IMG/VR virus record: IMGVR_UViG_3300045988_046995
Span: 1-27,865 of that record
Direction: 5' to 3' (one strand)
DNA: 27,865 nt
Origin: a virus
The notes under the pieces: generated by a model
Database searches by the model: none
What the model saw: only the letters and a program-made list of their open reading frames with translations
What the model was told of the DNA's origin: nothing
Shown: piece after piece, positions 1 through 27,865 of the stretch
Numbering within the stretch: the first letter of the stretch is position 1
How the letters are laid out: each line of letters begins with the position of its first letter
Program-made: the position numbers and the translations under genes

Positions 1-1
1 A

Positions 2-316
2 GTAGCTGAAACTTTTATATCTAATCCGAATAACTATCCTTGTATAAATCATAAGGATGAAAATAAATCAAATAATAATGTAAGTAATTTAGAATGGTGT
101 ACTTATAATTATAATAATAATTATGGAACTCATAATCTGCGAGCTGGATATAGTCATAAGAAACCAATACTGCAATTACTAAATGGAATAGTTATTAAAA
201 GATGGGATTCAGCAATAGATGCTGAGAGAGAACTAAATATACAATCTAGAAATATTGTAAAGGTTCTTAAAGGGCAGCGAAAAACAGCAGGAGGATATAT
301 GTGAACATATGAGTAA
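2..316 (+). CDS. HNH/NUMOD4-type homing endonuclease, 5'-truncated by the window edge (table 4)
   Basis: Reads VAETFISNPNNYPCINHKDENKSNNNVSNLEWC...GYM[TGA=W]TYE*. It is nearly identical at nucleotide level to 1063-1096 in the paralogue at 840-1406. The TGA at 302-304 falls in the typical C-terminal G-x-x-W-x-Y ending. Stop is TAA at 314-316. Confidence 0.8.
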
Positions 317-617
317 TAACGAAATTGTAGAAAAGTACTATCCATTTATTATGGAACTTAAGCAAAAATTTGGTGCAGATGATGACTGTGTTCAAATGAT
401 TTTTGTAGAAATACTAGAGTATTCAAATCCAAAATTAAATCAGCTTGATAGTAAAAATGAATTGAAATTTTGGATTACAAGATTATTTAAGAATTATTGG
501 TTTAGTAAAACAAGTAGATATTACTATACTTATAAGAAATATTATGAGATTGTTAAAGAACCACTTGAACAACAAAATGACGAATTGGAGGATTGATTAA
601 ATGAAACGGAAGATTAA
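309..617 (+). CDS. Sigma-70 region-2-like protein (ECF-like sigma2 domain only)
   Basis: DDDCVQMIFVEILEY...ELKFWITRLFKNYWFSKTSRYY resembles the region 2.1-2.4 pattern of group-4 sigma factors. No region 4 is present. The gene ends at TGA 594-596 under table 11 or at TAA 615-617 under table 4, so the 3' end is ambiguous. Confidence 0.5.
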
Positions 618-858
618 TATTGACGATTTACTTACTGAGTATGAAATAGACTATAGTATGTTTACAAATATGGATGATAGACTATTAAGTATATATCCAA
701 AATGACTTGAGCTTAATAAGGCAGATAAGACAGTAATCATATTATATGCTGAATATCACAGTTATAGAGAAGTGGGAAGAATATTAGGAATTAGTCATAC
801 TACCATAGCAAGGTGTATAAGTAATATTAGAAATAAAATATGTGGAAGGATATGTTAG
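601..858 (+). CDS. Sigma-70 region-4-like HTH protein (sigma4 domain only)
   Basis: DKTVIILYAEYHSYREVGRILGISHTTIARCISNIRNKI is a classic region 4.2 helix-turn-helix. It has its own ATG at 601, in a different frame from 309-617. There is one in-frame TGA at 703-705 (YPK[W]LEL). Stop is TAG at 856-858. Confidence 0.6.
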
Positions 859-1406
859 AAGAATGGAAACAATACAAGGATTTTCCTTTTGAAGTAAGTA
901 CTCTTGGTAGAGTTAGAACTATGCAAAGGGTAGTCAAATATAAGGATGGCAGAGAATATAATTACTCAAGTAAGATTATAAAACAATACATTACTAGAGA
1001 ATATAGTTATATTGTGATTTCACTGCATTCCAAAACATATAATTTTAGAGTGAATAGATTAGTAGCTGAAACGTTTATATCAAATCCAAATAATTTACCT
1101 CAAGTAAACCATATTGACGAAAATAAGTTAAACAATAGAGTTGAAAATCTGGAGTGGTGTACTGCTAAGTATAATTTAAATTATGGCACTCATACTAAGA
1201 AAGTTGTTGAAAAATTAACAAATGGCCCACTTGCTAAAAAAGTAGCTCAGTATGACTTAGATGGCAACCTAATTAAAGTATGAGATTCTATAAGAGAAAT
1301 AAAAAGATGCTTGGGATATGATAATGGAACCATTTCCAAGTTTTGTAGGAACAAAGTAAATTGGAAACATTGTTATGGGTTTATTTGGAAGTATTTTAAT
1401 AATTAA
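840..1406 (+). CDS. HNH/NUMOD4-type homing endonuclease (alternative start 852)
   Basis: Contains EEWKQYKDFPFEVSTLGRVRT (NUMOD4-like), [35 protein letters not shown] (HNH core) and a C-terminal IENR-like tail. The tail is read through TGA 1281-1283 (LIKV[W]DSIREI...GFIWKYFNN*). Stop is TAA. Confidence 0.85.
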
Positions 1407-1428
1407 TACTGTTATAGTTATATATACT

Positions 1429-1707
1429 ATGTCAGGAATTGATATTCCTATAAGGAAAAGATTATGAAATTACTTATATAGAGGATTACCATTTAATGAA
1501 GATTGAATGATTAAGCCTTGGGTGTGTAGTTGGTGTTTAGGCACCTGAATTGGTATAATTAGTTTATTTTGATTTGGGTTTAGTTTGCCGAACTTATTAT
1601 TAGTATTGCTAGTTGCATACTATAACGACTTAATTAAAGATATTATGATATTATTAAAAGATGCATCTACTAAGCTGATAGATGTTATATACAAACTTAT
1701 TAATTAA
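1429..1707 (+). CDS. Small membrane protein with a CxxC motif (table 4 only; alternative start 1507)
   Basis: Reads ...MIKPWVCSWCLGT[W]IGIISLF[W]FGFSLPNLLLVLLVAYY..., a hydrophobic helix. There are 4 in-frame TGAs (1465, 1504, 1546, 1570), so it is absent from the standard-code ORF track. Stop is TAA at 1705-1707. Confidence 0.4.
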
Positions 1708-1796
1708 AAATTATATTTTATGGAAACAGAAGTTATTTATCACTACAAGAATGGAAAGTTAATTTCTATATTTACTTATACTAAAAAGTGCTAATT

Positions 1797-2132
1797 ATGA
1801 AACAATTAACAGAAGAGCAGTTTAAATATTTAAGAGGATTTGAAGATAGATTTGTAACTGCAACTAAGTCTAATTATTGCAGAAATGTACAAAAGCAGGA
1901 TGTAATTAAGCTTAAAGAGATTTATGAATGTTTAATTGAACAAGAATATAGAATGAGCGTAGCTTGTGCTACTTGTATACTTAATCTTATAAAGAGGATT
2001 GCCCCAATCTATTTTGAATATCAAGAAAGACTAAAGGAAAATGAAAGTAAAGAATCAGGAACTGCCGAAGAAAACAGGGAGACCGAAAAAGGCAGAGGTA
2101 GAAAAGGAACAAATAGACGAAGTAAAGACTAA
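1797..2132 (+). CDS. Hypothetical protein upstream of TerS
   Basis: Open frame starting at ATG 1797 (the track start 1788 is GTG). The Cys-containing N-terminal part looks protein-like. The purine-rich C-terminus overlaps the TerS frame by 92 nt. Confidence 0.45.
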   Translation: MKQLTEEQFKYLRGFEDRFVTATKSNYCRNVQKQDVIKLKEIYECLIEQEYRMSVACATCILNLIKRIAPIYFEYQERLKENESKESGTAEENRETEKGRGRKGTNRRSKD

Positions 2133-2493
2133 ATATCTTTATGCTGCAAGGTTATTTAACAAAGGATGGTCAAGGAATAAAGTAAGTGAAGAACTTCAAA
2201 GTAAATATAATGTAAGCCAATCAACGGCTGCAAGATATATTGGAGAAGCTTATAAGATAATTGCTGAAAAGAATGATAACCTTATAAAAAATCTTAGACA
2301 TATACAATTATCAAGATTGGAATCATTACTGGATACTGCTATTAGTAAGGGAGATATTAGAGCTGCAAATGAGATTATTAAGACTATAAATAGTATGTTT
2401 GGATTAAATCAACCTGAGACTATTGTAGCTATTCAGAATAATGAAGTCCAGTTTAAATTTGGAGATCCAATTAACAATGACAAAAATATATAA
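2041..2493 (+). CDS. Terminase small subunit (putative)
   Basis: Has a basic GRPKK N-terminus, an HTH-like segment (WSRNKVSEELQSKYNVSQSTAARYIGEAY) and a helical oligomerisation-like tail. It lies immediately upstream of TerL and overlaps it. No TGA. Confidence 0.6.
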   Translation: MKVKNQELPKKTGRPKKAEVEKEQIDEVKTKYLYAARLFNKGWSRNKVSEELQSKYNVSQSTAARYIGEAYKIIAEKNDNLIKNLRHIQLSRLESLLDTAISKGDIRAANEIIKTINSMFGLNQPETIVAIQNNEVQFKFGDPINNDKNI

Positions 2494-3724
2494 AGGATAT
2501 AGCCCATTTATCTATCAATTAAAGGTACATACTGCTTTAGAGCACTCTTATAGGTCTGGAAAAATATTTACTGTAAAAGCAAAGAGACAATGTGGTAAAT
2601 CCTTTATGGCAGAAAATGAACTATTACGATTTTCAATTAACTATCCTGGAAGTATTAGCTGTATTGTTGAACCAACTCTTACTAACTCCAGAAAGATATT
2701 TAAAGAGTTAGTAAAGGCATTAGATGGCACAGATATTATTAAGAAAAAGAATGAATCTTTGCTTGAGATTGAATTTACTAATGGGAGTGAAATACTATTT
2801 AAATCTGCTGAGCAAAAAGATTCATTACGAGGATTTACAGTTAGTGGAATATTAGTAATTGACGAAGCTGCTTATATATCAGATGAAGTATACGAAATTT
2901 TAACACCTATCGCTGATGTATGGAATGCTCCAATACTTATAATTAGTACTCCAAGGTTTAGAGAAGGATTCTTTTATGAATGCTTTAAAAAGGGCTTTGA
3001 TGGTAATTTTAGTAAATATTATCAATCCTTTGATTGAGCATTAGAAGATACTTCTATGCTGTTAAGTGAGGATAAACTTGAAATGTATCGCCTTACAACC
3101 TCCAAAAATAAATTTAGAACTGAATATCTTGGAGAGTTTGCAGATGATGATGGTTGCCTATTTAATAATATAGCTAACTGTATAATTGATAAAAAACCTG
3201 AATATCATAATCTCTATATTGGAGTTGACTGGGCTACTGGTTCTGGTAAAGACTATACTTGTATTACAGCTTTAAATGAAAATGGGCAGATGGTCTTTAT
3301 AAAGTATTTTAACGACAAAACTCCAACAGAACAAGTTGATTTACTGACAAATATATTCACTGAGTATCAGGGATTTATAAAGATAGTTCAAGTTGAACAA
3401 AACTCAATAGGTTCAGTGTTTTATGATATTCTTGTAAAAAGGAATCCTAAATTACGGATAGTTAAGTTTTTAACTACTAATAAGTCTAAGGCAGCTATTG
3501 TAAATAAGCTACAAGCTGCATTAGAAAACGAAAAGATTGGTATTTTAAAGGATGATAAACTATTAAATGAATTAAGACTATATGAAGCCAGTTATAATCC
3601 AAAGACTGGAAATGTTAGTTATAATGCTCCATCTGGATTTAATGATGATACTTGTATATCTTTAATGTTAGCTTATGATGCTTTAAATACAAATAAAGGA
3701 ACTTATAATATTGCAATTAAATAA
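2477..3724 (+). CDS. terL: Terminase large subunit
   Basis: Walker A-like KAKRQCGKS, Walker B ILVIDEAAY, and nuclease-domain motifs GVDWATGSGKDY and FNDDTCISLMLAY. Track fragments 2441-3037 and 3056-3724 are in the same frame and are joined through a single TGA at 3035-3037 (YQSFD[W]ALED). Confidence 0.9.
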
Positions 3725-4508
3725 TGATAAAGAATTGGAATGAAATGGATTTATCTCATTATAAAAGACTGTTTGAGATAATACGAAAAGACTGGGAAAA
3801 TGAATTAGATATGAATTTAGCTATGGTATCTGTACTTAGTGATATACCTATGGAAGATATAACTAATATGGAAGTAAACAAGCTGCAAGAATTTATAAAT
3901 AATCTTAAATTTATAGAGACTCCATATAAGCCAAAAACCCCAGAAACTACTTATAATATTGGAAATAAAGAATATAAAGTCTTTTTTAATGTTAATAAGA
4001 TGACGGCCAGTCAATATATTGACTTTCAGAATTTTTATAAGCAGTATGATGATTTTATGCCTAATCTAGCAGCTTGTTTCTTACTACCTAATGGAAAGAA
4101 GTATGGAGAAGATTATGACCCTATTGATGAGGCAGAATTCTTAAATACTCATCTAACAATAGATATATTTTCAGACATAATGTTTTTTTTTGTAAACTTA
4201 TTGCAAGTATCAACGCTGAGTACCCTACACTCTTCGGAAAGGGAGATGAAGAAGAGACTAAGGAAAACCAAGGACAAACTGGAAAGGAGGAAACTTCTGA
4301 AGAGCTTAATACAGACGAGACGATTAATCCTTTTACTCAAAAATGAAGCTGAATTATCTGAATAGATAAGGTAAGTGAAGTTACCAGATTTAATTGGCAT
4401 CAGATATATGATATGCAGATTAAAGAGTTCCTGAATCTTATATGCTATGTTATAGATAAAGCTAATGAAGAAAATAGACAGATTGAAGAATGAAAAAGAA
4501 AACATTAA
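3724..4508 (+). CDS. Two-frame gene needing a -1 shift at the T9 run (4183-4191); function unknown, possibly a G/GT-type tail assembly chaperone
   Basis: Frame 0 (3724-4191) looks protein-like up to ...DIFSDIMFFF. After that it becomes a K/R/L-rich tail ending at TAG 4365. The -1 frame from 4191 reads CKLIASINAEYPTLFGKGDEEE...NPFTQK[W]S[W]II[W]IDKVSEVTRFNWHQIYDMQIKEFLNLICYVIDKANEENRQIEE[W]KRKH* and has no start codon of its own. Confidence 0.5.
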
Positions 4509-4509
4509 C

Positions 4510-4559
4510 TGTAACTTTTTTACTCATATTTGGTACTAAGATAATATAAAAAAGTTACA
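4510..4559. repeat. 50-nt imperfect palindrome, copy A (tgtaactttttta...taaaaaagttaca)
   Basis: The 13-bp terminal arms are perfectly complementary, and GTAC sits at the centre. It begins 1 nt after the stop at 4508. It belongs to the same family as 13911-13960 and 22857-22906. Confidence 0.75.
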
Positions 4560-4563
4560 TATA

Positions 4564-4590
4564 AAATAGGGAGTAAACCTCCCTATTTTC
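4564..4590 (+). terminator. Rho-independent terminator-like hairpin
   Basis: aaatagggag / ctccctattt forms a 10-bp stem with a 5-nt loop and a T-rich 3' side. It lies at the end of the terminase module. Confidence 0.6.
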
Positions 4591-4629
4591 ATTAGCTACT
4601 AATATATAAAATAATATATTTTAACAAAA

Positions 4630-5118
4630 ATGAATATTCAAGAATTAAAGTTCTCAAATTTAAGTGAGCTATTAAGGAAGTGAGGAGATCTTATAATTTC
4701 TCTTTATAGACAGGAATTAGTTAAAACCAGATCTGATGACACTGGAGCATTAGGTAATAGTTTAAACTATATAGTTGAGACTCAGGATGGAGACTATGAG
4801 GTTAATTTTAGCTTATTAGATTATTGAGAATATGTTGAAGAAGGCAGAGCTGCTGGTAAATTTCCTCCATTATCTGATATAAAGAGTTGGATTAAAACTA
4901 AGCCAGTAATTCCAAGACCTTATAATGGCAAGTTACCTACTGTAGATCAACTTGCATATTTAATTGGAAGAAAGATACATCTTCAAGGAACTCAAGGAAA
5001 ACATCCACTTGCTAATACTCTAGAATATATAGAGAACAACTATATGGAACTTCTTGATGATGCTATAACTAAAGACTTACAAGGACAAGTAGATTATTAT
5101 TTATTTAAAGACTTTTAA
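4630..5118 (+). CDS. HK97 gp10-like tail-completion/neck protein (putative)
   Basis: DTGALGNSLNYIVE...LLDY[W]EYVEEGRAAGKFPP resembles the TGxLxxSI...YAxYVExG pattern of gp10-family proteins. In-frame TGAs at 4681-4683 and 4825-4827 hide it from the ORF track. Stop is TAA at 5116-5118. Confidence 0.55.
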
Positions 5119-5120
5119 AA

Positions 5121-7301
5121 ATGACATTTATACCAAGTAAATTAGGAATACCAAGAAGTACAGGAACATATCCTGTTAAATGGGAAAATCCAGGATGAGG
5201 TCTTACAGGAGTATATGATTATTGGCTATGAGGAGATGACTATTCAGAAGAGGGTCCATTAGATGTTACTATTTCTAATGCAAGTACAAGTGGTTGTACT
5301 ATTAACTTTACAAATCCCTCAACTATTACAACAGACTCTTCTACAATATTTAGATTATACCCAAAAGGACTGACTACTGCTCAATTAGAAGATACTATGC
5401 CAGTTTATCTTCATAGTCAAGCTCCTGGATATTATCCTGCAAATAGCAGTATAACAGTACCCAATACTGGAGGTACTTATACTGTTGAATATATATTAAG
5501 TAGAGCAGATATTATTAAATGAACTTGTGATGTAGTAAATGCTACTGCTTTAGTGAGTGTTGAGGTATTAGAATGGGATTCTTGCTCTATTAAGTTTAAA
5601 TTCACAGTAAGAGCTAATACTCAATGGAATACAGATTTAACTGGAACTATCCAATTAGGAGCTTATTATGACACTAATAAATTTATTAGTTATAGTTATG
5701 GCTTTAAAATTGAAAAAAGTAATACTCCAGAAGATTTAAAGCTAGTAGTAACTCCTTCATCTGGAACTTATGGAGCATCTGCTTTTGTTACTGAAGAATT
5801 CCATTTAAGTACAACTAAAGCAGAAGAAACAATTACCTCATTTAATGTTACCTGCCCTCAAGCTAGTAATATTAAAAAGGATATTGTTGATAACTATTTT
5901 GTATTAACTGTTCCAGAGAATAAAACTACTAATAATTTAGAGTTTAGTGCAATGGTTACTGCAACAACTTCTGGAGGTTATACTCTTGAAGCTACAGTTC
6001 CAATTAAACAAGCTGCAACATCTTTAATGATTCCTAATACTAATTATGAAGTAAGTTGAACTGCATCTACATTAAATATAATTGGTACAGGCTCAAATAA
6101 CTTAGATGATGTTGTATTTAGTATTCCTGTAGGTTGGATTAGTGGTCAGAAGTTCTCTGTGAATCCTCAAGGTGTAGCAACTATTAGTTTGAACATTGCA
6201 GAAAATTCAGGTTTATCTTCTAGACAAGCAACTATTGGAGTATCTGTTATAAAGAATAGTTCAAGTATTATTAATTTATCTATTAATATTACACAATCTG
6301 TTAAATCTGATATATCTCCTATTTGGAAAGATTATGTTTGGAATGAGATAATCAGTTCAGATTTTATTGAATATCATCTAGATTATGCAGGAGATATGGT
6401 TTATGCTGGCAAGGCTTATAAATATCCTGAAACAGATAGAGTAGAGTTTCTATTAAATAATGTAGCTGAAAATTATCTATCTAATGGAATTATATTTAAT
6501 ACTTCTAAAACTATAATATCTCCAGAATATTTGAAACCATTTACTTTGATAACATCTAGTGGAAATGAAAAACCAATTACTTTCTTCAATGACTGGAGTT
6601 ATAAAGATAGAGATCTAACTAAAGGCACTATGTTAAGTGATCCTATTACTGGTTTAGTTGATCCAAGGCAGTATTTAGTATCAAGTTGAATTCTACCAAC
6701 TGGAACTGGAGTTATTAATAGATTCTTTTATATAGATGGAGTACAATCTGCTATGGATATTAGTTTAAATTCTGGAATTAATGGATATACATATACAGAA
6801 GATTTAAGTAATAAATTATGGCCTTGTGGAAGCTATTTAATAGTAGGATTTGTAGAAGGTGGAAATATTAGTGATAGACAGATTAGATATGATATAGATA
6901 CTACAGGTAAAGATTATGTATTATATTATACTAATTCAGCAGGTGGATGGGATTCATTACTTGTTGAGGGTAATGTTAAAAAGAATGATGAGATTAAATC
7001 TGAAACATATACTCGTAAGGTATTAAATACATCACAAGAGTTTGCAAGAAATAAGTATTTGAATACTATAACTTCAAGCTGGGTTCTTTATACTGGTTAT
7101 TTAAATGATATTCAAGCTTCTAAGATGTTTAATCTAATTGAGAGTACTAAAGTATATTTGCATAATCTTAAAGATAATACTATCACTCCAGTATTGATTA
7201 CTGATACAAATTGCGAATATAAAACTTATACTAATCAAGGTAAAAACAAGTTCTATTATACAATTAATGTAGAAGCTTCTCAAGATACTTATCGTAAATA
7301 A
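5121..7301 (+). CDS. 726-aa virion (tail) structural protein with Ig/BACON-like N-terminal repeats
   Basis: I translated 5121-5552 by hand and found it open. It is in frame with track ORFs 5553-6059, 6159-6689 and 6753-7301. In-frame TGAs lie at 5196, 5229, 5520, 6057 and 6687. Segments such as ISLNIAENSGLSSRQATIGVSV look BACON/Ig-like. Confidence 0.7.
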
Positions 7302-7303
7302 TT

Positions 7304-7783
7304 ATGGAAGTATATAAAGACATTAAAGGATATGAGGGACTTTACCAGATAAGTAATACTGGTAAAGTCTTCTCTATAAAAAACAATAAAGAACTGAAGA
7401 GTGGATATACTCCAGCTGGATATACAAAAGTTCAATTGTGAAAGAATAAGTCTGGCAAGTGATTCAATATTCATAGATTAGTTGCAGAAGCGTTTATTCC
7501 AAACGTAGAAAACTTACCACAAGTAAATCATATAAATGAGATAAAGGAGGATAATAGGGTTGATAATTTAGAATGATGTACAGCTCAATATAATGTTACT
7601 TATGGAAATAGATTAAATAATAATAAAAAACCTGTAATACAGGAAAGCTTAGATGGCACTTTTATAAAGAGATGAAATTCAATTGCTGATACTAAAAAAT
7701 ATGGGTTTGTTCCCCAAAATATAGGACAGTGTTGTATTGGTAATATTTCACAACATAAAGGATATATTTGAAAATATGCGTAA
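7304..7783 (+). CDS. HNH/NUMOD4-type homing endonuclease
   Basis: Contains [53 protein letters not shown][W]C and a C-terminal GYI[W]KYA*. All five Trp codons are TGA and none is TGG. It is free-standing between two tail genes. Confidence 0.85.
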
Positions 7784-10700
7784 AAATATTAAATTATTTA
7801 TTGCAGGAAAAGAAGTACATTGTTCTGAAGGCATATCATTACCAATGACTTATACTGTAGAAGATTTTCAGAATCCAACAATAGTAAAAAATTCATTCAG
7901 TAAGACTATAAGCATTCCAGGAGACAAAAATAATAATAAGATTTTTGGAGAGATTTATAAGTTAGATAGATTTCTCCATATAAAAGAAGGTAATTTCTCT
8001 GGAGTATATTTTGATCCTTCAAAACGAGTTGATTTTGGAATTTATAATAATGGCTATTTAGTTGAATCTGGATATATGCAATTAAATAGCATATCTATAA
8101 AACAAGCTGTCATTACTTATAATATTACTTTATATGGAGGATTAGGAGATTTCTTCTATGGACTTAAATATAAAGAAGATGGTACTATTAGGACTCTTGC
8201 TGATTTACAATACTTTGTAACTGATGAAGATGGAAATACACTTCCTGCTGATACTGAACTTAATTTTTATATTAACAAAGATTTTGTAAATACTTGTTTT
8301 GACTGAAGTAAAACGAATGAAGGAAGTCAAATATATGATTATTTGACATTTATTCCAGCATATAATGGTTTATATGAAGATTTTGATAATGAAAGTTGTT
8401 TAATAAATACTAATGAAAATAGTATATTTCCTACTAGTAAGACAGATTCAGGAGTTACATATACACCTTATAATGGATATGGATTAGCTAAATTAAATAG
8501 AGCATATACAGAATGGGAGATGAGAGATCTTAGAAGTTATATGCAGAGGCCAGCTTTAAAATTGAGTAAGTTAATTGAAACTATCTGTAGAAAAGAGAAT
8601 TCTGGATATGATGTAGTATTTGATCCTTCATTTTTTAATTGAAATAATCCGTATTGAAGTAAATCCTTTGTAGCTTTACCTTTATTATCTAATCTAGTAA
8701 GTGACGAAGAAGATGTAACAGAATCTGGCTTTTTAGTAGAAGATAGTAAATATAATTATCAGGTAGGTATAAATAAAGGAGAATCTACATCAAGTCCTTT
8801 AAAATTATCCATTGCATCACCTGATATTGTTTACGATTCTGGAATAATTGATTTAAGTGAGGCTGGATTTAGAAAAAGCCTTTCTACAACTTTTTATTTT
8901 AAGTTAAAGTTTAATCGAACTGCAGGAAATGTTGGGGATAGATATTTTTTTGGATTTAGAAGGTATTTTAGCTCCTCTGCTCCTCCTTTTTATTCAGCAT
9001 ATAGAGGATACGCTGATGTTTGGCTAACAATTACTAATGAAGTAGATGATACTATTTATACTTCTGAAATACATAGATTTACAAATTCAGGAACCTACTC
9101 ACATCCTATAGCTAATGGGGTTAATCATTTTGGGTATTTTCAAAATAATGTATTTTATGATACTTCTTCATTAACTAATGATTTTGTTATTAATATTACA
9201 AATTTTAAAATTCCAATTAATAAAATTAAAATTAAACTTAATGTTGTATGATCTACTGGAAATAGTGTTAGCCCTACTGGATTATTAAGTGAAGTAATAG
9301 AAAGAGGAGAGGATTACCAAGCTATTCCAAAAGGAGATCTTATAGTAGATCTTACTTCTCCCATTGAAATTACTACTTCTACAGAGGTACTTCAAAGTAA
9401 TGCATTATTAACTAAAAAATTATTATTAAAAACAGAACAATCTCCTGCTGATTACTTATTGAGTTATGCAAAACTATTTGGGTTATATTTTACAAAAGAT
9501 ATTGATAGTAAAACAATTAGAATATATACTAGAAATAATTTCTTTAAGAATATAATCTCTGATTGGAGTAAGAGAATAGATTATTCTAAAGATTTCAATG
9601 TAAATCCAATATTATTTGATAAGAAGTGATATAGAATGAGTTCTGAAGGTCCAGAAACTTATTTTTATAAAAAATACAATAAGGAATATTCTATATTATA
9701 TGGTCAACAAAGATTAAATACTGGTTATAATTTTAATTCTGAAACAACTGAACTGTATAGTGATAATATATATGAAAATATAGTTTCTGCAAGATGGAGA
9801 AATAAATATTTTAGAAATTTTTACAATTCTTCTTCCCTTGTAGTTCCTGCATTTATGAATGATAATATTACCTATACATTATTTAATAATAGCACTACTG
9901 AACTTAAGACTATAGATCAAGAGTTATACGGAGCTAATTTTATAGATCCCTCTAAAACCACAGAATGATATAAAATCGCAGGTAATGATATATTTGCCAA
10001 AAATGTATTTTTCTCAATTGATGGTAATGAGGAATCTTTAGAGGATATCTCTCAATCCCTAGTATTCTTTAACGGTAATGTTCCTTTAACTGATGTAAAA
10101 GGAAATGAAGTAACATATTGAATTACAGATGATCTTACAGAAATGAACATATTAAATGATCAGGAAATGTGTTATATATCTACTAAAAGTGAGAAAGATA
10201 TTAGTGGGAATAAAATTGCTATAAAGAGAACTGTATTACCTCAATTTACAAGGTATACCGTTTCGTCCTCTAATGTTACTGCTTCTTGAGATTTTGGATT
10301 ACCACAAGAGATTTATATTGATGATATAACTTATAATATCGGAAGTACTATTTATAGTAGATTCTGGAGTGAATTTTATAATGATCAATTTGATGTAAAT
10401 ACTAAAAAAGTTACCTGCTTTGTAAGATTGGATAATTTAGATGTTAAATATGATTTACTTAGACAGTTCTATTATTTTGAAGATTCTTACTGGGTACTTA
10501 ATAAGATTGATGCTTATGATATTAATTCAGATTCTACAGTTAGATGTGAATTTATTAAAGTTCAAGATATTAATAGTTATTTAGCTGGAGTTCAAAATCT
10601 AGATGAATATATATCATTTGATGATTCAGATCCAGTTGTAGATTATAAAGCTGGGACTAAAAAGATTACAGTTACTTCTAATATTCCTTGAGAATTAGGA

Positions 10701-11132
10701 TGATATAGTCCAAATGAAATTGTAAGCATTACACCTGAATCTGGGCAACCTGGAGAAACAGAATTAACAGTTACTTATAATGAGAATACTAAATATGACC
10801 AAAGAAGTTTCTACTTTAGTCTTTATAAACAAGGAAGTATAAATGGCCCTCAATGTATGTTTACTCAAACTCCAGACCCAAATAAAGCTATTCTTATTAC
10901 AGGAAAGCTTCAAACTTCTACTGGAGGTATTCCTTCTGGCGTTAATCAGATTCTAACTGAAAATGATAATTTCTTAAATGTCACTTATATGAGAGATGAT
11001 GGAAGTTATAGAATATATGCTCAAAATGGAGTTCAATTTTTATTTAGAGTATCTGACGGACCAACAGGAACAATTAAATATACAGAGAATTTAACACTAA
11101 CAGAAGATACTGTTAAAAATATTACAATCTAA
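7776..11132 (+). CDS. 1118-aa tail/baseplate protein (Tal-like or tail-associated; function uncertain)
   Basis: Track ORFs 7737, 8343, 9636, 10428 and 10857 share one frame. I translated 8643-9635 and 9969-10427 by hand and both are open apart from TGAs. The C-terminus has a BACON-like segment (ITPESGQPGETELTVTYNENTKYDQRSFYF). Stop TAA overlaps the next ATG (TAATG). Confidence 0.7.
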
Positions 11133-13900
11133 TGGCACAAACAGAAATTAAAAAAGTAATTAGTATTGATACTAAGTCAAGTAATAAGTCAATAAACTCT
11201 TTAAAGAAAGATATTGACGCATTATCTAGTTCTCTGAATGATTTAGAGATTGGTACTAAGGAATATAATGAAACTCTTGCATTACTAGGTAAAAGACAAT
11301 CAGAGTTCAATAAAATTAATGAGCAGATAGCAAGATCTTCGAGAACTACTGCTCAAAGATTTGAAAGTGTAGCTAAAATATCCACTGGCTTAGCTAGTGG
11401 ATATGGTGCTGCAACTGCTGCTATTACTTTATTTGGGAAAGAATCAGAAGATTTAAATAAAGTAATGGTTAAGTTACAATCTACTATTGCTTTAGTTCAA
11501 GGTGTGGGAGGTATAAAAGATTTATTAGAAGAATTACCCACTTTAGGTAATTGGTTTAAGAAATTAACTGATTTTATTTCCCCATTTAATACAGGATTGA
11601 ATAATGCTGCCAAAAACCTTAATCAGATTGATACATCTAAGCTTAATGGCATTGGCACATCTGTTGGTAATGTTGGAACTGAATTAGGTAATATCTCTAA
11701 AGTAGTCAAGGATTTAGAAGGCACCAATATTAATCTCAGAGGTGGAATGGTTCAGGGTATGCTTGGAACTCCTGCTGAAATATCTGCTTCTAATAAGAGT
11801 GTATCTAATACGATTCCAATTATAGGTAAATTAGGAGAAACTGCAAAAAAGTCTTTTAAAGAAGTAAAACCTACATTTACTACAGTTGCTGAATTTTTAA
11901 AGGAAGCAGCAAAAGAGACTGGAACTCCAGCAGAGAGAATGCAGAAAGCTGCTAAACGTTTAGGTGTAGATCTTGCTGAATTAAAGGAAAATGTAGAAAA
12001 AGGCATTCCAACTTTGCGAAAAGGAGCAGAGGCTCAGAAAGCAATGGCTGAAGCTTCAGAACAAGCTGCTTCTGGAGTAGGTAAAGTTAAAACTGCACTT
12101 AAAACTATTGGTAATGTAACTGTATGAATTGCATTAGCTACAGCTATTGGAGTAGCTATTAATAAGATAATAGAGTATATATCCTCAATAAAATCAGCTG
12201 AAAAGGAGGCTGCTGAATTTAGAAAGTCTATTACAGATACTACTAATCAGATTGCTTCTAAATCTATAGCTATCTTTAGAGAGCTCCAAATAGCTTACGA
12301 AAGGGTTGGAGATTCTGCAGATGCTAAGCGTAAGTTTATAGAGCAATATTCAGATAAGATTAAAGAGACTGGTTTAAATATCACTGATGTAAAGACTGCA
12401 GAAGATGCGTTTGTAAATAATACTGGTAATTATGTAGAAGCATTAACTGCAAGAGCAAAAGCTCAGGCTATTGAACAGGCTGCAATTAAGCTTTATGAGG
12501 AGTATTTAAACAAACGTACTGAACTGGAGAATCAAATTTCTGATACAAGTTTTGGAGAGGTATCTGCTTGGCAGGCTTTTAAAGCTACAGCAATGTTCTG
12601 AAAAGATTATTCAAATACAATTTATGAGTATACAAAGCAAAATAAAGAGAATACTTATAAACAGTTGGATGATTTAAATAAAGACATTGAGAAAAGGCTT
12701 AAAAAGCTATTTGAGGATGTAGCAGATACTAATAAAAAGTATGGTGGGTTCTTTAATATTCCAACTATTACAAAGAACACTACTGAAGCTAAGAAGGTAA
12801 TAAATGAATTTGATGAATGGCTTCAAAAGAGATTAGAGGATAAAGACCCAGTAGATGAACTTGAAGATGAATATATTAGACTATTAGCATTAGCTATTAA
12901 GTATAATAGGGGAATTGAAGAGGTAGAAGCTTGGCATCAGGAAGAACTTAAAAAGATTAGAGATAAAGCTAGAGCTGATGAAGAAGCTAAGCGTAAAGCA
13001 GATGCAGATAAAGCTTGGAATGATCTACAGTCTGAATTAAAAAGGATTAGAGATTTATCTTCTACAAGTAATTTGAGAGAGCCAAGAGAGCAGACCTTTC
13101 AGACTACTTATACTCAAGGTATATCGAAAGCATTTGGATTGGCTGGAGATTATGAAGGGACTGGTTATAAATTTACATATCAGAGTAGAGAGGACTTAGA
13201 GAATCAATACAATGCTCAAATTGAATACAATAACAACTTACTCTCATTAACTCAAGGTAGAATAGAGCAAGAGAATGCCTTATTAAATCAGCAATTAATG
13301 AATGAACAATTAACTGCTGAACAAAAAGAGGAAATTCAAAGAACTCTTACTGAGAATAATATGGCCTTATCAGATGCTCAATTAGCTAATGAACAGGCAA
13401 ATACTCAGGCTTATCAAAATCTTCAAAAAGCAAGACAGCAAGCTTTACAGGGAACTTTATCTGTAGCTTCAAGCATTGCAGGAAGTATGGCAAGTATTTG
13501 GGGAGAAGAGAGTAAAGTTGGAAAAGGATTTGCTACTGCACAAGCTTTAATTGACACTTATTCAGCAGCAAATAGCGCATACTCTGCTATGGCAGGAATT
13601 CCTATTGTAGGTCCTGCTTTAGGTATTGCTGCAGCTGCAGCCGCAGTAGTTGCAGGTATTGCAAATGTTAAAAAGATTTGAGAAGTAGATGAATCAGGTG
13701 CAAGTGGAGTGAGTGGAGCATCTGCAGCAGTGGCAGCACCAGCTGCTTTAAATACAGCTCCTGTTGAATATACTCGAAACTTACTTGGAGATAAAGAAAC
13801 TGACCTTTTAAATGAACCTGTTAAGTGTTATGTTGTTGAATCTGACATTACTTCAGCTCAAACTAAGGTAGCAGTTACTGAATCTAATGCTTCATTCTAA
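11132..13900 (+). CDS. Tape measure protein (922 aa)
   Basis: Coiled-coil rich, with Gly/Ala hydrophobic segments (GLASGYGAATAAITLFG; GIPIVGPALGIAAAAAAVVAGIA). Track ORFs 11132, 12665 and 13709 are in the same frame. The gaps, translated by hand, are open, with TGAs at 12125, 12599 and 13679. Confidence 0.8.
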
Positions 13901-13910
13901 AAATATTTAG

Positions 13911-13960
13911 TGTAACTTTTTTATTCTTATTAACTACAAAATATGAGTAAAAAGGTTACA
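13911..13960. repeat. 50-nt imperfect palindrome, copy B
   Basis: tgtaacttttttattc / gagtaaaaaggttaca forms a 16-bp stem if two G-U pairs are allowed. It begins 10 nt after the tape-measure stop. Its first 13 nt are identical to copy A. Confidence 0.75.
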
Positions 13961-14012
13961 TTAGATATTCTAAAAATATTACAAATTTATAAAGTGCTAT
14001 ATATTAATAAAA

Positions 14013-14606
14013 ATGGAAATTACTTATAATGATCTTCCATTATTTCAGGCAGTGATTACTGATGATTGTGATGGAATAGAATATGTTGCTTTAACAAGTA
14101 AACCAGCTACACAAGTTAACTGGGTTGCTTTTAGTAATTCTCAGAAGTTCTCGATGGATGAAGATAAGCATTTAGTAACATCTTGCTTAATGTTAAGTGA
14201 TACTCCAATTTTCAGACGAGATGAGAAACTCGGAGAATACTACATACAGTATGATAAGGAAACTCTTCGTAAAATGGCAGAGAAGATGCTGTATGATAAG
14301 AGAACTACAGATGTAAATATTGAACATTTAGAAGATTCTGATTTAAATGGAATTACTCTACAAGAAATCTATGTAAAGGATATTAATAGAGGAATATCTC
14401 CAGTTGAATTCCAGGATGTTCCTGATGGTTCTTTATTTGTCACTTATAAAGTAGATAATCAAGTTATTTGAGATGCAATTAAAGCTGGTAAGTTTAAAGG
14501 GTTCTCAATTGAAGGTTTATTTACTTTAGAGAGAAAGTCTGATGAATATGACGAAATAAAAGAGATCCTTAATATGATTAAGAAGATAAAAAGAGTTAAA
14601 CATTAA
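14013..14606 (+). CDS. XkdF-like prohead serine protease (putative)
   Basis: DVNIEHLEDS...GSLFVTYKVDNQVI[W]DAIKAGKFKGFSIEGLF matches the XkdF-family C-terminal pattern (W..vk.G...GfSieG). The conserved Trp is the TGA at 14469-14471. It lies upstream of the scaffold and capsid genes. Confidence 0.7.
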
Positions 14607-14619
14607 AATTATTAATTAA

Positions 14620-15222
14620 ATGAGCAAATTCACAAGAATCAAGCTTGAATTGGCTAAAATGCTTGCAAAGTTCAGTGATATTAAAACTGATAAGGCAGTA
14701 CTTACTTGGGATTCAGATGAAGACTTACGCGCTGGTATGGATGTATATGTTCAGGATGAGAACGGAGAATACAAACCTGCTGAGGACGGTGAGTATGTAA
14801 CTGAGGATGGAAAGACGATTGTTGTTAAAGACGGTAAAGTAGAGTCTGTAACTGATCCTAAAGCTGAGGTTGATCCAGAAGAAGCAGCTAAAGCAGAAGT
14901 TGATGCTGCTTGTGGAAAACGCAAGGTAGAAACTGCTGAAGAGCCAGTTGATCCTGAAGTAGCTACTGATGGTGACAAAGAAACTGTAACTGATGCAATT
15001 GATGCAATTCATCGCGAAATTAATGAGCTTTATGACATTGTTGATAAGCTTGTTAAGAAAGTAGCTGAATTAGAGGGTAAATCTGAAGCTACAGAAAAGA
15101 CGGTTGAAAAGATGAGCAAAATGAGTGCTGCATTTTCAGCTGAGGAACAGATAGAAGGCAAAGCTTCAATAATGACTGGTAATCCTGTTATTGATAAAAA
15201 GCTTAAAAACTTTATTGGTTAA
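14620..15222 (+). CDS. Scaffolding protein (putative)
   Basis: Acidic, helical and low-complexity (AEVDPEEAAKAEVD..., INELYDIVDKLVKKVAELEGK). It sits between the protease and the capsid gene. No TGA. Confidence 0.6.
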   Translation: MSKFTRIKLELAKMLAKFSDIKTDKAVLTWDSDEDLRAGMDVYVQDENGEYKPAEDGEYVTEDGKTIVVKDGKVESVTDPKAEVDPEEAAKAEVDAACGKRKVETAEEPVDPEVATDGDKETVTDAIDAIHREINELYDIVDKLVKKVAELEGKSEATEKTVEKMSKMSAAFSAEEQIEGKASIMTGNPVIDKKLKNFIG

Positions 15223-15244
15223 TTATTAAATTATTTATAAAATT

Positions 15245-16150
15245 ATGGCAAATAGTCCTGTAATGACTAGTCTTACTGCTTATGTAGAGCAGAGACGTCT
15301 TCCTCTTATTAAAGAGGCTGTATTAAAGGCTAAGAGTGCTTCGTTGTTCAATCTTCAAACTGACATCAAAACTAGTGCTGCTCTTAACCTGTTATCAACT
15401 GCTATTCAGTTTGGCGATGGCCTAGCTTGTGGTTGGGATGAAGCTGGAACTCAGACTCTTTCTCAGAGAATTCTAGCTACTGGTAATATTAAGATCAATA
15501 TGGCATATTGTGATAAAGAGATGCTTAAATACTGGACTCAGTATCAAGTACGAGTAGCTGCTGGTCAGAAGACGCTTCCTTTTGAAGAGGATTTCGTAAA
15601 TGCAGTAGTTGAGAACGTTAAGGCTGCTATCGAGACTGCTATTTGGCAGGGTGATACTGCTTCTGAAACAAATAACCTGAAGTATTTTGATGGTCTGTTA
15701 AAGATCTTAAAAGATGCTGCTGGTACTGTTGATGTAACGATTACTGGTACTTCTGCTTACGATGACATTATGGCTGTTTATAACGCTATTCCTGAGAAAG
15801 TACTTGATGGTGCTTCTATCTTAGTAGGCGCTGATACCTTCCGTAAATTTATCCAGGAGTTAGTTGCTAAGAACTACTACCACTATAGTGGTGAGAATCT
15901 TAACGGTGAGATTATGCTTCCTGGTTCACAGGTTAAGGTTATTGCTGTTAATGGTCTTAATGGAACTGATAAGATTGTTGCTGGTCAGTTAGATAAGAAC
16001 TTCTTCTATGGTTGCGATATGATGAACGATGAAGAGAAGTTTGAATTGTGGTATTCACAAGATTTCCGCGAATTTAGATTAGCTATTGAATTTAACGCTG
16101 GCGTACAGGTTGCATTCCCTGATGAGGTAGTTCTTGGTGCCAAAGCCTAA
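15245..16150 (+). CDS. Major capsid protein (HK97-fold type, about 301 aa)
   Basis: Position after the protease and scaffold, size, and composition all fit. Codon usage is visibly biased and less AT-rich. The 4 Trp codons are all TGG and there is no TGA. Confidence 0.75.
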   Translation: MANSPVMTSLTAYVEQRRLPLIKEAVLKAKSASLFNLQTDIKTSAALNLLSTAIQFGDGLACGWDEAGTQTLSQRILATGNIKINMAYCDKEMLKYWTQYQVRVAAGQKTLPFEEDFVNAVVENVKAAIETAIWQGDTASETNNLKYFDGLLKILKDAAGTVDVTITGTSAYDDIMAVYNAIPEKVLDGASILVGADTFRKFIQELVAKNYYHYSGENLNGEIMLPGSQVKVIAVNGLNGTDKIVAGQLDKNFFYGCDMMNDEEKFELWYSQDFREFRLAIEFNAGVQVAFPDEVVLGAKA

Positions 16151-16188
16151 TTTCAATAGAGTTTAACTTTAAATAAGATTGAAATTAT

Positions 16189-16713
16189 ATGGCTTGTTTA
16201 ATAACTATCGCTGGTATTACCCTGGATTGCGAATCTTCGCTTGGTGGTATCAAACAGGTATGGATTACTCAGTACGATAATGTTAAGAGTGTAGCTGTAG
16301 ATGATGAGACTAATCAAATCTCAGCTATTACTCTTGAATCAGATGCTAAATGGTATAATTACCAATTCCGCAAAGGTACTGGTTCTCTAACCTCAACATT
16401 GAACGTTGACGAAACTGCAGGAACCAACTATGTAAGTAATGAGCTTGCTCTTGTATTTACAAAGATGGAGACTAAGAAAAGAATCGAGATTGCTGCTCTT
16501 TCTATTGGACAACTTGTAGTTGTTGTAGAAGATTCTAATGGCAAATACTGGTTCTTAGGAAAAGATGACTATGTAAGCGCTTCCGCTGGTACGGGTGTTA
16601 CTGGTACTGCAAAAGGTGATCAGAACGCTTATACGCTGACTTTAGCTACTGACTCTGAATCATATCCTTATGAGTTGAGTGCTGAAGCTATTCAAAGTGT
16701 TGTAGGTGCTTAA
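16189..16713 (+). CDS. Major tail tube protein (putative; a head decoration protein is not excluded)
   Basis: 174 aa, with capsid-like codon bias and no TGA. Motifs include LGGIKQVWIT..., VVVVEDSNGKYWFLGKDDY and GDQNAYTLTLATDSE. A strong terminator follows directly. Confidence 0.45.
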   Translation: MACLITIAGITLDCESSLGGIKQVWITQYDNVKSVAVDDETNQISAITLESDAKWYNYQFRKGTGSLTSTLNVDETAGTNYVSNELALVFTKMETKKRIEIAALSIGQLVVVVEDSNGKYWFLGKDDYVSASAGTGVTGTAKGDQNAYTLTLATDSESYPYELSAEAIQSVVGA

Positions 16714-16722
16714 CAACAGAAG

Positions 16723-16760
16723 AGGGGCGAGTATTAATTTACTTGCCCCTTATTTTGTTT
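16723..16760 (+). terminator. Rho-independent terminator
   Basis: aggggcgagt / acttgcccct forms a GC-rich 10-bp stem (one G-U pair) followed by tattttgttt. It begins 9 nt after the stop at 16713. Confidence 0.8.
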
Positions 16761-16803
16761 ATATACCACATAATGAATAATTTATATTTTATAGAAAAAT
16801 AAT

Positions 16804-19236
16804 ATGGCAAACGAAACTGAAAAGACAATTCTTCCCTATCTTAATGTCCTTGAAGTCGAAACAATAGATAAGTCAAATGTGACTAAAGTTATTGTTATTG
16901 ACAAGGATGATGAAGTTAAGGTTATGGATGGTTCTCAGTTAGCTACTAATAGCTATTTTGATCTTCAGGATAAACCTGAGATCAATAGTATTGAGTTAAA
17001 TGGTAATATGACTTCGGAAGAGTTGGGATTAGCGTCATCTGAAGATATTGTTACTATTAATTCTGAGTTAGAGCAAATAAAGAGTACTATTCCAAGTGCT
17101 GAAAATATTGATAATCAGATAACTGAACGATTAGCTGATTATCCAACTAAAGAAGAGGTTACAACTGAAATTTTAGATGCAGTTGCCAATAAAGCCGATA
17201 AATCTGAGATACCAACAAAAACTTCACAATTAACTAATGATAGTGGGTTTATTAGTAGCTTAGATGGATATGCTACTGAAAAATGAGTTGAAGATAATTA
17301 TCTTACAAAAGAAGCTACTGAAAGTGCATTAAATTCTAAACAGAATAAATTAAACCAAGGTGATGGTATAGTAATTGAAGAGAATACTATTTCTGCAGAT
17401 TATAATACTATTCGTAACAAACCATCTTTAAATGGAACTGAATTATCTGGAGCAGCTTCAATCGTACCTGCCATTAATATTCAATCAGTCCCATCTAAAG
17501 TTACTTTAGCTCCTGTATTTGGTAATCAAACTGGAGAAGCAGTTGAACTTCCAATATATAATACAGAGACTAATCAAGCTGGTATTGTTAATGGTCCTCT
17601 ATATGCACAATTAGCAGATAAATATACCAAAGCTGAAATTGATGCTTTAAATACAGCTATTAATAAAGAGATAGCTTCAAAACAGGAAACGCTTACAGCA
17701 GGAAAGAATATATCTATTATAGATAATGTAATCTCTGCTTTTGAGAATCATTTCTTACTTAATTTAGATGAGAATGATCCTGTAAGACAGAAACATATCT
17801 ATGACTTTATTAGAACTAATCTGGACTTCTATTTATTCTGCCAGATTACATATAAAGGTGATATTATAGTTATTCCTGTTGCAACTATTGAACATCCCGA
17901 AACTATTGATTTATATGGCTATTATTTTCAAGATAATGGTGTATTAGTAGTTATTAATGCAATCTTAGTAAATAATGGTAATATGACTGTTAAAGTTACT
18001 GAGGTTGATCTTACTAATAAAGGTTATACTAAAGATGAAGTAGATGAGAAACTTGCAGCTAAGCAAGGTGTATTTACTCCTCAAGCTCCATTAGCTTTTA
18101 ATGAAGATAAATCCCAATTATCTGTAGATTTATCTGGATACCAACCAGTTGGTGATTATGCAACTAACGATTCAGTTAATGAGGAAATTGAGACTCTAAG
18201 ATCTTCTTTACAAAGTAAGATTGATGCAAAACAAGATAAAGGAGATTATGCTTTAAAGAGTGATATTCCAACTAAAGTTAGTGAGCTTACTAATGATTCT
18301 AACTTTGTAACTGAAGCAGAGGTTTCTGGAGATTTAGCAGGTAAAGCAGATAAGACTTATGTCGATGAGCAGCTTGCTACTAAACAGCCTGTAGGAGATT
18401 ATGCAACAAAAACAGAACTTGCAGGTAAAGCAGATTCTTCTGTAGTAGAATCTTTATCTACTCAAGTAGCAACTAATACTTCAGATATATCAATTATTAA
18501 AACAAAACAAGAAGAAGATGGAGATAAGATTGATTCTCTTGATAAAGAGATGGCTACTAAGCAAGATTTACTTGTAAGTGGAACTAATATCAAAACAATC
18601 AATAGTCAATCTTTACTTGGAGAAGGTAATATAGAAATTGAAAGTGGATCTGATATTCCATTTCTATTTATAAATTCCACTGCTCATCTTTCTGGAGATT
18701 TCGCTGCTGTTAAGAATGCTATAGCTAATAAAACACCATTTGAGATTTATTATGTAAATATTCTAGGTTATGGTGATATAGCAGCTCCAGAAGTATGTTT
18801 TGTTTCAGGAGAAAATATTCAAGCTACTTTCCATTTTGAAAGTACTACAGCTAATCATACTGTAGTTCAAACTACTATTACTCCAACTGGAGTATCAGCA
18901 GATACTAGTTATCATAGTTATCAGGAGCAATTAGTCTCTGGGACTAATATAAAGACTATTAATGGTGAAAGTATTTTAGGAGAAGGTAATCTTGAAATAT
19001 CTGGAGGTGGAGGGACTACTGATTATACTCAGTTAACAAATAAACCTCAGATTAATTCTGTTGAGTTATCTGGCAATAAGAGTTTATCAGATTTAGGTAT
19101 TCAGCCTGCTGGAAACTATATTGAAGCTGGAACTGGAACCCAACCTCAAATAAATACTATTACTGTTCTAACTCAATCAGAATATGATGGTTTATCAACT
19201 AAAGATCCTAATACACAATATTTAATTGTAGAATAA
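16804..19236 (+). CDS. Tail fibre protein (810 aa)
   Basis: Track ORFs 16804 and 17983 are in the same frame and are joined through TGA 17284-17286 (ATEK[W]VEDNY). I translated 17287-17982 by hand and it is open. Repeated fibre motifs include SQLTNDSGF / SELTNDSNF, DYATK..LAGKADK, and two copies of LVSGTNIKTIN..LGEGN.EI. Confidence 0.8.
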
Positions 19237-19237
19237 T

Positions 19238-20359
19238 ATGAATATTAGAGATGATTTAAAAACATTTTATGTAGGTGACAGACAAGGTACTGCTATTTAT
19301 GTTGGCAGTACCAAAGTCTGGCCTATCAATCCTTGTAATCCACAAATAGTTACAGTTGCTAATCCAGTTCCTCAAGGTACTACAATAGTTGATCCTTGTA
19401 GTTATGTATTTAGCAGTTATGATGGAACTATAAATGATATACAAAGGGATTGAATGGGTAGAGGATCTGGCCTTACTTCTACAGTAATTAGTTTTACTGC
19501 TGATTTAAGTGAATTAGCCCTTAATATAGATGGTGTACCTCTTTGTAGTATTATAGGTTCTGCTCAAACATATGCAGATGTAAAGTTAAATAGTGGAGAT
19601 TTAAGTAGAAAAGGAGGGTTTTTTAAAACATCTCATTTTGATCTAAATAACCAGGAGATTACTAATCTTAATGAAGCATATGGAAGATGGTCTAGTGAAT
19701 CTCAATTTTGGGGTCAAACAATACATAGTGCTACTTTATCTAATGTTAAAATACCTACAACTACTAAAGAAGTAAGTGCAAATTATTTATTTATTGGAGT
19801 AAAAATAGATAATAATGATTTCTCTGTAATGAATAATTTTCAAAATCTTGTATTAGTAGATCCAAAATGGGCATTTGCAGATACAGCTGATGGAGCTACT
19901 AATATAGATAATATAACGATTAATATTCCATTTAAAGGAGATTGTAATCATATGTTTCATAGAGCATTATATCTAACAACTATTCCAAGTAATTTTACCT
20001 TTACTGGAATTACAGATATAAGCTATATGTTTAGTACTTGTAGTAGATTAATAGCTTCACCAGAAATAGATTGTCATCTTGTTACAGATTGTACTAGTTT
20101 TGCGGCATCTTGTCCAGAATTAGTAACTGTAGGAGCCTTAAATGGATTGGGAGAGAGTTTAACTGAAGGTGGCCTGCTATACTTTGCACAATCTCCAAAT
20201 TTATCTGAAGATTCATTACAAACTATAGCAGAATCTATTGGCACAGCAGTAAGTTCTAATACAAGTATTTCATTAAAATCTACTGCATACGATAAATTAA
20301 CAGATGAACAAAAATCATTAATAGCTTCAAAGAATTGAAGTATAAATCGAGTTGCATAA
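19238..20359 (+). CDS. DUF285/BspA-like leucine-rich-repeat receptor-binding protein (putative), paralogue 1
   Basis: Track ORFs 19238 and 19454 are in the same frame, joined by TGA 19451-19453. Repeats are of the type CNHMFHRALYLTTIP / ISYMFSTCSRLIASP / CTSFAASCPELVTV. The C-terminus is LTDEQKSLIASKN[W]SINRVA*. Confidence 0.65.
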
Positions 20360-20361
20360 TT

Positions 20362-20598
20362 ATGAAAATTGAAATTAAAGAAAAATATAAAGTAGTTAGT
20401 CCAGAAGAAGGTTATATACTTACTAACTATAAAGAAGGAATGGATATTAAATTATACAGTTCATTTACTGAATGTATCTGTCCTTTAAGTTGCGATTTAG
20501 AGCATCTATCAGAAGTCTCTTTAGATAAGGATGCTGAATATAAAGAATTAGCTATTAAAGCTTCTAAAGAGTATGAGGAATCAATAAAAGTTAGATAA
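20362..20598 (+). CDS. Hypothetical protein (78 aa)
   Basis: Open frame from ATG 20362, tightly packed between neighbouring genes. No recognisable motif. Confidence 0.45.
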   Translation: MKIEIKEKYKVVSPEEGYILTNYKEGMDIKLYSSFTECICPLSCDLEHLSEVSLDKDAEYKELAIKASKEYEESIKVR

Positions 20599-20600
20599 TT

Positions 20601-21320
20601 ATGATTATACTTAAGAATACTAAAAATACACAAACTTTCTATGTTAGTAAGAAATGTGGTATTGAATCTGGACAACTTCCTGTTGGTTCTTATACTAAGA
20701 TTGAAGCAGATGAAAGATTCCAACCTAAAGGTAATTACATTTCTGAAGAGAAAGCAGAAGAGTTAATTAATACTAAAGTAACAGAAAGTATTGAAGATCA
20801 AGTTCCTCCTTTAGTAGATCAATCTATTGATGCTAAGCTTGTTCCAATTAATACTGAGATTACTAATCTTAAAGGGGAAGTTGAGGAGTTAGAAACTTCT
20901 AAGATGGAAGTATTCCAAGCTAATCAACCTCTATCTTTACATAGAAATGGAGAAGGTTTGCAACTATCTGTAGATTTAAGTAATTATGCAACTAAAGCAG
21001 AAATTCCTGATACTAGTGATTTTGCTACTAAAGAAGAGCTTACAGCTGTTGAAAGTGAAGTTGGAAATAATTCTTCTAAGATTACAGCTATTGAAAGCAA
21101 ACAAGAAGAGGATGGACTAAAGATTGATGCATTAGATAAGGAAGTTGGGACATTAGATGCAAATAAAGCAGACAAATCGGAACTATCTAATTATGTAACA
21201 TTAGAAGTATATAATGCTAAGGTTTCAGAATTAGAAGCTGCTATTCAAGCTTTACAGGCACAAATCGGAACTATCTCAACTACTCTTGATACAATTAATG
21301 GTGAAATTCCAAATGAATAG
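20601..21320 (+). CDS. Coiled-coil fibre-like protein (second fibre module)
   Basis: Shares motifs with the fibre at 16804-19236: [25 protein letters not shown] versus QAPLAFNEDKSQLSVDLSGY, and [17 protein letters not shown] versus KTKQEEDGDKIDSLDKE. No TGA. Confidence 0.65.
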
Positions 21321-21834
21321 AGTATTAACAAATTATCCTAACTATAGTGTATCTTCTACAGGAGATGTATATAGTAACCCATTGACTTTTAAAGATTCTA
21401 TTGGAAGAACCAGAAAACAAATACATAAAAAGCTAAAACAGCATATAGATAAATATGGCTATAATTATGTAATTCTAGTATCTGGCTTAGATAAACCTAA
21501 AGCTATTAAAGTTCACAGACTAGTAGCAGAAGCATTTATTCCAAATCCTGACAATCTACCATATGTTAACCATATAAATGAAAATAAGACAGATAATAGG
21601 GTAGAAAATTTAGAATGATGTGATACAAAGTATAATAATACATATGGAACTAGAATAAATAGATGTATTGATAAAATTAGTAAACCTGTAGGGCTATTTA
21701 TTAATGATTTACTAGTTAAAACATATAAAAATGCAATTGAAACATCAATAGATGGGTATACTCATAGTAGAGTTATAGATTGTCTTAAAGGAAGAACAGA
21801 CACTTATAAAGGGGTAAAATTTAAATATATCTAA
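21313..21834 (+). CDS. HNH/NUMOD4-type homing endonuclease
   Basis: Contains [14 protein letters not shown] and [34 protein letters not shown][W]C, with the TGA at 21616-21618, then continues to ...YKGVKFKYI*. It overlaps the stop of the upstream gene. Confidence 0.85.
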
Positions 21835-21835
21835 T

Positions 21836-22852
21836 ATGGCAAATACAATTTCTGATAAATTAACGTATCTTGAAGGTACTAAGAGTGCCATTAAAGATGC
21901 TATTGTAGCTAAAGGTGTTGCTGTATCAGATTCCGATACCTTTAGAAGCTATGCAGATAAGATAGGACAGATTTCTGGAGGTGGTGGAGGAAAGGTTAAT
22001 TTAAATGATTATGGATTAACATTTGCATATTCTAGTCCTACTGATAATCAAGTAAATCAGATTATCTTTGATTTACCTGATTTTACAAGTACGAGAAATT
22101 TTTTTTCGCATATGCAGTCTCCTAATGCATATATAAATCTGTTTTCTATGTGAAATACAGGTTTAAATTACGATTGTTCGGGTATGTTGAGTAATGCTAA
22201 AATAAATCAAATAGATTTCCCACAGGAAATTACTATACGCGATGGCAATAATATGTTTAGTAGTTTTAATGCTAATGCTTTAACATTAGATACAATTATA
22301 CTACAAACTAATACTGCTTGATATGATTTAAGTCAAATGTTTAATTCTTCTAATGTTGTATGCAATCATATAATTATTAGAGATGAAGAAAATGATACTC
22401 CGTATGTTGTGTTTAATGCCACTTTTGCCAATTTAACATCTACTATTACTACTCTCCCAGATATTAAGTTTGAATTAGTAGGATCATCTATTAATCTTGA
22501 ATGTGGAGGTACTTATAGTTATTTACCTGATACAATTACAACTTTGCCAGAATGAGATTTAACAGGTGTAAATGAAGGTCAGTCCTTTAATAATTGGCCT
22601 TTTTATAGTTGGGAATCTCCAAATACATCAATAACTGATATGGAAGGTATTATAAATTTAAGAGTGGAATTAAATTTATCTTTACTCCAGTCGTTAAATA
22701 GTGCAGCTATTGATAACATTTTAAATAAAGCTGCTGATTTAACTGGAGAAGTATCTCAAACTATTACATTTGCAGCAGATGTTTATAATGCACTTACTGA
22801 AGAACAGAAATCATTAGCTACATCTAAAAACTGAACTTTAGCATCAGCATAA
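21836..22852 (+). CDS. DUF285/BspA-like LRR receptor-binding protein (putative), paralogue 2
   Basis: Track ORFs 21836, 22337 and 22640 are in the same frame. In-frame TGAs lie at 22151, 22319, 22553 and 22832. The N-terminus is DKLTYLEGTKSAIKDAIVAKGV and the C-terminus is LTEEQKSLATSKN[W]TLASA*, parallel to the gene at 19238-20359. Confidence 0.65.
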
Positions 22853-22856
22853 ATTT

Positions 22857-22906
22857 TGTCAGTTTTTATTTTTTCTTAGTACTTTGAGTGAGTAAAAAAC
22901 TTGACA
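22857..22906. repeat. 50-nt imperfect palindrome, copy C
   Basis: tgtcagttttta...taaaaaacttgaca, with AGTACT at the centre. It is 50 nt long like copies A and B and begins 4 nt after the stop at 22852. Confidence 0.65.
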
Positions 22907-22940
22907 TTAAAGGAGGCTTAGGTCTCCTTTAATTATTTTA
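22907..22940 (+). terminator. Rho-independent terminator-like hairpin
   Basis: ttaaaggag(gc) / (g)tctcctttaa forms a stem with a 4-nt loop, followed by ttatttta. It directly abuts palindrome C, the same arrangement as at 4510-4590. Confidence 0.6.
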
Positions 22941-23008
22941 ATACATTAGTAAATTGGTTTATATTTTAAGAAAAAGATATGTAAAACTAATGTAAATTGC
23001 TGTAAAAT

Positions 23009-23401
23009 ATGAATTATACTTTATTAATGCAAAATACAATTACTAAAGAAGTTTATGTATATAACTTAGAAAATCAGAATTATGCTGAAAATATCTACTA
23101 TAAGTTTGATATTACATTATCTGATGATATGCCTGATGGTGAATATCAGTATATTCTGTTTAGTAATCCAAATAAACTTGAAGTAATTGTAGATGTAAAT
23201 AATCCTATGCAGTCAGAGCTATATGGTAATCCAGTTATTCTGGTAACTTATGAAAATACTCTTACTACAGGAACACAGATATTAGTTGCTGGTAAACCTA
23301 TACCTGTATTGAGTTCAGGACTAATAAGAGTTGGAGATTATCAGAATAATAAATACCAATACGATAAACAAAACAAATATATGGCTTATGAGCGAAAATA
23401 A
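23009..23401 (+). CDS. Hypothetical protein (130 aa)
   Basis: Uninterrupted ORF and first gene after the spacer. No motif recognised. Confidence 0.5.
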   Translation: MNYTLLMQNTITKEVYVYNLENQNYAENIYYKFDITLSDDMPDGEYQYILFSNPNKLEVIVDVNNPMQSELYGNPVILVTYENTLTTGTQILVAGKPIPVLSSGLIRVGDYQNNKYQYDKQNKYMAYERK

Positions 23402-24479
23402 AACAAAAGTACAATTAAGTGCAATTGATCCTGTTGTAGTGTCAAATTTAGTACTTCCTGTAGAATCGAGAAAAAGGGGTTCTGATTGGATTTCTTGGGG
23501 TGAAGATAATCGCTATCCATTATATCTATGGGATTTATACTTAAATGTAGCTACTCTTCAATCTATCATTAATGGGACTGCTGACTTTATTGTTGGTAAT
23601 GATGTTATATGTAATGCACCAGGATTTGAAGTAACTGTAAATAAGAAAGGTGAAACTATTATGGATATTATGCGTAAAGTATCTAAAGATAAGATGATTT
23701 TTGGAGGATATGCTTTACAAATAATTAGAGATATGTTAGGTAGAGTTTCAGAGATCTATCATCTTGACTTTATGAAGATTCGTTCTGATGAAAAGAATGA
23801 AGTATTCTATTATGCCGATGATTGGTCTGCTTGGTCTATTAAAGCTATCAAATATCCAAAATTTAATTATTCAGATGATAATCCTACAAGTGTTGTTTAT
23901 AATAAGGGCTATATAACAAGAAAAGTATATCCAGTCCCTGTTTATGGTGCAGCTATCCTATCTTGCGAAACTGAGAAGAATATTAATGAGTTCCATCTAA
24001 ATTCTCTTCATAATGGATTTATGGGCAATCTTATCATTAACTTTAATAATGGACAGCCTACAGACGAAGTTAAAGAAGAGATTGAGATGAATATCAATGA
24101 GAAATTCTCAGGATTTCAAAATGCTGGTAGAGTTCTTATTTCATATAATGATGATGAAACAAATAAGACTACTATTGAGCGTTTAGACTCTGATGATTTT
24201 GATGAGAAATATAGTGCTTTATCTGATAGGACAAGAGAACAGATATTCTGCGCATTTAGAGCTAATAGTGTACTTTTTGGCCTTAACTACTCAAGTGGAT
24301 TCAACGAACAAGAATTTAATGAAGCTTTTAAACTTTATAATCGTACAGTAGTTAGACCAATTCAGGTCGAAATAGTAGATACATTTGATAAGATATTTGG
24401 AATGAAAGGTTCAATAACTATAACTCCTTTTAGCTTAACTCCAAATGGACAAGAAGATAGCAAACAAAATGTTGAATAG
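23388..24479 (+). CDS. Portal protein (putative, small PBSX/P2-size class)
   Basis: The N-terminal region GSDWISWGEDNRYPLYLWDLYLNVATLQSIINGTADFIVG resembles the portal pattern (W..fG.dN.yP..l..l...s..h..ii..k). Likely start is ATG 23388. The 5 Trp codons are all TGG and there is no TGA. Confidence 0.65.
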   Translation: MSENKTKVQLSAIDPVVVSNLVLPVESRKRGSDWISWGEDNRYPLYLWDLYLNVATLQSIINGTADFIVGNDVICNAPGFEVTVNKKGETIMDIMRKVSKDKMIFGGYALQIIRDMLGRVSEIYHLDFMKIRSDEKNEVFYYADDWSAWSIKAIKYPKFNYSDDNPTSVVYNKGYITRKVYPVPVYGAAILSCETEKNINEFHLNSLHNGFMGNLIINFNNGQPTDEVKEEIEMNINEKFSGFQNAGRVLISYNDDETNKTTIERLDSDDFDEKYSALSDRTREQIFCAFRANSVLFGLNYSSGFNEQEFNEAFKLYNRTVVRPIQVEIVDTFDKIFGMKGSITITPFSLTPNGQEDSKQNVE

Positions 24480-25137
24480 CCATATTATATACTGTCATAA
24501 AAATCTATTAAACAATAAGCTATATTTTGGCATAACCTCTTTAAAACCAATAGAACGGTGAGGTTCTAAAGGGCAAGGTTATAAAAACAATAAACATTTT
24601 AATAGAGCAATTAAGTATTATGGGTGAGACAGTTTTGAACACATTATAGTTAAAGAAGGATTACCAGAAGCTTGTGCTAAAACATTAGAGAGAATATTAA
24701 TCTATAAGTATAACACTACCAATCCAAATAATGGCTATAATTTAACTGAAGGTGGAGAAGGAGTGCTTGGTTGGCATCACTCAGAGATTACCAAAGAAAA
24801 AATGAGCTTAAACGCAAAAGGAGTAAATAATAATTTTTATGGTAAATACCATACCAAAGACTCTAAACAGAAAATGCGTTTAGCTAGATTAGGTAAATCC
24901 CCTGCCAATAAAGGTACTTCTTTATCTGAAGAAGCTAAATTAGCTATATCTGAACAACGATGCAAAGAAGTTGTTCAATACGATTTAGATGGCAATATTA
25001 TAAACACATATAAATCAGCTAAAGAAGCTGGAGAGATTAATAACTTTTATAGTTCCAATATAACAAGAGCTTGTAGAACTGGTAAATCATATAAAAATTT
25101 TAATTGACAATATAAATATGGAACAAATGGATTTTAG
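24469..25137 (+). CDS. GIY-YIG homing endonuclease with NUMOD3 repeats and an IENR-like tail
   Basis: Contains IIYCHKN..NKLYFGIT (GIY...YIG), ER[W]GSKG, AIKYYG[W]DSFEH, NGYNLTEGG, the repeats HHSEITKEKMS / YHTKDSKQKMR / SLSEEAKLAIS, and the tail YKSAKEAGE...KNFN[W]QYKYGTNGF*. In-frame TGAs lie at 24559, 24625 and 25105. Confidence 0.85.
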
Positions 25138-25804
25138 AAATGTACTTCTAATTAGTGAAGATTATATCAAATCTGAATCTAACTTAGATAATAATGTTTC
25201 TGGCAAGTATCTTCAATCAGCAATTAAGTTGGCTCAAGATGTAGAGCTTCAGTCAACTATTGGTACTAAGCTATTGGAAGCATTACAAAAGAAATGTATT
25301 AATTGGATTGATCCTCATACTCCAGTTCATCCAATAGAACCTCCTGAGCCACTTCCAAGTGATTCTATTGATGATTCTGATAACTACAGATATAAAGAGC
25401 TATTAGACTATTATGTTCAGCCTTATTTACTTTATCAAGTACTTAGCGAGATAGTAATTCCTATATCTTATAAGCTTGGTAATTTTGGAGTTATGAGAAC
25501 TGATGATGAGAAAGATATTGCTGCTGAAGCAAGTCAAGTAAATCAAATTAAGAAGTATTATAGAGATAAGGCGGATTTCTTTAAGACTCGTTTACAGGAC
25601 TTTATAATTACATATTATAACGAATTCCCTGAGCTTTATACATATAAGCCATTAAAGGATATGTTTCCCAATCTTTACTCTAGCTCATCTTGCAATATTT
25701 GGCTTGGTGGAGCAAGAGGTAAAGGATGGAGCGTTAAACCTGGAGAGGGACCTCTTCAAAGAGCTTATGATTTTCCTTCAAGTAACAATAAAAAGAGTAA
25801 GTAA
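25118..25804 (+). CDS. Virion head-completion/connector-like protein (function uncertain; alternative start 25127)
   Basis: Uninterrupted ORF downstream of the portal. The N-terminus ISEDYIKSESNLDNNVSGKYLQSAIKLAQDVELQSTIGTKLLEAL recalls head-tail connector families. No TGA. Confidence 0.4.
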   Translation: MEQMDFRNVLLISEDYIKSESNLDNNVSGKYLQSAIKLAQDVELQSTIGTKLLEALQKKCINWIDPHTPVHPIEPPEPLPSDSIDDSDNYRYKELLDYYVQPYLLYQVLSEIVIPISYKLGNFGVMRTDDEKDIAAEASQVNQIKKYYRDKADFFKTRLQDFIITYYNEFPELYTYKPLKDMFPNLYSSSSCNIWLGGARGKGWSVKPGEGPLQRAYDFPSSNNKKSK

Positions 25805-25806
25805 TT

Positions 25807-26232
25807 ATGACCTACTATGAGATAATTAGCAATTTAAAAGCTTGTGCATTAGAAGAGCCAAACATCAATTTTGTAGGAAGTAAAGACATTTATGAGTTAA
25901 ATAGCTTACCAACTATTGAGTATAATGTGTTCTATATAACACCTAATACTTTTAGTGTAGATGAAGATACTATTACTTACTCTTTAAACCTATACTTCGT
26001 ATCAAGATGGGATGAGACTGATAACAACCAATTGGAGGAACAGTCAGCAGGTATGCTTGCACTGCAAAATATAATTAATCGTTTTAATAACCTATATCCA
26101 GAAGTTGAAATAGCTTATCCTTTAATTTATACTCCATTCTATCAAAAGTTCAAAGATATTACCTGCGGAGTGTTTGTTAGAGCTGATTTCCAAGTTGACA
26201 ACACACTGGGTACTTGCACTGATGATATGTAA
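25807..26232 (+). CDS. Hypothetical virion-module protein (141 aa)
   Basis: Uninterrupted ORF. Its stop overlaps the next start (TAATG at 26230-26234). Confidence 0.5.
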   Translation: MTYYEIISNLKACALEEPNINFVGSKDIYELNSLPTIEYNVFYITPNTFSVDEDTITYSLNLYFVSRWDETDNNQLEEQSAGMLALQNIINRFNNLYPEVEIAYPLIYTPFYQKFKDITCGVFVRADFQVDNTLGTCTDDM

Positions 26233-26888
26233 TGGAAAATAAATTAAATTGGTTTGGTAAAGTATTAGAATGGGTTGATAAATATGGATTACTAAAGATA
26301 TTTAAAGCAGGGATTGGATTAATATTTATATCCTATGTAATGGTTATTACACTTAATCCCTCTATTGTTTATAATAAGGTTGTAACCTATATTGAACAAA
26401 CTCACAATTCTAAAACTATTGCAAGAAATGAAGCAACTTTAAAGATTAAATATAAGCTTAAAGAATTGCTTCAAAGCACAAATGCTGATAGAGCTTGGGT
26501 TATTGAATATCATAATGGAACTACTGGATTAGGGGGACTTCCATTTACTTATGGAGTAATGAATGCAGAGGAAGTAAAACCAGGAATAAGATCTGTAAGT
26601 AGCCATTATAAAGATTTCCTGTTATCTGACTATACTTCAATTATAGAGTTTTCTAAGAATGATGGATGGTTTGGTAATATAGATAGTTTAGAAGCAGATG
26701 ATCCAAGATTATATTATGCATTTAAATCCAACAGAGTGAATGAAATAGCAGTATTTTATTTAAAGACTGAGGATAAAGATATTGGCATTTTAGGTTTATC
26801 ATTCTGTGATACACCTATGCCTTATGATACTTGAGTACATCTAAGAAGAGCTGGAATACAGATAAGTATAATTTTAAATAAAATATAA
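26232..26888 (+). CDS. N-terminally membrane-anchored protein with a globular (GAF-like?) C-terminal domain, adjacent to the lysis genes
   Basis: Has one TM helix (AGIGLIFISYVMVITL) and then about 150 aa of soluble domain. It is read through TGA 26832-26834 (PYDT[W]VHLRRAG...) to TAA 26886-26888. Confidence 0.55.
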
Positions 26889-26889
26889 T

Positions 26890-27048
26890 ATGAAATATTG
26901 GTTAAAATATGTAATAGTAGTTGTACTATTAATGATTGCATTTTTGTTAATTAAAGTAATTCCTTTTTGGATTACTATTAGTTTAACGTTATTTGGAGCA
27001 GTGTGCTATTTTATTTATCTTTATAAACTGCATAATTCATACAAATAA
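26890..27048 (+). CDS. Holin (putative, 52 aa, two TM segments)
   Basis: MKYWLKYVIVVVLLMIAFLLIKVIPFWITISLTLFGAVCYFIYLYKLHNSYK* has two hydrophobic helices and a charged C-terminus. Its stop overlaps the endolysin ATG (TAATG at 27046-27050). It is below the 60-aa cutoff of the track. Confidence 0.55.
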   Translation: MKYWLKYVIVVVLLMIAFLLIKVIPFWITISLTLFGAVCYFIYLYKLHNSYK

Positions 27049-27500
27049 TGAAGTATTTCACACTCGAAGAATTAACAAGATCTGATACTGCTTCAATTAA
27101 GCATATAGATAACACTCCAGATGAGAGTATAACAGAGCACCTGATAGAGTTGGTCAAGAAGCTTTTAGACCCAATAAGAGAGAGATGGGCAAAGTATTGT
27201 GATGACAATCAGCTTGGCAATGCAGGCATCAGGATTTCCTCTGGTTTTAGGAATAAGGAGCTTAATAAAGCAGTGGGAGGATCTTCAACTTCTGCTCATT
27301 TAACAGGGTATGCAGCAGATATATCTCCAATTAATGGTAATATGAAAGTATTCCAAAGTTGGATTGCTGAAGCTATTGAAGAATTTGATTTCGACCAGTT
27401 GATATATGAAAGGCCTAGGAATGGTATAGCTAGTTGAATACACTTGGGATTAAAGAATAAAGACGGGATGCAAAGACGACAGAAATTTACTATTATATAA
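27048..27500 (+). CDS. Endolysin, peptidase M15 (LAS-type Zn D,D- or L,D-peptidase)
   Basis: SSGFRNKELNKAVGGSSTSAHLTGYAADI matches the SxxR...GG...SxHxxGxAxD motif. The C-terminal GIAS[W]IHLG is read through TGA 27435-27437. Stop is TAA at 27498-27500. Confidence 0.85.
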
Positions 27501-27502
27501 TT

Positions 27503-27841
27503 ATGGATTCCAAATCAAGTAAATTGCTTCATAAGACTAAGAGGAAAGTAAGAAGTGAAGAATATTTAAAGTACCAGAGATATATCCGCTCAAAAGAATT
27601 TAAGGCGATTAGAGAGCAAGTTTTGTTGAGGGATAACTACCACTGCCAAACTTGTAATTGGTGCGTTGAGGAAGGCGGAAACAGGTCATTATCGGTACAT
27701 CATAAGAGGTATGACAATTTATATGAGGAGCAAAACCATTTGGAAGATTTGATAACATTATGTTCAGTATGTCATAAAGCTATACATTCGGCAGTAAGTA
27801 ATTATCAAAGGTTTAATAAAAAAGAAAAGGAGGGCAAATAA
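27503..27841 (+). CDS. Small HNH endonuclease (terminase-associated type)
   Basis: CQTCNWC...LSVHHKRY...LITLCSVCHKAIH is a CxxC...HH...CxxCH zinc-finger HNH motif. No TGA. Confidence 0.8.
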   Translation: MDSKSSKLLHKTKRKVRSEEYLKYQRYIRSKEFKAIREQVLLRDNYHCQTCNWCVEEGGNRSLSVHHKRYDNLYEEQNHLEDLITLCSVCHKAIHSAVSNYQRFNKKEKEGK

Positions 27842-27856
27842 CCCTCCTTTTTGTTT
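27825..27856 (+). terminator. Rho-independent terminator
   Basis: aaaaggaggg / ccctcctttt forms a perfect 10-bp stem with a 7-nt loop that contains the TAA stop. A T-run follows. Confidence 0.75.
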
Positions 27857-27865
27857 ATTCCATTA

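Follow-up and report, generated by a model that had tools for sequence, protein, structure and literature searches.

The 27,865-nt stretch of DNA analysed here (the window; IMG/VR virus record IMGVR_UViG_3300045988_046995) belongs to a gut bacteriophage in which TGA serves as a regular tryptophan codon beside TGG, leaving TAA and TAG as the sole terminators; we see very little room for doubt on this point. Tryptophan at TGA is an already known kind of phage recoding, of which this phage is another case. The window spans about 90% of a circular tailed-phage genome of ~30.9 kb (Table 1), its size and circularity being based on the relative c097310, a 30,921-bp sequence whose two ends overlap by 55 bp. 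In this relative the full-length homologue of the truncated first HNH gene encodes 164 aa. A second relative, c093071, is collinear and contains ~3.6 kb missing from the window. The phage has a GC content of 31%, no integrase was seen in its genome, and it shows no similarity to GenBank phages; its lineage turns up often in public metagenome assemblies. The HNH gene at 7304-7783 is carried by some near-identical relatives and lacking in others.

Table 1. Features of the window under translation table 4, with positions of in-frame TGA codons
Position	Strand	Feature	In-frame TGA	Match or basis
2..316	+	HNH homing-endonuclease gene, 3' part, cut by window start; NLEW Trp is TGG 95	302	
309..617	+	102-aa protein	594	
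601..858	+	HTH protein, sigma-70 region 4-like	703	Pfam HTH_50 5e-8, Sigma70_r4_2 4e-4
840..1406	+	HNH_3/NUMOD4/NUMOD1 homing endonuclease; NLEW Trp is TGG 1155	1281	
1375..1707	+	110-aa protein, hydrophobic, membrane-like	1465, 1504, 1546, 1570	
1788..2132	+	114-aa protein; no Trp	0	
2041..2493	+	150-aa protein directly 5' of TerL, possibly the small terminase subunit	0	position
2441..3724	+	large terminase (TerL)	3035 (within Terminase_6N match)	Pfam Terminase_6N 5e-12 (residues 49-243), Terminase_6C 7e-7
3724..4365	+	213-aa protein	0	
4413..4508	+	31-aa ORF	4491	
4510..4559	.	50-bp inverted-repeat element TGTAACTTTTTTACTC...AAAAAAGTTACA, intergenic gap		
4630..5118	+	neck/tail-completion-like protein	4681, 4825	PHROG 5, 2e-5
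5121..7301	+	726-aa virion (tail) protein	5196, 5229, 5520, 6057, 6687	
7304..7783	+	HNH_3/NUMOD4 homing endonuclease; no TGG	7439, 7460, 7574, 7673, 7769	
7776..11132	+	1118-aa tail protein	8304, 8640, 8655, 9249, 9627, 9966, 10119, 10287, 10689, 10701	BACON_2, weak, 6e-3
11132..13900	+	922-aa putative tape-measure-like protein	12125, 12599, 13679	size, composition, position
13911..13960	.	50-bp inverted-repeat element, copy 2		
14013..14606	+	XkdF-type prohead protease	14469	Peptidase_S78_2 3e-9, residues 48-168
14620..15222	+	scaffold-like protein	0	
15245..16150	+	major capsid protein (MCP)	0	Phage_capsid, weak
16189..16713	+	174-aa protein, TGA-avoiding		
16722-16751		intrinsic terminator, 3' of the 174-aa gene		
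16804..19236	+	tail fibre, Phage_tail_C tip	17284	
19238..20359	+	373-aa tail-fibre-associated protein	19451, 20336	
20362..21320	+	two CDS without Trp codons: 20362-20598; 20601-21320 (coiled-coil fibre protein)	0	
21298..21834	+	HNH_3 homing endonuclease; NLEW Trp is TGA	21616	
21836..22852	+	338-aa fibre-associated protein	22151, 22319, 22553, 22832	
22856..22905	.	inverted-repeat element, copy 3, diverged; then hairpin and T-run		
23009..23401	+	130-aa protein	0	
23388..24479	+	portal protein	0	Phage_portal 2e-11
24445..25137	+	GIY-YIG/NUMOD3 homing endonuclease	24559, 24625, 25105	
25118..26232	+	DUF6712 protein (25118-25804) and 141-aa protein (25807-26232)	0	
26232..26888	+	218-aa protein, N-terminal hydrophobic segment	26832	
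26890..27048	+	52-aa putative holin-like ORF, two hydrophobic segments, directly 5' of lysin; both Trp are TGG		position, hydrophobicity
27048..27500	+	M15 peptidoglycan peptidase (endolysin)	27435	Peptidase_M15_3 3e-14; 1LBU
27503..27841	+	HNH protein	0	PF01844

Under the standard code, stop-to-stop reading of the plus strand gives 39 ORFs that reach 100 aa or more (7680 aa together, the longest with 649), and an initial annotation of the window had described runs of same-frame fragments parted by single TGAs. When TGA is read through, the strand yields 32 such ORFs (9312 aa, longest 1135) and the fraction of the window that ORFs of this length cover goes up from 0.83 to 0.97; reading through TAG brings no comparable gain on this strand. 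The table-4 gene set comprises 32 CDS, close to the 33 or so first estimated, at a coding density of 95.8%, and these end in TAA (27) or TAG (5) and never in TGA. TGG is indeed still used, with 70 TGG beside 48 TGA in 8967 codons, so that tryptophan makes up 1.32% of codons counting TGA and 0.78% without it. The merged frames contain no in-frame TAA or TAG, whereas the two other frames have 350/714 and 293/199. Because the off-frame density of TAA and TAG is 7-10% per codon and the runs that stay open 3' of TGAs reach 941 codons, chance is excluded. The same open frames refute the reading of TGA as a true stop, with the genes as fragmented pseudogenes, products of occasional leaky read-through or an assembly artefact: its sole support is the standard-code ORF track, domains and homology run on past the TGAs, dozens of independent assemblies have TGA at the same positions or TGG in its place, ten TGAs in the gene at 7776..11132 are incompatible with leaky read-through, and the +4 context shows no leaky-stop bias.

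The identity of the amino acid can be read from the homing endonucleases. Four HNH paralogues share the motif N-L-E-[W]-C, in which the tryptophan codon is TGG at 95-97 and 1155-1157 and TGA at 7574-7576 and 21616-21618, all as originally placed. With its TGAs masked as X, the HNH gene at 7304-7783 was aligned to 118 database homologues, and three of its five TGAs fell in columns where 105, 95 and 117 of the 118 have W (81-99%); these are the only W-majority columns common to the gene and its homologues. In a second alignment test, also masked, relatives without in-frame TGA most often had W at the aligned cells (33/107, followed by Y with 16 and G with 7). Across ~160 related loci, 38 of the 48 TGA sites have TGG instead in one or more relatives, and the substitution spectrum at TGA sites (TGA, TGG, Y, F) is that of the window's TGG sites. 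Pfam matches extend across TGAs in TerL, XkdF, HNH_3, NUMOD4 and GIY-YIG. Single sites agree: W is found at 3035 (TerL) in the standard-code relative L056, at 4825 in 6/7 and at 14469 (XkdF) in 13/14 non-recoded relatives, and at 4491 and 21616 in L038, while site 594 is TGA in four and TGG in one relative contexts.

The initial annotation had also proposed that TGAs fall where protein families conserve tryptophan. This is borne out for XkdF and HNH, and the HNH tail (302, 1281, 7673, 7769) and GIY-YIG (24625) positions it cited are likewise TGA. For the S[W]IHLG motif of the M15 lysin (27435) the claim stands within the lineage, where 16 contexts have TGA and 2 have TGG at this site; no confirmation came from outside the lineage, and no solved structure covers the site. 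Phages of Gracilibacteria/Absconditabacteria likewise use TGA as a sense codon, there for glycine (code 25), which ORF statistics alone do not separate from code 4, but the alignments refute glycine, as well as cysteine or selenocysteine, for the window: Gly is present at few aligned cells (13/1105, 7/107 and 15/~860 across the alignment sets) and Cys at one, W or TGG is modal throughout, the three HNH columns argue against all three residues, and selenocysteine is excluded by 48 TGA sites without a SECIS-like requirement.

The claim that the whole window is written in this code holds as a reading of the code; TGA itself, however, is found in 19 of the 32 CDS and is strongly uneven. It is almost absent from the scaffold, capsid and portal genes and from the single conserved leftward early gene, which encodes an SF2 helicase and is located just outside the window, whereas in the genes for tail, fibre, lysis, regulator and homing-endonuclease proteins it makes up 40-100% of tryptophan codons. 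Family counts of TGA/TGG, which are pseudo-replicated across related contigs, are 1/174 for the MCP, 0/27 for the scaffold, 1/102 for gene 16189-16713 and 1/113 for the early helicase, against 24/1 for the fibre, 20/0 for HNH, 269/262 for the tail and 37/53 for the lysin; the TGA share of the portal family is 12%. The split within the window is 1/18 versus 47/52 (Fisher p = 6e-4, for a grouping picked after seeing the data). TGA accounts for 0.41 of tryptophan codons, whereas the A-ending share of other NNA/NNG pairs is 0.64-0.97. Since TGA is also found in regulator-like genes that point rightward (at 594 and 703) and, in relatives, in gene two of the rightward early operon, a simple switch from early standard to late recoded genes is no clean fit. 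We propose instead that TGA is decoded less well than TGG, which would account for its under-use and its avoidance in highly expressed genes.

No tRNA was found by ARAGORN in the window and no decoder tRNA in ~77 loci, no UCA anticodon by relaxed ARAGORN, and no decoder tRNA by Rfam at the gathering threshold or at E<=10; the complete relative has no detected tRNA either. Neither release-factor nor aminoacyl-tRNA synthetase domains occur among the 32 window CDS and four early-region proteins scanned, and no Trp-tRNA synthetase (TrpRS) or release factor was detected in the window. We infer that TGA is translated by means other than a canonical phage tRNA, the decoder being supplied by the host or by a phage factor that escaped recognition.

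We hypothesize that the host is probably a Bacteroidota bacterium on the standard code, as suggested by promoters, the absent Shine-Dalgarno signal and homologues. A Shine-Dalgarno core precedes 3 of the 32 genes, as often as expected from background. The composite Bacteroidota promoter TTTG-N17-21-TAnnTTTG has no copy in the window, and because the early region lies outside it the promoter evidence comes from relatives: two complete ones have 3 and 4 copies, six of the seven located between the divergent early transcription units and directed towards both. The early helicase has homologues in an island of a Hymenobacter chromosome and in a prophage with TAG read-through (L165), whose contig encodes a GlnA that clusters at 90% identity with Lentimicrobium proteins. 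Binning placed the syntenic relative L057 with a Bacteroidaceae MAG, although for phage-sized contigs such placement is weak evidence. Direct host links were sought as CRISPR spacer matches and prophage copies, and none was found. UGA-to-Trp reassignment has been reported in four bacterial phyla, Bacteroidota not among them (PMC13462651); with such a host the recoding would be phage-specific, as in the cases that Borges et al. described (10.1101/2021.08.26.457843).

It is possible, though we consider it unlikely, that the host itself uses code 4, in which case the phage would mirror its host and no code switch would be needed. Candidates would be a member of the Mycoplasmatales or the recently described low-GC gut Eggerthellaceae, which lack RF2 (PMC13462651). 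With no tRNA, release factor or TrpRS in the window or the complete relative, the simplest account would be a host with code 4 as its native code, and TGA in so many genes, regulator-like ones included, fits it as well. The GC content of the phage overlaps the 31-40% of code-4 Eggerthellaceae from mammalian stool (PMC13462651), whose cell wall suits an M15 lysin, and the code-4 phages in culture mostly have Mycoplasma or Spiroplasma hosts (Cook et al., PMC11210395). However, the lysin argues against wall-less Mycoplasmatales, and a code-4 host of any kind is opposed by the clustered Bacteroidota-type early promoters, the absent Shine-Dalgarno signal, the presence of the early helicase family in Bacteroidota genomes, the under-use of TGA relative to the A/G bias with its near absence from highly expressed genes and the early gene, and the lack of similarity to GenBank phages.

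The 55 MCP-related loci in IMG/VR range from users of TGA as a stop, through low-GC relatives without any TGA, to those with TGA as tryptophan, and one syntenic relative (L057) reads through TAG instead. Stop-codon-recoded gut phages using code 4 were reportedly described in Ivanova 2014 and Yutin 2021, and public gene calls for near-identical contigs already read through TGA, in keeping with the initial annotation's remark that such phages are known. The code-4 gut phages of Borges et al. include the small ~34-kb Garnet and Amethyst clades (10.1101/2021.08.26.457843), which we set beside the window phage by description only. Shared with code-4 gut phages are low GC, in-frame TGA in structural and lysis genes, a replication-type early gene with almost no TGA, relatives with other codes (TGA-stop, TGA-free, TAG-read-through), an inferred standard-code host and, as in 65-85% of predicted code-4 phages (10.1101/2021.08.26.457843; PMC11210395), no detectable suppressor tRNA. 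In contrast to them, the genome is very small, its complete relative tRNA-free and apparently without integrase, TGA extends to regulator-like genes and homing endonucleases, and capsid, scaffold and portal, the late proteins of highest abundance, avoid TGA, so that recoding does not follow the late class.

Mycoplasma and Spiroplasma phages, native to code 4, also read TGA as tryptophan throughout and need no suppressor tRNA of their own; the window phage differs in its peptidoglycan-directed M15 endolysin, its lineage's Bacteroidota-type early promoters without Shine-Dalgarno signal, its lack of GenBank similarity, and TGA as the minority tryptophan codon despite 31% GC. The crAss-like and Lak phages that reassign TAG to glutamine (code 15) share the inferred host phylum, low GC and a reassigned stop codon, and TAG read-through occurs nearby in L057 and the helicase-sharing L165, but codon and amino acid are different, and the code-15 phages, which are far larger, often encode suppressor tRNAs. 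Proteomics has validated code 15 in a paper that gives no validation of TGA-to-Trp (PMC9523058).

As a whole, we consider it highly probable that this is a small circular gut phage that reads TGA as tryptophan, probably in a standard-code Bacteroidota host, through a decoder that would come from the host or be an as yet unrecognised phage factor; poorer decoding of TGA than of TGG may keep this codon out of its most highly expressed genes.

Reading TGA as a sense codon changes the reading frames of the window (27,865 bp, 30.8% GC, all long ORFs on the + strand). Standard-code stops leave 39 stop-to-stop ORFs of 100 aa or more on the + strand (sum 7680 aa, longest 649); with TGA read through there are 32 (sum 9312 aa, longest 1135), and TAG read-through gives no comparable gain. 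Coverage of the window by such ORFs rises from 0.83 to 0.97 when TGA is read, in line with the initial annotation, which had claimed that TGA means tryptophan throughout the window; with TAG read it is unchanged at 0.83. Besides its 32 CDS, the table-4 gene set includes an HNH gene cut at the 5' end and a holin-like ORF of 52 aa; it covers 95.8% of the window. As had been claimed, no CDS needs TGA as a stop, since 27 end in TAA, five in TAG and none in TGA. TAA and TAG are never found in-frame in these CDS, and number 350/714 and 293/199 in the other two frames. The frame downstream of a TGA stays open for up to 941 codons against an off-frame TAA/TAG density of 7-10% per codon, so chance is not an option.

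Every codon coordinate in the initial annotation proved exact. Two of the window's four HNH paralogues write the Trp of their common motif NLE[W]C as TGG (95 and 1155) and the other two as TGA (7574 and 21616), and TGA also stands at the further sites named there (14469, 27435, 24625, 302, 1281, 7673 and 7769). The 8967 codons of the gene set include 48 in-frame TGAs and 70 TGGs, which bears out the view of TGA as an added Trp codon with TGG still in use. The claim that the whole window is recoded stands for the 19 of 32 CDS that carry an in-frame TGA; use is uneven, and the other CDS are without it.

We are virtually certain that TGA in the window encodes tryptophan, as a codon added beside TGG. 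For the HNH gene at 7304-7783, TGAs were masked as X, the protein was searched against a 5.8-billion-protein collection, and 118 homologues (~45-60% identity) were aligned with MAFFT. Of its five TGAs, three sit in columns where W occupies 105/118, 95/118 and 117/118 homologues (81-99%), and the entire alignment has just one other W-majority column; the remaining two TGAs are at variable positions, one of which is mostly Tyr. X-masked window proteins were also compared with 15 loci related through the major capsid protein (MCP) and lacking in-frame TGA. Over 107 cells W is the modal residue (33), followed by Y (16), A (8) and G (7); W stands at XkdF site 14469 in 13/14 of these non-recoded relatives and at site 4825 in 6/7, and site 9627 reads W5/Y2/F1. 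When all fetched relatives were tallied at the 48 sites, with identical local contexts taken once, we counted TGA 316, TGG 179, Tyr 76, Phe 19, Gly 15 and Cys 1. At least one relative has TGG at 38 of the 48 sites, and the substitution spectrum resembles that at the window's own TGG sites. Pfam matches, as the initial annotation had anticipated, run across TGAs with the frame continuing in the large terminase (TerL; Terminase_6N), XkdF (Peptidase_S78_2), HNH_3, NUMOD4 and GIY-YIG; for the lysin and the GIY-YIG enzyme, no TGA site was covered by PDB alignments. Trp makes up 1.32% of codons with TGA included and 0.78% without. The base at +4 after TGA is the same as after TGG and after all codons, revealing neither a leaky-stop bias nor selection for leaky-termination contexts.

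Other meanings of TGA are rejected. Glycine, as in code 25, fills just 1-7% of cells and is found in 0/118 homologues at the three conserved HNH columns; cysteine, with a single cell in the 48-site tally, is rejected too, as is selenocysteine; and a true stop is incompatible with the long frames open beyond TGA and the Pfam matches across it.

Features of the window
Feature	Coordinates	Strand	Remark
HNH_3/NUMOD4 genes	2-316, 840-1406, 7304-7783, 21298-21834	+	
HTH protein resembling sigma region 4	601-858	+	
TerL	2441-3724	+	TGA within Terminase_6N match
Neck-like protein	4630-5118	+	
Large tail proteins	5121-7301, 7776-11132	+	
Tape-measure-like protein	11132-13900	+	
XkdF protease	14013-14606	+	Peptidase_S78_2
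Scaffold-like protein	14620-15222	+	
MCP	15245-16150	+	
Tail fibre	16804-19236	+	Phage_tail_C tip
Portal	23388-24479	+	
GIY-YIG/NUMOD3 gene	24445-25137	+	
DUF6712 protein	25118-25804	+	
Holin-like ORF, 52 aa	26890-27048	+	
M15 endolysin	27048-27500	+	
PF01844 HNH gene	27503-27841	+	

The element is a tailed phage. A megablast search with 25 kb of the window gave zero matches to GenBank phages, and its TerL is 25-28% identical to those of Thermus and Halorubrum phages. IMG/VR holds 55 MCP-related contigs, mostly ~30 kb, and the exact MCP occurs in many public assemblies, exclusively on contigs <50 kb. A terminal overlap of 55 bp in the relative IMGVR_UViG_3300045988_097310 (30,921 bp) marks its genome as complete and circular. 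The window is collinear with complete relatives, and the ~3.6 kb absent between its end and its start holds, in those relatives, a leftward 572-aa gene and the start of a rightward operon. A genome of ~31 kb is compatible with the 34 +/- 5-6 kb of the small Garnet and Amethyst clades (Borges et al., 10.1101/2021.08.26.457843). A near-complete copy of the phage, with a 97% identical TerL, also lies at 110-148 kb of IMGVR_UViG_3300045988_175865 (148,631 bp; fetched as L136, L093 and L017), preceded by ~9 kb more of TGA-rich tail-fibre and collagen-like genes. Walking upstream in search of host DNA met just more TGA-rich tail-fibre genes, and a portal query did not have this contig among its matches. 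It may be a larger phage, a concatemer or a chimeric assembly.

Several smaller features accompany this gene map. The HTH gene, which matches HTH and sigma-70 region 4 models, overlaps a short CDS at 309-617 that also carries TGA and appears sigma region 2-like by eye, with no tool matches to that region; together they might form a split phage sigma-like factor. The fibre-associated proteins of 19238-20359 and 21836-22852 end in a common C-terminal tail, ...EEQKSL(I/A)(A/T)SKN[W]..., whose Trp is TGA in both (20336 and 22832), 6-7 codons before the stop; despite this nearness to the stop, several relatives have TGG there. An inverted-repeat element of ~50 bp, laid out as TGTAACTTTTTTAYTC, ~18 nt, GAGTAAAAARGTTACA, lies in three intergenic gaps (4510-4559, 13911-13960 and 22856-22905). 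In the relative c093071 it occupies four gaps between genes, of which one separates the early helicase gene from its promoters. Its role might be that of an operator, of a phage-specific promoter or of a site for RNA processing.

Genes differ in their use of TGA. Inside the window, 1 TGA and 18 TGG belong to the head/portal group and 47 and 52 to all other genes (Fisher p = 6e-4, for a grouping picked post hoc). Across the recoded clade, tail, fibre and lysin genes use TGA for 31-96% of their tryptophans and rightward regulator-like genes contain it, and the capsid, scaffold and portal genes and the early SF2 helicase of relatives avoid it. TGA accounts for 41% of Trp codons, against an A-ending share of 64-97% in every other NNA/NNG pair. 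We infer that TGA acts wholly as a sense codon, at a higher cost than TGG. The window's strongest intrinsic-terminator-like hairpin (16722-16751; 12-bp stem, 6 GC pairs, T-run) lies directly 3' of the TGA-free capsid gene and gene 16189-16713, a position that fits a highly expressed head-gene transcription unit.

Tryptophan codons by gene family, counted over distinct but pseudo-replicated sequences of the recoded clade
Family	TGA	TGG
Scaffold	0	27
MCP	1	174
Gene 16189-16713	1	102
Protease	8	66
Portal	24	173
DUF6712	18	129
Early helicase (relatives)	1	113
Tail fibre	24	1
HNH 7304-7783	20	0
Tail 7776-11132	269	262
Lysin	37	53
HTH	19	7

Of the six homing-endonuclease-type genes packed into these 28 kb, four are of the HNH_3/NUMOD4 type, and GIY-YIG/NUMOD3 and PF01844 HNH are represented once each. 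Contigs that share the window's exact MCP vary in such insertions, the HNH gene between the 726-aa and 1118-aa genes being present or absent, so that the homing-endonuclease genes look mobile. They also differ in Trp codons, with 5 TGA and 0 TGG in HNH 7304-7783 and 1 TGA and 5 TGG in HNH 840-1406, a choice that may reflect unequal time spent in recoded genomes.

Relatives found through the MCP occupy four code states. TGA is a stop in locus L045 and in more distant relatives (the latter with GC 34-56%), and it is Trp in the close clade (GC 30-35%). The nearest non-recoded loci (L038, L041 and L044; GC 28-34%) have long ORFs without any TGA, as stop or sense, and look like an 'unassigned codon' intermediate between the two. 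The fourth state is that of locus L057 (CAVCAD010000156.1), which has the gene order of the window (TerL, neck, tail, protease, scaffold, MCP, portal, DUF6712) and gains coverage with TAG read alone, from 0.84 to 0.98; its homologous segments hold 17 in-frame TAGs, to which alignment at ~30% identity assigned no residue. With L057 reading TAG and the window clade reading TGA, both reassignments occur within one phage family. Borges et al. describe a recoding route from low GC through stop loss to reassignment, and small clades that mix codes 11, 15 and 4. The relatives' code states match both the route and the mixed-code clades.

No decoder was found in the phage. ARAGORN at default settings detected no tRNA in the window, in ~77 related loci or in a complete relative, and relaxed runs (85% threshold, with and without introns) returned coding-region noise with no UCA anticodon. 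An Rfam search for tRNAs had no hits at the gathering threshold or at E<=10. Likewise, the scanned proteins include no release-factor or aminoacyl-tRNA-synthetase domains, and no TrpRS, RF1 or suppressor tRNA was found. With no tRNA-Trp(UCA) to be found, the decoder is either supplied from elsewhere or non-canonical. Such a gap has company among predicted code-4 phages, of which 35% (Borges et al.) or 15% (Cook et al., PMC11210395) carry a Sup-TCA tRNA.

The 572-aa early protein, which has 677 homologues, has no sequence match in Pfam, PHROG or PDB. The first ~320 residues of its AlphaFold model (pLDDT 82) match generic SF2 helicases alone, and so give no hint of a translation-related role. 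One homologue (~45% identical) lies in the chromosome of Hymenobacter sp. J193 (JAJONE010000001.1, 3.67 Mb region; L164), inside a low-GC island. This ~10-kb island has ~33% GC in a 65-69% GC chromosome, and there the homologue adjoins HamA (Hachiman-type), accompanied by a helicase and an integrase; the family of the early helicase thus also belongs to integrated elements or defence islands. Another homologue belongs to a TAG-read-through prophage beside a tyrosine integrase, at ~5900-21740 of a 132-kb contig (ENA ERZ28598220 scaffold_71; L165). That contig uses the standard code at ~38-40% GC, and its GlnA shares a 90%-identity cluster with Lentimicrobium proteins. The helicase homologue of this prophage has no in-frame stops, while public standard-code calls break up the TerL, portal and capsid genes of the prophage.

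Shine-Dalgarno cores precede 3/32 window genes, the background rate. The composite Bacteroidota promoter consensus is TTTG-N17-21-TAnnTTTG, as described in the Bacteroides promoter literature. This consensus has 0 occurrences in the whole window, and the single motif TAnnTTTG is absent from its intergenic gaps. Two complete relatives hold 3 and 4 copies, 6/7 of them in the early divergent intergenic region, where two face the helicase gene and one the rightward operon; the promoter core TTTGGAAATT...TATCTTTG is conserved. The L057 contig was assigned to a Bacteroidaceae MAG by binning. One scan of GTDB genomes yielded two phage-sized MAG contigs and no prophages. These four indirect lines (missing Shine-Dalgarno cores, early promoters, helicase homologues and the L057 bin) point to a probable Bacteroidota host.

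We therefore lean, with some reserve, towards phage-specific recoding in a standard-code Bacteroidota host. The alternative is that the host itself uses code 4, and it would be the simplest account of the missing tRNA. UGA to Trp is reported in Bacillota, Pseudomonadota, Verrucomicrobiota and recently gut Eggerthellaceae, with Bacteroidota not among them (PMC13462651). The code-4 Eggerthellaceae would suit as hosts, with 31-40% GC, no RF2, a cell wall and the mammalian gut as habitat (PMC13462651). However, a native code-4 host fits poorly with the Bacteroidota-type promoters, the absence of Shine-Dalgarno sequences and the graded avoidance of TGA, and we consider it unlikely.

If recoding is phage-specific, a ~31-kb, ~40-gene phage might make a standard-code Bacteroidota cell read TGA as Trp in almost all of the phage's genes, with no tRNA, release factor or synthetase of its own. 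We put this forward tentatively and with considerable doubt; if true, it would be a mechanism not yet described for phages. A small phage protein could disable RF2, allowing host tRNA-Trp to read UGA, or the host tRNA-Trp could be edited or modified. Under this reading, the scarcity of TGA in the most abundant proteins would be a mark of slow decoding. The literature also describes a host-side route, which might apply here: tRNA-Trp(CCA) variants whose anticodon stem is 4 bp long decode UGA, and certain standard-code bacteria, a Bacteroides species among them, have such variants (PMC13092985).

The window phage is not a new phenomenon. As the initial annotation recognized, recoded phages are known, and this one is of the same kind as the code-4 gut phages, an established class predicted bioinformatically; the proteomic validation in PMC9523058 covers code 15 only. 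With Borges-type recoded phages it shares TGA in structural and lysis genes, a TGA-poor early helicase, relatives with other codes, and low GC with TGA stops lost, but phage-encoded machinery for the code change was not found in its lineage. Public gene calls on identical-MCP contigs include full-length products of 726, 1118 and 922 aa, so automatic pipelines already read through TGA here. Three features go beyond the textbook picture: a very small complete genome with no decoder found; the scarcity of TGA in the most abundant late proteins, in place of a recoding of all late genes as one class; and TGA in regulator-like genes and homing endonucleases.

For this abundant gut phage, a standard-code reading splits TerL, tail proteins, lysin and homing endonucleases, and table 4 restores a compact 32-gene map. 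How TGA is decoded in most code-4 gut phages is an acknowledged open question, given that no more than 15-35% have a suppressor tRNA of their own. The present lineage is widespread and has a complete, very small genome with no tRNA or release factor found, a short early region with Bacteroidota-type promoters, and relatives spanning TGA-stop, TGA-free, TGA=Trp and TAG-read-through states. It could thus be a tractable system in which to look for the missing decoder and to test whether recoded codons tune the level of expression, beyond timing alone.

What the first reader, a model, noticed from the sequence alone, without database searches (positions are those of the whole stretch)
309..858. 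Sigma factor encoded as two separate polypeptides (sigma2-only and sigma4-only ORFs)
ORF 309-596/617 has only a region-2-like domain (DDDCVQMIFVEIL...ELKFWITRLFKNYWFSK). The next ORF, 601-858, has only a region-4 HTH (VIILYAEYHSYREVGRILGISHTTIARCISNIRNKI). The second has its own ATG and lies in the +1 frame relative to the first. They overlap by 17 nt under table 4 and are separated by 4 nt if TGA 594 is a stop. No single reading frame joins them. The pair is flanked on both sides by HNH homing-endonuclease genes (2-316 and 840-1406), so a split caused by endonuclease-associated rearrangement is conceivable. Two-subunit sigma factors are rare (Bacillus SigO-RsoA is the known bacterial precedent, and T4 gp55/gp33 is a distant phage analogy). 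A split ECF-like sigma next to the packaging genes would be an unusual late-gene regulator.
Basis: partly seen in the sequence, partly recalled or inferred. Interest (0 to 1): 0.65.

Follow-up and report, generated by a model that had tools for sequence, protein, structure and literature searches.

The report
Phage sigma factor split into two genes
Two small overlapping phage genes encode the front half and the back half of an ECF-type RNA polymerase sigma factor as separate proteins; related phages carry the same factor either as this two-gene pair or as one gene.

Summary
The window uses genetic code 4 (TGA = Trp). ORF1 (309-617, 102 aa) and ORF2 (601-858, 85 aa) overlap by 17 nt, and ORF2 lies in the +1 frame.

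ORF1 has no Pfam hit of its own, but several lines place it as a very divergent sigma region-2 domain. ORF2 is a region-4-type HTH.
- Joined in silico, the two proteins match the curated sigma70-ECF model TIGR02937 end to end (E 1.4e-9). ORF1 covers model positions 4-104 and ORF2 covers 117-161.
- Profile-profile alignment to ECF sigmas agrees, and reversed and shuffled controls are clean.
- 22 of 106 ORF1 relatives hit Pfam Sigma70_r2.

Related uncultivated phages carry a single 160-210 aa fused gene at the same position, upstream of a membrane protein, the small terminase and the large terminase.

The split is inherited. All 42 close relatives have it, including genomes without the flanking HNH genes. 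In three of them a complete HNH gene sits between the halves, which rules out a frameshift fusion. Thirteen distant split loci show the same sigma2-then-sigma4 order and +1 frame. Both ORFs are under purifying selection.

RNA polymerase binding, target promoters and host remain untested. This is a new variant of a known kind.

The parts
309..617 (+). ORF1, the sigma region-2-only protein. It is 102 aa under code 4 and would be 95 aa (ending at 596) if TGA 594 were a stop.
   Evidence: The ORF was read. Its family is conserved at about 100 aa. TIGR02937 matches residues 4-94 to model positions 4-104, E 8e-4. hhalign against ECF sigmas gives 80%, E 1.4e-5. The AF2 model has pLDDT 85.6 and is all-helical. 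dN/dS is 0.07-0.17.
315..497 (+). Sigma2-like core, ORF1 residues 3-63. DDDCVQMIFVEIL aligns to the region 2.1/2.2 motif and LKFWITRLFKN to the region 2.3/2.4 motif.
   Evidence: hhalign aligns these residues to E. coli RpoE residues 22-81. The family's invariant residues are W55, K61, N62, W64, F65, S66, K67 and S69.
587..591 (+). GGAGG, a Shine-Dalgarno-like sequence 9 nt upstream of the ORF2 ATG. It lies inside the ORF1 tail.
   Evidence: Read from the sequence. Most other genes in the window lack such a motif, so its significance is uncertain.
594..596 (+). In-frame TGA read as Trp (W96) in the acidic tail of ORF1.
   Evidence: This codon is TGA in 28 relatives and TGG in 9.
601..617 (+). 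The 17-nt overlap between ORF1 and ORF2. The ORF2 ATG at 601 is preceded by TAA 598-600 in its own frame.
   Evidence: Seen. The identical architecture is present in 36 relatives, and 3 more have a longer overlap in the same frame.
601..858 (+). ORF2, the connector remnant plus a sigma region-4-only HTH protein (85 aa under code 4).
   Evidence: Pfam gives HTH_50 at 5e-8 and Sigma70_r4_2 at 4e-4. TIGR02937 matches residues 37-80 to model positions 117-161. hhalign gives 90% against ECF sigma4 and 96.5% against the C-terminus of the fused relatives. In the AF2 model of a 98%-identical relative (pLDDT 75), residues 26-81 form four helices including the HTH. Foldseek matches sigma4 and LuxR-type HTH domains.
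703..705 (+). In-frame TGA read as Trp (W35, invariant in the family). It lies upstream of the HTH.
   Evidence: W35 is invariant. The codon is TGA in 36 relatives and TGG in 7.
709..840 (+). Sigma4-like helix-turn-helix, ORF2 residues 37-80.
2..316 (+). Context only: the 3' part of an HNH/I-HmuI-like homing endonuclease gene. It is a variable insertion, absent in L001, L003 and L008.
840..1406 (+). Context only: a NUMOD4-HNH-NUMOD1 homing endonuclease gene. It is a variable insertion, absent in most relatives.
1375..1707 (+). ORF4, a small membrane protein with a CxxC motif. It follows the sigma gene or genes in both split and fused relatives and is a candidate regulatory partner (speculative).
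   Evidence: phmmer finds homologues directly downstream of sigma in 17 diverse loci. The same position is occupied in close relatives.
1797..3724 (+). Conserved downstream module: ORF5 (1797-2132), a small-terminase-like gene (2041-2493) and the large terminase (2441-3724).
   Evidence: Synteny with both split and fused sigma loci; the large terminase matches at E as low as 4e-104. Relatives carry Terminase_6N.

Best explanation
ORF1 and ORF2 are the two halves of a very divergent ECF-type (sigma2 + sigma4) sigma-70-family factor of an uncultivated, TGA-recoded phage of about 30 kb. They are made as two separate polypeptides.

What is shown:
- An ancestral single gene still exists as a 160-210 aa ORF at the same position in related phages.
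- In the window's lineage that gene is broken inside the sigma2-sigma4 connector. The upstream part now ends in a short acidic tail, and the downstream part starts at its own ATG in the +1 frame, inside the last 8-59 nt of the first ORF.
- A single ancestral 1-nt insertion or 2-nt deletion would produce exactly this geometry.

What is inferred:
- The overlap gives translational coupling and roughly equal amounts of the two proteins.
- ORF1 binds the beta-prime clamp helices of the host RNA polymerase and handles the -10 element and DNA melting.
- ORF2 binds the beta flap and reads a -35-like element through its HTH.
- Together they redirect host RNA polymerase to phage promoters, most likely for the packaging and structural genes that begin just downstream. 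The phage encodes no RNA polymerase of its own.
For: Homology to a sigma factor:
- TIGR02937 (sigma70-ECF) is the best NCBIfam model for ORF1 (model 4-104) and the second-best for ORF2 (model 117-161, after a TyrR-type HTH model).
- It is also the best model for the in-silico concatenate (residues 4-182 against model 4-161 of 165, E 1.4e-9, 37.8 bits against a cut-off of 42.9). The fused relative P0285 passes the cut-off at 44.1 bits.
- hhalign against an ECF alignment gives 80% (E 1.4e-5) for the ORF1-type family, 90% (E 1.4e-6) for the ORF2 family, and 96% (E 2.7e-9) over 154 collinear columns for the fused relatives. Reversed and 30 column-shuffled controls give at most 1% and E at least 0.05.
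- 22 of 106 ORF1-family representatives hit Pfam Sigma70_r2, best 8.9e-6.
- 11 of 22 fused relatives hit PHROG 1740 'RNA polymerase sigma factor', best 1.4e-9.
- The ORF1 model matches the N-terminal halves of 160-232 aa phage proteins in BFVD, including one annotated as an RpoE homologue.
- The ORF2 model matches sigma4 domains.

Fused orthologues:
- An hmmsearch with the ORF1 family finds 567 representative proteins. Of the best 150, 23 have at least 150 aa; 22 of these carry the ORF1-like domain at the N-terminus and an ORF2-like HTH at the C-terminus.
- Fused and split loci share the same order: sigma, membrane protein, ORF5, small terminase, large terminase.

Two separate polypeptides:
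- All 42 close relatives keep the pair.
- In L040-L042 a complete HNH gene of about 165 aa lies between the halves.
- 12 distant split loci from IMG/VR and one from a MAG have the same order and +1 frame, with overlaps of 8-59 nt and no shared slippery motif.
- Both ORFs are under purifying selection.

No RNA polymerase gene was seen among the genes called in relatives, which together with the window cover the roughly 30 kb genome.
Against: - ORF1 alone has no Pfam hit.
- A profile of its close family finds no sigma factor among PDB sequences.
- Its high-confidence AF2 model finds no PDB structure by Foldseek.
- Every score of the window's own proteins against curated sigma models is below the curated cut-off.
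- The ORF2 fold cannot be told apart from LuxR/GerE-type or TyrR/Fis-type HTH domains on structure alone.
Only RpoE was verified, and AlgU was copied from a PDB alignment.
- No cognate promoter motif was identified.
- No binding to RNA polymerase, and no interaction between the two proteins, has been tested.
Confidence: 0.65

Rival explanations
1. The two proteins descend from a sigma factor but no longer act together as one. ORF2 would work as a free-standing HTH regulator, an activator or repressor that binds phage operators. ORF1 would act separately as a sigma2 mimic that occupies the beta-prime clamp helices to shut off or modify host transcription.
For: ORF2's best single-family hits are generic HTH models: HTH_50 at 5e-8 and the TyrR HTH at 6e-4 in the PDB. 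Its fold matches LuxR-type regulators as well as sigma4. The window carries conserved inverted-repeat elements of about 50 nt in intergenic regions, which could be operators. Two distant loci (L072, L078) have the sigma2-only gene without a detectable partner within 400 nt.
Against: The halves co-occur in strict order and adjacency in 42 close and 13 distant split loci. Overlapping start and stop codons suggest coupled, stoichiometric expression. Orthologous fused proteins keep both domains in one chain. Both halves retain the sigma-family signature residues.
Confidence: 0.2
2. A single full-length sigma is made after all, by programmed +1 ribosomal frameshifting or transcriptional slippage within the overlap. 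The two ORFs would then be an annotation artefact of a recoded gene.
For: ORF2 is in the +1 frame relative to ORF1 in all 39 close relatives whose ORFs overlap and in all 13 distant split loci.
Against: In the window, the stretch where both frames are open is only 17 nt, and it is bounded by TAA 598-600 directly before the ORF2 ATG. Overlap lengths vary from 8 to 59 nt and no slippery sequence is conserved. In L040-L042 a whole HNH gene of about 165 aa separates the halves, and ORF2 then sits in a different relative frame. Every ORF2 starts with its own conserved ATG and N-terminus, MK.KINIDD. The constant +1 frame is explained by descent from one ancestral indel, followed by in-frame length changes only.
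Confidence: 0.03
3. The pair is a sigma gene recently broken by a frameshift, by HNH-mediated damage or by an assembly error, and is decaying as a pseudogene.
For: HNH homing endonuclease genes flank the pair in the window. A few database variants of ORF1 (P0025-P0027) carry a 1-nt frameshift in an A-run.
Against: The same split is present in 42 independent assemblies, including genomes without HNH genes. dN/dS is well below 1 for both ORFs. The split is shared with phages at about 30% identity that use the standard code.
Confidence: 0.02

Closest known systems
ECF (group IV) sigma-70-family factors, such as E. coli sigmaE and M. tuberculosis sigmaL (NCBIfam TIGR02937; Pfam Sigma70_r2 + Sigma70_r4_2)
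   Same: The content is two modules, region 2 and region 4, joined by a connector. The ORF1+ORF2 concatenate matches the whole TIGR02937 model collinearly. hhalign puts the DxxQ and W..R...N motifs of ORF1 on regions 2.1-2.4, and the ORF2 HTH on region 4.2. In solved ECF holoenzymes, region 2 and region 4 occupy the same RNA polymerase sites as in primary sigmas, and the connector follows the same path through the polymerase as in primary sigmas (PMC6372665, abstract).
   Different: The factor is encoded as two polypeptides, with the break inside the connector. It is extremely divergent: ORF1 has no Pfam hit and all scores are below the curated cut-offs. It carries a family-specific motif, N.WFSKTSRYY, after region 2.4. 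It is phage-encoded and not found in 185,579 GTDB species genomes, apart from one MAG contig.
Single-chain orthologues in uncultivated phages (for example P0155, P0237, P0285; PHROG 1740 'RNA polymerase sigma factor')
   Same: They have the same N-terminal domain (hmmsearch E 1e-13 to 1e-7) and the same C-terminal HTH (hhalign 96.5%). They occupy the same genomic position, upstream of the membrane protein, the small terminase and the large terminase.
   Different: They are one ORF of 160-210 aa with an intact connector. The window's lineage has two overlapping ORFs.
[quoted passage not shown]
   Same: It is a bacterial sigma whose sigma2 and sigma4 functions lie on two separate polypeptides (PMC7826278, discussion). 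[quoted passage not shown] 2016, as cited in PMC10141391). Here a small membrane protein gene always follows the pair.
   Different: It is chromosomal, not phage-borne. Its small subunit RsoA carries only a region-2.3-like segment (title of Xue et al. 2016, cited in PMC7826278). Sequence relatedness to ORF1 and ORF2 was not tested here. The window's pair is a clean cut of a canonical ECF-like architecture, and fused orthologues are known.
Phage T4 late transcription factors gp55 and gp33 (with the gp45 clamp)
   Same: It is a phage system in which a sigma2-like protein and a separate beta-flap-binding protein together replace the roles of sigma domains 2 and 4 for late genes (as summarised in bioRxiv 10.1101/2024.09.12.612765).
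   Different: From my own knowledge, gp33 has no DNA-binding HTH and is not a sigma4 homologue, the system needs the sliding clamp, and the two genes are not adjacent. ORF2 here is a canonical sigma4-type HTH and its gene overlaps the sigma2 gene.
PBSX Xpf and other 'positive control factor' phage late sigma factors (NCBIfam NF005385)
   Same: They are small sigma2 + sigma4 factors of phages or phage-like elements that switch on late genes (PMC10141391, table). The fused relatives and ORF2 give weak hits to NF005385, E 0.0015-0.11.
   Different: They are single-chain. The similarity is only marginal. Membership is not claimed.

Membership tests
Sigma-70 family, ECF type (TIGR02937; Pfam PF04542 + PF08281) | A recognisable region-2 (sigma2) domain | tested here: met
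   Met only by remote homology.
- ORF1 has no Pfam hit.
- TIGR02937 is its best NCBIfam hit: E 8e-4, 19 bits, residues 4-94 against model 4-104.
- hhalign of its family against ECF sigmas gives 80%, E 1.4e-5, with clean controls.
- 22 of 106 family representatives hit PF04542, best 8.9e-6.
Sigma-70 family, ECF type (TIGR02937; Pfam PF04542 + PF08281) | A recognisable region-4 (sigma4) HTH domain | tested here: met
   - ORF2 hits PF08281 at E 4e-4 (20.4 bits, below the cut-off of 25.7) and PF04545 at 1.7e-3.
- Many close relatives carry precomputed PF08281 hits.
- TIGR02937 matches model positions 117-161 at E 2.6e-4.
- hhalign gives 90%.
- In the model of a 98%-identical relative, residues 26-81 form four helices including the HTH, and this fold matches sigmaE region 4, SigL region 4 and SigW.
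- The fold also matches LuxR-type HTH domains.
Sigma-70 family, ECF type (TIGR02937; Pfam PF04542 + PF08281) | Both domains on one polypeptide joined by a connector | tested here: not met
   The two ORFs are in different frames, and no frame joins them. The split is conserved in 42 relatives, and in three of them an HNH gene separates the halves.
Sigma-70 family, ECF type (TIGR02937; Pfam PF04542 + PF08281) | A whole-protein score above the curated cut-off (TIGR02937, 42.9 bits) | tested here: not met
   ORF1 scores 19.0 bits, ORF2 20.7 bits and the in-silico concatenate 37.8 bits. The fused orthologue P0285 passes at 44.1 bits.
Sigma-70 family, ECF type (TIGR02937; Pfam PF04542 + PF08281) | Binds core RNA polymerase and confers promoter-specific initiation | not testable with these tools
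   This needs biochemistry or multimer structure prediction with the host beta and beta-prime subunits. The host is unknown.
Two-subunit sigma factors (SigO-RsoA type) | Two co-transcribed genes that together supply the sigma2 and sigma4 functions | tested here: met
   The genes are adjacent, overlapping and on the same strand, and they always co-occur in 42 close and 13 distant split loci. The domain assignments are as above. Whether both are required together was not tested.
Two-subunit sigma factors (SigO-RsoA type) | Sequence homology to SigO or RsoA | not tested
   No SigO or RsoA sequences were at hand. The pair's fused orthologues argue that the split arose independently.
T4 gp55/gp33-type late transcription system | The partner of the sigma2-like protein binds the beta flap but has no DNA-binding domain, and activation needs the sliding clamp | tested here: not met
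   ORF2 has a canonical HTH. Clamp dependence cannot be tested here.

The most novel reading that the evidence does not exclude
A large clade of uncultivated phages uses a true two-subunit ECF-type sigma whose sigma2-sigma4 connector is severed. In the TGA-recoded members, sigma assembly would additionally be gated by the genetic code.

Under standard decoding, ORF1 loses only a 7-aa tail (stop at 594-596). ORF2 would be cut at codon 35, before its HTH (TGA 703-705). A complete sigma, and so late transcription, could then form only once TGA is read as Trp.

The leftward 572-aa replication gene of relatives uses TGG for all 5 Trp codons. TGA codons first appear around the sigma genes and are common in late genes (46 TGA against 65 TGG).
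Probability: 0.1. Interest if true: 0.85.

Novelty: new variant of a known kind. Interest (0 to 1): 0.62.

Why it matters
Sigma factors are almost always single chains. In ECF sigmas, the connector between region 2 and region 4 follows the same path through RNA polymerase as in primary sigmas (PMC6372665).

A natural, conserved and widespread family in which that connector is cut would show that covalent linkage is dispensable. Of the best 150 representative clusters at 50% identity, 113 are sigma2-only proteins of about 100 aa. Because fused orthologues exist for direct comparison, the family offers a ready-made system to test what the connector contributes to initiation and promoter escape.

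It would also:
- add a second natural type of two-subunit sigma beside SigO-RsoA, and the first with a clean sigma2 | sigma4 cut;
- show how a group of small, abundant, TGA-recoded, uncultivated phages may control transcription of their packaging and structural genes;
- provide orthogonal split-sigma parts of the kind synthetic biologists build artificially.

For annotation, the sigma2 half is currently unrecognised: it has no Pfam or PHROG hit.

Tried and rejected
Searches with no useful result:
- Pfam and PHROGs on ORF1 alone, and on its 27 close relatives, gave no sigma hit.
- An hmmsearch of the close ORF1 family against PDB sequences gave only a spurious Cdc13 hit.
- Foldseek of the ORF1 model against the PDB found nothing below E = 2.
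- tblastn of ORF1, ORF2, three fused relatives and one distant split relative against 50,697 GenBank phage records found no informative match, so no cultured relative is known.
- Scans of GTDB genomes for prophage copies found nothing with the close family. A broader sub-family gave only one Clostridia-MAG contig, which is also split. The host therefore remains unknown.
- tRNA scans of the window and of relatives found no suppressor tRNA.

Ideas tested and rejected:
- HNH genes as the cause of the split. HNH-free genomes have the same junction.
- Programmed frameshifting (see the rival explanations).

Promoter search, inconclusive:
- The sigma-70 consensus scan gave fewer hits than the shuffled controls.
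- The TGTAAC...GTTACA inverted repeats and the TATATTTTA motif are intergenic and conserved. They are followed by hairpins, or sit right at start codons, and could not be tied to the sigma pair.

Technical points:
The 98%-identical P0032 was used instead.
Full report
**1. What is in the sequence**

The window is AT-rich (27-37% G+C) and almost entirely coding on the + strand. It uses genetic code 4.
- Reading TGA as Trp raises the coding content of ORFs of at least 100 aa from 6244 to 9644 residues.
- No long ORF ends in TGA (19 TAA, 4 TAG).
- Long ORFs use 46 TGA and 65 TGG Trp codons.

Under this code, ORF1 is 309-617 (102 aa) and ORF2 is 601-858 (85 aa). They overlap by 17 nt, and ORF2 is in the +1 frame. 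ORF2's frame has a TAA at 598-600 directly before its ATG, so no single frame joins the two.

Under table 11, ORF1 would end at TGA 594-596 and ORF2 at TGA 703-705. In relatives both codons alternate with TGG: 28 TGA / 9 TGG and 36 TGA / 7 TGG. This confirms that they encode Trp.

The ORFs on either side, 2-316 and 840-1406, are HNH/NUMOD homing endonucleases.

**2. Both ORFs are real, conserved genes, and they always travel together**

Each has a family in metagenomic protein collections. ORF1 has 31 clusters at 90% identity, nearly all of about 100 aa. ORF2 has 109 clusters of 81-89 aa. None is fused.

The contigs that carry them are about 30 kb. This looks like the full genome size. The window covers everything from the sigma genes to the endolysin. 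The remainder holds a leftward 572-aa helicase-like gene and a few small genes.

In all 42 related loci examined, ORF1 is followed by ORF2:
- 36 loci have the identical 17-nt overlap.
- 3 loci have a longer overlap in the same frame.
- In 3 loci (L040-L042) a complete NUMOD4/HNH endonuclease gene of about 165 aa is inserted between the two ORFs. It replaces the tail of ORF1 and ends over the ORF2 start.

Genomes with no HNH gene at either side (L001, L003, L008) have the same junction. The HNH genes are therefore later, variable insertions and not the cause of the split.

dN/dS against relatives is 0.07-0.17 for ORF1 and 0.11-0.49 for ORF2.

**3. Is ORF1 a sigma region-2 domain?**

Direct tests were negative.
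- ORF1 and its 26 close relatives have no Pfam hit.
- A profile of that family finds no sigma factor among PDB sequences.
- A confident AlphaFold model (pLDDT 85.6; helices 3-21, 25-37, 40-48, 52-65, 70-82) finds no PDB structure by Foldseek.

The link appears once more distant relatives are brought in. An exhaustive hmmsearch with the ORF1 family against 1.84 billion representative proteins gives 567 hits at E up to 1e-3. Of the best 150, 113 are proteins of 85-135 aa and 23 have at least 150 aa (156-245). In 22 of those the ORF1-like domain is N-terminal and the C-terminus carries an HTH: 'WYD..LF..Y..G.S......TGIS..S...TI'.

Evidence from these relatives:
- 22 of 106 short representatives individually hit Pfam Sigma70_r2, best 8.9e-6. 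It is by far the commonest family among them.
- 11 of 22 long representatives hit PHROG 1740 'RNA polymerase sigma factor', best 1.4e-9, across both domains.
- Foldseek of the ORF1 model against viral predicted structures matches the N-terminal halves of 160-232 aa phage proteins (TM 0.64-0.74), one of them annotated as an RpoE homologue.

Profile-profile comparison (hhalign) against a small ECF sigma alignment gives:
- 80% (E 1.4e-5) for the short family. ORF1 residues 3-63 align to RpoE residues 22-81. DDDCVQMIFVEIL falls on the region 2.1/2.2 motif and LKFWITRLFKN on the region 2.3/2.4 motif.
- 96% (E 2.7e-9) over 154 collinear columns for the fused family.
- At most 1% and E at least 0.05 for reversed and 30 column-shuffled controls.

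One caveat applies. RpoE was verified as exact, and AlgU was copied from a PDB alignment.

An independent curated model agrees. NCBIfam TIGR02937 (sigma70-ECF) is ORF1's best hit, E 8e-4, residues 4-94 against model positions 4-104.

**4. ORF2 is a region-4-type HTH**

- Pfam gives HTH_50 (5e-8) and sub-threshold Sigma70_r4_2 (4e-4) and Sigma70_r4 (1.7e-3).
- Many close relatives carry precomputed Sigma70_r4_2 hits, and some sources name them 'specialized sigma subunit'.
- TIGR02937 matches residues 37-80 to model positions 117-161.
- hhalign gives 90% against ECF sigma4 and 96.5% against the C-terminus of the fused family.
- The model of a 98%-identical relative has four helices at residues 26-81, including the HTH. 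It matches sigmaE region 4, SigL region 4, SigW and other sigmas. It matches LuxR-type HTH domains equally well, and these are known to be structurally related.

**5. The two halves add up to one sigma**

Concatenated in silico, ORF1+ORF2 matches TIGR02937 in a single stretch. Residues 4-182 align to model positions 4-161 of 165, at E 1.4e-9 and 37.8 bits. That is roughly the sum of the two halves and just below the curated cut-off of 42.9. The fused orthologue P0285 passes at 44.1 bits.

The break falls between model positions about 104 and 117, inside the sigma2-sigma4 connector. The ORF1 acidic tail (EPLEQQNDELEDWLNETED) and the first 25 or so residues of ORF2 are the two stumps of that connector.

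**6. Fused and split forms are orthologues**

I fetched 71 diverse IMG/VR loci using a conserved motif of the family.

| Architecture | Loci |
|---|---|
| Single fused ORF, 160-211 aa | 53 |
| Split | 12 |
| Sigma2-only, no partner within 400 nt | 2 |
| Cut by a contig end | 4 |

Ten of the 12 split loci read under the standard code.

Both split and fused loci are followed by homologues of the window's ORF4 (a small membrane protein), ORF5, the small terminase and the large terminase. The large terminase matches at E as low as 4e-104. The sigma gene or genes therefore occupy the same place in a broad phage lineage.

Every split locus has the order sigma2-ORF then sigma4-ORF. The second ORF starts at an ATG 8-59 nt before the first one's stop, always in the +1 frame. 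This also holds for the single hit in a bacterial MAG.

On a neighbour-joining tree of the sigma2 domain, split forms cluster together. Nearest-neighbour pairs are S-S 120 against S-F 6, and there are 16 parsimony changes over 174 leaves.

The simplest reading is one old 1-nt insertion or 2-nt deletion in the connector, followed only by in-frame length changes. There may have been a few re-fusions or mis-scored fragments. The tree is crude, so I do not claim a count of events.

**7. Why not a frameshifted single protein?**

- The dual-open window is only 17 nt, and it is bounded by a stop in ORF2's frame.
- Overlap lengths differ among lineages, and no shared slippery site exists.
- ORF2 always has its own conserved start (MK.KINIDD).
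- In three genomes a whole HNH gene lies between the halves, and ORF2 then sits in a different relative frame.

**8. How it most likely works (inferred)**

No RNA polymerase gene was seen in the genome, so host polymerase must be redirected.

By analogy with solved ECF holoenzymes (PMC6372665):
- ORF1 should sit on the beta-prime clamp helices and handle the -10 element and melting.
- ORF2 should sit on the beta flap and read a -35-like element.

The overlapping stop and start codons suggest translational coupling, and so equal dosage of the two proteins. A GGAGG at 587-591 lies 9 nt before the ORF2 ATG.

The conserved position directly upstream of the packaging genes suggests control of late genes. 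None of this was tested.

I could not identify the cognate promoter. Intergenic inverted repeats (TGTAACTTTTTTA-N24-TAAAAAAGTTACA) and a TATATTTTA motif near gene starts are recorded as leads only.

**9. Comparison with what is known**

The pair works like an ECF sigma, and its halves are remote homologues of ECF region 2 and region 4. It fails the single-polypeptide criterion, and the window's own proteins score below the curated cut-offs.

The closest functional precedents are:
- B. subtilis SigO-RsoA, whose sigma2 and sigma4 domains lie on two polypeptides (PMC7826278).
- T4 gp55/gp33 (summarised in bioRxiv 10.1101/2024.09.12.612765).

The present case differs from both. It is a clean cut of a canonical sigma2-connector-sigma4 protein, fused orthologues are at hand, both halves are encoded by overlapping genes, and the second half keeps a DNA-binding HTH.

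Full-text searches for split, bipartite or two-subunit sigma factors found no description of such a phage family. No relative is present in GenBank phage records at tblastn sensitivity. I rate it a new variant of a known kind.

**10. Open points**

- The host is unknown.
- No suppressor tRNA is encoded. This suggests the host itself reads TGA as Trp.
- However, the leftward replication gene avoids TGA (5 of 5 TGG), and TGA first appears around the sigma genes. This is the pattern reported for phages that switch code late in infection (from my own knowledge).
- If such a switch occurs, the in-frame TGA ahead of the ORF2 HTH would gate sigma assembly. This is a low-probability but interesting reading.

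Noticed in passing
window 4510-4559, 13911-13960, 22857-22906; also L001 ~4480-4530 and L018 ~2289: A family of inverted-repeat elements of about 50 nt, TGTAACTTTTTTA-N24-TAAAAAAGTTACA. The 13-mer arms are exact in two copies, and the loop sequence is also conserved (…CTTAGTAC…ATATGAGTAAAAAAGTTACA). All copies are intergenic. Two are followed by a GC hairpin plus a T-run that looks like a terminator (4566-4596 and 22910-22935). They could be operators, RNA-processing hairpins or parts of phage promoters. From my own knowledge, TGTAAC resembles the 'AAC' -35 motif of ECF promoters.
   Followed up: partly
window 1712, 4615, 16783, 22960 (+ strand): The 9-mer TATATTTTA occurs 5 times on the + strand. 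Four of these lie in short intergenic regions just upstream of gene starts, and the motif is also present before the ORF5 homologue in divergent relatives. Overall there are 6 matches against 3.1 expected. It may be a -10/-7-like promoter element or a translation-initiation context.
   Followed up: partly
window 1375-1707 (ORF4): A 110-aa membrane protein with a conserved CxxC..W motif follows the sigma gene or genes in 17 diverse loci, both split and fused. This mirrors the usual layout of an ECF sigma gene followed by a membrane anti-sigma gene. Its only Pfam hit is a faint one to DUF1360 (E 0.4).
   Followed up: partly
window 2-316, 840-1406, 7304-7783, 21286-21834, 24445-25137, 27503-27841; L040 4260-4770: The genome carries many homing-endonuclease genes for its size: four to five HNH/NUMOD ORFs and one that looks GIY-YIG-like. 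The sigma locus is a hot spot, with insertions upstream of ORF1, between ORF1 and ORF2, and downstream of ORF2 in different relatives. The HNH ORFs at 2-316 and 840-1406 share DNA similarity of about 74% with HNH genes of Bacteroides crAss-like phages and of Staphylococcus, Enterococcus and Lactococcus phages.
   Followed up: partly
window 800-858 (ORF2 C-terminus): The end of the ORF2 recognition helix comes in two versions. The window and other genomes with an HNH gene just downstream have ...TTIARCISNIRNKICGRIC. Most relatives have ...TTIQRFIKQIRERLC. This looks like a co-conversion tract brought in with the endonuclease, and it might alter DNA specificity.
   Followed up: no
window 1797-2132 (ORF5): A 111-aa ORF overlaps the start of the small-terminase-like gene by 92 nt. 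It has the motif NYCRN...C.TC and a basic tail. It is conserved as coding in divergent relatives and in distant phages, but it is absent from the precomputed gene calls listed for the related contigs.
   Followed up: partly
L001 2751-4469 (- strand) compared with window late genes: Trp codon usage is uneven along the genome. The leftward 572-aa helicase-like gene and the first two rightward genes (59 and 79 aa) use only TGG. TGA appears from the 144-aa gene onward, although one small leftward gene (53 aa) also has a TGA, and it is common in structural genes (46 TGA against 65 TGG). No tRNA gene is present in the window or in relatives. Whether the host reads TGA natively or a code switch occurs is unresolved.
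   Followed up: partly
proteins P0025-P0027 (ORF1 variants); P0001: Some database versions of ORF1 carry a 1-nt frameshift in the A-run near codon 49, which shifts them into ORF2's frame. They still stop at the TAA before the ORF2 ATG. P0001 is ORF1 fused in frame to an upstream HNH remnant. These are probably assembly errors or local variants.
   Followed up: no
L001 ~4780-4850 (divergent intergenic region upstream of the rightward early genes): The sequence TTTG-N20-TATATTTG resembles the Bacteroidota -33/-7 promoter consensus (from my own knowledge). Most genes in the window also lack Shine-Dalgarno motifs. Together these are a weak hint of a Bacteroidota host, which conflicts with the need for native TGA = Trp decoding.
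   Followed up: no

Follow-up and report, generated by a model that had tools for sequence, protein, structure and literature searches.

A clade-specific family of AU-rich stem-loops of about 50 nt in the intergenic gaps of a human-gut phage

The window analysed here is the whole stretch of 27,865 nt that makes up positions 1-27,865 of IMGVR_UViG_3300045988_046995, and its close relatives (capsid protein at least 89% identical) are human-gut phages of ~31 kb. The + strand is near-continuous coding sequence when it is read in genetic code 4, and in a set of paralogous endonuclease-like genes TGA occupies the conserved tryptophan position of the NLEW motif, where another paralog has TGG. From its reading frames we take the phage to be recoded, with TGA = Trp as in genetic code 4. 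In this code the stops ahead of three related palindromes, A, B and C, are TAA 4506-4508 (A), 13898-13900 (B, the end of a 922-aa tape-measure-like gene at 11132-13900) and 22850-22852 (C). The first-pass annotation had placed the palindromes 1, 10 and 4 nt after stop codons, which is correct in genetic code 4 only. The features discussed below are as follows.

1712..1720, + strand: TATATTTTA box at a junction without palindrome
4510..4559, - strand: copy A, 50 nt, 1 nt past the TAA, with a 13-bp perfect stem
4563..4590, + strand: intrinsic terminator (GC hairpin at 4563-4589 and T run) directly 3' of copy A; fold -13.6 kcal/mol
4615..4623, + strand: TATATTTTA box, a candidate promoter element; operon start at 4630
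13911..13960, + strand: copy B, 50 nt, 10 nt past the stop of the 922-aa tape-measure-like gene
13998..14006, + strand: TATATATTA box upstream of the head operon, which starts at 14013; conserved in relatives
16722..16751, + strand: intrinsic terminator at a module junction without palindrome (control); -24.3 kcal/mol
16783..16791, + strand: TATATTTTA box at a junction without palindrome
22857..22906, + strand: copy C, 50 nt, 4 nt past the stop of the gene at 21836-22852
22906..22943, + strand: intrinsic terminator (GC hairpin at 22906-22933 and T run) directly 3' of copy C, with a 12-bp stem and TATTTTAATA (terminator scan); fold -15.6 kcal/mol
22960..22968, + strand: TATATTTTA box upstream of the operon starting at 23009

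The sequences, coordinates and 50-nt lengths of the three palindromes are exactly as first quoted, and so are their stems: a perfect 13 bp in A, 16 bp including two G·U pairs in B, which has a 4-bp apical stem in addition, and interrupted and rich in G·U in C. The strict consensus TGTNASTTTTT-N-AAAAASTNACA fits A only, B having AAAAGG and C an extra T. That the motif exceeds chance was borne out by a covariance model, which recovered only A, B and C in the whole window at E <= 4e-11 (the next independent match had E = 3.7), and by the half-site TGTNASTTTT, which occurs on the + strand at the three sites only, with ~0.1 occurrences expected for a 10-mer of that composition. Hairpins of a generic TGT…ACA kind are not rare (~2.7 per shuffled window), so the significance of the repeats lies in their family resemblance and not in their palindromy. 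The conserved core of copy A, TGAGTAAAAA, is on the - strand, where the copy scores 69.5 bits against 33.1 on the + strand, and A is thus inverted relative to B and C. Copies A and B are identical at 44/50 positions.

Across 35 variants of the element, a 10-nt core in the 3' arm, T(G/T)AGTAAAAA, is invariant while the opposite arm drifts. The core-bearing strand folds better than its complement in 32 of the 35 (mean -11.0 versus -6.3 kcal/mol). The helix it forms measures 18 bp at the median and 21 bp at most, with two G·U pairs at the median, and its reliance on these pairs means that only one strand folds well as RNA. RNA z-scores range from -3.5 to -7.4 in six of the eight variants tested, the exceptions being copy C (-1.9) and a copy D described below (-2.9), whereas the DNA z-scores of G·T-rich variants are just -0.65 to -2.0. 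Within the window, the RNA of B folds at -17.7 kcal/mol (z = -7.4; only -9.9 for the - strand), that of C at -10.7 kcal/mol (-6.1 for the - strand) and the + strand RNA of A at -11.8 kcal/mol (z = -4.2). The outer stem is found as TGTAAC/GTTACA, TGTCAAG/CTTGACA, TGTCTAT/ATAGACA and TGTCTAT/GTAGACA. In alignment A4, 89.2% of the cells pair, compared with 82.8% in shuffles (0/500 reach the observed value) and 44-65% when the partner is slid, and four pairs are altered on both sides, with a covariation score of 0.136 versus 0.037 (0/500). The arm covariation that the first-pass annotation proposed to look for is present in the outer stem, whose pairing is maintained through sequence change, with the core meanwhile fixed in sequence; compensatory changes in a palindrome can, however, also arise mechanically, by template switching or arm-to-arm gene conversion, without selection on an RNA.

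A search of the relatives found sites A, B and C filled in all close relatives examined, the sequence of B being unchanged across 25 loci and that of C across 31, and the element absent from the more distant relatives examined (capsid identity 70% or less). A complete circular relative has four copies, fairly evenly spaced at ~0, 5.8, 14.8 and 24.2 kb of its 31-kb circle. The fourth, D, belongs to the early region, outside the span of the window, and lies antisense to local transcription 34 nt upstream of a 572-aa early, replication-like gene; it adjoins early promoters and a GC hairpin, and in the sense direction the palindrome stands downstream of that hairpin. Window-type A and D are identical at 46/50 positions and have 8 nt of flank in common. 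A fifth copy, E, is present in some relatives and missing in others, and is located inside an operon, 2 nt past a stop codon and 20 nt ahead of the next ATG; it has neither a terminator nor a promoter beside it. Site A itself varies in orientation, some relatives having it inverted and others forward, and arm types are common to the copies within one genome. The separate GC hairpins with T runs reported directly after A and C are indeed there, and at both sites the element precedes a GC terminator in all relatives despite differing terminator sequences, the terminator after A keeping its hairpin-plus-T-run architecture. No GC terminator is present downstream of B. Sister lineages have junctions of the same kind, with terminator and promoter box, that lack the element, which is thus dispensable. 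The repeats are a clade-specific family of ~50-nt AU-rich stem-loops occupying the phage's few intergenic gaps, a hairpin family that is new, though of a fairly ordinary kind.

The most likely explanation for these repeats, judged from their sequences, is that they are transcribed mRNA-end hairpins for processing or stability and not promoters. We propose, tentatively, that each may be a stem-loop at an operon end, either a site for RNase III-type processing or a barrier to exonucleases. RNA polymerase that has passed the last stop codon of an operon would transcribe a U-rich 5' arm, a loop of 8-24 nt and a purine-rich 3' arm (…UGAGUAAAAA…ACA), and the RNA would fold into the helix of median 18 bp, upstream of an intrinsic terminator at A and C and alone at B and E. 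An RNase III-type double-strand-specific nuclease could then cut the helix, so that the messages of neighbouring operons meet separate fates, or the helix could block 3'-to-5' exonucleases. Among the three roles originally proposed, the RNA site is best supported, by the strand-specific G·U pairing, the RNA z-scores exceeding those for DNA, the compensatory outer stem and the place between stop and terminator at A and C; the promoter is not supported, and the recombination joint weakly so. It is also consistent with an RNA function that the local sense strand folds the better of the two at four of six site classes (B, C, forward-type A and E). Several observations count against it. D and window-type A are inverted with respect to local transcription, and the sense-strand hairpins of inverted copies are weaker in some relatives (-7.6 versus -11.2 for A of L045; on average -6.3 versus -9.0 for D variants). 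Copy C folds only marginally better than shuffles, chimeric arm combinations with just 5/7 outer pairs persist in several contigs, the element is dispensable in sister lineages, and in many relatives the 5' arm at site B would be tied up by a competing, stronger pairing (-44 kcal/mol). Nor does structure alone account for an invariant core whose pairing partner varies; the invariance suggests a sequence-specific partner as well.

Polycistronic phage transcripts are known to have related hairpins of ~50 nt between cistrons and in 3' positions, namely the T7 R sites, which are RNase III processing signals, and the lambda sib retroregulator. The element resembles them in being a ~50-nt hairpin family in such places, beside terminators and not promoters, with a helix of about two turns (PMC3867540). 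It has no sequence similarity to the T7 sites and no Rfam match, and differs from the T7 and lambda sites in its mixed orientation, its strictly invariant 10-nt core in one arm, its AU/GU-only stems and its 4-5 copies; cleavage here is only putative. The idealised bacterial RNase III substrate has 22 bp and many cellular ones have ~20 bp or less, so that the length of the element helix, which matches them, was counted in favour of the mRNA hairpin (PMC3867540).

The invariance of the core in 35 variants beside a drifting opposite arm is also what a DNA-level site would lead one to expect. In this explanation, which we regard as possible but somewhat unlikely, a protein of the phage or its host would bind the core and the TGT/ACA ends on double- or single-stranded DNA, and arm complementarity would be secondary. 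That protein might be a recombinase, a factor for replication or priming, or a regulator or roadblock comparable to the stoperators of mycobacteriophage L5. The mixed orientation relative to transcription (A either way among relatives, D antisense), an extra direct copy of the core, AGTGAGTAAAATTTATGACA, at site B in many relatives, the position of D next to early promoters and the replication-like gene, and the fairly even spread of copies round the circle would all fit. However, the outer arms covary rather than hold one recognition sequence, the arms are not equivalent half-sites since the mismatches are G·T, and the half-sites are ~38 bp apart. DNA hairpin stability is near background in most variants, a candidate binding protein was not found, and the element is absent from sister lineages that share the gene set of the region examined. 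The protein-binding cruciform that was first suggested is unlikely, given non-palindromic centres of 18-24 nt and DNA hairpin z-scores that are weak in most variants. The L5 stoperators (cluster A mycobacteriophages) are 13-bp asymmetric repressor sites of a temperate phage, numbering 20-30 per genome and oriented with transcription. The element is like them in having several copies of a short conserved motif in the intergenic gaps of early and late operons, and unlike them in being a 50-nt hairpin of mixed orientation, in a phage for which ORF inspection of the 31-kb relative genome revealed no repressor or integrase.

It is unlikely that the family is a palindromic repeat of a selfish or nearly neutral kind, whether REP- or MITE-like or left behind by recombination, that has colonised the few permissive intergenic gaps of one lineage. 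On this reading gene conversion, together with recombination between relatives that infect the same cell, would keep the copies similar, and as a by-product they would give homology patches for module exchange. Such an origin would accommodate the restriction to one narrow clade (absence at 70% capsid identity or less), the varying presence of E, the flips at site A, the likeness of window-type A and D, the arm types held in common within a genome together with chimeric arms, the TG…CA termini and a 13-nt direct repeat, TTCTAAAAATATT, on both sides of copy B. It is opposed by the strictly invariant core, which argues for constraint, by the filled homologous sites in all close relatives examined and by the small number of copies, just 4-5, with none outside the clade among the matches listed in a scan of 2.9 million viral contigs. 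No target-site duplication was found at A, C or D, and ORF inspection of the 31-kb relative genome showed no transposase or RAYT-like gene. The REP/BIME repeats of enterobacteria are known to stabilise upstream mRNA; REPs are GC-rich, number hundreds per genome, share a conserved GTAG and are associated with RAYT transposases. The element shares with them imperfect extragenic palindromes just past stops, often near terminators, of variable orientation and evolving in concert, but here the copies are few and AT-rich in a 31-kb phage.

The recombination joint of the first-pass annotation gains something from the same material, in that the level of identity between relatives changes at B and again ~200 nt past C, and that chimeric arms occur. 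On the other hand, some 15 other mosaic junctions lie inside genes, where they are equally common, and the aligned close relatives all have the same gene order, so a "shuffled" module order finds no explanation in the element. In T4-type phages, PeSL cassettes are repeated composite regulatory motifs at gene or module boundaries, ~50 per genome, each with a strong sigma-70 promoter and a GC-rich terminator stem, and are possible homology patches for modular shuffling (PMC2839356, PMC4122927). The element is comparable in lying at module boundaries with identity breakpoints at B and near C, and differs in having a stem that is no terminator and a promoter-like box that stands apart and is also found without the palindrome, and in that most mosaic junctions are elsewhere.

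That the palindrome is itself a factor-independent or factor-assisted terminator or pause hairpin, reinforcing the GC terminator at A and C and acting alone at B, is improbable. A GC hairpin with a T run adjoins three of the four full-genome sites (A, C and D), and B, the strongest stem in the window, has no other terminator; however, a U tract is missing after the stem at every copy, the stems are AU/GU-rich, E stands inside an operon 20 nt ahead of a start codon, the palindrome at D follows the hairpin in the sense direction, and at other places (16722-16751 and 27824-27852) the phage has canonical terminators.

A promoter for a phage-encoded group-4 sigma factor, with the 5' arm as -35 and the centre as -10, is highly improbable: TGTAAC with its T run does resemble ECF -35 elements of, for example, the Bacillus sigma-X/sigma-W type, and a central (G/C)TAC lies 16-17 nt downstream of the TGTAAC-type arm, but the defining AAC varies among copies (TGTAAC, TGTCAG, TGTCTA, TGTCAA), transcripts from A and C would meet terminators within ~50 nt, the conserved 3' arm is left without a reason, and the supposed sigma factor is two small ORFs with a generic helix-turn-helix only (Sigma70_r4 at 18-20 bits, below cut-off). 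A separate candidate promoter element exists in the TATAT(A/T)TTA box, which is found upstream of all five late operon starts, two of them at junctions without the palindrome, and has one further + strand copy in the window, in coding DNA (9484). This box is kept in distant relatives that lack the palindrome.

The window carries the late region of a phage with a GC content of 31%, and every gene in it lies on the + strand. The genes that can be named are the following.

2441-3724, + strand, large terminase
11132-13900, + strand, 922-aa tape-measure-like protein, the last gene of the tail block
14013-16150, + strand, protease, scaffold and major capsid protein
23388-24479, + strand, portal
late region of the window, + strand, fibre-like genes
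late region of the window, + strand, M15 peptidase

Genetic code 4, in which TGA is tryptophan, is required for reading the window, because TGA as a sense codon makes the + strand almost continuously coding and because TGA sits at the conserved Trp of the NLEW motif in endonuclease-like paralogs, with TGG at that place in another paralog. Neither the window nor a complete circular relative (contig 085915, which circularises at 31,032 bp) encodes a tRNA gene, despite the use of TGA for tryptophan in the late genes (also in relatives L007, L019, L041 and L050), and a 572-aa early gene of the circular relative has no TGA codons. Decoding of TGA may come from a host that uses code 4 itself or from a suppressor that the host provides. 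Relatives number about 55 contigs in IMG/VR and about 56 in metagenomes, from the human gut wherever the source is labelled. GenBank phages gave no nucleotide match and no capsid-protein match, the matches in GTDB genomes were only two distant MAG contigs, and the collections searched yielded no relative with a capsid identity in the 70-90% range. The phage also occurs within a 148,631-nt contig (IMGVR_UViG_3300045988_175865; L040/L059) and a 175,808-nt contig (ORSJ01000015.1; L205), which could be an integrated prophage or an assembly that concatenates co-occurring strains; among the ORFs listed for a region of the 31-kb genome, none of integrase size was seen.

The first-pass annotation had described three imperfect palindromes, here copies A (4510-4559), B (13911-13960) and C (22857-22906), and its sequences and coordinates for them are exact. 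Each runs 50 nt from TGT to ACA, they lie 1, 10 and 4 nt past the stop codons, in code 4, of genes ending at 4508, 13900 and 22852, and GC hairpins with T runs do follow A and C; the strict consensus proposed for the family fits A alone of the three. Together the copies fill three of the five sizeable intergenic gaps of the window. Palindromy by itself is not significant, since shuffled windows contain on average about 2.7 TGT…ACA hairpins at -8 kcal/mol or better. The element family is nevertheless highly non-random, because a covariance model built from the collected variants (about 35 were assembled, and the model and variants are a practical yield of this work) picks out only the three sites, at E <=4e-11, with everything else in the window no better than E = 3.7. 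A CATTAG that follows all three sites is a chance occurrence, as the hexamer is found 18 times on the + strand and 21 times on the - strand. A possible small ORF with its start in the 3′ arm (ATG/GTG/TTG-AGT-AAA-AA) was likewise discarded by inspection: its frames are unconserved, and in relative L073 it stops after four codons. The three sites matched no Rfam family even at E <=1, and no description of the element was found in the literature searched on related topics; the element is a new family, of a kind, intergenic hairpin repeats at phage operon boundaries, that is already known.

Every close relative (capsid at least 89% identical) has the same three sites occupied, and the element is absent from all relatives at or below 70% capsid identity. 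In two such distant relatives whose junctions were examined (L078 and L080), plain terminators are followed by the same TATATTTTA box that is found in the window. Convincing matches in IMG/VR and the metagenomes all came from this phage clade, and when 2.9 million viral contigs were scanned with the pattern, the convincing copies among the matches listed were likewise in this clade only. There are four to five copies per genome, all intergenic and in mixed orientation. The fourth, D, lies in the leftward early region of the complete circular genome, where, in the local sense, tandem TTTG-N20-TAnnTTTG promoters are followed by a GC hairpin with a T run; D comes 10 nt after these, and 34 nt separate it from the ATG of the 572-aa gene. 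The fifth, E, is present in some relatives 2 nt past the stop of the same gene and 20 nt ahead of the next ATG. In many relatives (L043, L044, L059, L061, L073 and others) the site equivalent to 13901-13967 repeats the core once more in direct orientation, as AGTGAGTAAAATTTATGACA, and has a perfect hairpin of 20 bp before the element; these together are predicted to be able to form a composite of -42 to -49 kcal/mol that would compete with the canonical hairpin.

Across the 20-35 variants aligned, the terminal TGT and ACA are invariant, the 5′ arm is T-rich and variable, the centre carries TA(N)TAC, and the 3′ arm contains a 10-nt core, T(G/T)AGTAAAAA, whose entropy is zero. Pairing of the 5′ arm with the purine-rich arm, whose core includes GAGUAAAAA, is mostly through G·U, so the core-bearing strand folds better than its complement, on average (-11.0 versus -6.3 kcal/mol) and in 32 of 35 individual variants, and its helix has a median of 18 bp and a maximum of 21 bp. 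RNA z-scores lie between -3.5 and -7.4 in six of the eight variants tested, and the DNA z-scores of G·T-rich variants drop to background. Changes in the outer stem are compensated (TGTAAC/GTTACA, TGTCAAG/CTTGACA, TGTCTAT/ATAGACA). In one alignment of element variants (A4), 89.2% of cells are paired, as against 82.8% in shuffles and 44-65% with slid partners, both sides are altered in four pairs, and the covariation score lies above 500 of 500 shuffles; we regard this covariation as supportive and not as proof, because the sequences share ancestry and a palindrome can correct itself mechanically. Element-versus-flank conservation from BLAST tracks was noisy, with paralogous copies cross-aligning, and was left unused. 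Copy A of the window is inverted, its score being 69.5 bits for the - strand and 33.1 for the +, and in D's local sense it is identical to D at 46 of 50 positions and shares 8 nt of flank with it; in other relatives the element at site A is forward. With local transcription as the reference, B, C, E and the forward-type A are forward and D and the window-type A are inverted, and neither a sense-strand rule nor a genome + strand rule fits every copy.

Our tentative reading is that the element is a stem-loop in the transcript, which marks the ends of operons and has its effect on the mRNA: it would be either a processing site of the RNase III type or an obstacle to 3′ exonucleases. This is suggested by pairing that is strand-specific and G·U-dependent, by greater stability as RNA than as DNA, by compensatory changes in the outer stem, by a helix of nearly two turns as in RNase III substrates, by the placement of A and C between stop codon and terminator, and by the intercistronic position of E. 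An RNA helix of about two turns, or about 20-22 bp, is expected of a T7 R-type RNase III site; the idealised substrate has 22 bp, and many cellular substrates have about 20 bp or less (PMC3867540). The median of 18 bp is slightly short of two turns, and the uniform sense orientation of the structured strand that would be expected of such sites is broken by D and the window-type A, which are inverted. That the element is transcribed we infer from its position only. The mixed orientation, the unexplained invariant core, the alternative pairings at site B of relatives and a function read from sequence keep us from holding the RNA reading more firmly. If it is true, a stop-codon-recoded gut phage of Bacteroidota type would offer a compact, testable case of post-transcriptional punctuation, and the invariant core would indicate a sequence-specific partner. 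To our knowledge, almost nothing is known of mRNA processing in such phages.

Chief among the rivals are a protein-binding site at the DNA level and a selfish repeat. The first, possible if rather improbable, is favoured by the invariant core and mixed orientation that weaken the RNA reading, and set against it are the strand-specific pairing and the loss of DNA z-scores to background in G·T-rich variants. The second, that the element is a selfish, recombining palindromic repeat, we consider unlikely. Like REP or MITE-like sequences, the element is an extragenic imperfect palindrome in several copies of variable orientation; however, target-site duplications are absent at A, C and D, with only a 13-nt flanking repeat around B, and spread to unrelated genomes was not found, all convincing matches among those listed being in this clade. 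Inspection of the ORFs of the 31-kb genome revealed no transposase-like ORF. Were the element only a selfish repeat, its interest would be restricted to phage mosaicism.

The earlier proposal of a recombination joint that would explain the module order is weakly supported. In many relatives the alignment stops exactly at 13901 and restarts at 13967, an identity shift of 10% or more is seen across B in 40% of relatives and some 200 nt past C in 73%, and chimeric arm combinations are present. On the other side, some 13 shift peaks of equal strength fall within genes, the break at B is mostly an indel formed by the relatives' extra half-element and 20-bp hairpin, and gene order is identical in all close relatives aligned. 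For these reasons the elements may be occasional crossover points and do not account for module order. PeSL cassettes of T4-type phages are also occasional crossover points (PMC2839356, PMC4122927), but they combine a promoter and a terminator stem in one element, whereas here the promoter-like box is separable, 38-56 nt downstream, and the stem is not terminator-like.

Neither a stand-alone terminator nor a promoter is a likely identity for the palindrome. The former is quite unlikely: the stems are AU/GU-rich (GC 0.16-0.27), a T run follows no copy, and a terminator scan reports the neighbouring GC hairpin and not the palindrome. At the end of the late region there is a strong bidirectional terminator (27824-27852; 11-bp stem, T runs on both strands), and in the circular relative the late and early transcription units meet there.

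Still less probable is a trans-acting antisense network between the inverted copies (D and the window-type A) and the forward ones (B, C and E). D sits in the leader of an early replication-like gene and B, C and E at operon ends, sense transcripts of the two classes would be mutually complementary over about 45 nt, and predicted duplexes A:B and D:B reach about -42 kcal/mol against -10 to -18 for single hairpins. Late messages and the early leader could then pair by loop-loop kissing followed by an extended duplex, and a double-strand nuclease acting on this duplex would silence the early gene. Nucleation or recognition would be the part of the invariant core, and where D and E flank one gene they could join both ends of one mRNA.

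The group-4 sigma promoter suggested in the first-pass annotation is extremely unlikely, as the AAC of its -35 is not conserved (the candidates read TGTAAC, TGTCAG, TGTCTA and TGTCAA), A and C lead directly into terminators, and a separate box stands at all five late operons, two of whose junctions have no palindrome. This box, TATAT(A/T)TTA, is located 10-45 nt before the first start codon of each operon.

1712-1720, + strand, TATAT(A/T)TTA box
4615-4623, + strand, TATAT(A/T)TTA box
13998-14006, + strand, TATAT(A/T)TTA box
16783-16791, + strand, TATAT(A/T)TTA box
22960-22968, + strand, TATAT(A/T)TTA box

Only one additional + strand copy exists in the 27.9 kb, and the box is kept in distant relatives that lack the palindrome. 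It is likely the late promoter core, and it resembles the Bacteroidota -7 motif TAnnTTTG minus its final G. Its identification, with that of Bacteroidota-type early promoters, and the corrected promoter assignment are of practical use. The sigma factor annotated at 309-858 resolves into two small ORFs: 601-858 matches HTH_50 at 32.9 bits and Sigma70_r4 and r4_2 at 18-20 bits, under the Pfam cut-offs, and 309-596 has no domain match; the domain in the second ORF is a generic HTH. The two are adjacent if TGA is a stop and overlap by 17 nt if it is Trp. They may make up a sigma-like regulator in two pieces, or the locus may just encode an HTH protein. Two other promoter candidates were rejected. 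A Bacteroidota-type promoter (TTTG-N19-21-TAnnTTTG) formed by the palindrome has no match in the window, and the centre of the inverted copies resembles the -7 box only loosely. The terminal CTTGACA, read as a sigma-70 -35, has a consensus -10 behind it in some relatives at site B and nowhere else, and terminators follow A and C.

Around D, tandem early promoters (TTTG-N20-TAnnTTTG) run in both directions (L006, L009, L015, L024, L028, L040 and the 085915 genome), and the leftward early leader has a conserved hairpin with a T run, differing in sequence between lineages, that looks like an attenuator. No Shine-Dalgarno sequence is present anywhere in the window. The Bacteroidota type of the early promoters, this absence and the A-rich start contexts point to a Bacteroidota host.

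In the gene after the terminase (3724-4365), a run of nine T at 4183-4191 is followed in the -1 frame by 104 more open codons, to 4508, 1 nt before copy A. The run may be a programmed -1 frameshift site, similar to that of the tail-chaperone G/GT genes and oddly placed; neither putative product matched a family in PHROG or Pfam. Six or more ORFs (1-308, 840-1406, 7304-7783, 21298-21834, 24445-25137 and 27503-27841) look like homing endonucleases, judged by eye from motifs of the NLEW…/HNH type and the GIY-YIG type. Several are variably present among relatives, with alignment breaks at 7301/7772, 16798/16786 and 24437/25115.

A 53-nt family in viral contigs from isolate genomes (L001, L008, L013 and others) also fitted the first search pattern and was set aside as an unrelated GTTACA iteron field. 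The field of GTTACA/TGTAAC iterons with its 53-nt palindrome lies at 3650-3950 of L001, with similar loci in L008, L013, L016, L018, L022, L034 and L042. Located downstream of a P4-alpha-like primase gene, it is probably the replication cis-element of a satellite-like element.

What the first reader, a model, noticed from the sequence alone, without database searches (positions are those of the whole stretch)
14620..16713. TGA use is strongly partitioned: absent from the most highly expressed virion genes, saturating in others
Scaffold (14620-15222), major capsid (15245-16150; 4 Trp, all TGG), tube (16189-16713; 3 TGG), portal (23388-24479; 5 TGG), 25118-25804, 25807-26232, TerS, the holin and the terminal HNH contain no TGA. 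In contrast the HNH at 7304-7783 encodes 5 of 5 Trp as TGA. The 92-codon ORF at 1429-1707 carries 4 TGAs, and the tail genes 5121-7301 and 7776-11132 carry many. The capsid-tube block is also visibly less AT-rich and uses different synonymous codons from its neighbours. This argues that TGA decoding is limiting or conditional in the producing cell, for example dependent on a phage suppressor tRNA. It argues against TGA being a free synonym, as it would be in a host with a native table-4 code.
Basis: seen in the sequence. Interest (0 to 1): 0.75.

Follow-up and report, generated by a model that had tools for sequence, protein, structure and literature searches.

The report
Costly TGA-Trp codons in recoded phage
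This common gut phage reads the stop codon TGA as tryptophan but carries no tRNA to do so, and selection keeps TGA out of its capsid, holin and early genes, so reading TGA in the infected cell appears to carry a cost.

Summary
Inside the window alone the partition is only modestly significant (p about 0.02-0.04). About 90 related loci make it robust. In the recoded clade the counts (TGA/TGG) are capsid protein 0/186, scaffold 0/28, tube-like protein 1/98, holin 0/29 and early helicase-like protein 1/87. Tail, fibre and homing-endonuclease genes sit at 30-94% TGA. In the capsid gene 41 of 48 conserved Lys/Glu/Gln columns flip between A and G endings, yet none of its four Trp columns carries TGA within that clade. 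This is selection, not lag or base composition.

The window is 89% of a ~31.4 kb TGA=Trp phage. The complete genome has no tRNA, release factor or tRNA synthetase. Bacteroidota-type early promoters, near-absent Shine-Dalgarno sites and an M15 endolysin point to a walled, standard-code Bacteroidota host. Phages of native code-4 hosts use TGA freely, even in their head protein.

The suggested phage suppressor tRNA is not. How TGA is decoded remains unknown. I rate this a new variant of the known stop-codon-recoded gut phages, with interest about 0.6.

The parts
13912..13959 (.). 48-nt inverted-repeat element (GTAACTTTTTTA...AAAAAGGTTAC) at the start of the capsid operon. Other copies lie at 4511-4558 and 22858-22905.
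   Evidence: In relatives it is found only at the starts of the g4630, g14013, g23009 and helicase operons.
14013..14606 (+). Prohead protease (S78-like). TGA-poor: 1 TGA/1 TGG in the window, 9/71 in the clade.
   Evidence: PHROG 24921, 15223 and 3017. Peptidase_S78_2, weak. Counts.
14620..15222 (+). Scaffold protein (acidic, coiled coil). 0 TGA/1 TGG in the window, 0/28 in the clade.
   Evidence: It matches the C-terminal part of the protease-scaffold PHROG 24921. Counts.
15245..16150 (+). Probable major capsid protein. 0 TGA/4 TGG in the window, 0/186 in the clade. It has the strongest codon bias of any gene.
   Evidence: PHROG 11320 and 1623. Weak Pfam Phage_capsid match. Synteny after protease and scaffold. 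In 46 low-GC clade sequences all 4 Trp columns are fixed TGG, versus 41/48 Lys/Glu/Gln columns polymorphic. With relatives up to 35% GC added (50 sequences), parsimony gives 1 change (a TGA in L046) versus 9.7 expected, P=6.5e-4.
16189..16713 (+). Tail-tube-like protein. 0 TGA/3 TGG in the window, 1/98 in the clade.
   Evidence: AlphaFold2 model with pLDDT 62. The best Foldseek hits are tail tube proteins of phages 7-7-1, SPP1, Milano and Mu, at E 7e-4 to 1e-2 with low TM-scores. Parsimony gives 1 change versus 5.3 expected, P=0.03.
16722..16751 (+). Strong intrinsic terminator that closes the capsid operon.
   Evidence: 12-bp stem with 6 GC pairs, followed by a T tract.
23388..24479 (+). Portal protein. 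0 TGA/5 TGG in the window, 15/191 (7%) in the clade.
   Evidence: Pfam Phage_portal and PHROG 11226. TGA variants arise (8 changes versus 8.8 expected) but stay rare.
25118..26232 (+). Two head-completion-like genes (DUF6712 protein 25118-25804, and 25807-26232). TGA-free in the window, 18/122 and 3/32 in the clade.
26890..27048 (+). Two-TM holin of 52 aa. 0 TGA/2 TGG in the window, 0/29 in 15 diverged unique sequences.
27048..27500 (+). Endolysin (Peptidase_M15_3). 1 TGA/2 TGG in the window, 29/38 in the clade. It implies a host with peptidoglycan.
   Evidence: Pfam E=2.7e-14. PHROG 894.
7304..7783 (+). HNH homing endonuclease with 5 of 5 Trp encoded as TGA.
   Evidence: PHROG 59. TGA sits at the conserved W of NLEWC and IWKY. 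It is present or absent among near-identical relatives.
1375..1707 (+). Multi-TM small protein. 4 TGA/2 TGG in the window, 58/43 in the clade.
5121..13900 (+). Tail module: 726-aa and 1118-aa tail proteins and a 922-aa tape-measure-like protein, with 5/11, 10/6 and 3/6 TGA/TGG. Trp codons flip freely here.
   Evidence: Trp-column changes are 35, 31 and 20, against 16.8, 29.7 and 17.5 expected.
16804..22852 (+). Fibre module. 16804-19236 (Phage_tail_C) is 1/0. 19238-20359 is 2/4. HNH 21298-21834 is 1/0. 21836-22852 is 4/2, and 100/22 in the clade.
24445..25137 (+). GIY-YIG homing endonuclease. 3 TGA/1 TGG in the window, 84/30 in the clade.
2041..3724 (+). TerS-like gene (0/1 in the window, 6/18 in the clade) and TerL (1/2 in the window, 46/56 in the clade).
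   Evidence: PHROG 2. Counts.

Best explanation
What it is. The window is about 89% of a ~31.4 kb tailed phage with a siphovirus-like gene set. It is very common in human gut metagenomes and reads TGA as tryptophan. It most likely infects a Bacteroidota host that uses the standard code.

What happens to TGA. TGA is decodable in the infected cell, with up to 10 in-frame TGAs in a single tail gene. But it behaves as a costly, non-optimal codon. Purifying selection removes it almost completely from the capsid operon (scaffold, capsid protein, tube-like protein), the holin and the early genes (helicase-like protein, e59, e79, m44). Selection holds it at about 7-13% in portal, protease and head-completion genes. 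In tail, fibre, packaging, endolysin and homing-endonuclease genes it drifts toward the A-ending mutational equilibrium of about 60-80%.

Most likely cause (inferred). UGA decoding in an otherwise standard-code cell is incomplete or slow because it competes with release factor 2. Each TGA then loses a few percent of product. That loss is tolerable for proteins needed in a few copies. It is expensive for the proteins made in the largest amounts, for a dose-critical holin, and for genes that must be translated before any suppression is established.

Shown versus inferred. Shown: the code, the counts, the selection, the absence of any phage tRNA, the host-type promoters and the capsid-block codon bias. 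Inferred: the standard-code host, expression levels, the RF2-competition cost and the source of the decoding activity.
For: Selection specific to TGA.
- In the capsid gene 4/4 conserved Trp columns are fixed TGG in 46 low-GC clade sequences, while 41/48 Lys/Glu/Gln columns are A/G polymorphic.
- In the helicase-like gene 3/3 Trp columns are fixed TGG, although its Lys/Glu/Gln codons are 74% A-ending.
- Parsimony gives for the capsid gene 1 change versus 9.7 expected (P=6.5e-4), and for the tube-like gene 1 versus 5.3 (P=0.03). Tail genes match expectation.

Gradient with codon adaptation.
- Spearman rho is -0.42 (p=0.035) between a capsid-referenced adaptation index and TGA fraction, with the reference genes excluded.

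Recurrence in independent lineages.
- TGA-recoded relatives L047 and L049 have capsid genes at 0/3 and 0/4.
- In the TAG-recoded relative L073, capsid, scaffold and tube hold 0 TAG among 21 Gln codons, against about 15% elsewhere.

No code-change machinery.
- No tRNA was found.
- No release-factor or aaRS domain was found in the proteins scanned. The largest tail and fibre proteins were not scanned here.

Standard-code, walled Bacteroidota host.
- A tandem TTTG-N20-TAnnTTTG(T) promoter pair is the only exact match in the genome. It sits upstream of the TGA-free early operon and is conserved in 21/22 relatives. The consensus is from PMC12632263.
- Only 4/32 genes have an SD-like motif.
- The endolysin is an M15 peptidase.
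- The relative L048 uses the standard code at 28% GC.

Contrast and precedents.
- Native code-4 phages use TGA in their head protein.
- In Agate phages a homing endonuclease, a tail protein and a TM protein are the TGA-preferring families, and only 35% of code-4 phages have a detectable suppressor.
- In Blastocrithidia, reassigned codons are avoided in highly expressed genes.
Against: - No decoding agent was identified, so the claim that decoding is 'incomplete' is an inference.
- The base after TGA does not differ from the base after TGG (p=0.25), and the leaky UGA-C context is rare at 2/47. There is therefore no direct trace of RF2 competition.
- TGA occurs in genes that may be needed before late expression: sigma-like g309 and g601, and the nuclease-like early-region ORF at 33/26. 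A clean early/late switch does not fit.
- Portal and head-completion proteins are low-copy yet TGA-poor, so copy number alone does not order the genes.
- Expression levels were not measured.
- Capsid-protein identity rests on synteny and weak profile matches.
- Close relatives are not independent. Tests that treat columns as exchangeable overstate significance somewhat.
Confidence: 0.55

Rival explanations
1. The host decodes TGA as Trp constitutively, either through a native code-4 or through a host-encoded opal-suppressor tRNA. The TGG preference in the capsid operon is then ordinary translational selection. TGG would be read by two tRNA species and TGA by one, with no competition from termination.
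For: - The complete phage genome has no tRNA, release factor or aaRS.
- 18 of 32 window genes carry TGA, up to 10 per gene, which demands efficient decoding.
- TGA is never used as a stop: 27 TAA and 5 TAG.
- TGA also occurs in sigma-like and early-region genes.
- The capsid block shows a general optimal-codon signature.
Against: - Bacteroidota-type early promoters and the lack of SD sites point to a phylum with no known code-4 members (the last point is from general knowledge).
- An M15 endolysin excludes wall-less Mollicutes.
- In native code-4 phages TGA dominates even in the head protein: 9/1 in SpV4 and 38/2 in P1.
- The helicase-like gene avoids TGA despite 74% A-ending Lys/Glu/Gln codons.
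- The family has standard-code and TAG-recoded members.
Confidence: 0.2
2. The partition comes from positive, regulatory use of TGA, as in the model of Borges et al. TGA is selected into tail-fibre, homing-endonuclease and membrane-protein genes to delay or throttle them until the code switch. Other genes simply lack it.
For: - The TGA-rich classes here (HNH and GIY-YIG endonucleases, tail proteins, TM protein 1375-1707) are the same classes that prefer TGA in Agate phages.
- The early helicase-like operon is compatible with the standard code.
Against: - TGA fractions in the 'rich' genes (0.57-0.94) do not clearly exceed the A-ending fraction of Lys/Glu/Gln codons in the same genes (0.58-0.86). 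Drift suffices to explain them.
- The holin, which is the key lysis timer, is TGA-free in all 15 variants.
- There is no 5' positional bias: mean relative position is 0.53 for TGA and 0.45 for TGG.
- The strong statistical signal is depletion in the capsid gene, not enrichment elsewhere.
Confidence: 0.15
3. There is no TGA-specific phenomenon. The pattern reflects chance with few Trp codons, a general G/C-ending bias of a GC-richer capsid module, evolutionary lag after a recent recoding, or recent import of the capsid module from a standard-code relative.
For: - In-window statistics are weak (p=0.02-0.04).
- The capsid gene has the highest G-ending fraction at two-fold purine codons, 0.56.
- The nearest standard-code relative has fewer Trp codons, all TGG. 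Conserved Trp codons therefore started as TGG.
Against: - Clade counts are 0/186, 0/28 and 1/98.
- A/G synonymous sites in the same capsid alignment are saturated, with 41/48 columns polymorphic and 114 inferred changes, whereas its four Trp columns show no TGA in the low-GC clade and only one change in the wider set.
- TGA fraction correlates poorly with A-ending fraction across genes (rho=0.21, p=0.30).
- The TGA-free capsid gene is stable across lineages at 57-98% identity, and recurs in a TAG-recoded relative.
Confidence: 0.05

Closest known systems
Stop-codon-recoded (code 4 / code 15) gut phages of standard-code hosts (Ivanova 2014; Yutin 2021, PMC7886860; Borges et al. preprint 10.1101/2021.08.26.457843)
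   Same: - Low-GC gut phage with TGA read as Trp and an uneven distribution of recoded stops.
- At least one early gene is kept in the standard code.
- Homing endonuclease, tail and TM proteins are TGA-rich.
- Standard-code, TGA-recoded and TAG-recoded relatives lie close together.
- A missing suppressor tRNA is common: only 35% or 15% of code-4 genomes have one.
   Different: - The genome is complete, small (31 kb) and entirely tRNA-less, with no RF1 or TrpRS.
- The capsid operon and the holin are kept free of TGA. The published generalisation is enrichment in structural and lysis genes, and crAss-like capsid genes do carry recoded stops.
- Here the strongest signal is depletion by purifying selection, not enrichment.
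Blastocrithidia nuclear code (UGA=Trp; PMC12153298)
   Same: - Reassigned stop codons are distributed non-randomly and avoided in highly expressed genes, which was interpreted as a translational burden.
- UGA is decoded there without a cognate UCA tRNA, by an altered tRNA-Trp(CCA) together with a release-factor change.
   Different: - It is a eukaryotic nuclear genome with its own fixed translation apparatus.
- Here a virus uses a bacterial host's apparatus, and the decoding agent is unknown.
Phages of native code-4 Mollicutes (Spiroplasma phage 4, Mycoplasma phage P1)
   Same: TGA is read as Trp, the genomes have low GC and there is no phage suppressor tRNA.
   Different: - TGA is the dominant Trp codon there, including in the major head protein: 9/1 in SpV4 and 38/2 in P1.
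- Here TGA is 39% overall and 0 in the capsid gene.
- This phage has a peptidoglycan endolysin and Bacteroidota-type promoters.
Translational selection on codon usage of highly expressed phage structural genes (established concept, cited from my own knowledge, e.g. Lucks et al. 2008)
   Same: - The capsid block shows a classic optimal-codon signature: GGT, GCT, CGY and NNC are up, and ATA, AGR, GGA and GCA are down.
- TGA behaves like the most strongly disfavoured codon.
   Different: - The disfavoured codon is a host stop codon.
- Avoidance extends to genes without general codon bias (the helicase-like gene) and to the holin.
Multi-code block genomes detected by Mgcod (10.1101/2022.06.29.495998)
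   Same: Stretches compatible with the standard code alternate with recoded stretches in one genome.
   Different: The standard-compatible blocks here include a late structural operon embedded between recoded tail modules, not only an early half of the genome. I did not run Mgcod.

Membership tests
Stop-codon-recoded phage (TGA->Trp) infecting a standard-code host | In-frame TGA in conserved genes, aligned with Trp in homologues | tested here: met
   TGA sits at the NLEWC and IWKY Trp of HNH paralogues. TGA columns pair with W in 79 of 149 cases and with G in 2. TGA/TGG polymorphism occurs at the same columns.
Stop-codon-recoded phage (TGA->Trp) infecting a standard-code host | Coding density and gene length are restored under code 4, and TGA is not used as a stop | tested here: met
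   Bases in ORFs of at least 100 aa total 24.6 kb under code 11 and 35.1 kb under code 4. A contiguous + strand gene set emerges. Stops are 27 TAA and 5 TAG, with no TGA.
Stop-codon-recoded phage (TGA->Trp) infecting a standard-code host | Code-change machinery: suppressor tRNA(UCA), sometimes RF1 or TrpRS | tested here: not met
   No tRNA in the window, in L066 (which covers the missing 3.6 kb) or in about 60 relatives' loci. A permissive Rfam scan found nothing and relaxed ARAGORN gave only noise. No RF or aaRS domains were found in the proteins scanned. The literature shows this feature is absent from most code-4 genomes, so it is frequent rather than strictly defining.
Stop-codon-recoded phage (TGA->Trp) infecting a standard-code host | The host uses the standard code | not testable with these tools
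   Support is indirect only: Bacteroidota-type early promoters, 4/32 SD-like sites, an M15 endolysin and standard-code relatives. Distant relatives were binned with a Bacteroidaceae MAG and a CAG-239 MAG.
Stop-codon-recoded phage (TGA->Trp) infecting a standard-code host | Early genes are translatable in the standard code | tested here: met
   Helicase-like protein 1/87, e59 0/3, e79 0/18, m44 1/14. Exceptions are m70, with an ambiguous TGA-ATG junction, and the nuclease-like ORF at 33/26.
Phage of a native code-4 host (Mollicutes-type) | TGA is the predominant Trp codon in all gene classes, including the major head protein | tested here: not met
   The window has 47 TGA/72 TGG and its capsid gene 0/4. 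The controls are SpV4 head protein 9/1 and phage P1 38/2.
Phage of a native code-4 host (Mollicutes-type) | Wall-less host, so no peptidoglycan endolysin is needed | tested here: not met
   A Peptidase_M15_3 endolysin with an adjacent holin is conserved across the clade.
HK97-type head module (protease - scaffold - major capsid protein) | Capsid protein with the HK97 fold | tested here: inconclusive
   PHROG 1623 'virion structural protein' at 1e-6. Pfam Phage_capsid at E about 0.007, below the cutoff, in 3/13 family members. A PDB profile search found nothing. The single-sequence AF2 model was unusable, with pLDDT 37. Synteny supports the assignment.
Tail tube protein | Tail-tube fold | tested here: inconclusive
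   The AF2 model has pLDDT 62. The top Foldseek PDB hits are nearly all tail tube proteins, but TM-scores are 0.3-0.48 and E-values 7e-4 to 1e-2.

The most novel reading that the evidence does not exclude
A complete, highly prevalent Bacteroidota phage switches the infected cell to TGA=Trp without any tRNA of its own. Instead it acts on host components. For example, a small TGA-free early protein could inactivate or sequester RF2, so that host tRNA-Trp(CCA) reads UGA slowly. Alternatively it could modify host tRNA-Trp. This would be analogous to the tRNA-Trp(CCA)/eRF1 solution in Blastocrithidia. TGA would then be an intrinsically slow 'throttle' codon. Its cost would be visible as the selection gradient found here, and host genes ending in TGA would be read through as a side effect, giving host shut-off.
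Probability: 0.25. Interest if true: 0.85.

Novelty: new variant of a known kind. Interest (0 to 1): 0.6.

Why it matters
[quoted passage not shown] Converting TGA:TGG ratios into selection strengths (my own calculation from the counts) gives a gradient from about 1 in tail genes to more than 4.6 in the capsid gene.

The complete 31-kb genome has no tRNA and no recognisable code-change gene, and the phage is abundant in human gut data. It is therefore a compact, tractable case for the open question of how suppressor-less recoded phages get TGA decoded. In practice, per-gene TGA/TGG ratios could be used to rank expression or dosage sensitivity of genes in uncultured recoded phages. The standard-code-compatible genes also mark what the phage needs before, or independently of, suppression.

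Tried and rejected
Searches that led nowhere:
- Megablast of 14000-24500 and tblastn of the capsid protein against 50,697 GenBank phages found no match. TerL reaches only 28% identity to Thermus and Halorubrum phages, so there is no cultured relative or host.
- The genome-contig scan with the capsid protein found only two distant relatives (48-50% identity), on short contigs binned with a CAG-239 MAG and a Bacteroidaceae MAG. This is weak host evidence.
- The 148-kb IMG/VR contig looked like a prophage but is a concatemer of diverged phage copies.
- The look-up of encoding contigs refuses proteins containing TGA. I used the TGA-free terminal HNH instead.
- Relaxed ARAGORN settings, intron mode and mitochondrial mode gave only hits inside coding regions, including one 'mtRNA-SeC(tca)' inside g26232. 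I judged these to be noise.
- The helicase-like 572-aa protein has no hit in Pfam, PHROGs, NCBIfam or PDB. 'Helicase-like' rests only on DEYH- and TAT-type motifs read by eye.

Tests with negative or unusable results:
- The base after TGA versus after TGG, as a trace of RF2 competition, shows no difference. Relative position within genes shows no bias.
- The single-sequence AF2 model of the capsid protein was unusable, with pLDDT 37. A PDB profile search with 13 family members found nothing.

Explanations considered and rejected:
- A simple link between TGA share and general A3/G3 bias is weak (rho=0.21, p=0.30).
- TGA=Gly (code 25) is rejected.
- Evolutionary lag and capsid-module import are rejected.


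Full report
**What the window is**

All long ORFs lie on the + strand. Reading TGA as sense raises the bases in ORFs of at least 100 aa from 24.6 to 35.1 kb and yields a contiguous set of 32 genes. These cover packaging (TerS-like, TerL), a tail module, a head module, a fibre module, portal and head-completion genes, a holin, an M15 endolysin and several homing endonucleases. The head module runs S78-like protease, scaffold, probable capsid protein and tube-like protein.

The window is 27,865 bp of a ~31.4 kb genome. The missing 3.6 kb is L066:10364-13948. It carries a divergent promoter region, a minus-strand operon with a 572-aa helicase-like protein, and a few small ORFs. Contigs of relatives cluster at 29-31.5 kb. 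A 148-kb contig is a concatemer of diverged copies, not a prophage. The phage is very common: single protein variants occur on 120-255 contigs, and nr labels them as human-metagenome 'Bacteriophage sp.'. It has no cultured relative.

**The code**

TGA sits at conserved Trp positions of three HNH paralogues. In 149 alignment columns containing TGA, the commonest other residue is W (79), then Y (22) and F (11), with G only 2. No window gene ends in TGA; stops are 27 TAA and 5 TAG. The code is TGA=Trp (code 4), not code 25.

**Checking the observation**

Every count in the finding is correct. The window holds 47 TGA and 72 TGG.

In the window alone the partition is modest:
- Heterogeneity by permutation gives p=0.017.
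- Capsid block versus the rest gives Fisher p=0.021.
- Trp codons lying in TGA-free genes give permutation p=0.04.
- TGA is globally under-used, at 39% against 72% A-endings in the other purine-ending two-fold pairs (p=1e-13).

The capsid block is GC-richer and uses markedly different synonymous codons. It favours GGT, GCT, CGY, CTT, CAG and NNC, and avoids ATA, AGR, GGA, GCA, ACA and CCA. This is the usual signature of translational selection in the most heavily translated genes.

**Relatives make the case**

I collected about 100 loci around the capsid and TerL genes and built orthologue sets under code 4. Among unique sequences of the low-GC recoded clade, the TGA/TGG counts are:

| Gene | TGA/TGG |
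|---|---|
| Capsid protein | 0/186 |
| Scaffold | 0/28 |
| Tube-like protein | 1/98 |
| Helicase-like protein | 1/87 |
| Holin | 0/29 |
| Early e79 | 0/18 |
| Early m44 | 1/14 |
| Portal | 15/191 |
| Protease | 9/71 |
| Head-completion genes | 18/122 and 3/32 |
| Tail proteins | 226/492 and 318/412 |
| Tape-measure-like protein | 106/169 |
| TerL | 46/56 |
| Endolysin | 29/38 |
| TM protein g26232 | 95/96 |
| TM protein g1375 | 58/43 |
| HNH 7304 | 43/19 |
| GIY-YIG | 84/30 |
| g21836 | 100/22 |

TerS (6/18) and the terminal HNH (5/3) are not consistently TGA-free.

**Is it selection?**

Within each gene I compared conserved Trp columns with conserved Lys/Glu/Gln columns. Both have the same kind of third-position A/G choice.
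- In the capsid gene, across 46 low-GC clade sequences, 41 of 48 Lys/Glu/Gln columns carry both A and G and only 6 are fixed G. All 4 Trp columns are fixed TGG.
- In the helicase-like gene, 3 of 3 Trp columns are fixed TGG although its Lys/Glu/Gln codons are 74% A-ending.
- Parsimony on gene trees, with relatives up to 35% GC included, gives for the capsid gene 1 change (a TGA in L046) against 9.7 expected (P=6.5e-4). The tube-like gene gives 1 against 5.3 (P=0.03) and the helicase-like gene 0 against 2.6 (P=0.07).
- In tail, packaging and endonuclease genes, Trp codons flip as often as expected.
- In the portal gene TGA variants arise at the expected rate but stay at 7%. That is the signature of weak purifying selection.

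Lag after recoding, recent module import and a mere G-ending bias are therefore rejected. TGA share correlates poorly with A-ending share (rho=0.21, p=0.30). It correlates negatively with a capsid-referenced codon-adaptation index (rho=-0.42, p=0.035, reference genes excluded).

The pattern recurs in independent lineages of the family:
- TGA-recoded L047 has a capsid gene at 0/3 and L049 at 0/4. L046 has 1/3.
- In the TAG-recoded relative L073, capsid, scaffold and tube hold 0 TAG among 21 Gln codons, against about 15% elsewhere.
- L048 is a standard-code relative with 28% GC and no in-frame TGA.

**Who decodes TGA?**

It is not a phage tRNA. ARAGORN finds none in the window, in L066 or in about 60 relatives' loci that jointly cover the whole circle. 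A permissive Rfam scan of the window and L066 finds no tRNA at E<=1. Relaxed ARAGORN modes give only noise inside genes. No release factor, aaRS or other translation-related domain was found in the proteins scanned.

**What is the host?**

- The only exact matches in the genome to the Bacteroidota primary-sigma promoter (TTTG-N19-21-TAnnTTTG) are a tandem pair in the divergent intergenic region. The -7 consensus TANNTTTGY is from PMC12632263.
- That pair points into the TGA-free helicase operon.
- The pair is conserved in 21 of 22 relatives despite divergent spacers. It accounts for 41 of the 72 matches in 760 kb.
- Only 4 of 32 genes have any SD-like tetramer, and none of the capsid-block genes does.
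- A conserved M15 endolysin and holin imply peptidoglycan.

From general knowledge, no gut Bacteroidota is known to read TGA as Trp.

As a control I checked phages of native code-4 hosts, which use TGA as the main Trp codon even in the head protein. SpV4 has 9/1. Mycoplasma phage P1 has 38/2 over eight genes.

A standard-code Bacteroidota host is the best inference, though it is unproven.

**How it most likely works**

Decoding must be fairly efficient, because a 1118-aa tail protein carries 10 TGAs. Suppose each TGA lost about 5-10% of chains. A 10-TGA tail protein needed in a few copies would still be made. Four TGAs in the capsid protein would waste a fifth to a third of the largest synthetic investment of the infection. 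That is enough to explain near-absolute purging. Converting TGA:TGG ratios against the A3 expectation gives selection strengths of about 1 for tail genes, about 3 for portal and more than 4.6 for the capsid gene (my arithmetic).

The holin is dose- and time-critical. The early operon is transcribed from host-type promoters and must be translated by the untouched host apparatus.

These mechanistic steps are inferences. I found no direct trace of RF2 competition: the base after TGA is like that after TGG, and UGA-C is rare. TGA also occurs in sigma-like g309 and g601 and in an early-region nuclease-like ORF. A clean early/late switch does not fit. The three late operons and the helicase operon all start with the same 48-nt inverted-repeat element. 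This argues against different promoter classes as the cause of the capsid/tail difference.

**Comparison with what is known**

Stop-codon-recoded gut phages are well described.
[quoted passage not shown] The same classes are TGA-rich here.
- Suppressor tRNAs are detected in only 35% or 15% of code-4 genomes.
- In crAss-like phages the capsid gene itself carries in-frame recoded stops.

I found no paper reporting depletion of the recoded stop from the capsid operon or holin of a phage. This is limited to the held library. The closest conceptual precedent is Blastocrithidia, where reassigned codons are avoided in highly expressed genes and UGA is read by an altered tRNA-Trp(CCA).

I therefore file this as a new variant of a known kind. 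It is a complete, tRNA-less, code-4 Bacteroidota phage in which the reassigned codon behaves as a strongly disfavoured codon. The capsid operon, holin and early genes are kept compatible with the standard code.

**Verdict**

- Confidence in the cost-of-decoding explanation is 0.55.
- Interest is 0.6.

Noticed in passing
window 4511-4558, 13912-13959, 22858-22905; L066 12546-12593: A conserved 48-nt inverted-repeat element has arms GTAACTTTTTTA / TAAAAAAGTTAC (variant GTCAGTTTTT / AAAAACTTGAC) and a conserved loop. It lies at the starts of the tail, capsid and portal operons and in the 5' leader of the helicase operon. In relatives a loose pattern finds it only at these four operon starts and at none of six internal genes. 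It is probably an operator, promoter or processing site. Two copies are followed by terminator hairpins (about 4569-4583 and 22906-22933).
   Followed up: partly
L066 12669-12700 and 12758-12789 (minus strand), outside the window, between window end and window start: A tandem pair of Bacteroidota-type promoters (TTTG-N20-TAnnTTTGT) drives the TGA-free helicase operon. It is conserved in 21/22 relatives with divergent spacers. A near-consensus copy (cAtcTTTG) faces the + strand genes.
   Followed up: yes
window 309-617 and 601-858: g309 has weak similarity to ECF sigma-70 region 2 (TIGR02937, E=8e-4, below the cutoff). g601 has sigma region-4/HTH hits. The two ORFs overlap by 17 nt in different frames. 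They may form a split or frameshifted phage sigma factor for the late operons.
   Followed up: no
L066 10632-10844 (minus strand): In a small ORF downstream of the helicase-like gene, an in-frame TGA is directly followed by ATG (K-TGA-ATG). It is TGA in 15 unique sequences and TGG in 2. It could yield one 70-aa protein under code 4, or a 38-aa plus 31-aa pair under the standard code.
   Followed up: partly
window 1-316, 840-1406, 7304-7783, 21298-21834, 24445-25137, 27503-27841: Six homing-endonuclease genes (five HNH, one GIY-YIG) sit in a 31-kb genome. Their presence and insertion sites differ between relatives whose capsid protein is identical. For example, GIY-YIG lies before the portal gene, inside it, or next to the scaffold gene.
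   Followed up: partly
L073 (Bacteroidaceae MAG bin), L048, L046/L107, L047, L049: One phage family contains standard-code members (L048 at 28% GC, and GC-rich ones), several TGA-recoded lineages and a TAG-recoded lineage (L073). Trp content is about twice as high in the recoded clade as in L048, for example 16 versus 3 Trp in the 726-aa tail protein. This suggests that new Trp codons arise as TGA.
   Followed up: partly
L027/L081 (IMGVR_UViG_3300045988_175865, 148,631 bp): This contig is a head-to-tail concatemer of diverged copies of the ~31-kb genome. It is probably an assembly artefact from co-occurring strains, not a prophage or a jumbo phage.
   Followed up: yes
window 4092-4508 versus 3724-4365: An ORF in another frame overlaps the 3' end of gene 3724-4365 and extends 140 nt beyond it. 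It may be a frameshift extension.
   Followed up: no
window 27824-27852: A bidirectional terminator hairpin lies between the convergent + strand late genes and the minus-strand early operon.
   Followed up: no

What the first reader, a model, noticed from the sequence alone, without database searches (positions are those of the whole stretch)
27048..27500. TGA codons sit at positions that would inactivate key enzymes if read as stops (endolysin, TerL, protease)
In the endolysin, TGA 27435-27437 lies immediately before the C-terminal His of S[W]IHLG. LAS/M15 peptidases bind Zn through the H-x-x-G-x-A-x-D motif (present here as SAHLTGYAAD) plus a C-terminal His, so termination would remove a likely metal ligand. 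In TerL, the single TGA (3035-3037) lies between the ATPase domain (Walker B at about 2860-2885) and the nuclease domain (GVDWATG at about 3225), so termination would give an ATPase-only fragment. In the XkdF protease, the TGA (14469-14471) is the conserved Trp and termination removes the GFSIEG C-terminus. DNA packaging, prohead maturation and lysis would therefore all depend on TGA read-through. That fits the published idea that recoding can act as a timer for late or lytic functions. Here it can be seen at the level of single catalytic elements.
Basis: partly seen in the sequence, partly recalled or inferred. Interest (0 to 1): 0.7.

Follow-up and report, generated by a model that had tools for sequence, protein, structure and literature searches.

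The report
Trp-coding TGA codons in gut phage
This is most of the genome of an uncultivated, roughly 31-kb phage (probably of gut Bacteroidota) that reads TGA as tryptophan, so the "stop" codons in its lysin, terminase and protease are ordinary Trp codons of a known recoding type, not specially placed switches.

Summary
The sequence facts hold. TGA 27435-27437 (lysin), 3035-3037 (TerL) and 14469-14471 (XkdF-like protease) are in frame, and each sits at a conserved Trp upstream of essential residues. TGA means Trp here: it alternates with TGG at 68 of 93 Trp sites across about 45 related contigs.

The placement does not look designed. TGA codons are spread evenly along genes. The protease TGA is a recent polymorphism (8 of 34 relatives). 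The three TerL Trp sites swap TGA and TGG among relatives. The TerL TGA also lies inside the ATPase domain, not between domains.

The lysin TGA is fixed in 31/31 family members. However, 29% of neutral A/G synonymous sites are also fixed for A, so this is only suggestive.

The "timer" idea is the published Borges et al. hypothesis, and this family fits it only partly. A helicase-like early gene is TGA-free, but so are the late head genes (capsid, scaffold, portal). TGA therefore behaves more like a costly codon excluded from abundant proteins.

No suppressor tRNA was found in any family contig fetched, so the decoder is unknown. Verdict: a new member of a known kind, of low-to-moderate interest.

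The parts
27048..27500 (+). Endolysin gene, 150 aa when TGA is read as Trp. It is a Peptidase_M15_3 / LAS-fold zinc peptidase.
   Evidence: Pfam PF08291 matches at E=2.7e-14. An AlphaFold2 model of the 95%-identical homologue P0001 has pLDDT 94.5. The best Foldseek hit is 1lbu, a Zn DD-peptidase, followed by Hedgehog-N and LdcB/VanY.
27297..27320 (+). H84-x6-D91 motif (SAHLTGYAAD), the first two predicted Zn ligands.
   Evidence: H84 and D91 are invariant. They align with positions 154 and 161 of 1lbu. The homologous H-x6-D plus a distal His are modelled as the Zn ligands in YcbK (PMC3927764).
27435..27437 (+). In-frame TGA encoding W130 of the lysin.
   Evidence: W130 is invariant in 28 full-length homologues. 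The codon is TGA in 31/31 family contigs and TGG in 2 outgroup lysins.
27441..27443 (+). CAC encoding H132, the predicted third Zn ligand, two codons after the TGA.
   Evidence: H132 is invariant. It lies on strand 131-135 of the model. Its role as a ligand is inferred from the LAS family pattern and was not measured.
26890..27048 (+). 52-aa ORF whose sequence shows two hydrophobic stretches, read as a holin-like protein. Its end overlaps the lysin start. Its two Trp codons are both TGG.
   Evidence: The sequence is given. It has no family match. The holin role is inferred from size, hydrophobicity and position.
26232..26888 (+). 218-aa protein with a hydrophobic N-terminal stretch, upstream of the lysis genes. 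Its TGA at 26832-26834 (W201) is fixed in the family.
   Evidence: W201 is TGA in 31/31 relatives, while the other four Trp sites of the gene are polymorphic. There is no Pfam or PHROG match.
2441..3724 (+). Large terminase gene, 427 aa when TGA is read as Trp.
   Evidence: Pfam Terminase_6N covers residues 49-243 and Terminase_6C covers 260-393. PDB matches are the P74-26 ATPase domain 4zni and the terminase large-subunit chains 5tge and 5m1f, which align to residues 250-417.
3035..3037 (+). In-frame TGA encoding W199 of TerL, inside the C-terminal part of the ATPase domain.
   Evidence: locate it. Among relatives it is TGA in 31 and TGG in 3, and the other two Trp sites (161, 264) also switch between TGA and TGG.
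14013..14606 (+). XkdF-like prohead protease gene, 197 aa when TGA is read as Trp.
   Evidence: Pfam PF14550 matches at E=2.6e-9. H105 and S165 are invariant.
14469..14471 (+). In-frame TGA encoding W153 of the protease. It is a recent polymorphism.
   Evidence: The codon is TGA in 8 and TGG in 26 family contigs. Both states occur among sequences that are 99.5% identical. Standard-code Bacteroidota relatives have TGG.
15245..16150 (+). Major capsid protein gene. It is free of TGA, with four TGG codons.
   Evidence: PHROG 11320/1623 match and there is a weak Phage_capsid hit. In 33 family contigs all four Trp sites are TGG and none is TGA.
27503..27841 (+). HNH endonuclease gene directly after the lysin.
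   Evidence: Pfam PF01844 matches at E=2e-5.
27824..27852 (.). Terminator-like hairpin, detected on both strands, at the end of the rightward gene block.
   Evidence: One search reports 11 pairs and 2 sites found against 0.2 expected. In relatives a block of leftward genes follows at this point.

Best explanation
The window is about 28 kb of a roughly 31-kb uncultivated tailed-phage genome, from a family that is abundant in metagenome virus collections. The family uses genetic code 4, in which TGA means Trp. The three flagged TGAs are ordinary Trp codons at conserved Trp residues, and they interchange freely with TGG among relatives.

Shown:
- Reading TGA as stop would truncate 18 of the 32 genes, including the lysin (loss of invariant H132), TerL and the protease.
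- Virion production as a whole therefore needs TGA to be decoded.

Inferred:
- The host is most likely a standard-code member of Bacteroidota.
- The phage carries no detectable suppressor tRNA. Decoding must therefore come from a host component or from an unidentified phage factor. One candidate host component is read-through by tRNA-Trp(CCA); variants with a 4-bp anticodon stem boost UGA read-through.
- In this setting TGA is a usable but costly codon. It is under-used relative to the genome's A/G bias. It is excluded from abundant head proteins and from the helicase-like gene on the opposite strand. It is tolerated in low-copy proteins such as TerL, the lysin, tail proteins and homing endonucleases.
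- The dependence of lysis and packaging on TGA decoding may add gating or attenuation of those enzymes. The exact codon positions are not the evolved feature.
For: TGA means Trp:
- ORFs merge into full-length TerL, tape measure, a 1118-aa protein and others when TGA is read as sense. Plus-strand ORF cover rises from 0.83 to 1.00.
- No gene ends in TGA; the stops are 27 TAA and 5 TAG.
- TGA aligns with invariant Trp in the lysin and protease.
- TGA alternates with TGG at 68 of 93 Trp sites across about 45 contigs.

Placement is not special:
- Positions along genes are uniform.
- The protease site is TGA in only 8 of 34 relatives.
- The TerL sites swap between TGA and TGG.

TGA is costly:
- The TGA fraction of Trp codons is 0.39, against a 0.67 A-ending fraction at Lys/Glu/Gln codons (odds ratio 0.33).
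- Family-wide, 6% of Trp sites are fixed for TGA, against 29% of Lys/Glu/Gln sites fixed for A.
- Head genes have 1 TGA in 16 Trp codons, against 46 of 103 elsewhere (Fisher p=0.0045). From each gene's own A/G bias, 4.9 TGA would be expected.
- The capsid gene has 0 TGA in 33 family contigs.
- The helicase-like gene averages 0.04 TGA and 4.6 TGG in 26 contigs.

No decoder found:
- ARAGORN finds no tRNA in the window or in any related locus scanned, L001-L094 except L037.
- Rfam gives no tRNA-like hit even at E<=10.

Host:
- Six of seven genomic relatives of the protease are in Bacteroidota genomes, and all seven read through under the standard code with TGG at this Trp.
- Only 3 of 32 genes have a Shine-Dalgarno-like motif.
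- The phage carries a peptidoglycan peptidase, which argues against wall-less Mollicutes.

Known framework:
- Borges et al. describe code-4 phages on standard-code hosts, of which only 35% have a detectable suppressor tRNA.
[quoted passage not shown] Such tRNAs occur in standard-code bacteria, including a Bacteroides species.
Against: - The host is not identified. No CRISPR-spacer or prophage link was obtained, and TerL has no relative in the GTDB representative genomes.
- The decoder is unknown, so a true temporal switch cannot be excluded.
- The lysin TGA is fixed in 31/31 relatives across five different flanking sequence contexts.
- All 35 recoded TerL genes (34 family members plus the more distant recoded relative L036) keep at least one TGA.
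- Two of the four or five family-fixed TGA sites lie in the lysis region (Fisher p=0.057).
- These three points hint at selection to keep TGA in those genes, which a pure cost model does not predict.
- The head genes also prefer G-ending codons in general. Part of their TGG preference may therefore be ordinary codon bias.
Confidence: 0.6

Rival explanations
1. Timer or gate model (Borges et al.). Early in infection the cell reads TGA as stop, so only truncated, inactive lysin, TerL and tail proteins are made. A later change in decoding lets the full-length proteins appear, which sets the timing of packaging and lysis. Selection keeps a TGA in these genes.
For: - The lysin W130 codon is TGA in 31/31 relatives down to 51% identity, with varied flanking codons, while W47 is always TGG.
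- All 35 recoded TerL genes keep at least one TGA, although its position moves.
- The protein upstream of the lysis genes also has a family-fixed TGA.
- The helicase-like gene on the opposite strand is TGA-free in 25 of 26 relatives.
- Published precedent shows lysis genes preferentially recoded in crAss-like and Agate phages.
Against: - No switch machinery was found anywhere in the family: no tRNA, and no RF1- or TrpRS-like match among the proteins scanned (protein scans 7, 25, 26, 28, 52).
- Late head genes (capsid, scaffold, portal) are TGA-free, so the split is not early versus late.
- Regulator-like genes upstream of TerL, and a 53-aa gene in the leftward block, carry TGA.
- Fixation for TGA is not unusual against neutral A/G sites, of which 29% are fixed for A.
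- Zero TGA-free TerL genes is expected by chance with p of about 0.13 (own calculation from the counts).
Confidence: 0.25
2. The host itself uses code 4. TGA is then simply the host's second Trp codon, and nothing is gated or attenuated.
For: - No decoder is encoded by the phage.
- No gene ends in TGA.
- TGA and TGG interchange freely.
- The genome has low GC, about 30%.
Against: - Only 56% of genes carry TGA. Phages that share a recoded host's code have about 90%, and recoded phages on standard-code hosts have 26-71%.
- TGA is under-used relative to the A/G bias and is absent from the capsid and helicase-like genes.
- The known code-4 bacteria are wall-less Mollicutes, insect endosymbionts and one Patescibacteria family. 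This phage carries a peptidoglycan peptidase.
- The protease relatives are in standard-code Bacteroidota.
Confidence: 0.1
3. Programmed two-product read-through. The 129-aa lysin fragment, which lacks H132, and the full-length enzyme are both functional. The dead fragment would bind peptidoglycan or modulate lysis.
For: - The lysin TGA is fixed and sits late in the gene, at residue 130 of 150.
- The neighbouring 218-aa protein also has its fixed TGA near the C-terminus, at residue 201 of 218.
Against: - The same TGA/TGG mixing is seen genome-wide at 68 polymorphic sites, so no special mechanism is needed.
- TGA codons show no distinctive +4 base context (p=0.28).
- Truncation removes two strands of the core sheet in the model, so the fragment is unlikely to fold.
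Confidence: 0.05

Closest known systems
TGA-recoded (code 4) gut phages on standard-code hosts, e.g. the Agate and Jade clades (Borges et al., bioRxiv 10.1101/2021.08.26.457843)
   Same: - In-frame TGA reads as Trp in structural and lysis genes.
- TGA is not used as a stop.
- The genome has low GC.
- Homing endonuclease genes are rich in TGA.
- Part of the replication machinery stays in the standard code.
- Most such genomes also lack a detectable suppressor tRNA.
   Different: - Agate and Jade genomes are far larger (mean lengths well above 100 kb in the preprint); this family is about 31 kb.
- Jade carries a code-change module of tRNA, TrpRS and RF1; none is found here.
- Here the abundant head genes are specifically TGA-free, so recoding does not cover 'the structural genes' as a block.
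Small recoded phages of Bacteroidetes and Firmicutes: the Garnet, Amethyst and Topaz clades (same paper)
   Same: - Genome size is similar (22-34 kb).
- Bacteroidetes hosts are predicted for some of them.
- Structural and lysis genes form one recoded unit.
   Different: - The representatives described there are TAG-recoded (code 15), and some are temperate with an integrase.
- This family uses TGA, and no integrase was seen among the genes scanned.
- Membership of those clades was not tested.
crAss-like phages with TAG or TGA reassignment (Yutin et al. 2021; Peters et al. 2022, PMC9523058)
   Same: - They are Bacteroidota phages of low GC in which late genes need stop-codon reassignment.
- Late reassignment is supported by proteomics for TAG read as Gln.
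   Different: - Genomes are about 100 kb and unrelated in gene content.
- They often carry suppressor tRNAs.
- Experimental support exists for code 15 only, not for code 4.
LAS-family zinc peptidases: Peptidase_M15_3 / YcbK (MepK), Streptomyces albus DD-peptidase 1lbu, Ply500 and T5 endolysins
   Same: - H-x6-D plus a distal His.
- The Hedgehog/DD-peptidase fold.
- Small single-domain enzymes.
   Different: - The distal motif is W-x-H rather than H-x-H; YcbK likewise lacks H-x-H.
- There is an inserted helix between the two motifs.
- Substrate specificity is unknown.

Membership tests
Code-4 (TGA read as Trp) alternatively coded phage | In-frame TGA inside conserved genes, aligned with Trp in homologues. 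| tested here: met
   Lysin W130 and protease W153 are invariant Trp. TGA and TGG interchange at 68 of 93 Trp sites.
Code-4 (TGA read as Trp) alternatively coded phage | Gene lengths and coding density are restored when TGA is read as sense, and TGA is not used as a terminator. | tested here: met
   Plus-strand ORF cover rises from 0.83 to 1.00 and the longest ORF from 649 to 1135 aa. Of 32 genes, none ends in TGA.
Code-4 (TGA read as Trp) alternatively coded phage | Phage-encoded suppressor tRNA(UCA) or other code-change genes. This is frequent but not universal: 35% of code-4 genomes have a detectable suppressor tRNA. | tested here: not met
   No tRNA was found in the window or in any related locus scanned. 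Rfam gave no tRNA-like hit at E<=10. No RF- or TrpRS-like family appeared among the proteins scanned.
Code-4 (TGA read as Trp) alternatively coded phage | The host uses the standard code. | tested here: inconclusive
   The evidence is indirect only: protease relatives in standard-code Bacteroidota, few SD motifs, a peptidoglycan lysin, and TGA in only 56% of genes.
Recoding as a late-gene or lysis timer (Borges model) | Early genes are in the standard code and late structural and lysis genes are recoded. | tested here: inconclusive
   The helicase-like gene is TGA-free and the lysin and TerL are recoded. But the capsid, scaffold and portal genes are TGA-free, and small upstream regulator-like genes carry TGA.
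Recoding as a late-gene or lysis timer (Borges model) | TGA decoding changes with time during infection. | not testable with these tools
   This needs an infected culture or time-resolved proteomics.
LAS / Peptidase_M15_3 zinc peptidase | Family profile match above the curated cut-off, and the LAS fold. | tested here: met
   PF08291 scores 53.6 bits against a cut-off of 23.2. The model has pLDDT 94.5. The best Foldseek hit is 1lbu at E=2e-5.
LAS / Peptidase_M15_3 zinc peptidase | H-x(3-6)-D plus a distal His as the Zn ligands. | tested here: met
   H84, D91 and H132 are invariant. H84 and D91 align with 1lbu positions 154 and 161.
Large terminase (Terminase_6 type) | An N-terminal ATPase domain with Walker A and B motifs, and a C-terminal RNaseH-like nuclease domain. 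| tested here: met
   PF03237 covers residues 49-243 and PF17289 covers 260-393. PDB matches to the P74-26 ATPase domain (4zni) and to terminase large-subunit chains 5tge and 5m1f over residues 250-417 support this.
XkdF-like prohead protease (Peptidase_S78_2) | Family profile match, and conserved His then Ser. | tested here: met
   PF14550 scores 37.6 bits against a cut-off of 24. H105 and S165 are invariant. Their catalytic role is inferred by analogy with HK97-type proteases.

The most novel reading that the evidence does not exclude
This may be a tRNA-less code-4 phage family whose TGA codons are decoded only by leaky host tRNA-Trp read-through, or by an unknown phage factor. TGA would then act as a built-in translational attenuator that sorts the proteome into abundant (TGG-only) and scarce (TGA-containing) proteins. 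The family-fixed TGA two codons before the Zn-ligand His of the lysin would make a dead enzyme the default product, so read-through efficiency would set when lysis happens.
Probability: 0.2. Interest if true: 0.65.

Novelty: new member of a known kind. Interest (0 to 1): 0.3.

Why it matters
Under the standard code about half of this phage's genes are split or truncated. Several database homologues of the lysin and protease are stored as fragments that stop at the TGA. Recognising code 4 is therefore needed to annotate this abundant phage family correctly.

Two points are useful for the open question of how and why phages recode stop codons. First, no decoder was found in any contig of this small genome family. 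Second, TGA is excluded from the abundant head proteins rather than from early genes. A 31-kb genome with about 40 genes is a compact system in which to look for a non-tRNA route to TGA decoding, and in which to test 'timer' against 'attenuator'.

The specific claim that the codons target catalytic elements adds nothing beyond the fact that premature stops inactivate proteins.

Tried and rejected
- Close cultured relatives. Megablast of 25 kb against 50,697 phage records found nothing. The best TerL matches by tblastn are only 24-28% identical (Thermus, Meiothermus and Halorubrum phages).
- Host via genomes. TerL has no relative in 185,579 GTDB species genomes. The wide protease alignment was too divergent to search with. 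A narrower one gave distant Bacteroidota relatives, some in megabase-scale contigs.
- The 148-kb IMG/VR contig looked like a possible prophage in a host. The stretches fetched (L010, L090) hold only phage sequence on both sides, so it may be a concatemer and gives no host information.
- Suppressor tRNA. ARAGORN on the window and the related loci scanned, and Rfam at both the gathering threshold and E<=10, found nothing.
- Read-through context. The +4 base after TGA does not differ from that after TGG.
- Bacteroidota promoter motif TAnnTTTG: no match in the six intergenic gaps.
- 'Selected TGA in the lysin'. This looked strong at first (31/31), but the control with Lys/Glu/Gln A/G sites shows 29% of those are also fixed for A. 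I downgraded it to suggestive.
- TGA read as Gly (code 25) or selenocysteine. Rejected because TGA interchanges with TGG and aligns with Trp.
- Sequence-level alignment of H132 to the third ligand of 1lbu. Neither phmmer nor the profile search extends past residue 94, and the C-terminal fragment gives no Pfam match. The assignment rests on invariance and fold.
- The 573-aa protein of the leftward block has no PHROG match and only a sub-threshold Helicase_C_2 hit.
Full report
**What the window is**

The window has about 30% GC and all its genes are on the + strand. When TGA is read as sense, fragmented ORFs merge into full-length genes:
- a 427-aa large terminase (2441-3724);
- proteins of 726 aa, 1118 aa and 922 aa (the last is tape-measure-like);
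- an 810-aa fibre-like protein;
- a 197-aa XkdF-like protease (14013-14606);
- a 150-aa M15_3 peptidase (27048-27500).

Plus-strand ORF cover rises from 0.83 to 1.00. Pfam and PHROGs identify TerL, the protease, the capsid protein (15245-16150), the portal (23388-24479), the tape measure, the lysin, four HNH genes and one GIY-YIG homing endonuclease. Of 32 genes, 18 carry in-frame TGA (47 TGA against 72 TGG). None ends in TGA.

**Checking the observation**

- Lysin. TGA 27435-27437 is residue 130, followed by ATA and CAC (I131, H132). SAHLTGYAAD gives H84 and D91. In 28 full-length homologues of 50-97% identity, W130 and H132 are invariant. Many database homologues are 127 or 129 aa long and end exactly before this Trp, meaning they were called under the standard code.
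- Lysin structure. An AlphaFold2 model of the 95%-identical P0001 has pLDDT 94.5 and places H132 on strand 131-135. Its best structural match is the Zn DD-peptidase 1lbu, followed by Hedgehog-N, LdcB and VanY, which together define the LAS fold. H84 and D91 align with 1lbu positions 154 and 161. In the related YcbK protein, H-x6-D plus a distal His are modelled as the Zn ligands, and YcbK also lacks the H-x-H motif (PMC3927764). H132 as the third ligand is therefore well supported by inference. I could not measure the geometry.
- TerL. The single TGA (3035-3037, W199) follows Walker B and precedes GVDWATG. However, it lies inside the ATPase domain: Terminase_6N covers residues 49-243, and residue 191 aligns with position 204 of the P74-26 ATPase-domain construct 4ZNI (274 aa).
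- Protease. TGA 14469-14471 is W153. It is invariant in a 12-sequence alignment and lies upstream of the invariant G163-F-S165-x-x-G168. H105 is also invariant.

**Relatives and the meaning of TGA**

The lysin, TerL and protease recover about 45 related contigs, mostly 29-33 kb, from IMG/VR, ENA and Logan. The window lacks a block of about 4 kb of leftward genes that relatives carry between the lysin-HNH end and the genes upstream of TerL.

I aligned every window protein to all loci and read the codon under each Trp. Of 93 Trp sites with at least 15 relatives, 68 are polymorphic between TGA and TGG, 20 are fixed TGG and 5 are fixed TGA. This interchange, together with the alignment to invariant Trp, shows that TGA means Trp, not Gly or a stop.

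More distant relatives with 38-45% GC use the standard code with TGG. This matches the low-GC route to recoding proposed by Borges et al..

**Is the placement special?**

No.
- TGA positions along genes are uniform (mean 0.53).
- The protease TGA is found in only 8 of 34 relatives. Both states occur among sequences that are 99.5% identical.
- TerL has three Trp sites (161, 199, 264) and all three switch. All 35 recoded TerL genes (34 family members plus the more distant recoded relative L036) keep at least one TGA, but from the site frequencies that is expected with p of about 0.13.
- The lysin is the strongest case. W130 is TGA in 31/31 relatives down to 51% identity, within five different flanking contexts, while W47 is TGG in 33/33.
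- The neutral control tempers this. At conserved Lys/Glu/Gln sites, which have the same A/G choice, 223 of 772 (29%) are fixed for A across the family, including one of five such sites in the lysin itself.
- Among Trp sites, fixation for TGA is rare (4 of 69; 5 of 93). Two of the fixed sites lie in the lysis region: lysin W130 and W201 of the upstream 218-aa protein. The Fisher test gives p=0.057. This is suggestive, not demonstrated.

**What the distribution does show**

- TGA is under-used relative to the genome's A/G bias: 0.39 against 0.67, odds ratio 0.33.
- It is nearly absent from head genes. Family-wide, the capsid has 0 TGA and about 4 TGG per contig and the scaffold has 0 TGA. TGA makes up 1% of Trp codons in the 174-aa protein next to the capsid gene, 9% in the protease and 13% in the portal.
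- Within the window, head genes have 1 TGA in 16 Trp codons against 46 of 103 elsewhere (p=0.0045). From each gene's own A/G bias, 4.9 TGA would be expected.
- The 573-aa helicase-like gene of the leftward block is also TGA-free (0.04 TGA and 4.6 TGG per contig in 26 contigs).
- TGA is common in TerL, the lysin, tail and fibre proteins, and homing endonucleases.
- Small regulator-like genes upstream of TerL, and a 53-aa gene in the leftward block, also carry TGA.
- The split is therefore not simply early versus late. It follows expected protein abundance at least as well.

**The decoder**

- ARAGORN finds no tRNA in the window or in any related locus scanned.
- Rfam finds nothing tRNA-like even at E<=10.
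- No release-factor or TrpRS family appears in the protein scans.
- The +4 base context of TGA does not differ from that of TGG.
- Borges et al. detected suppressor tRNAs in only 35% of code-4 phages, so absence is not unprecedented. Absence across every contig fetched for a small genome family is still notable.

**Host**

There is no direct link to a host. Indirect evidence points to standard-code Bacteroidota:
- Six of the seven genomic relatives of the protease are in Tannerellaceae, Ferruginibacter (two genomes), Agriterribacter, Chitinophagaceae and the Bacteroidales genus Ca. Scybalousia. The seventh is in a Brevundimonas-labelled metagenome bin. All seven have TGG at this Trp.
- Only 3 of 32 genes have an SD-like motif.
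- A peptidoglycan peptidase makes wall-less Mollicutes unlikely hosts.
- Only 56% of genes carry TGA. That lies within the 26-71% range reported for recoded phages on standard-code hosts, and below the roughly 90% seen when phage and host share the code.

**Comparison with what is known**

This is a small TGA-recoded phage of the kind catalogued by Borges et al.. They already proposed that recoding delays structural and lysis proteins. Proteomic validation exists only for TAG read as Gln (PMC9523058). What this family adds is the lack of any detectable decoder and the TGA-free head genes.

**Verdict**

This is a new member of a known kind, with interest 0.3.

Noticed in passing
window 840-1406, 7304-7783, 21298-21834, 24445-25137, 27503-27841: There are five free-standing homing-endonuclease genes (four HNH, one GIY-YIG) between structural genes of a genome of only about 31 kb. 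They are rich in TGA; for example, 7304-7783 has 5 TGA and 0 TGG. Their presence varies among relatives. Borges et al. also found an intron endonuclease preferentially recoded in Agate phages.
   Followed up: partly
L001 11061-14111 (absent from the window; the window's end aligns to about L001 11071 and its start to about L001 15104): Relatives carry a block of about 4 kb of leftward genes that is missing from the window. It includes a 573-aa protein with Walker A-like and DExH-like sequence motifs (read by eye) and only a sub-threshold helicase hit, TGA-free in 25 of 26 contigs. It also includes a 53-aa gene whose single Trp codon is TGA in 28/28 contigs.
   Followed up: partly
window 26232-26888 (TGA at 26832-26834): This 218-aa protein of unknown family has a hydrophobic N-terminal stretch and lies just upstream of the holin-like ORF and the lysin. 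Its TGA at residue 201 is fixed in 31/31 relatives, while its other four Trp sites are polymorphic.
   Followed up: partly
L010 and L090 (IMG/VR contig 3300045988_175865, 148,631 bp): A 148-kb 'viral' contig holds this 31-kb phage type. The stretch examined in detail (L010) has only phage sequence on both sides. It may be a concatemer of related genomes rather than a prophage in a host.
   Followed up: partly
window 2441-24479: The gene order is unusual. TerL is followed by large tail or unknown proteins and the tape measure. Then come the protease, scaffold and capsid genes, then the fibres. The portal gene lies about 20 kb downstream of TerL.
   Followed up: no
window 12000-16150: The head-gene region has higher GC (0.35 against 0.27-0.31 elsewhere). 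The capsid gene prefers G-ending Lys/Glu/Gln codons (A-ending fraction 0.34 against 0.67 genome-wide). This looks like expression-linked codon bias running parallel to its avoidance of TGA.
   Followed up: partly
window 27824-27852: A terminator-like hairpin, detected on both strands, lies right after the last rightward gene. In relatives the convergent leftward block begins at this point. Rfam gives a weak, sub-threshold 'sraA' match over the same hairpin.
   Followed up: no
window 309-617 and 601-858: The first two small genes (one is HTH or sigma-region-4-like in relatives) are, with the 1118-aa protein gene at 7776, the only genes with an SD-like motif, and theirs are the clearest (AGGAGG, GGAGG). 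The remaining 29 genes have none.
   Followed up: no
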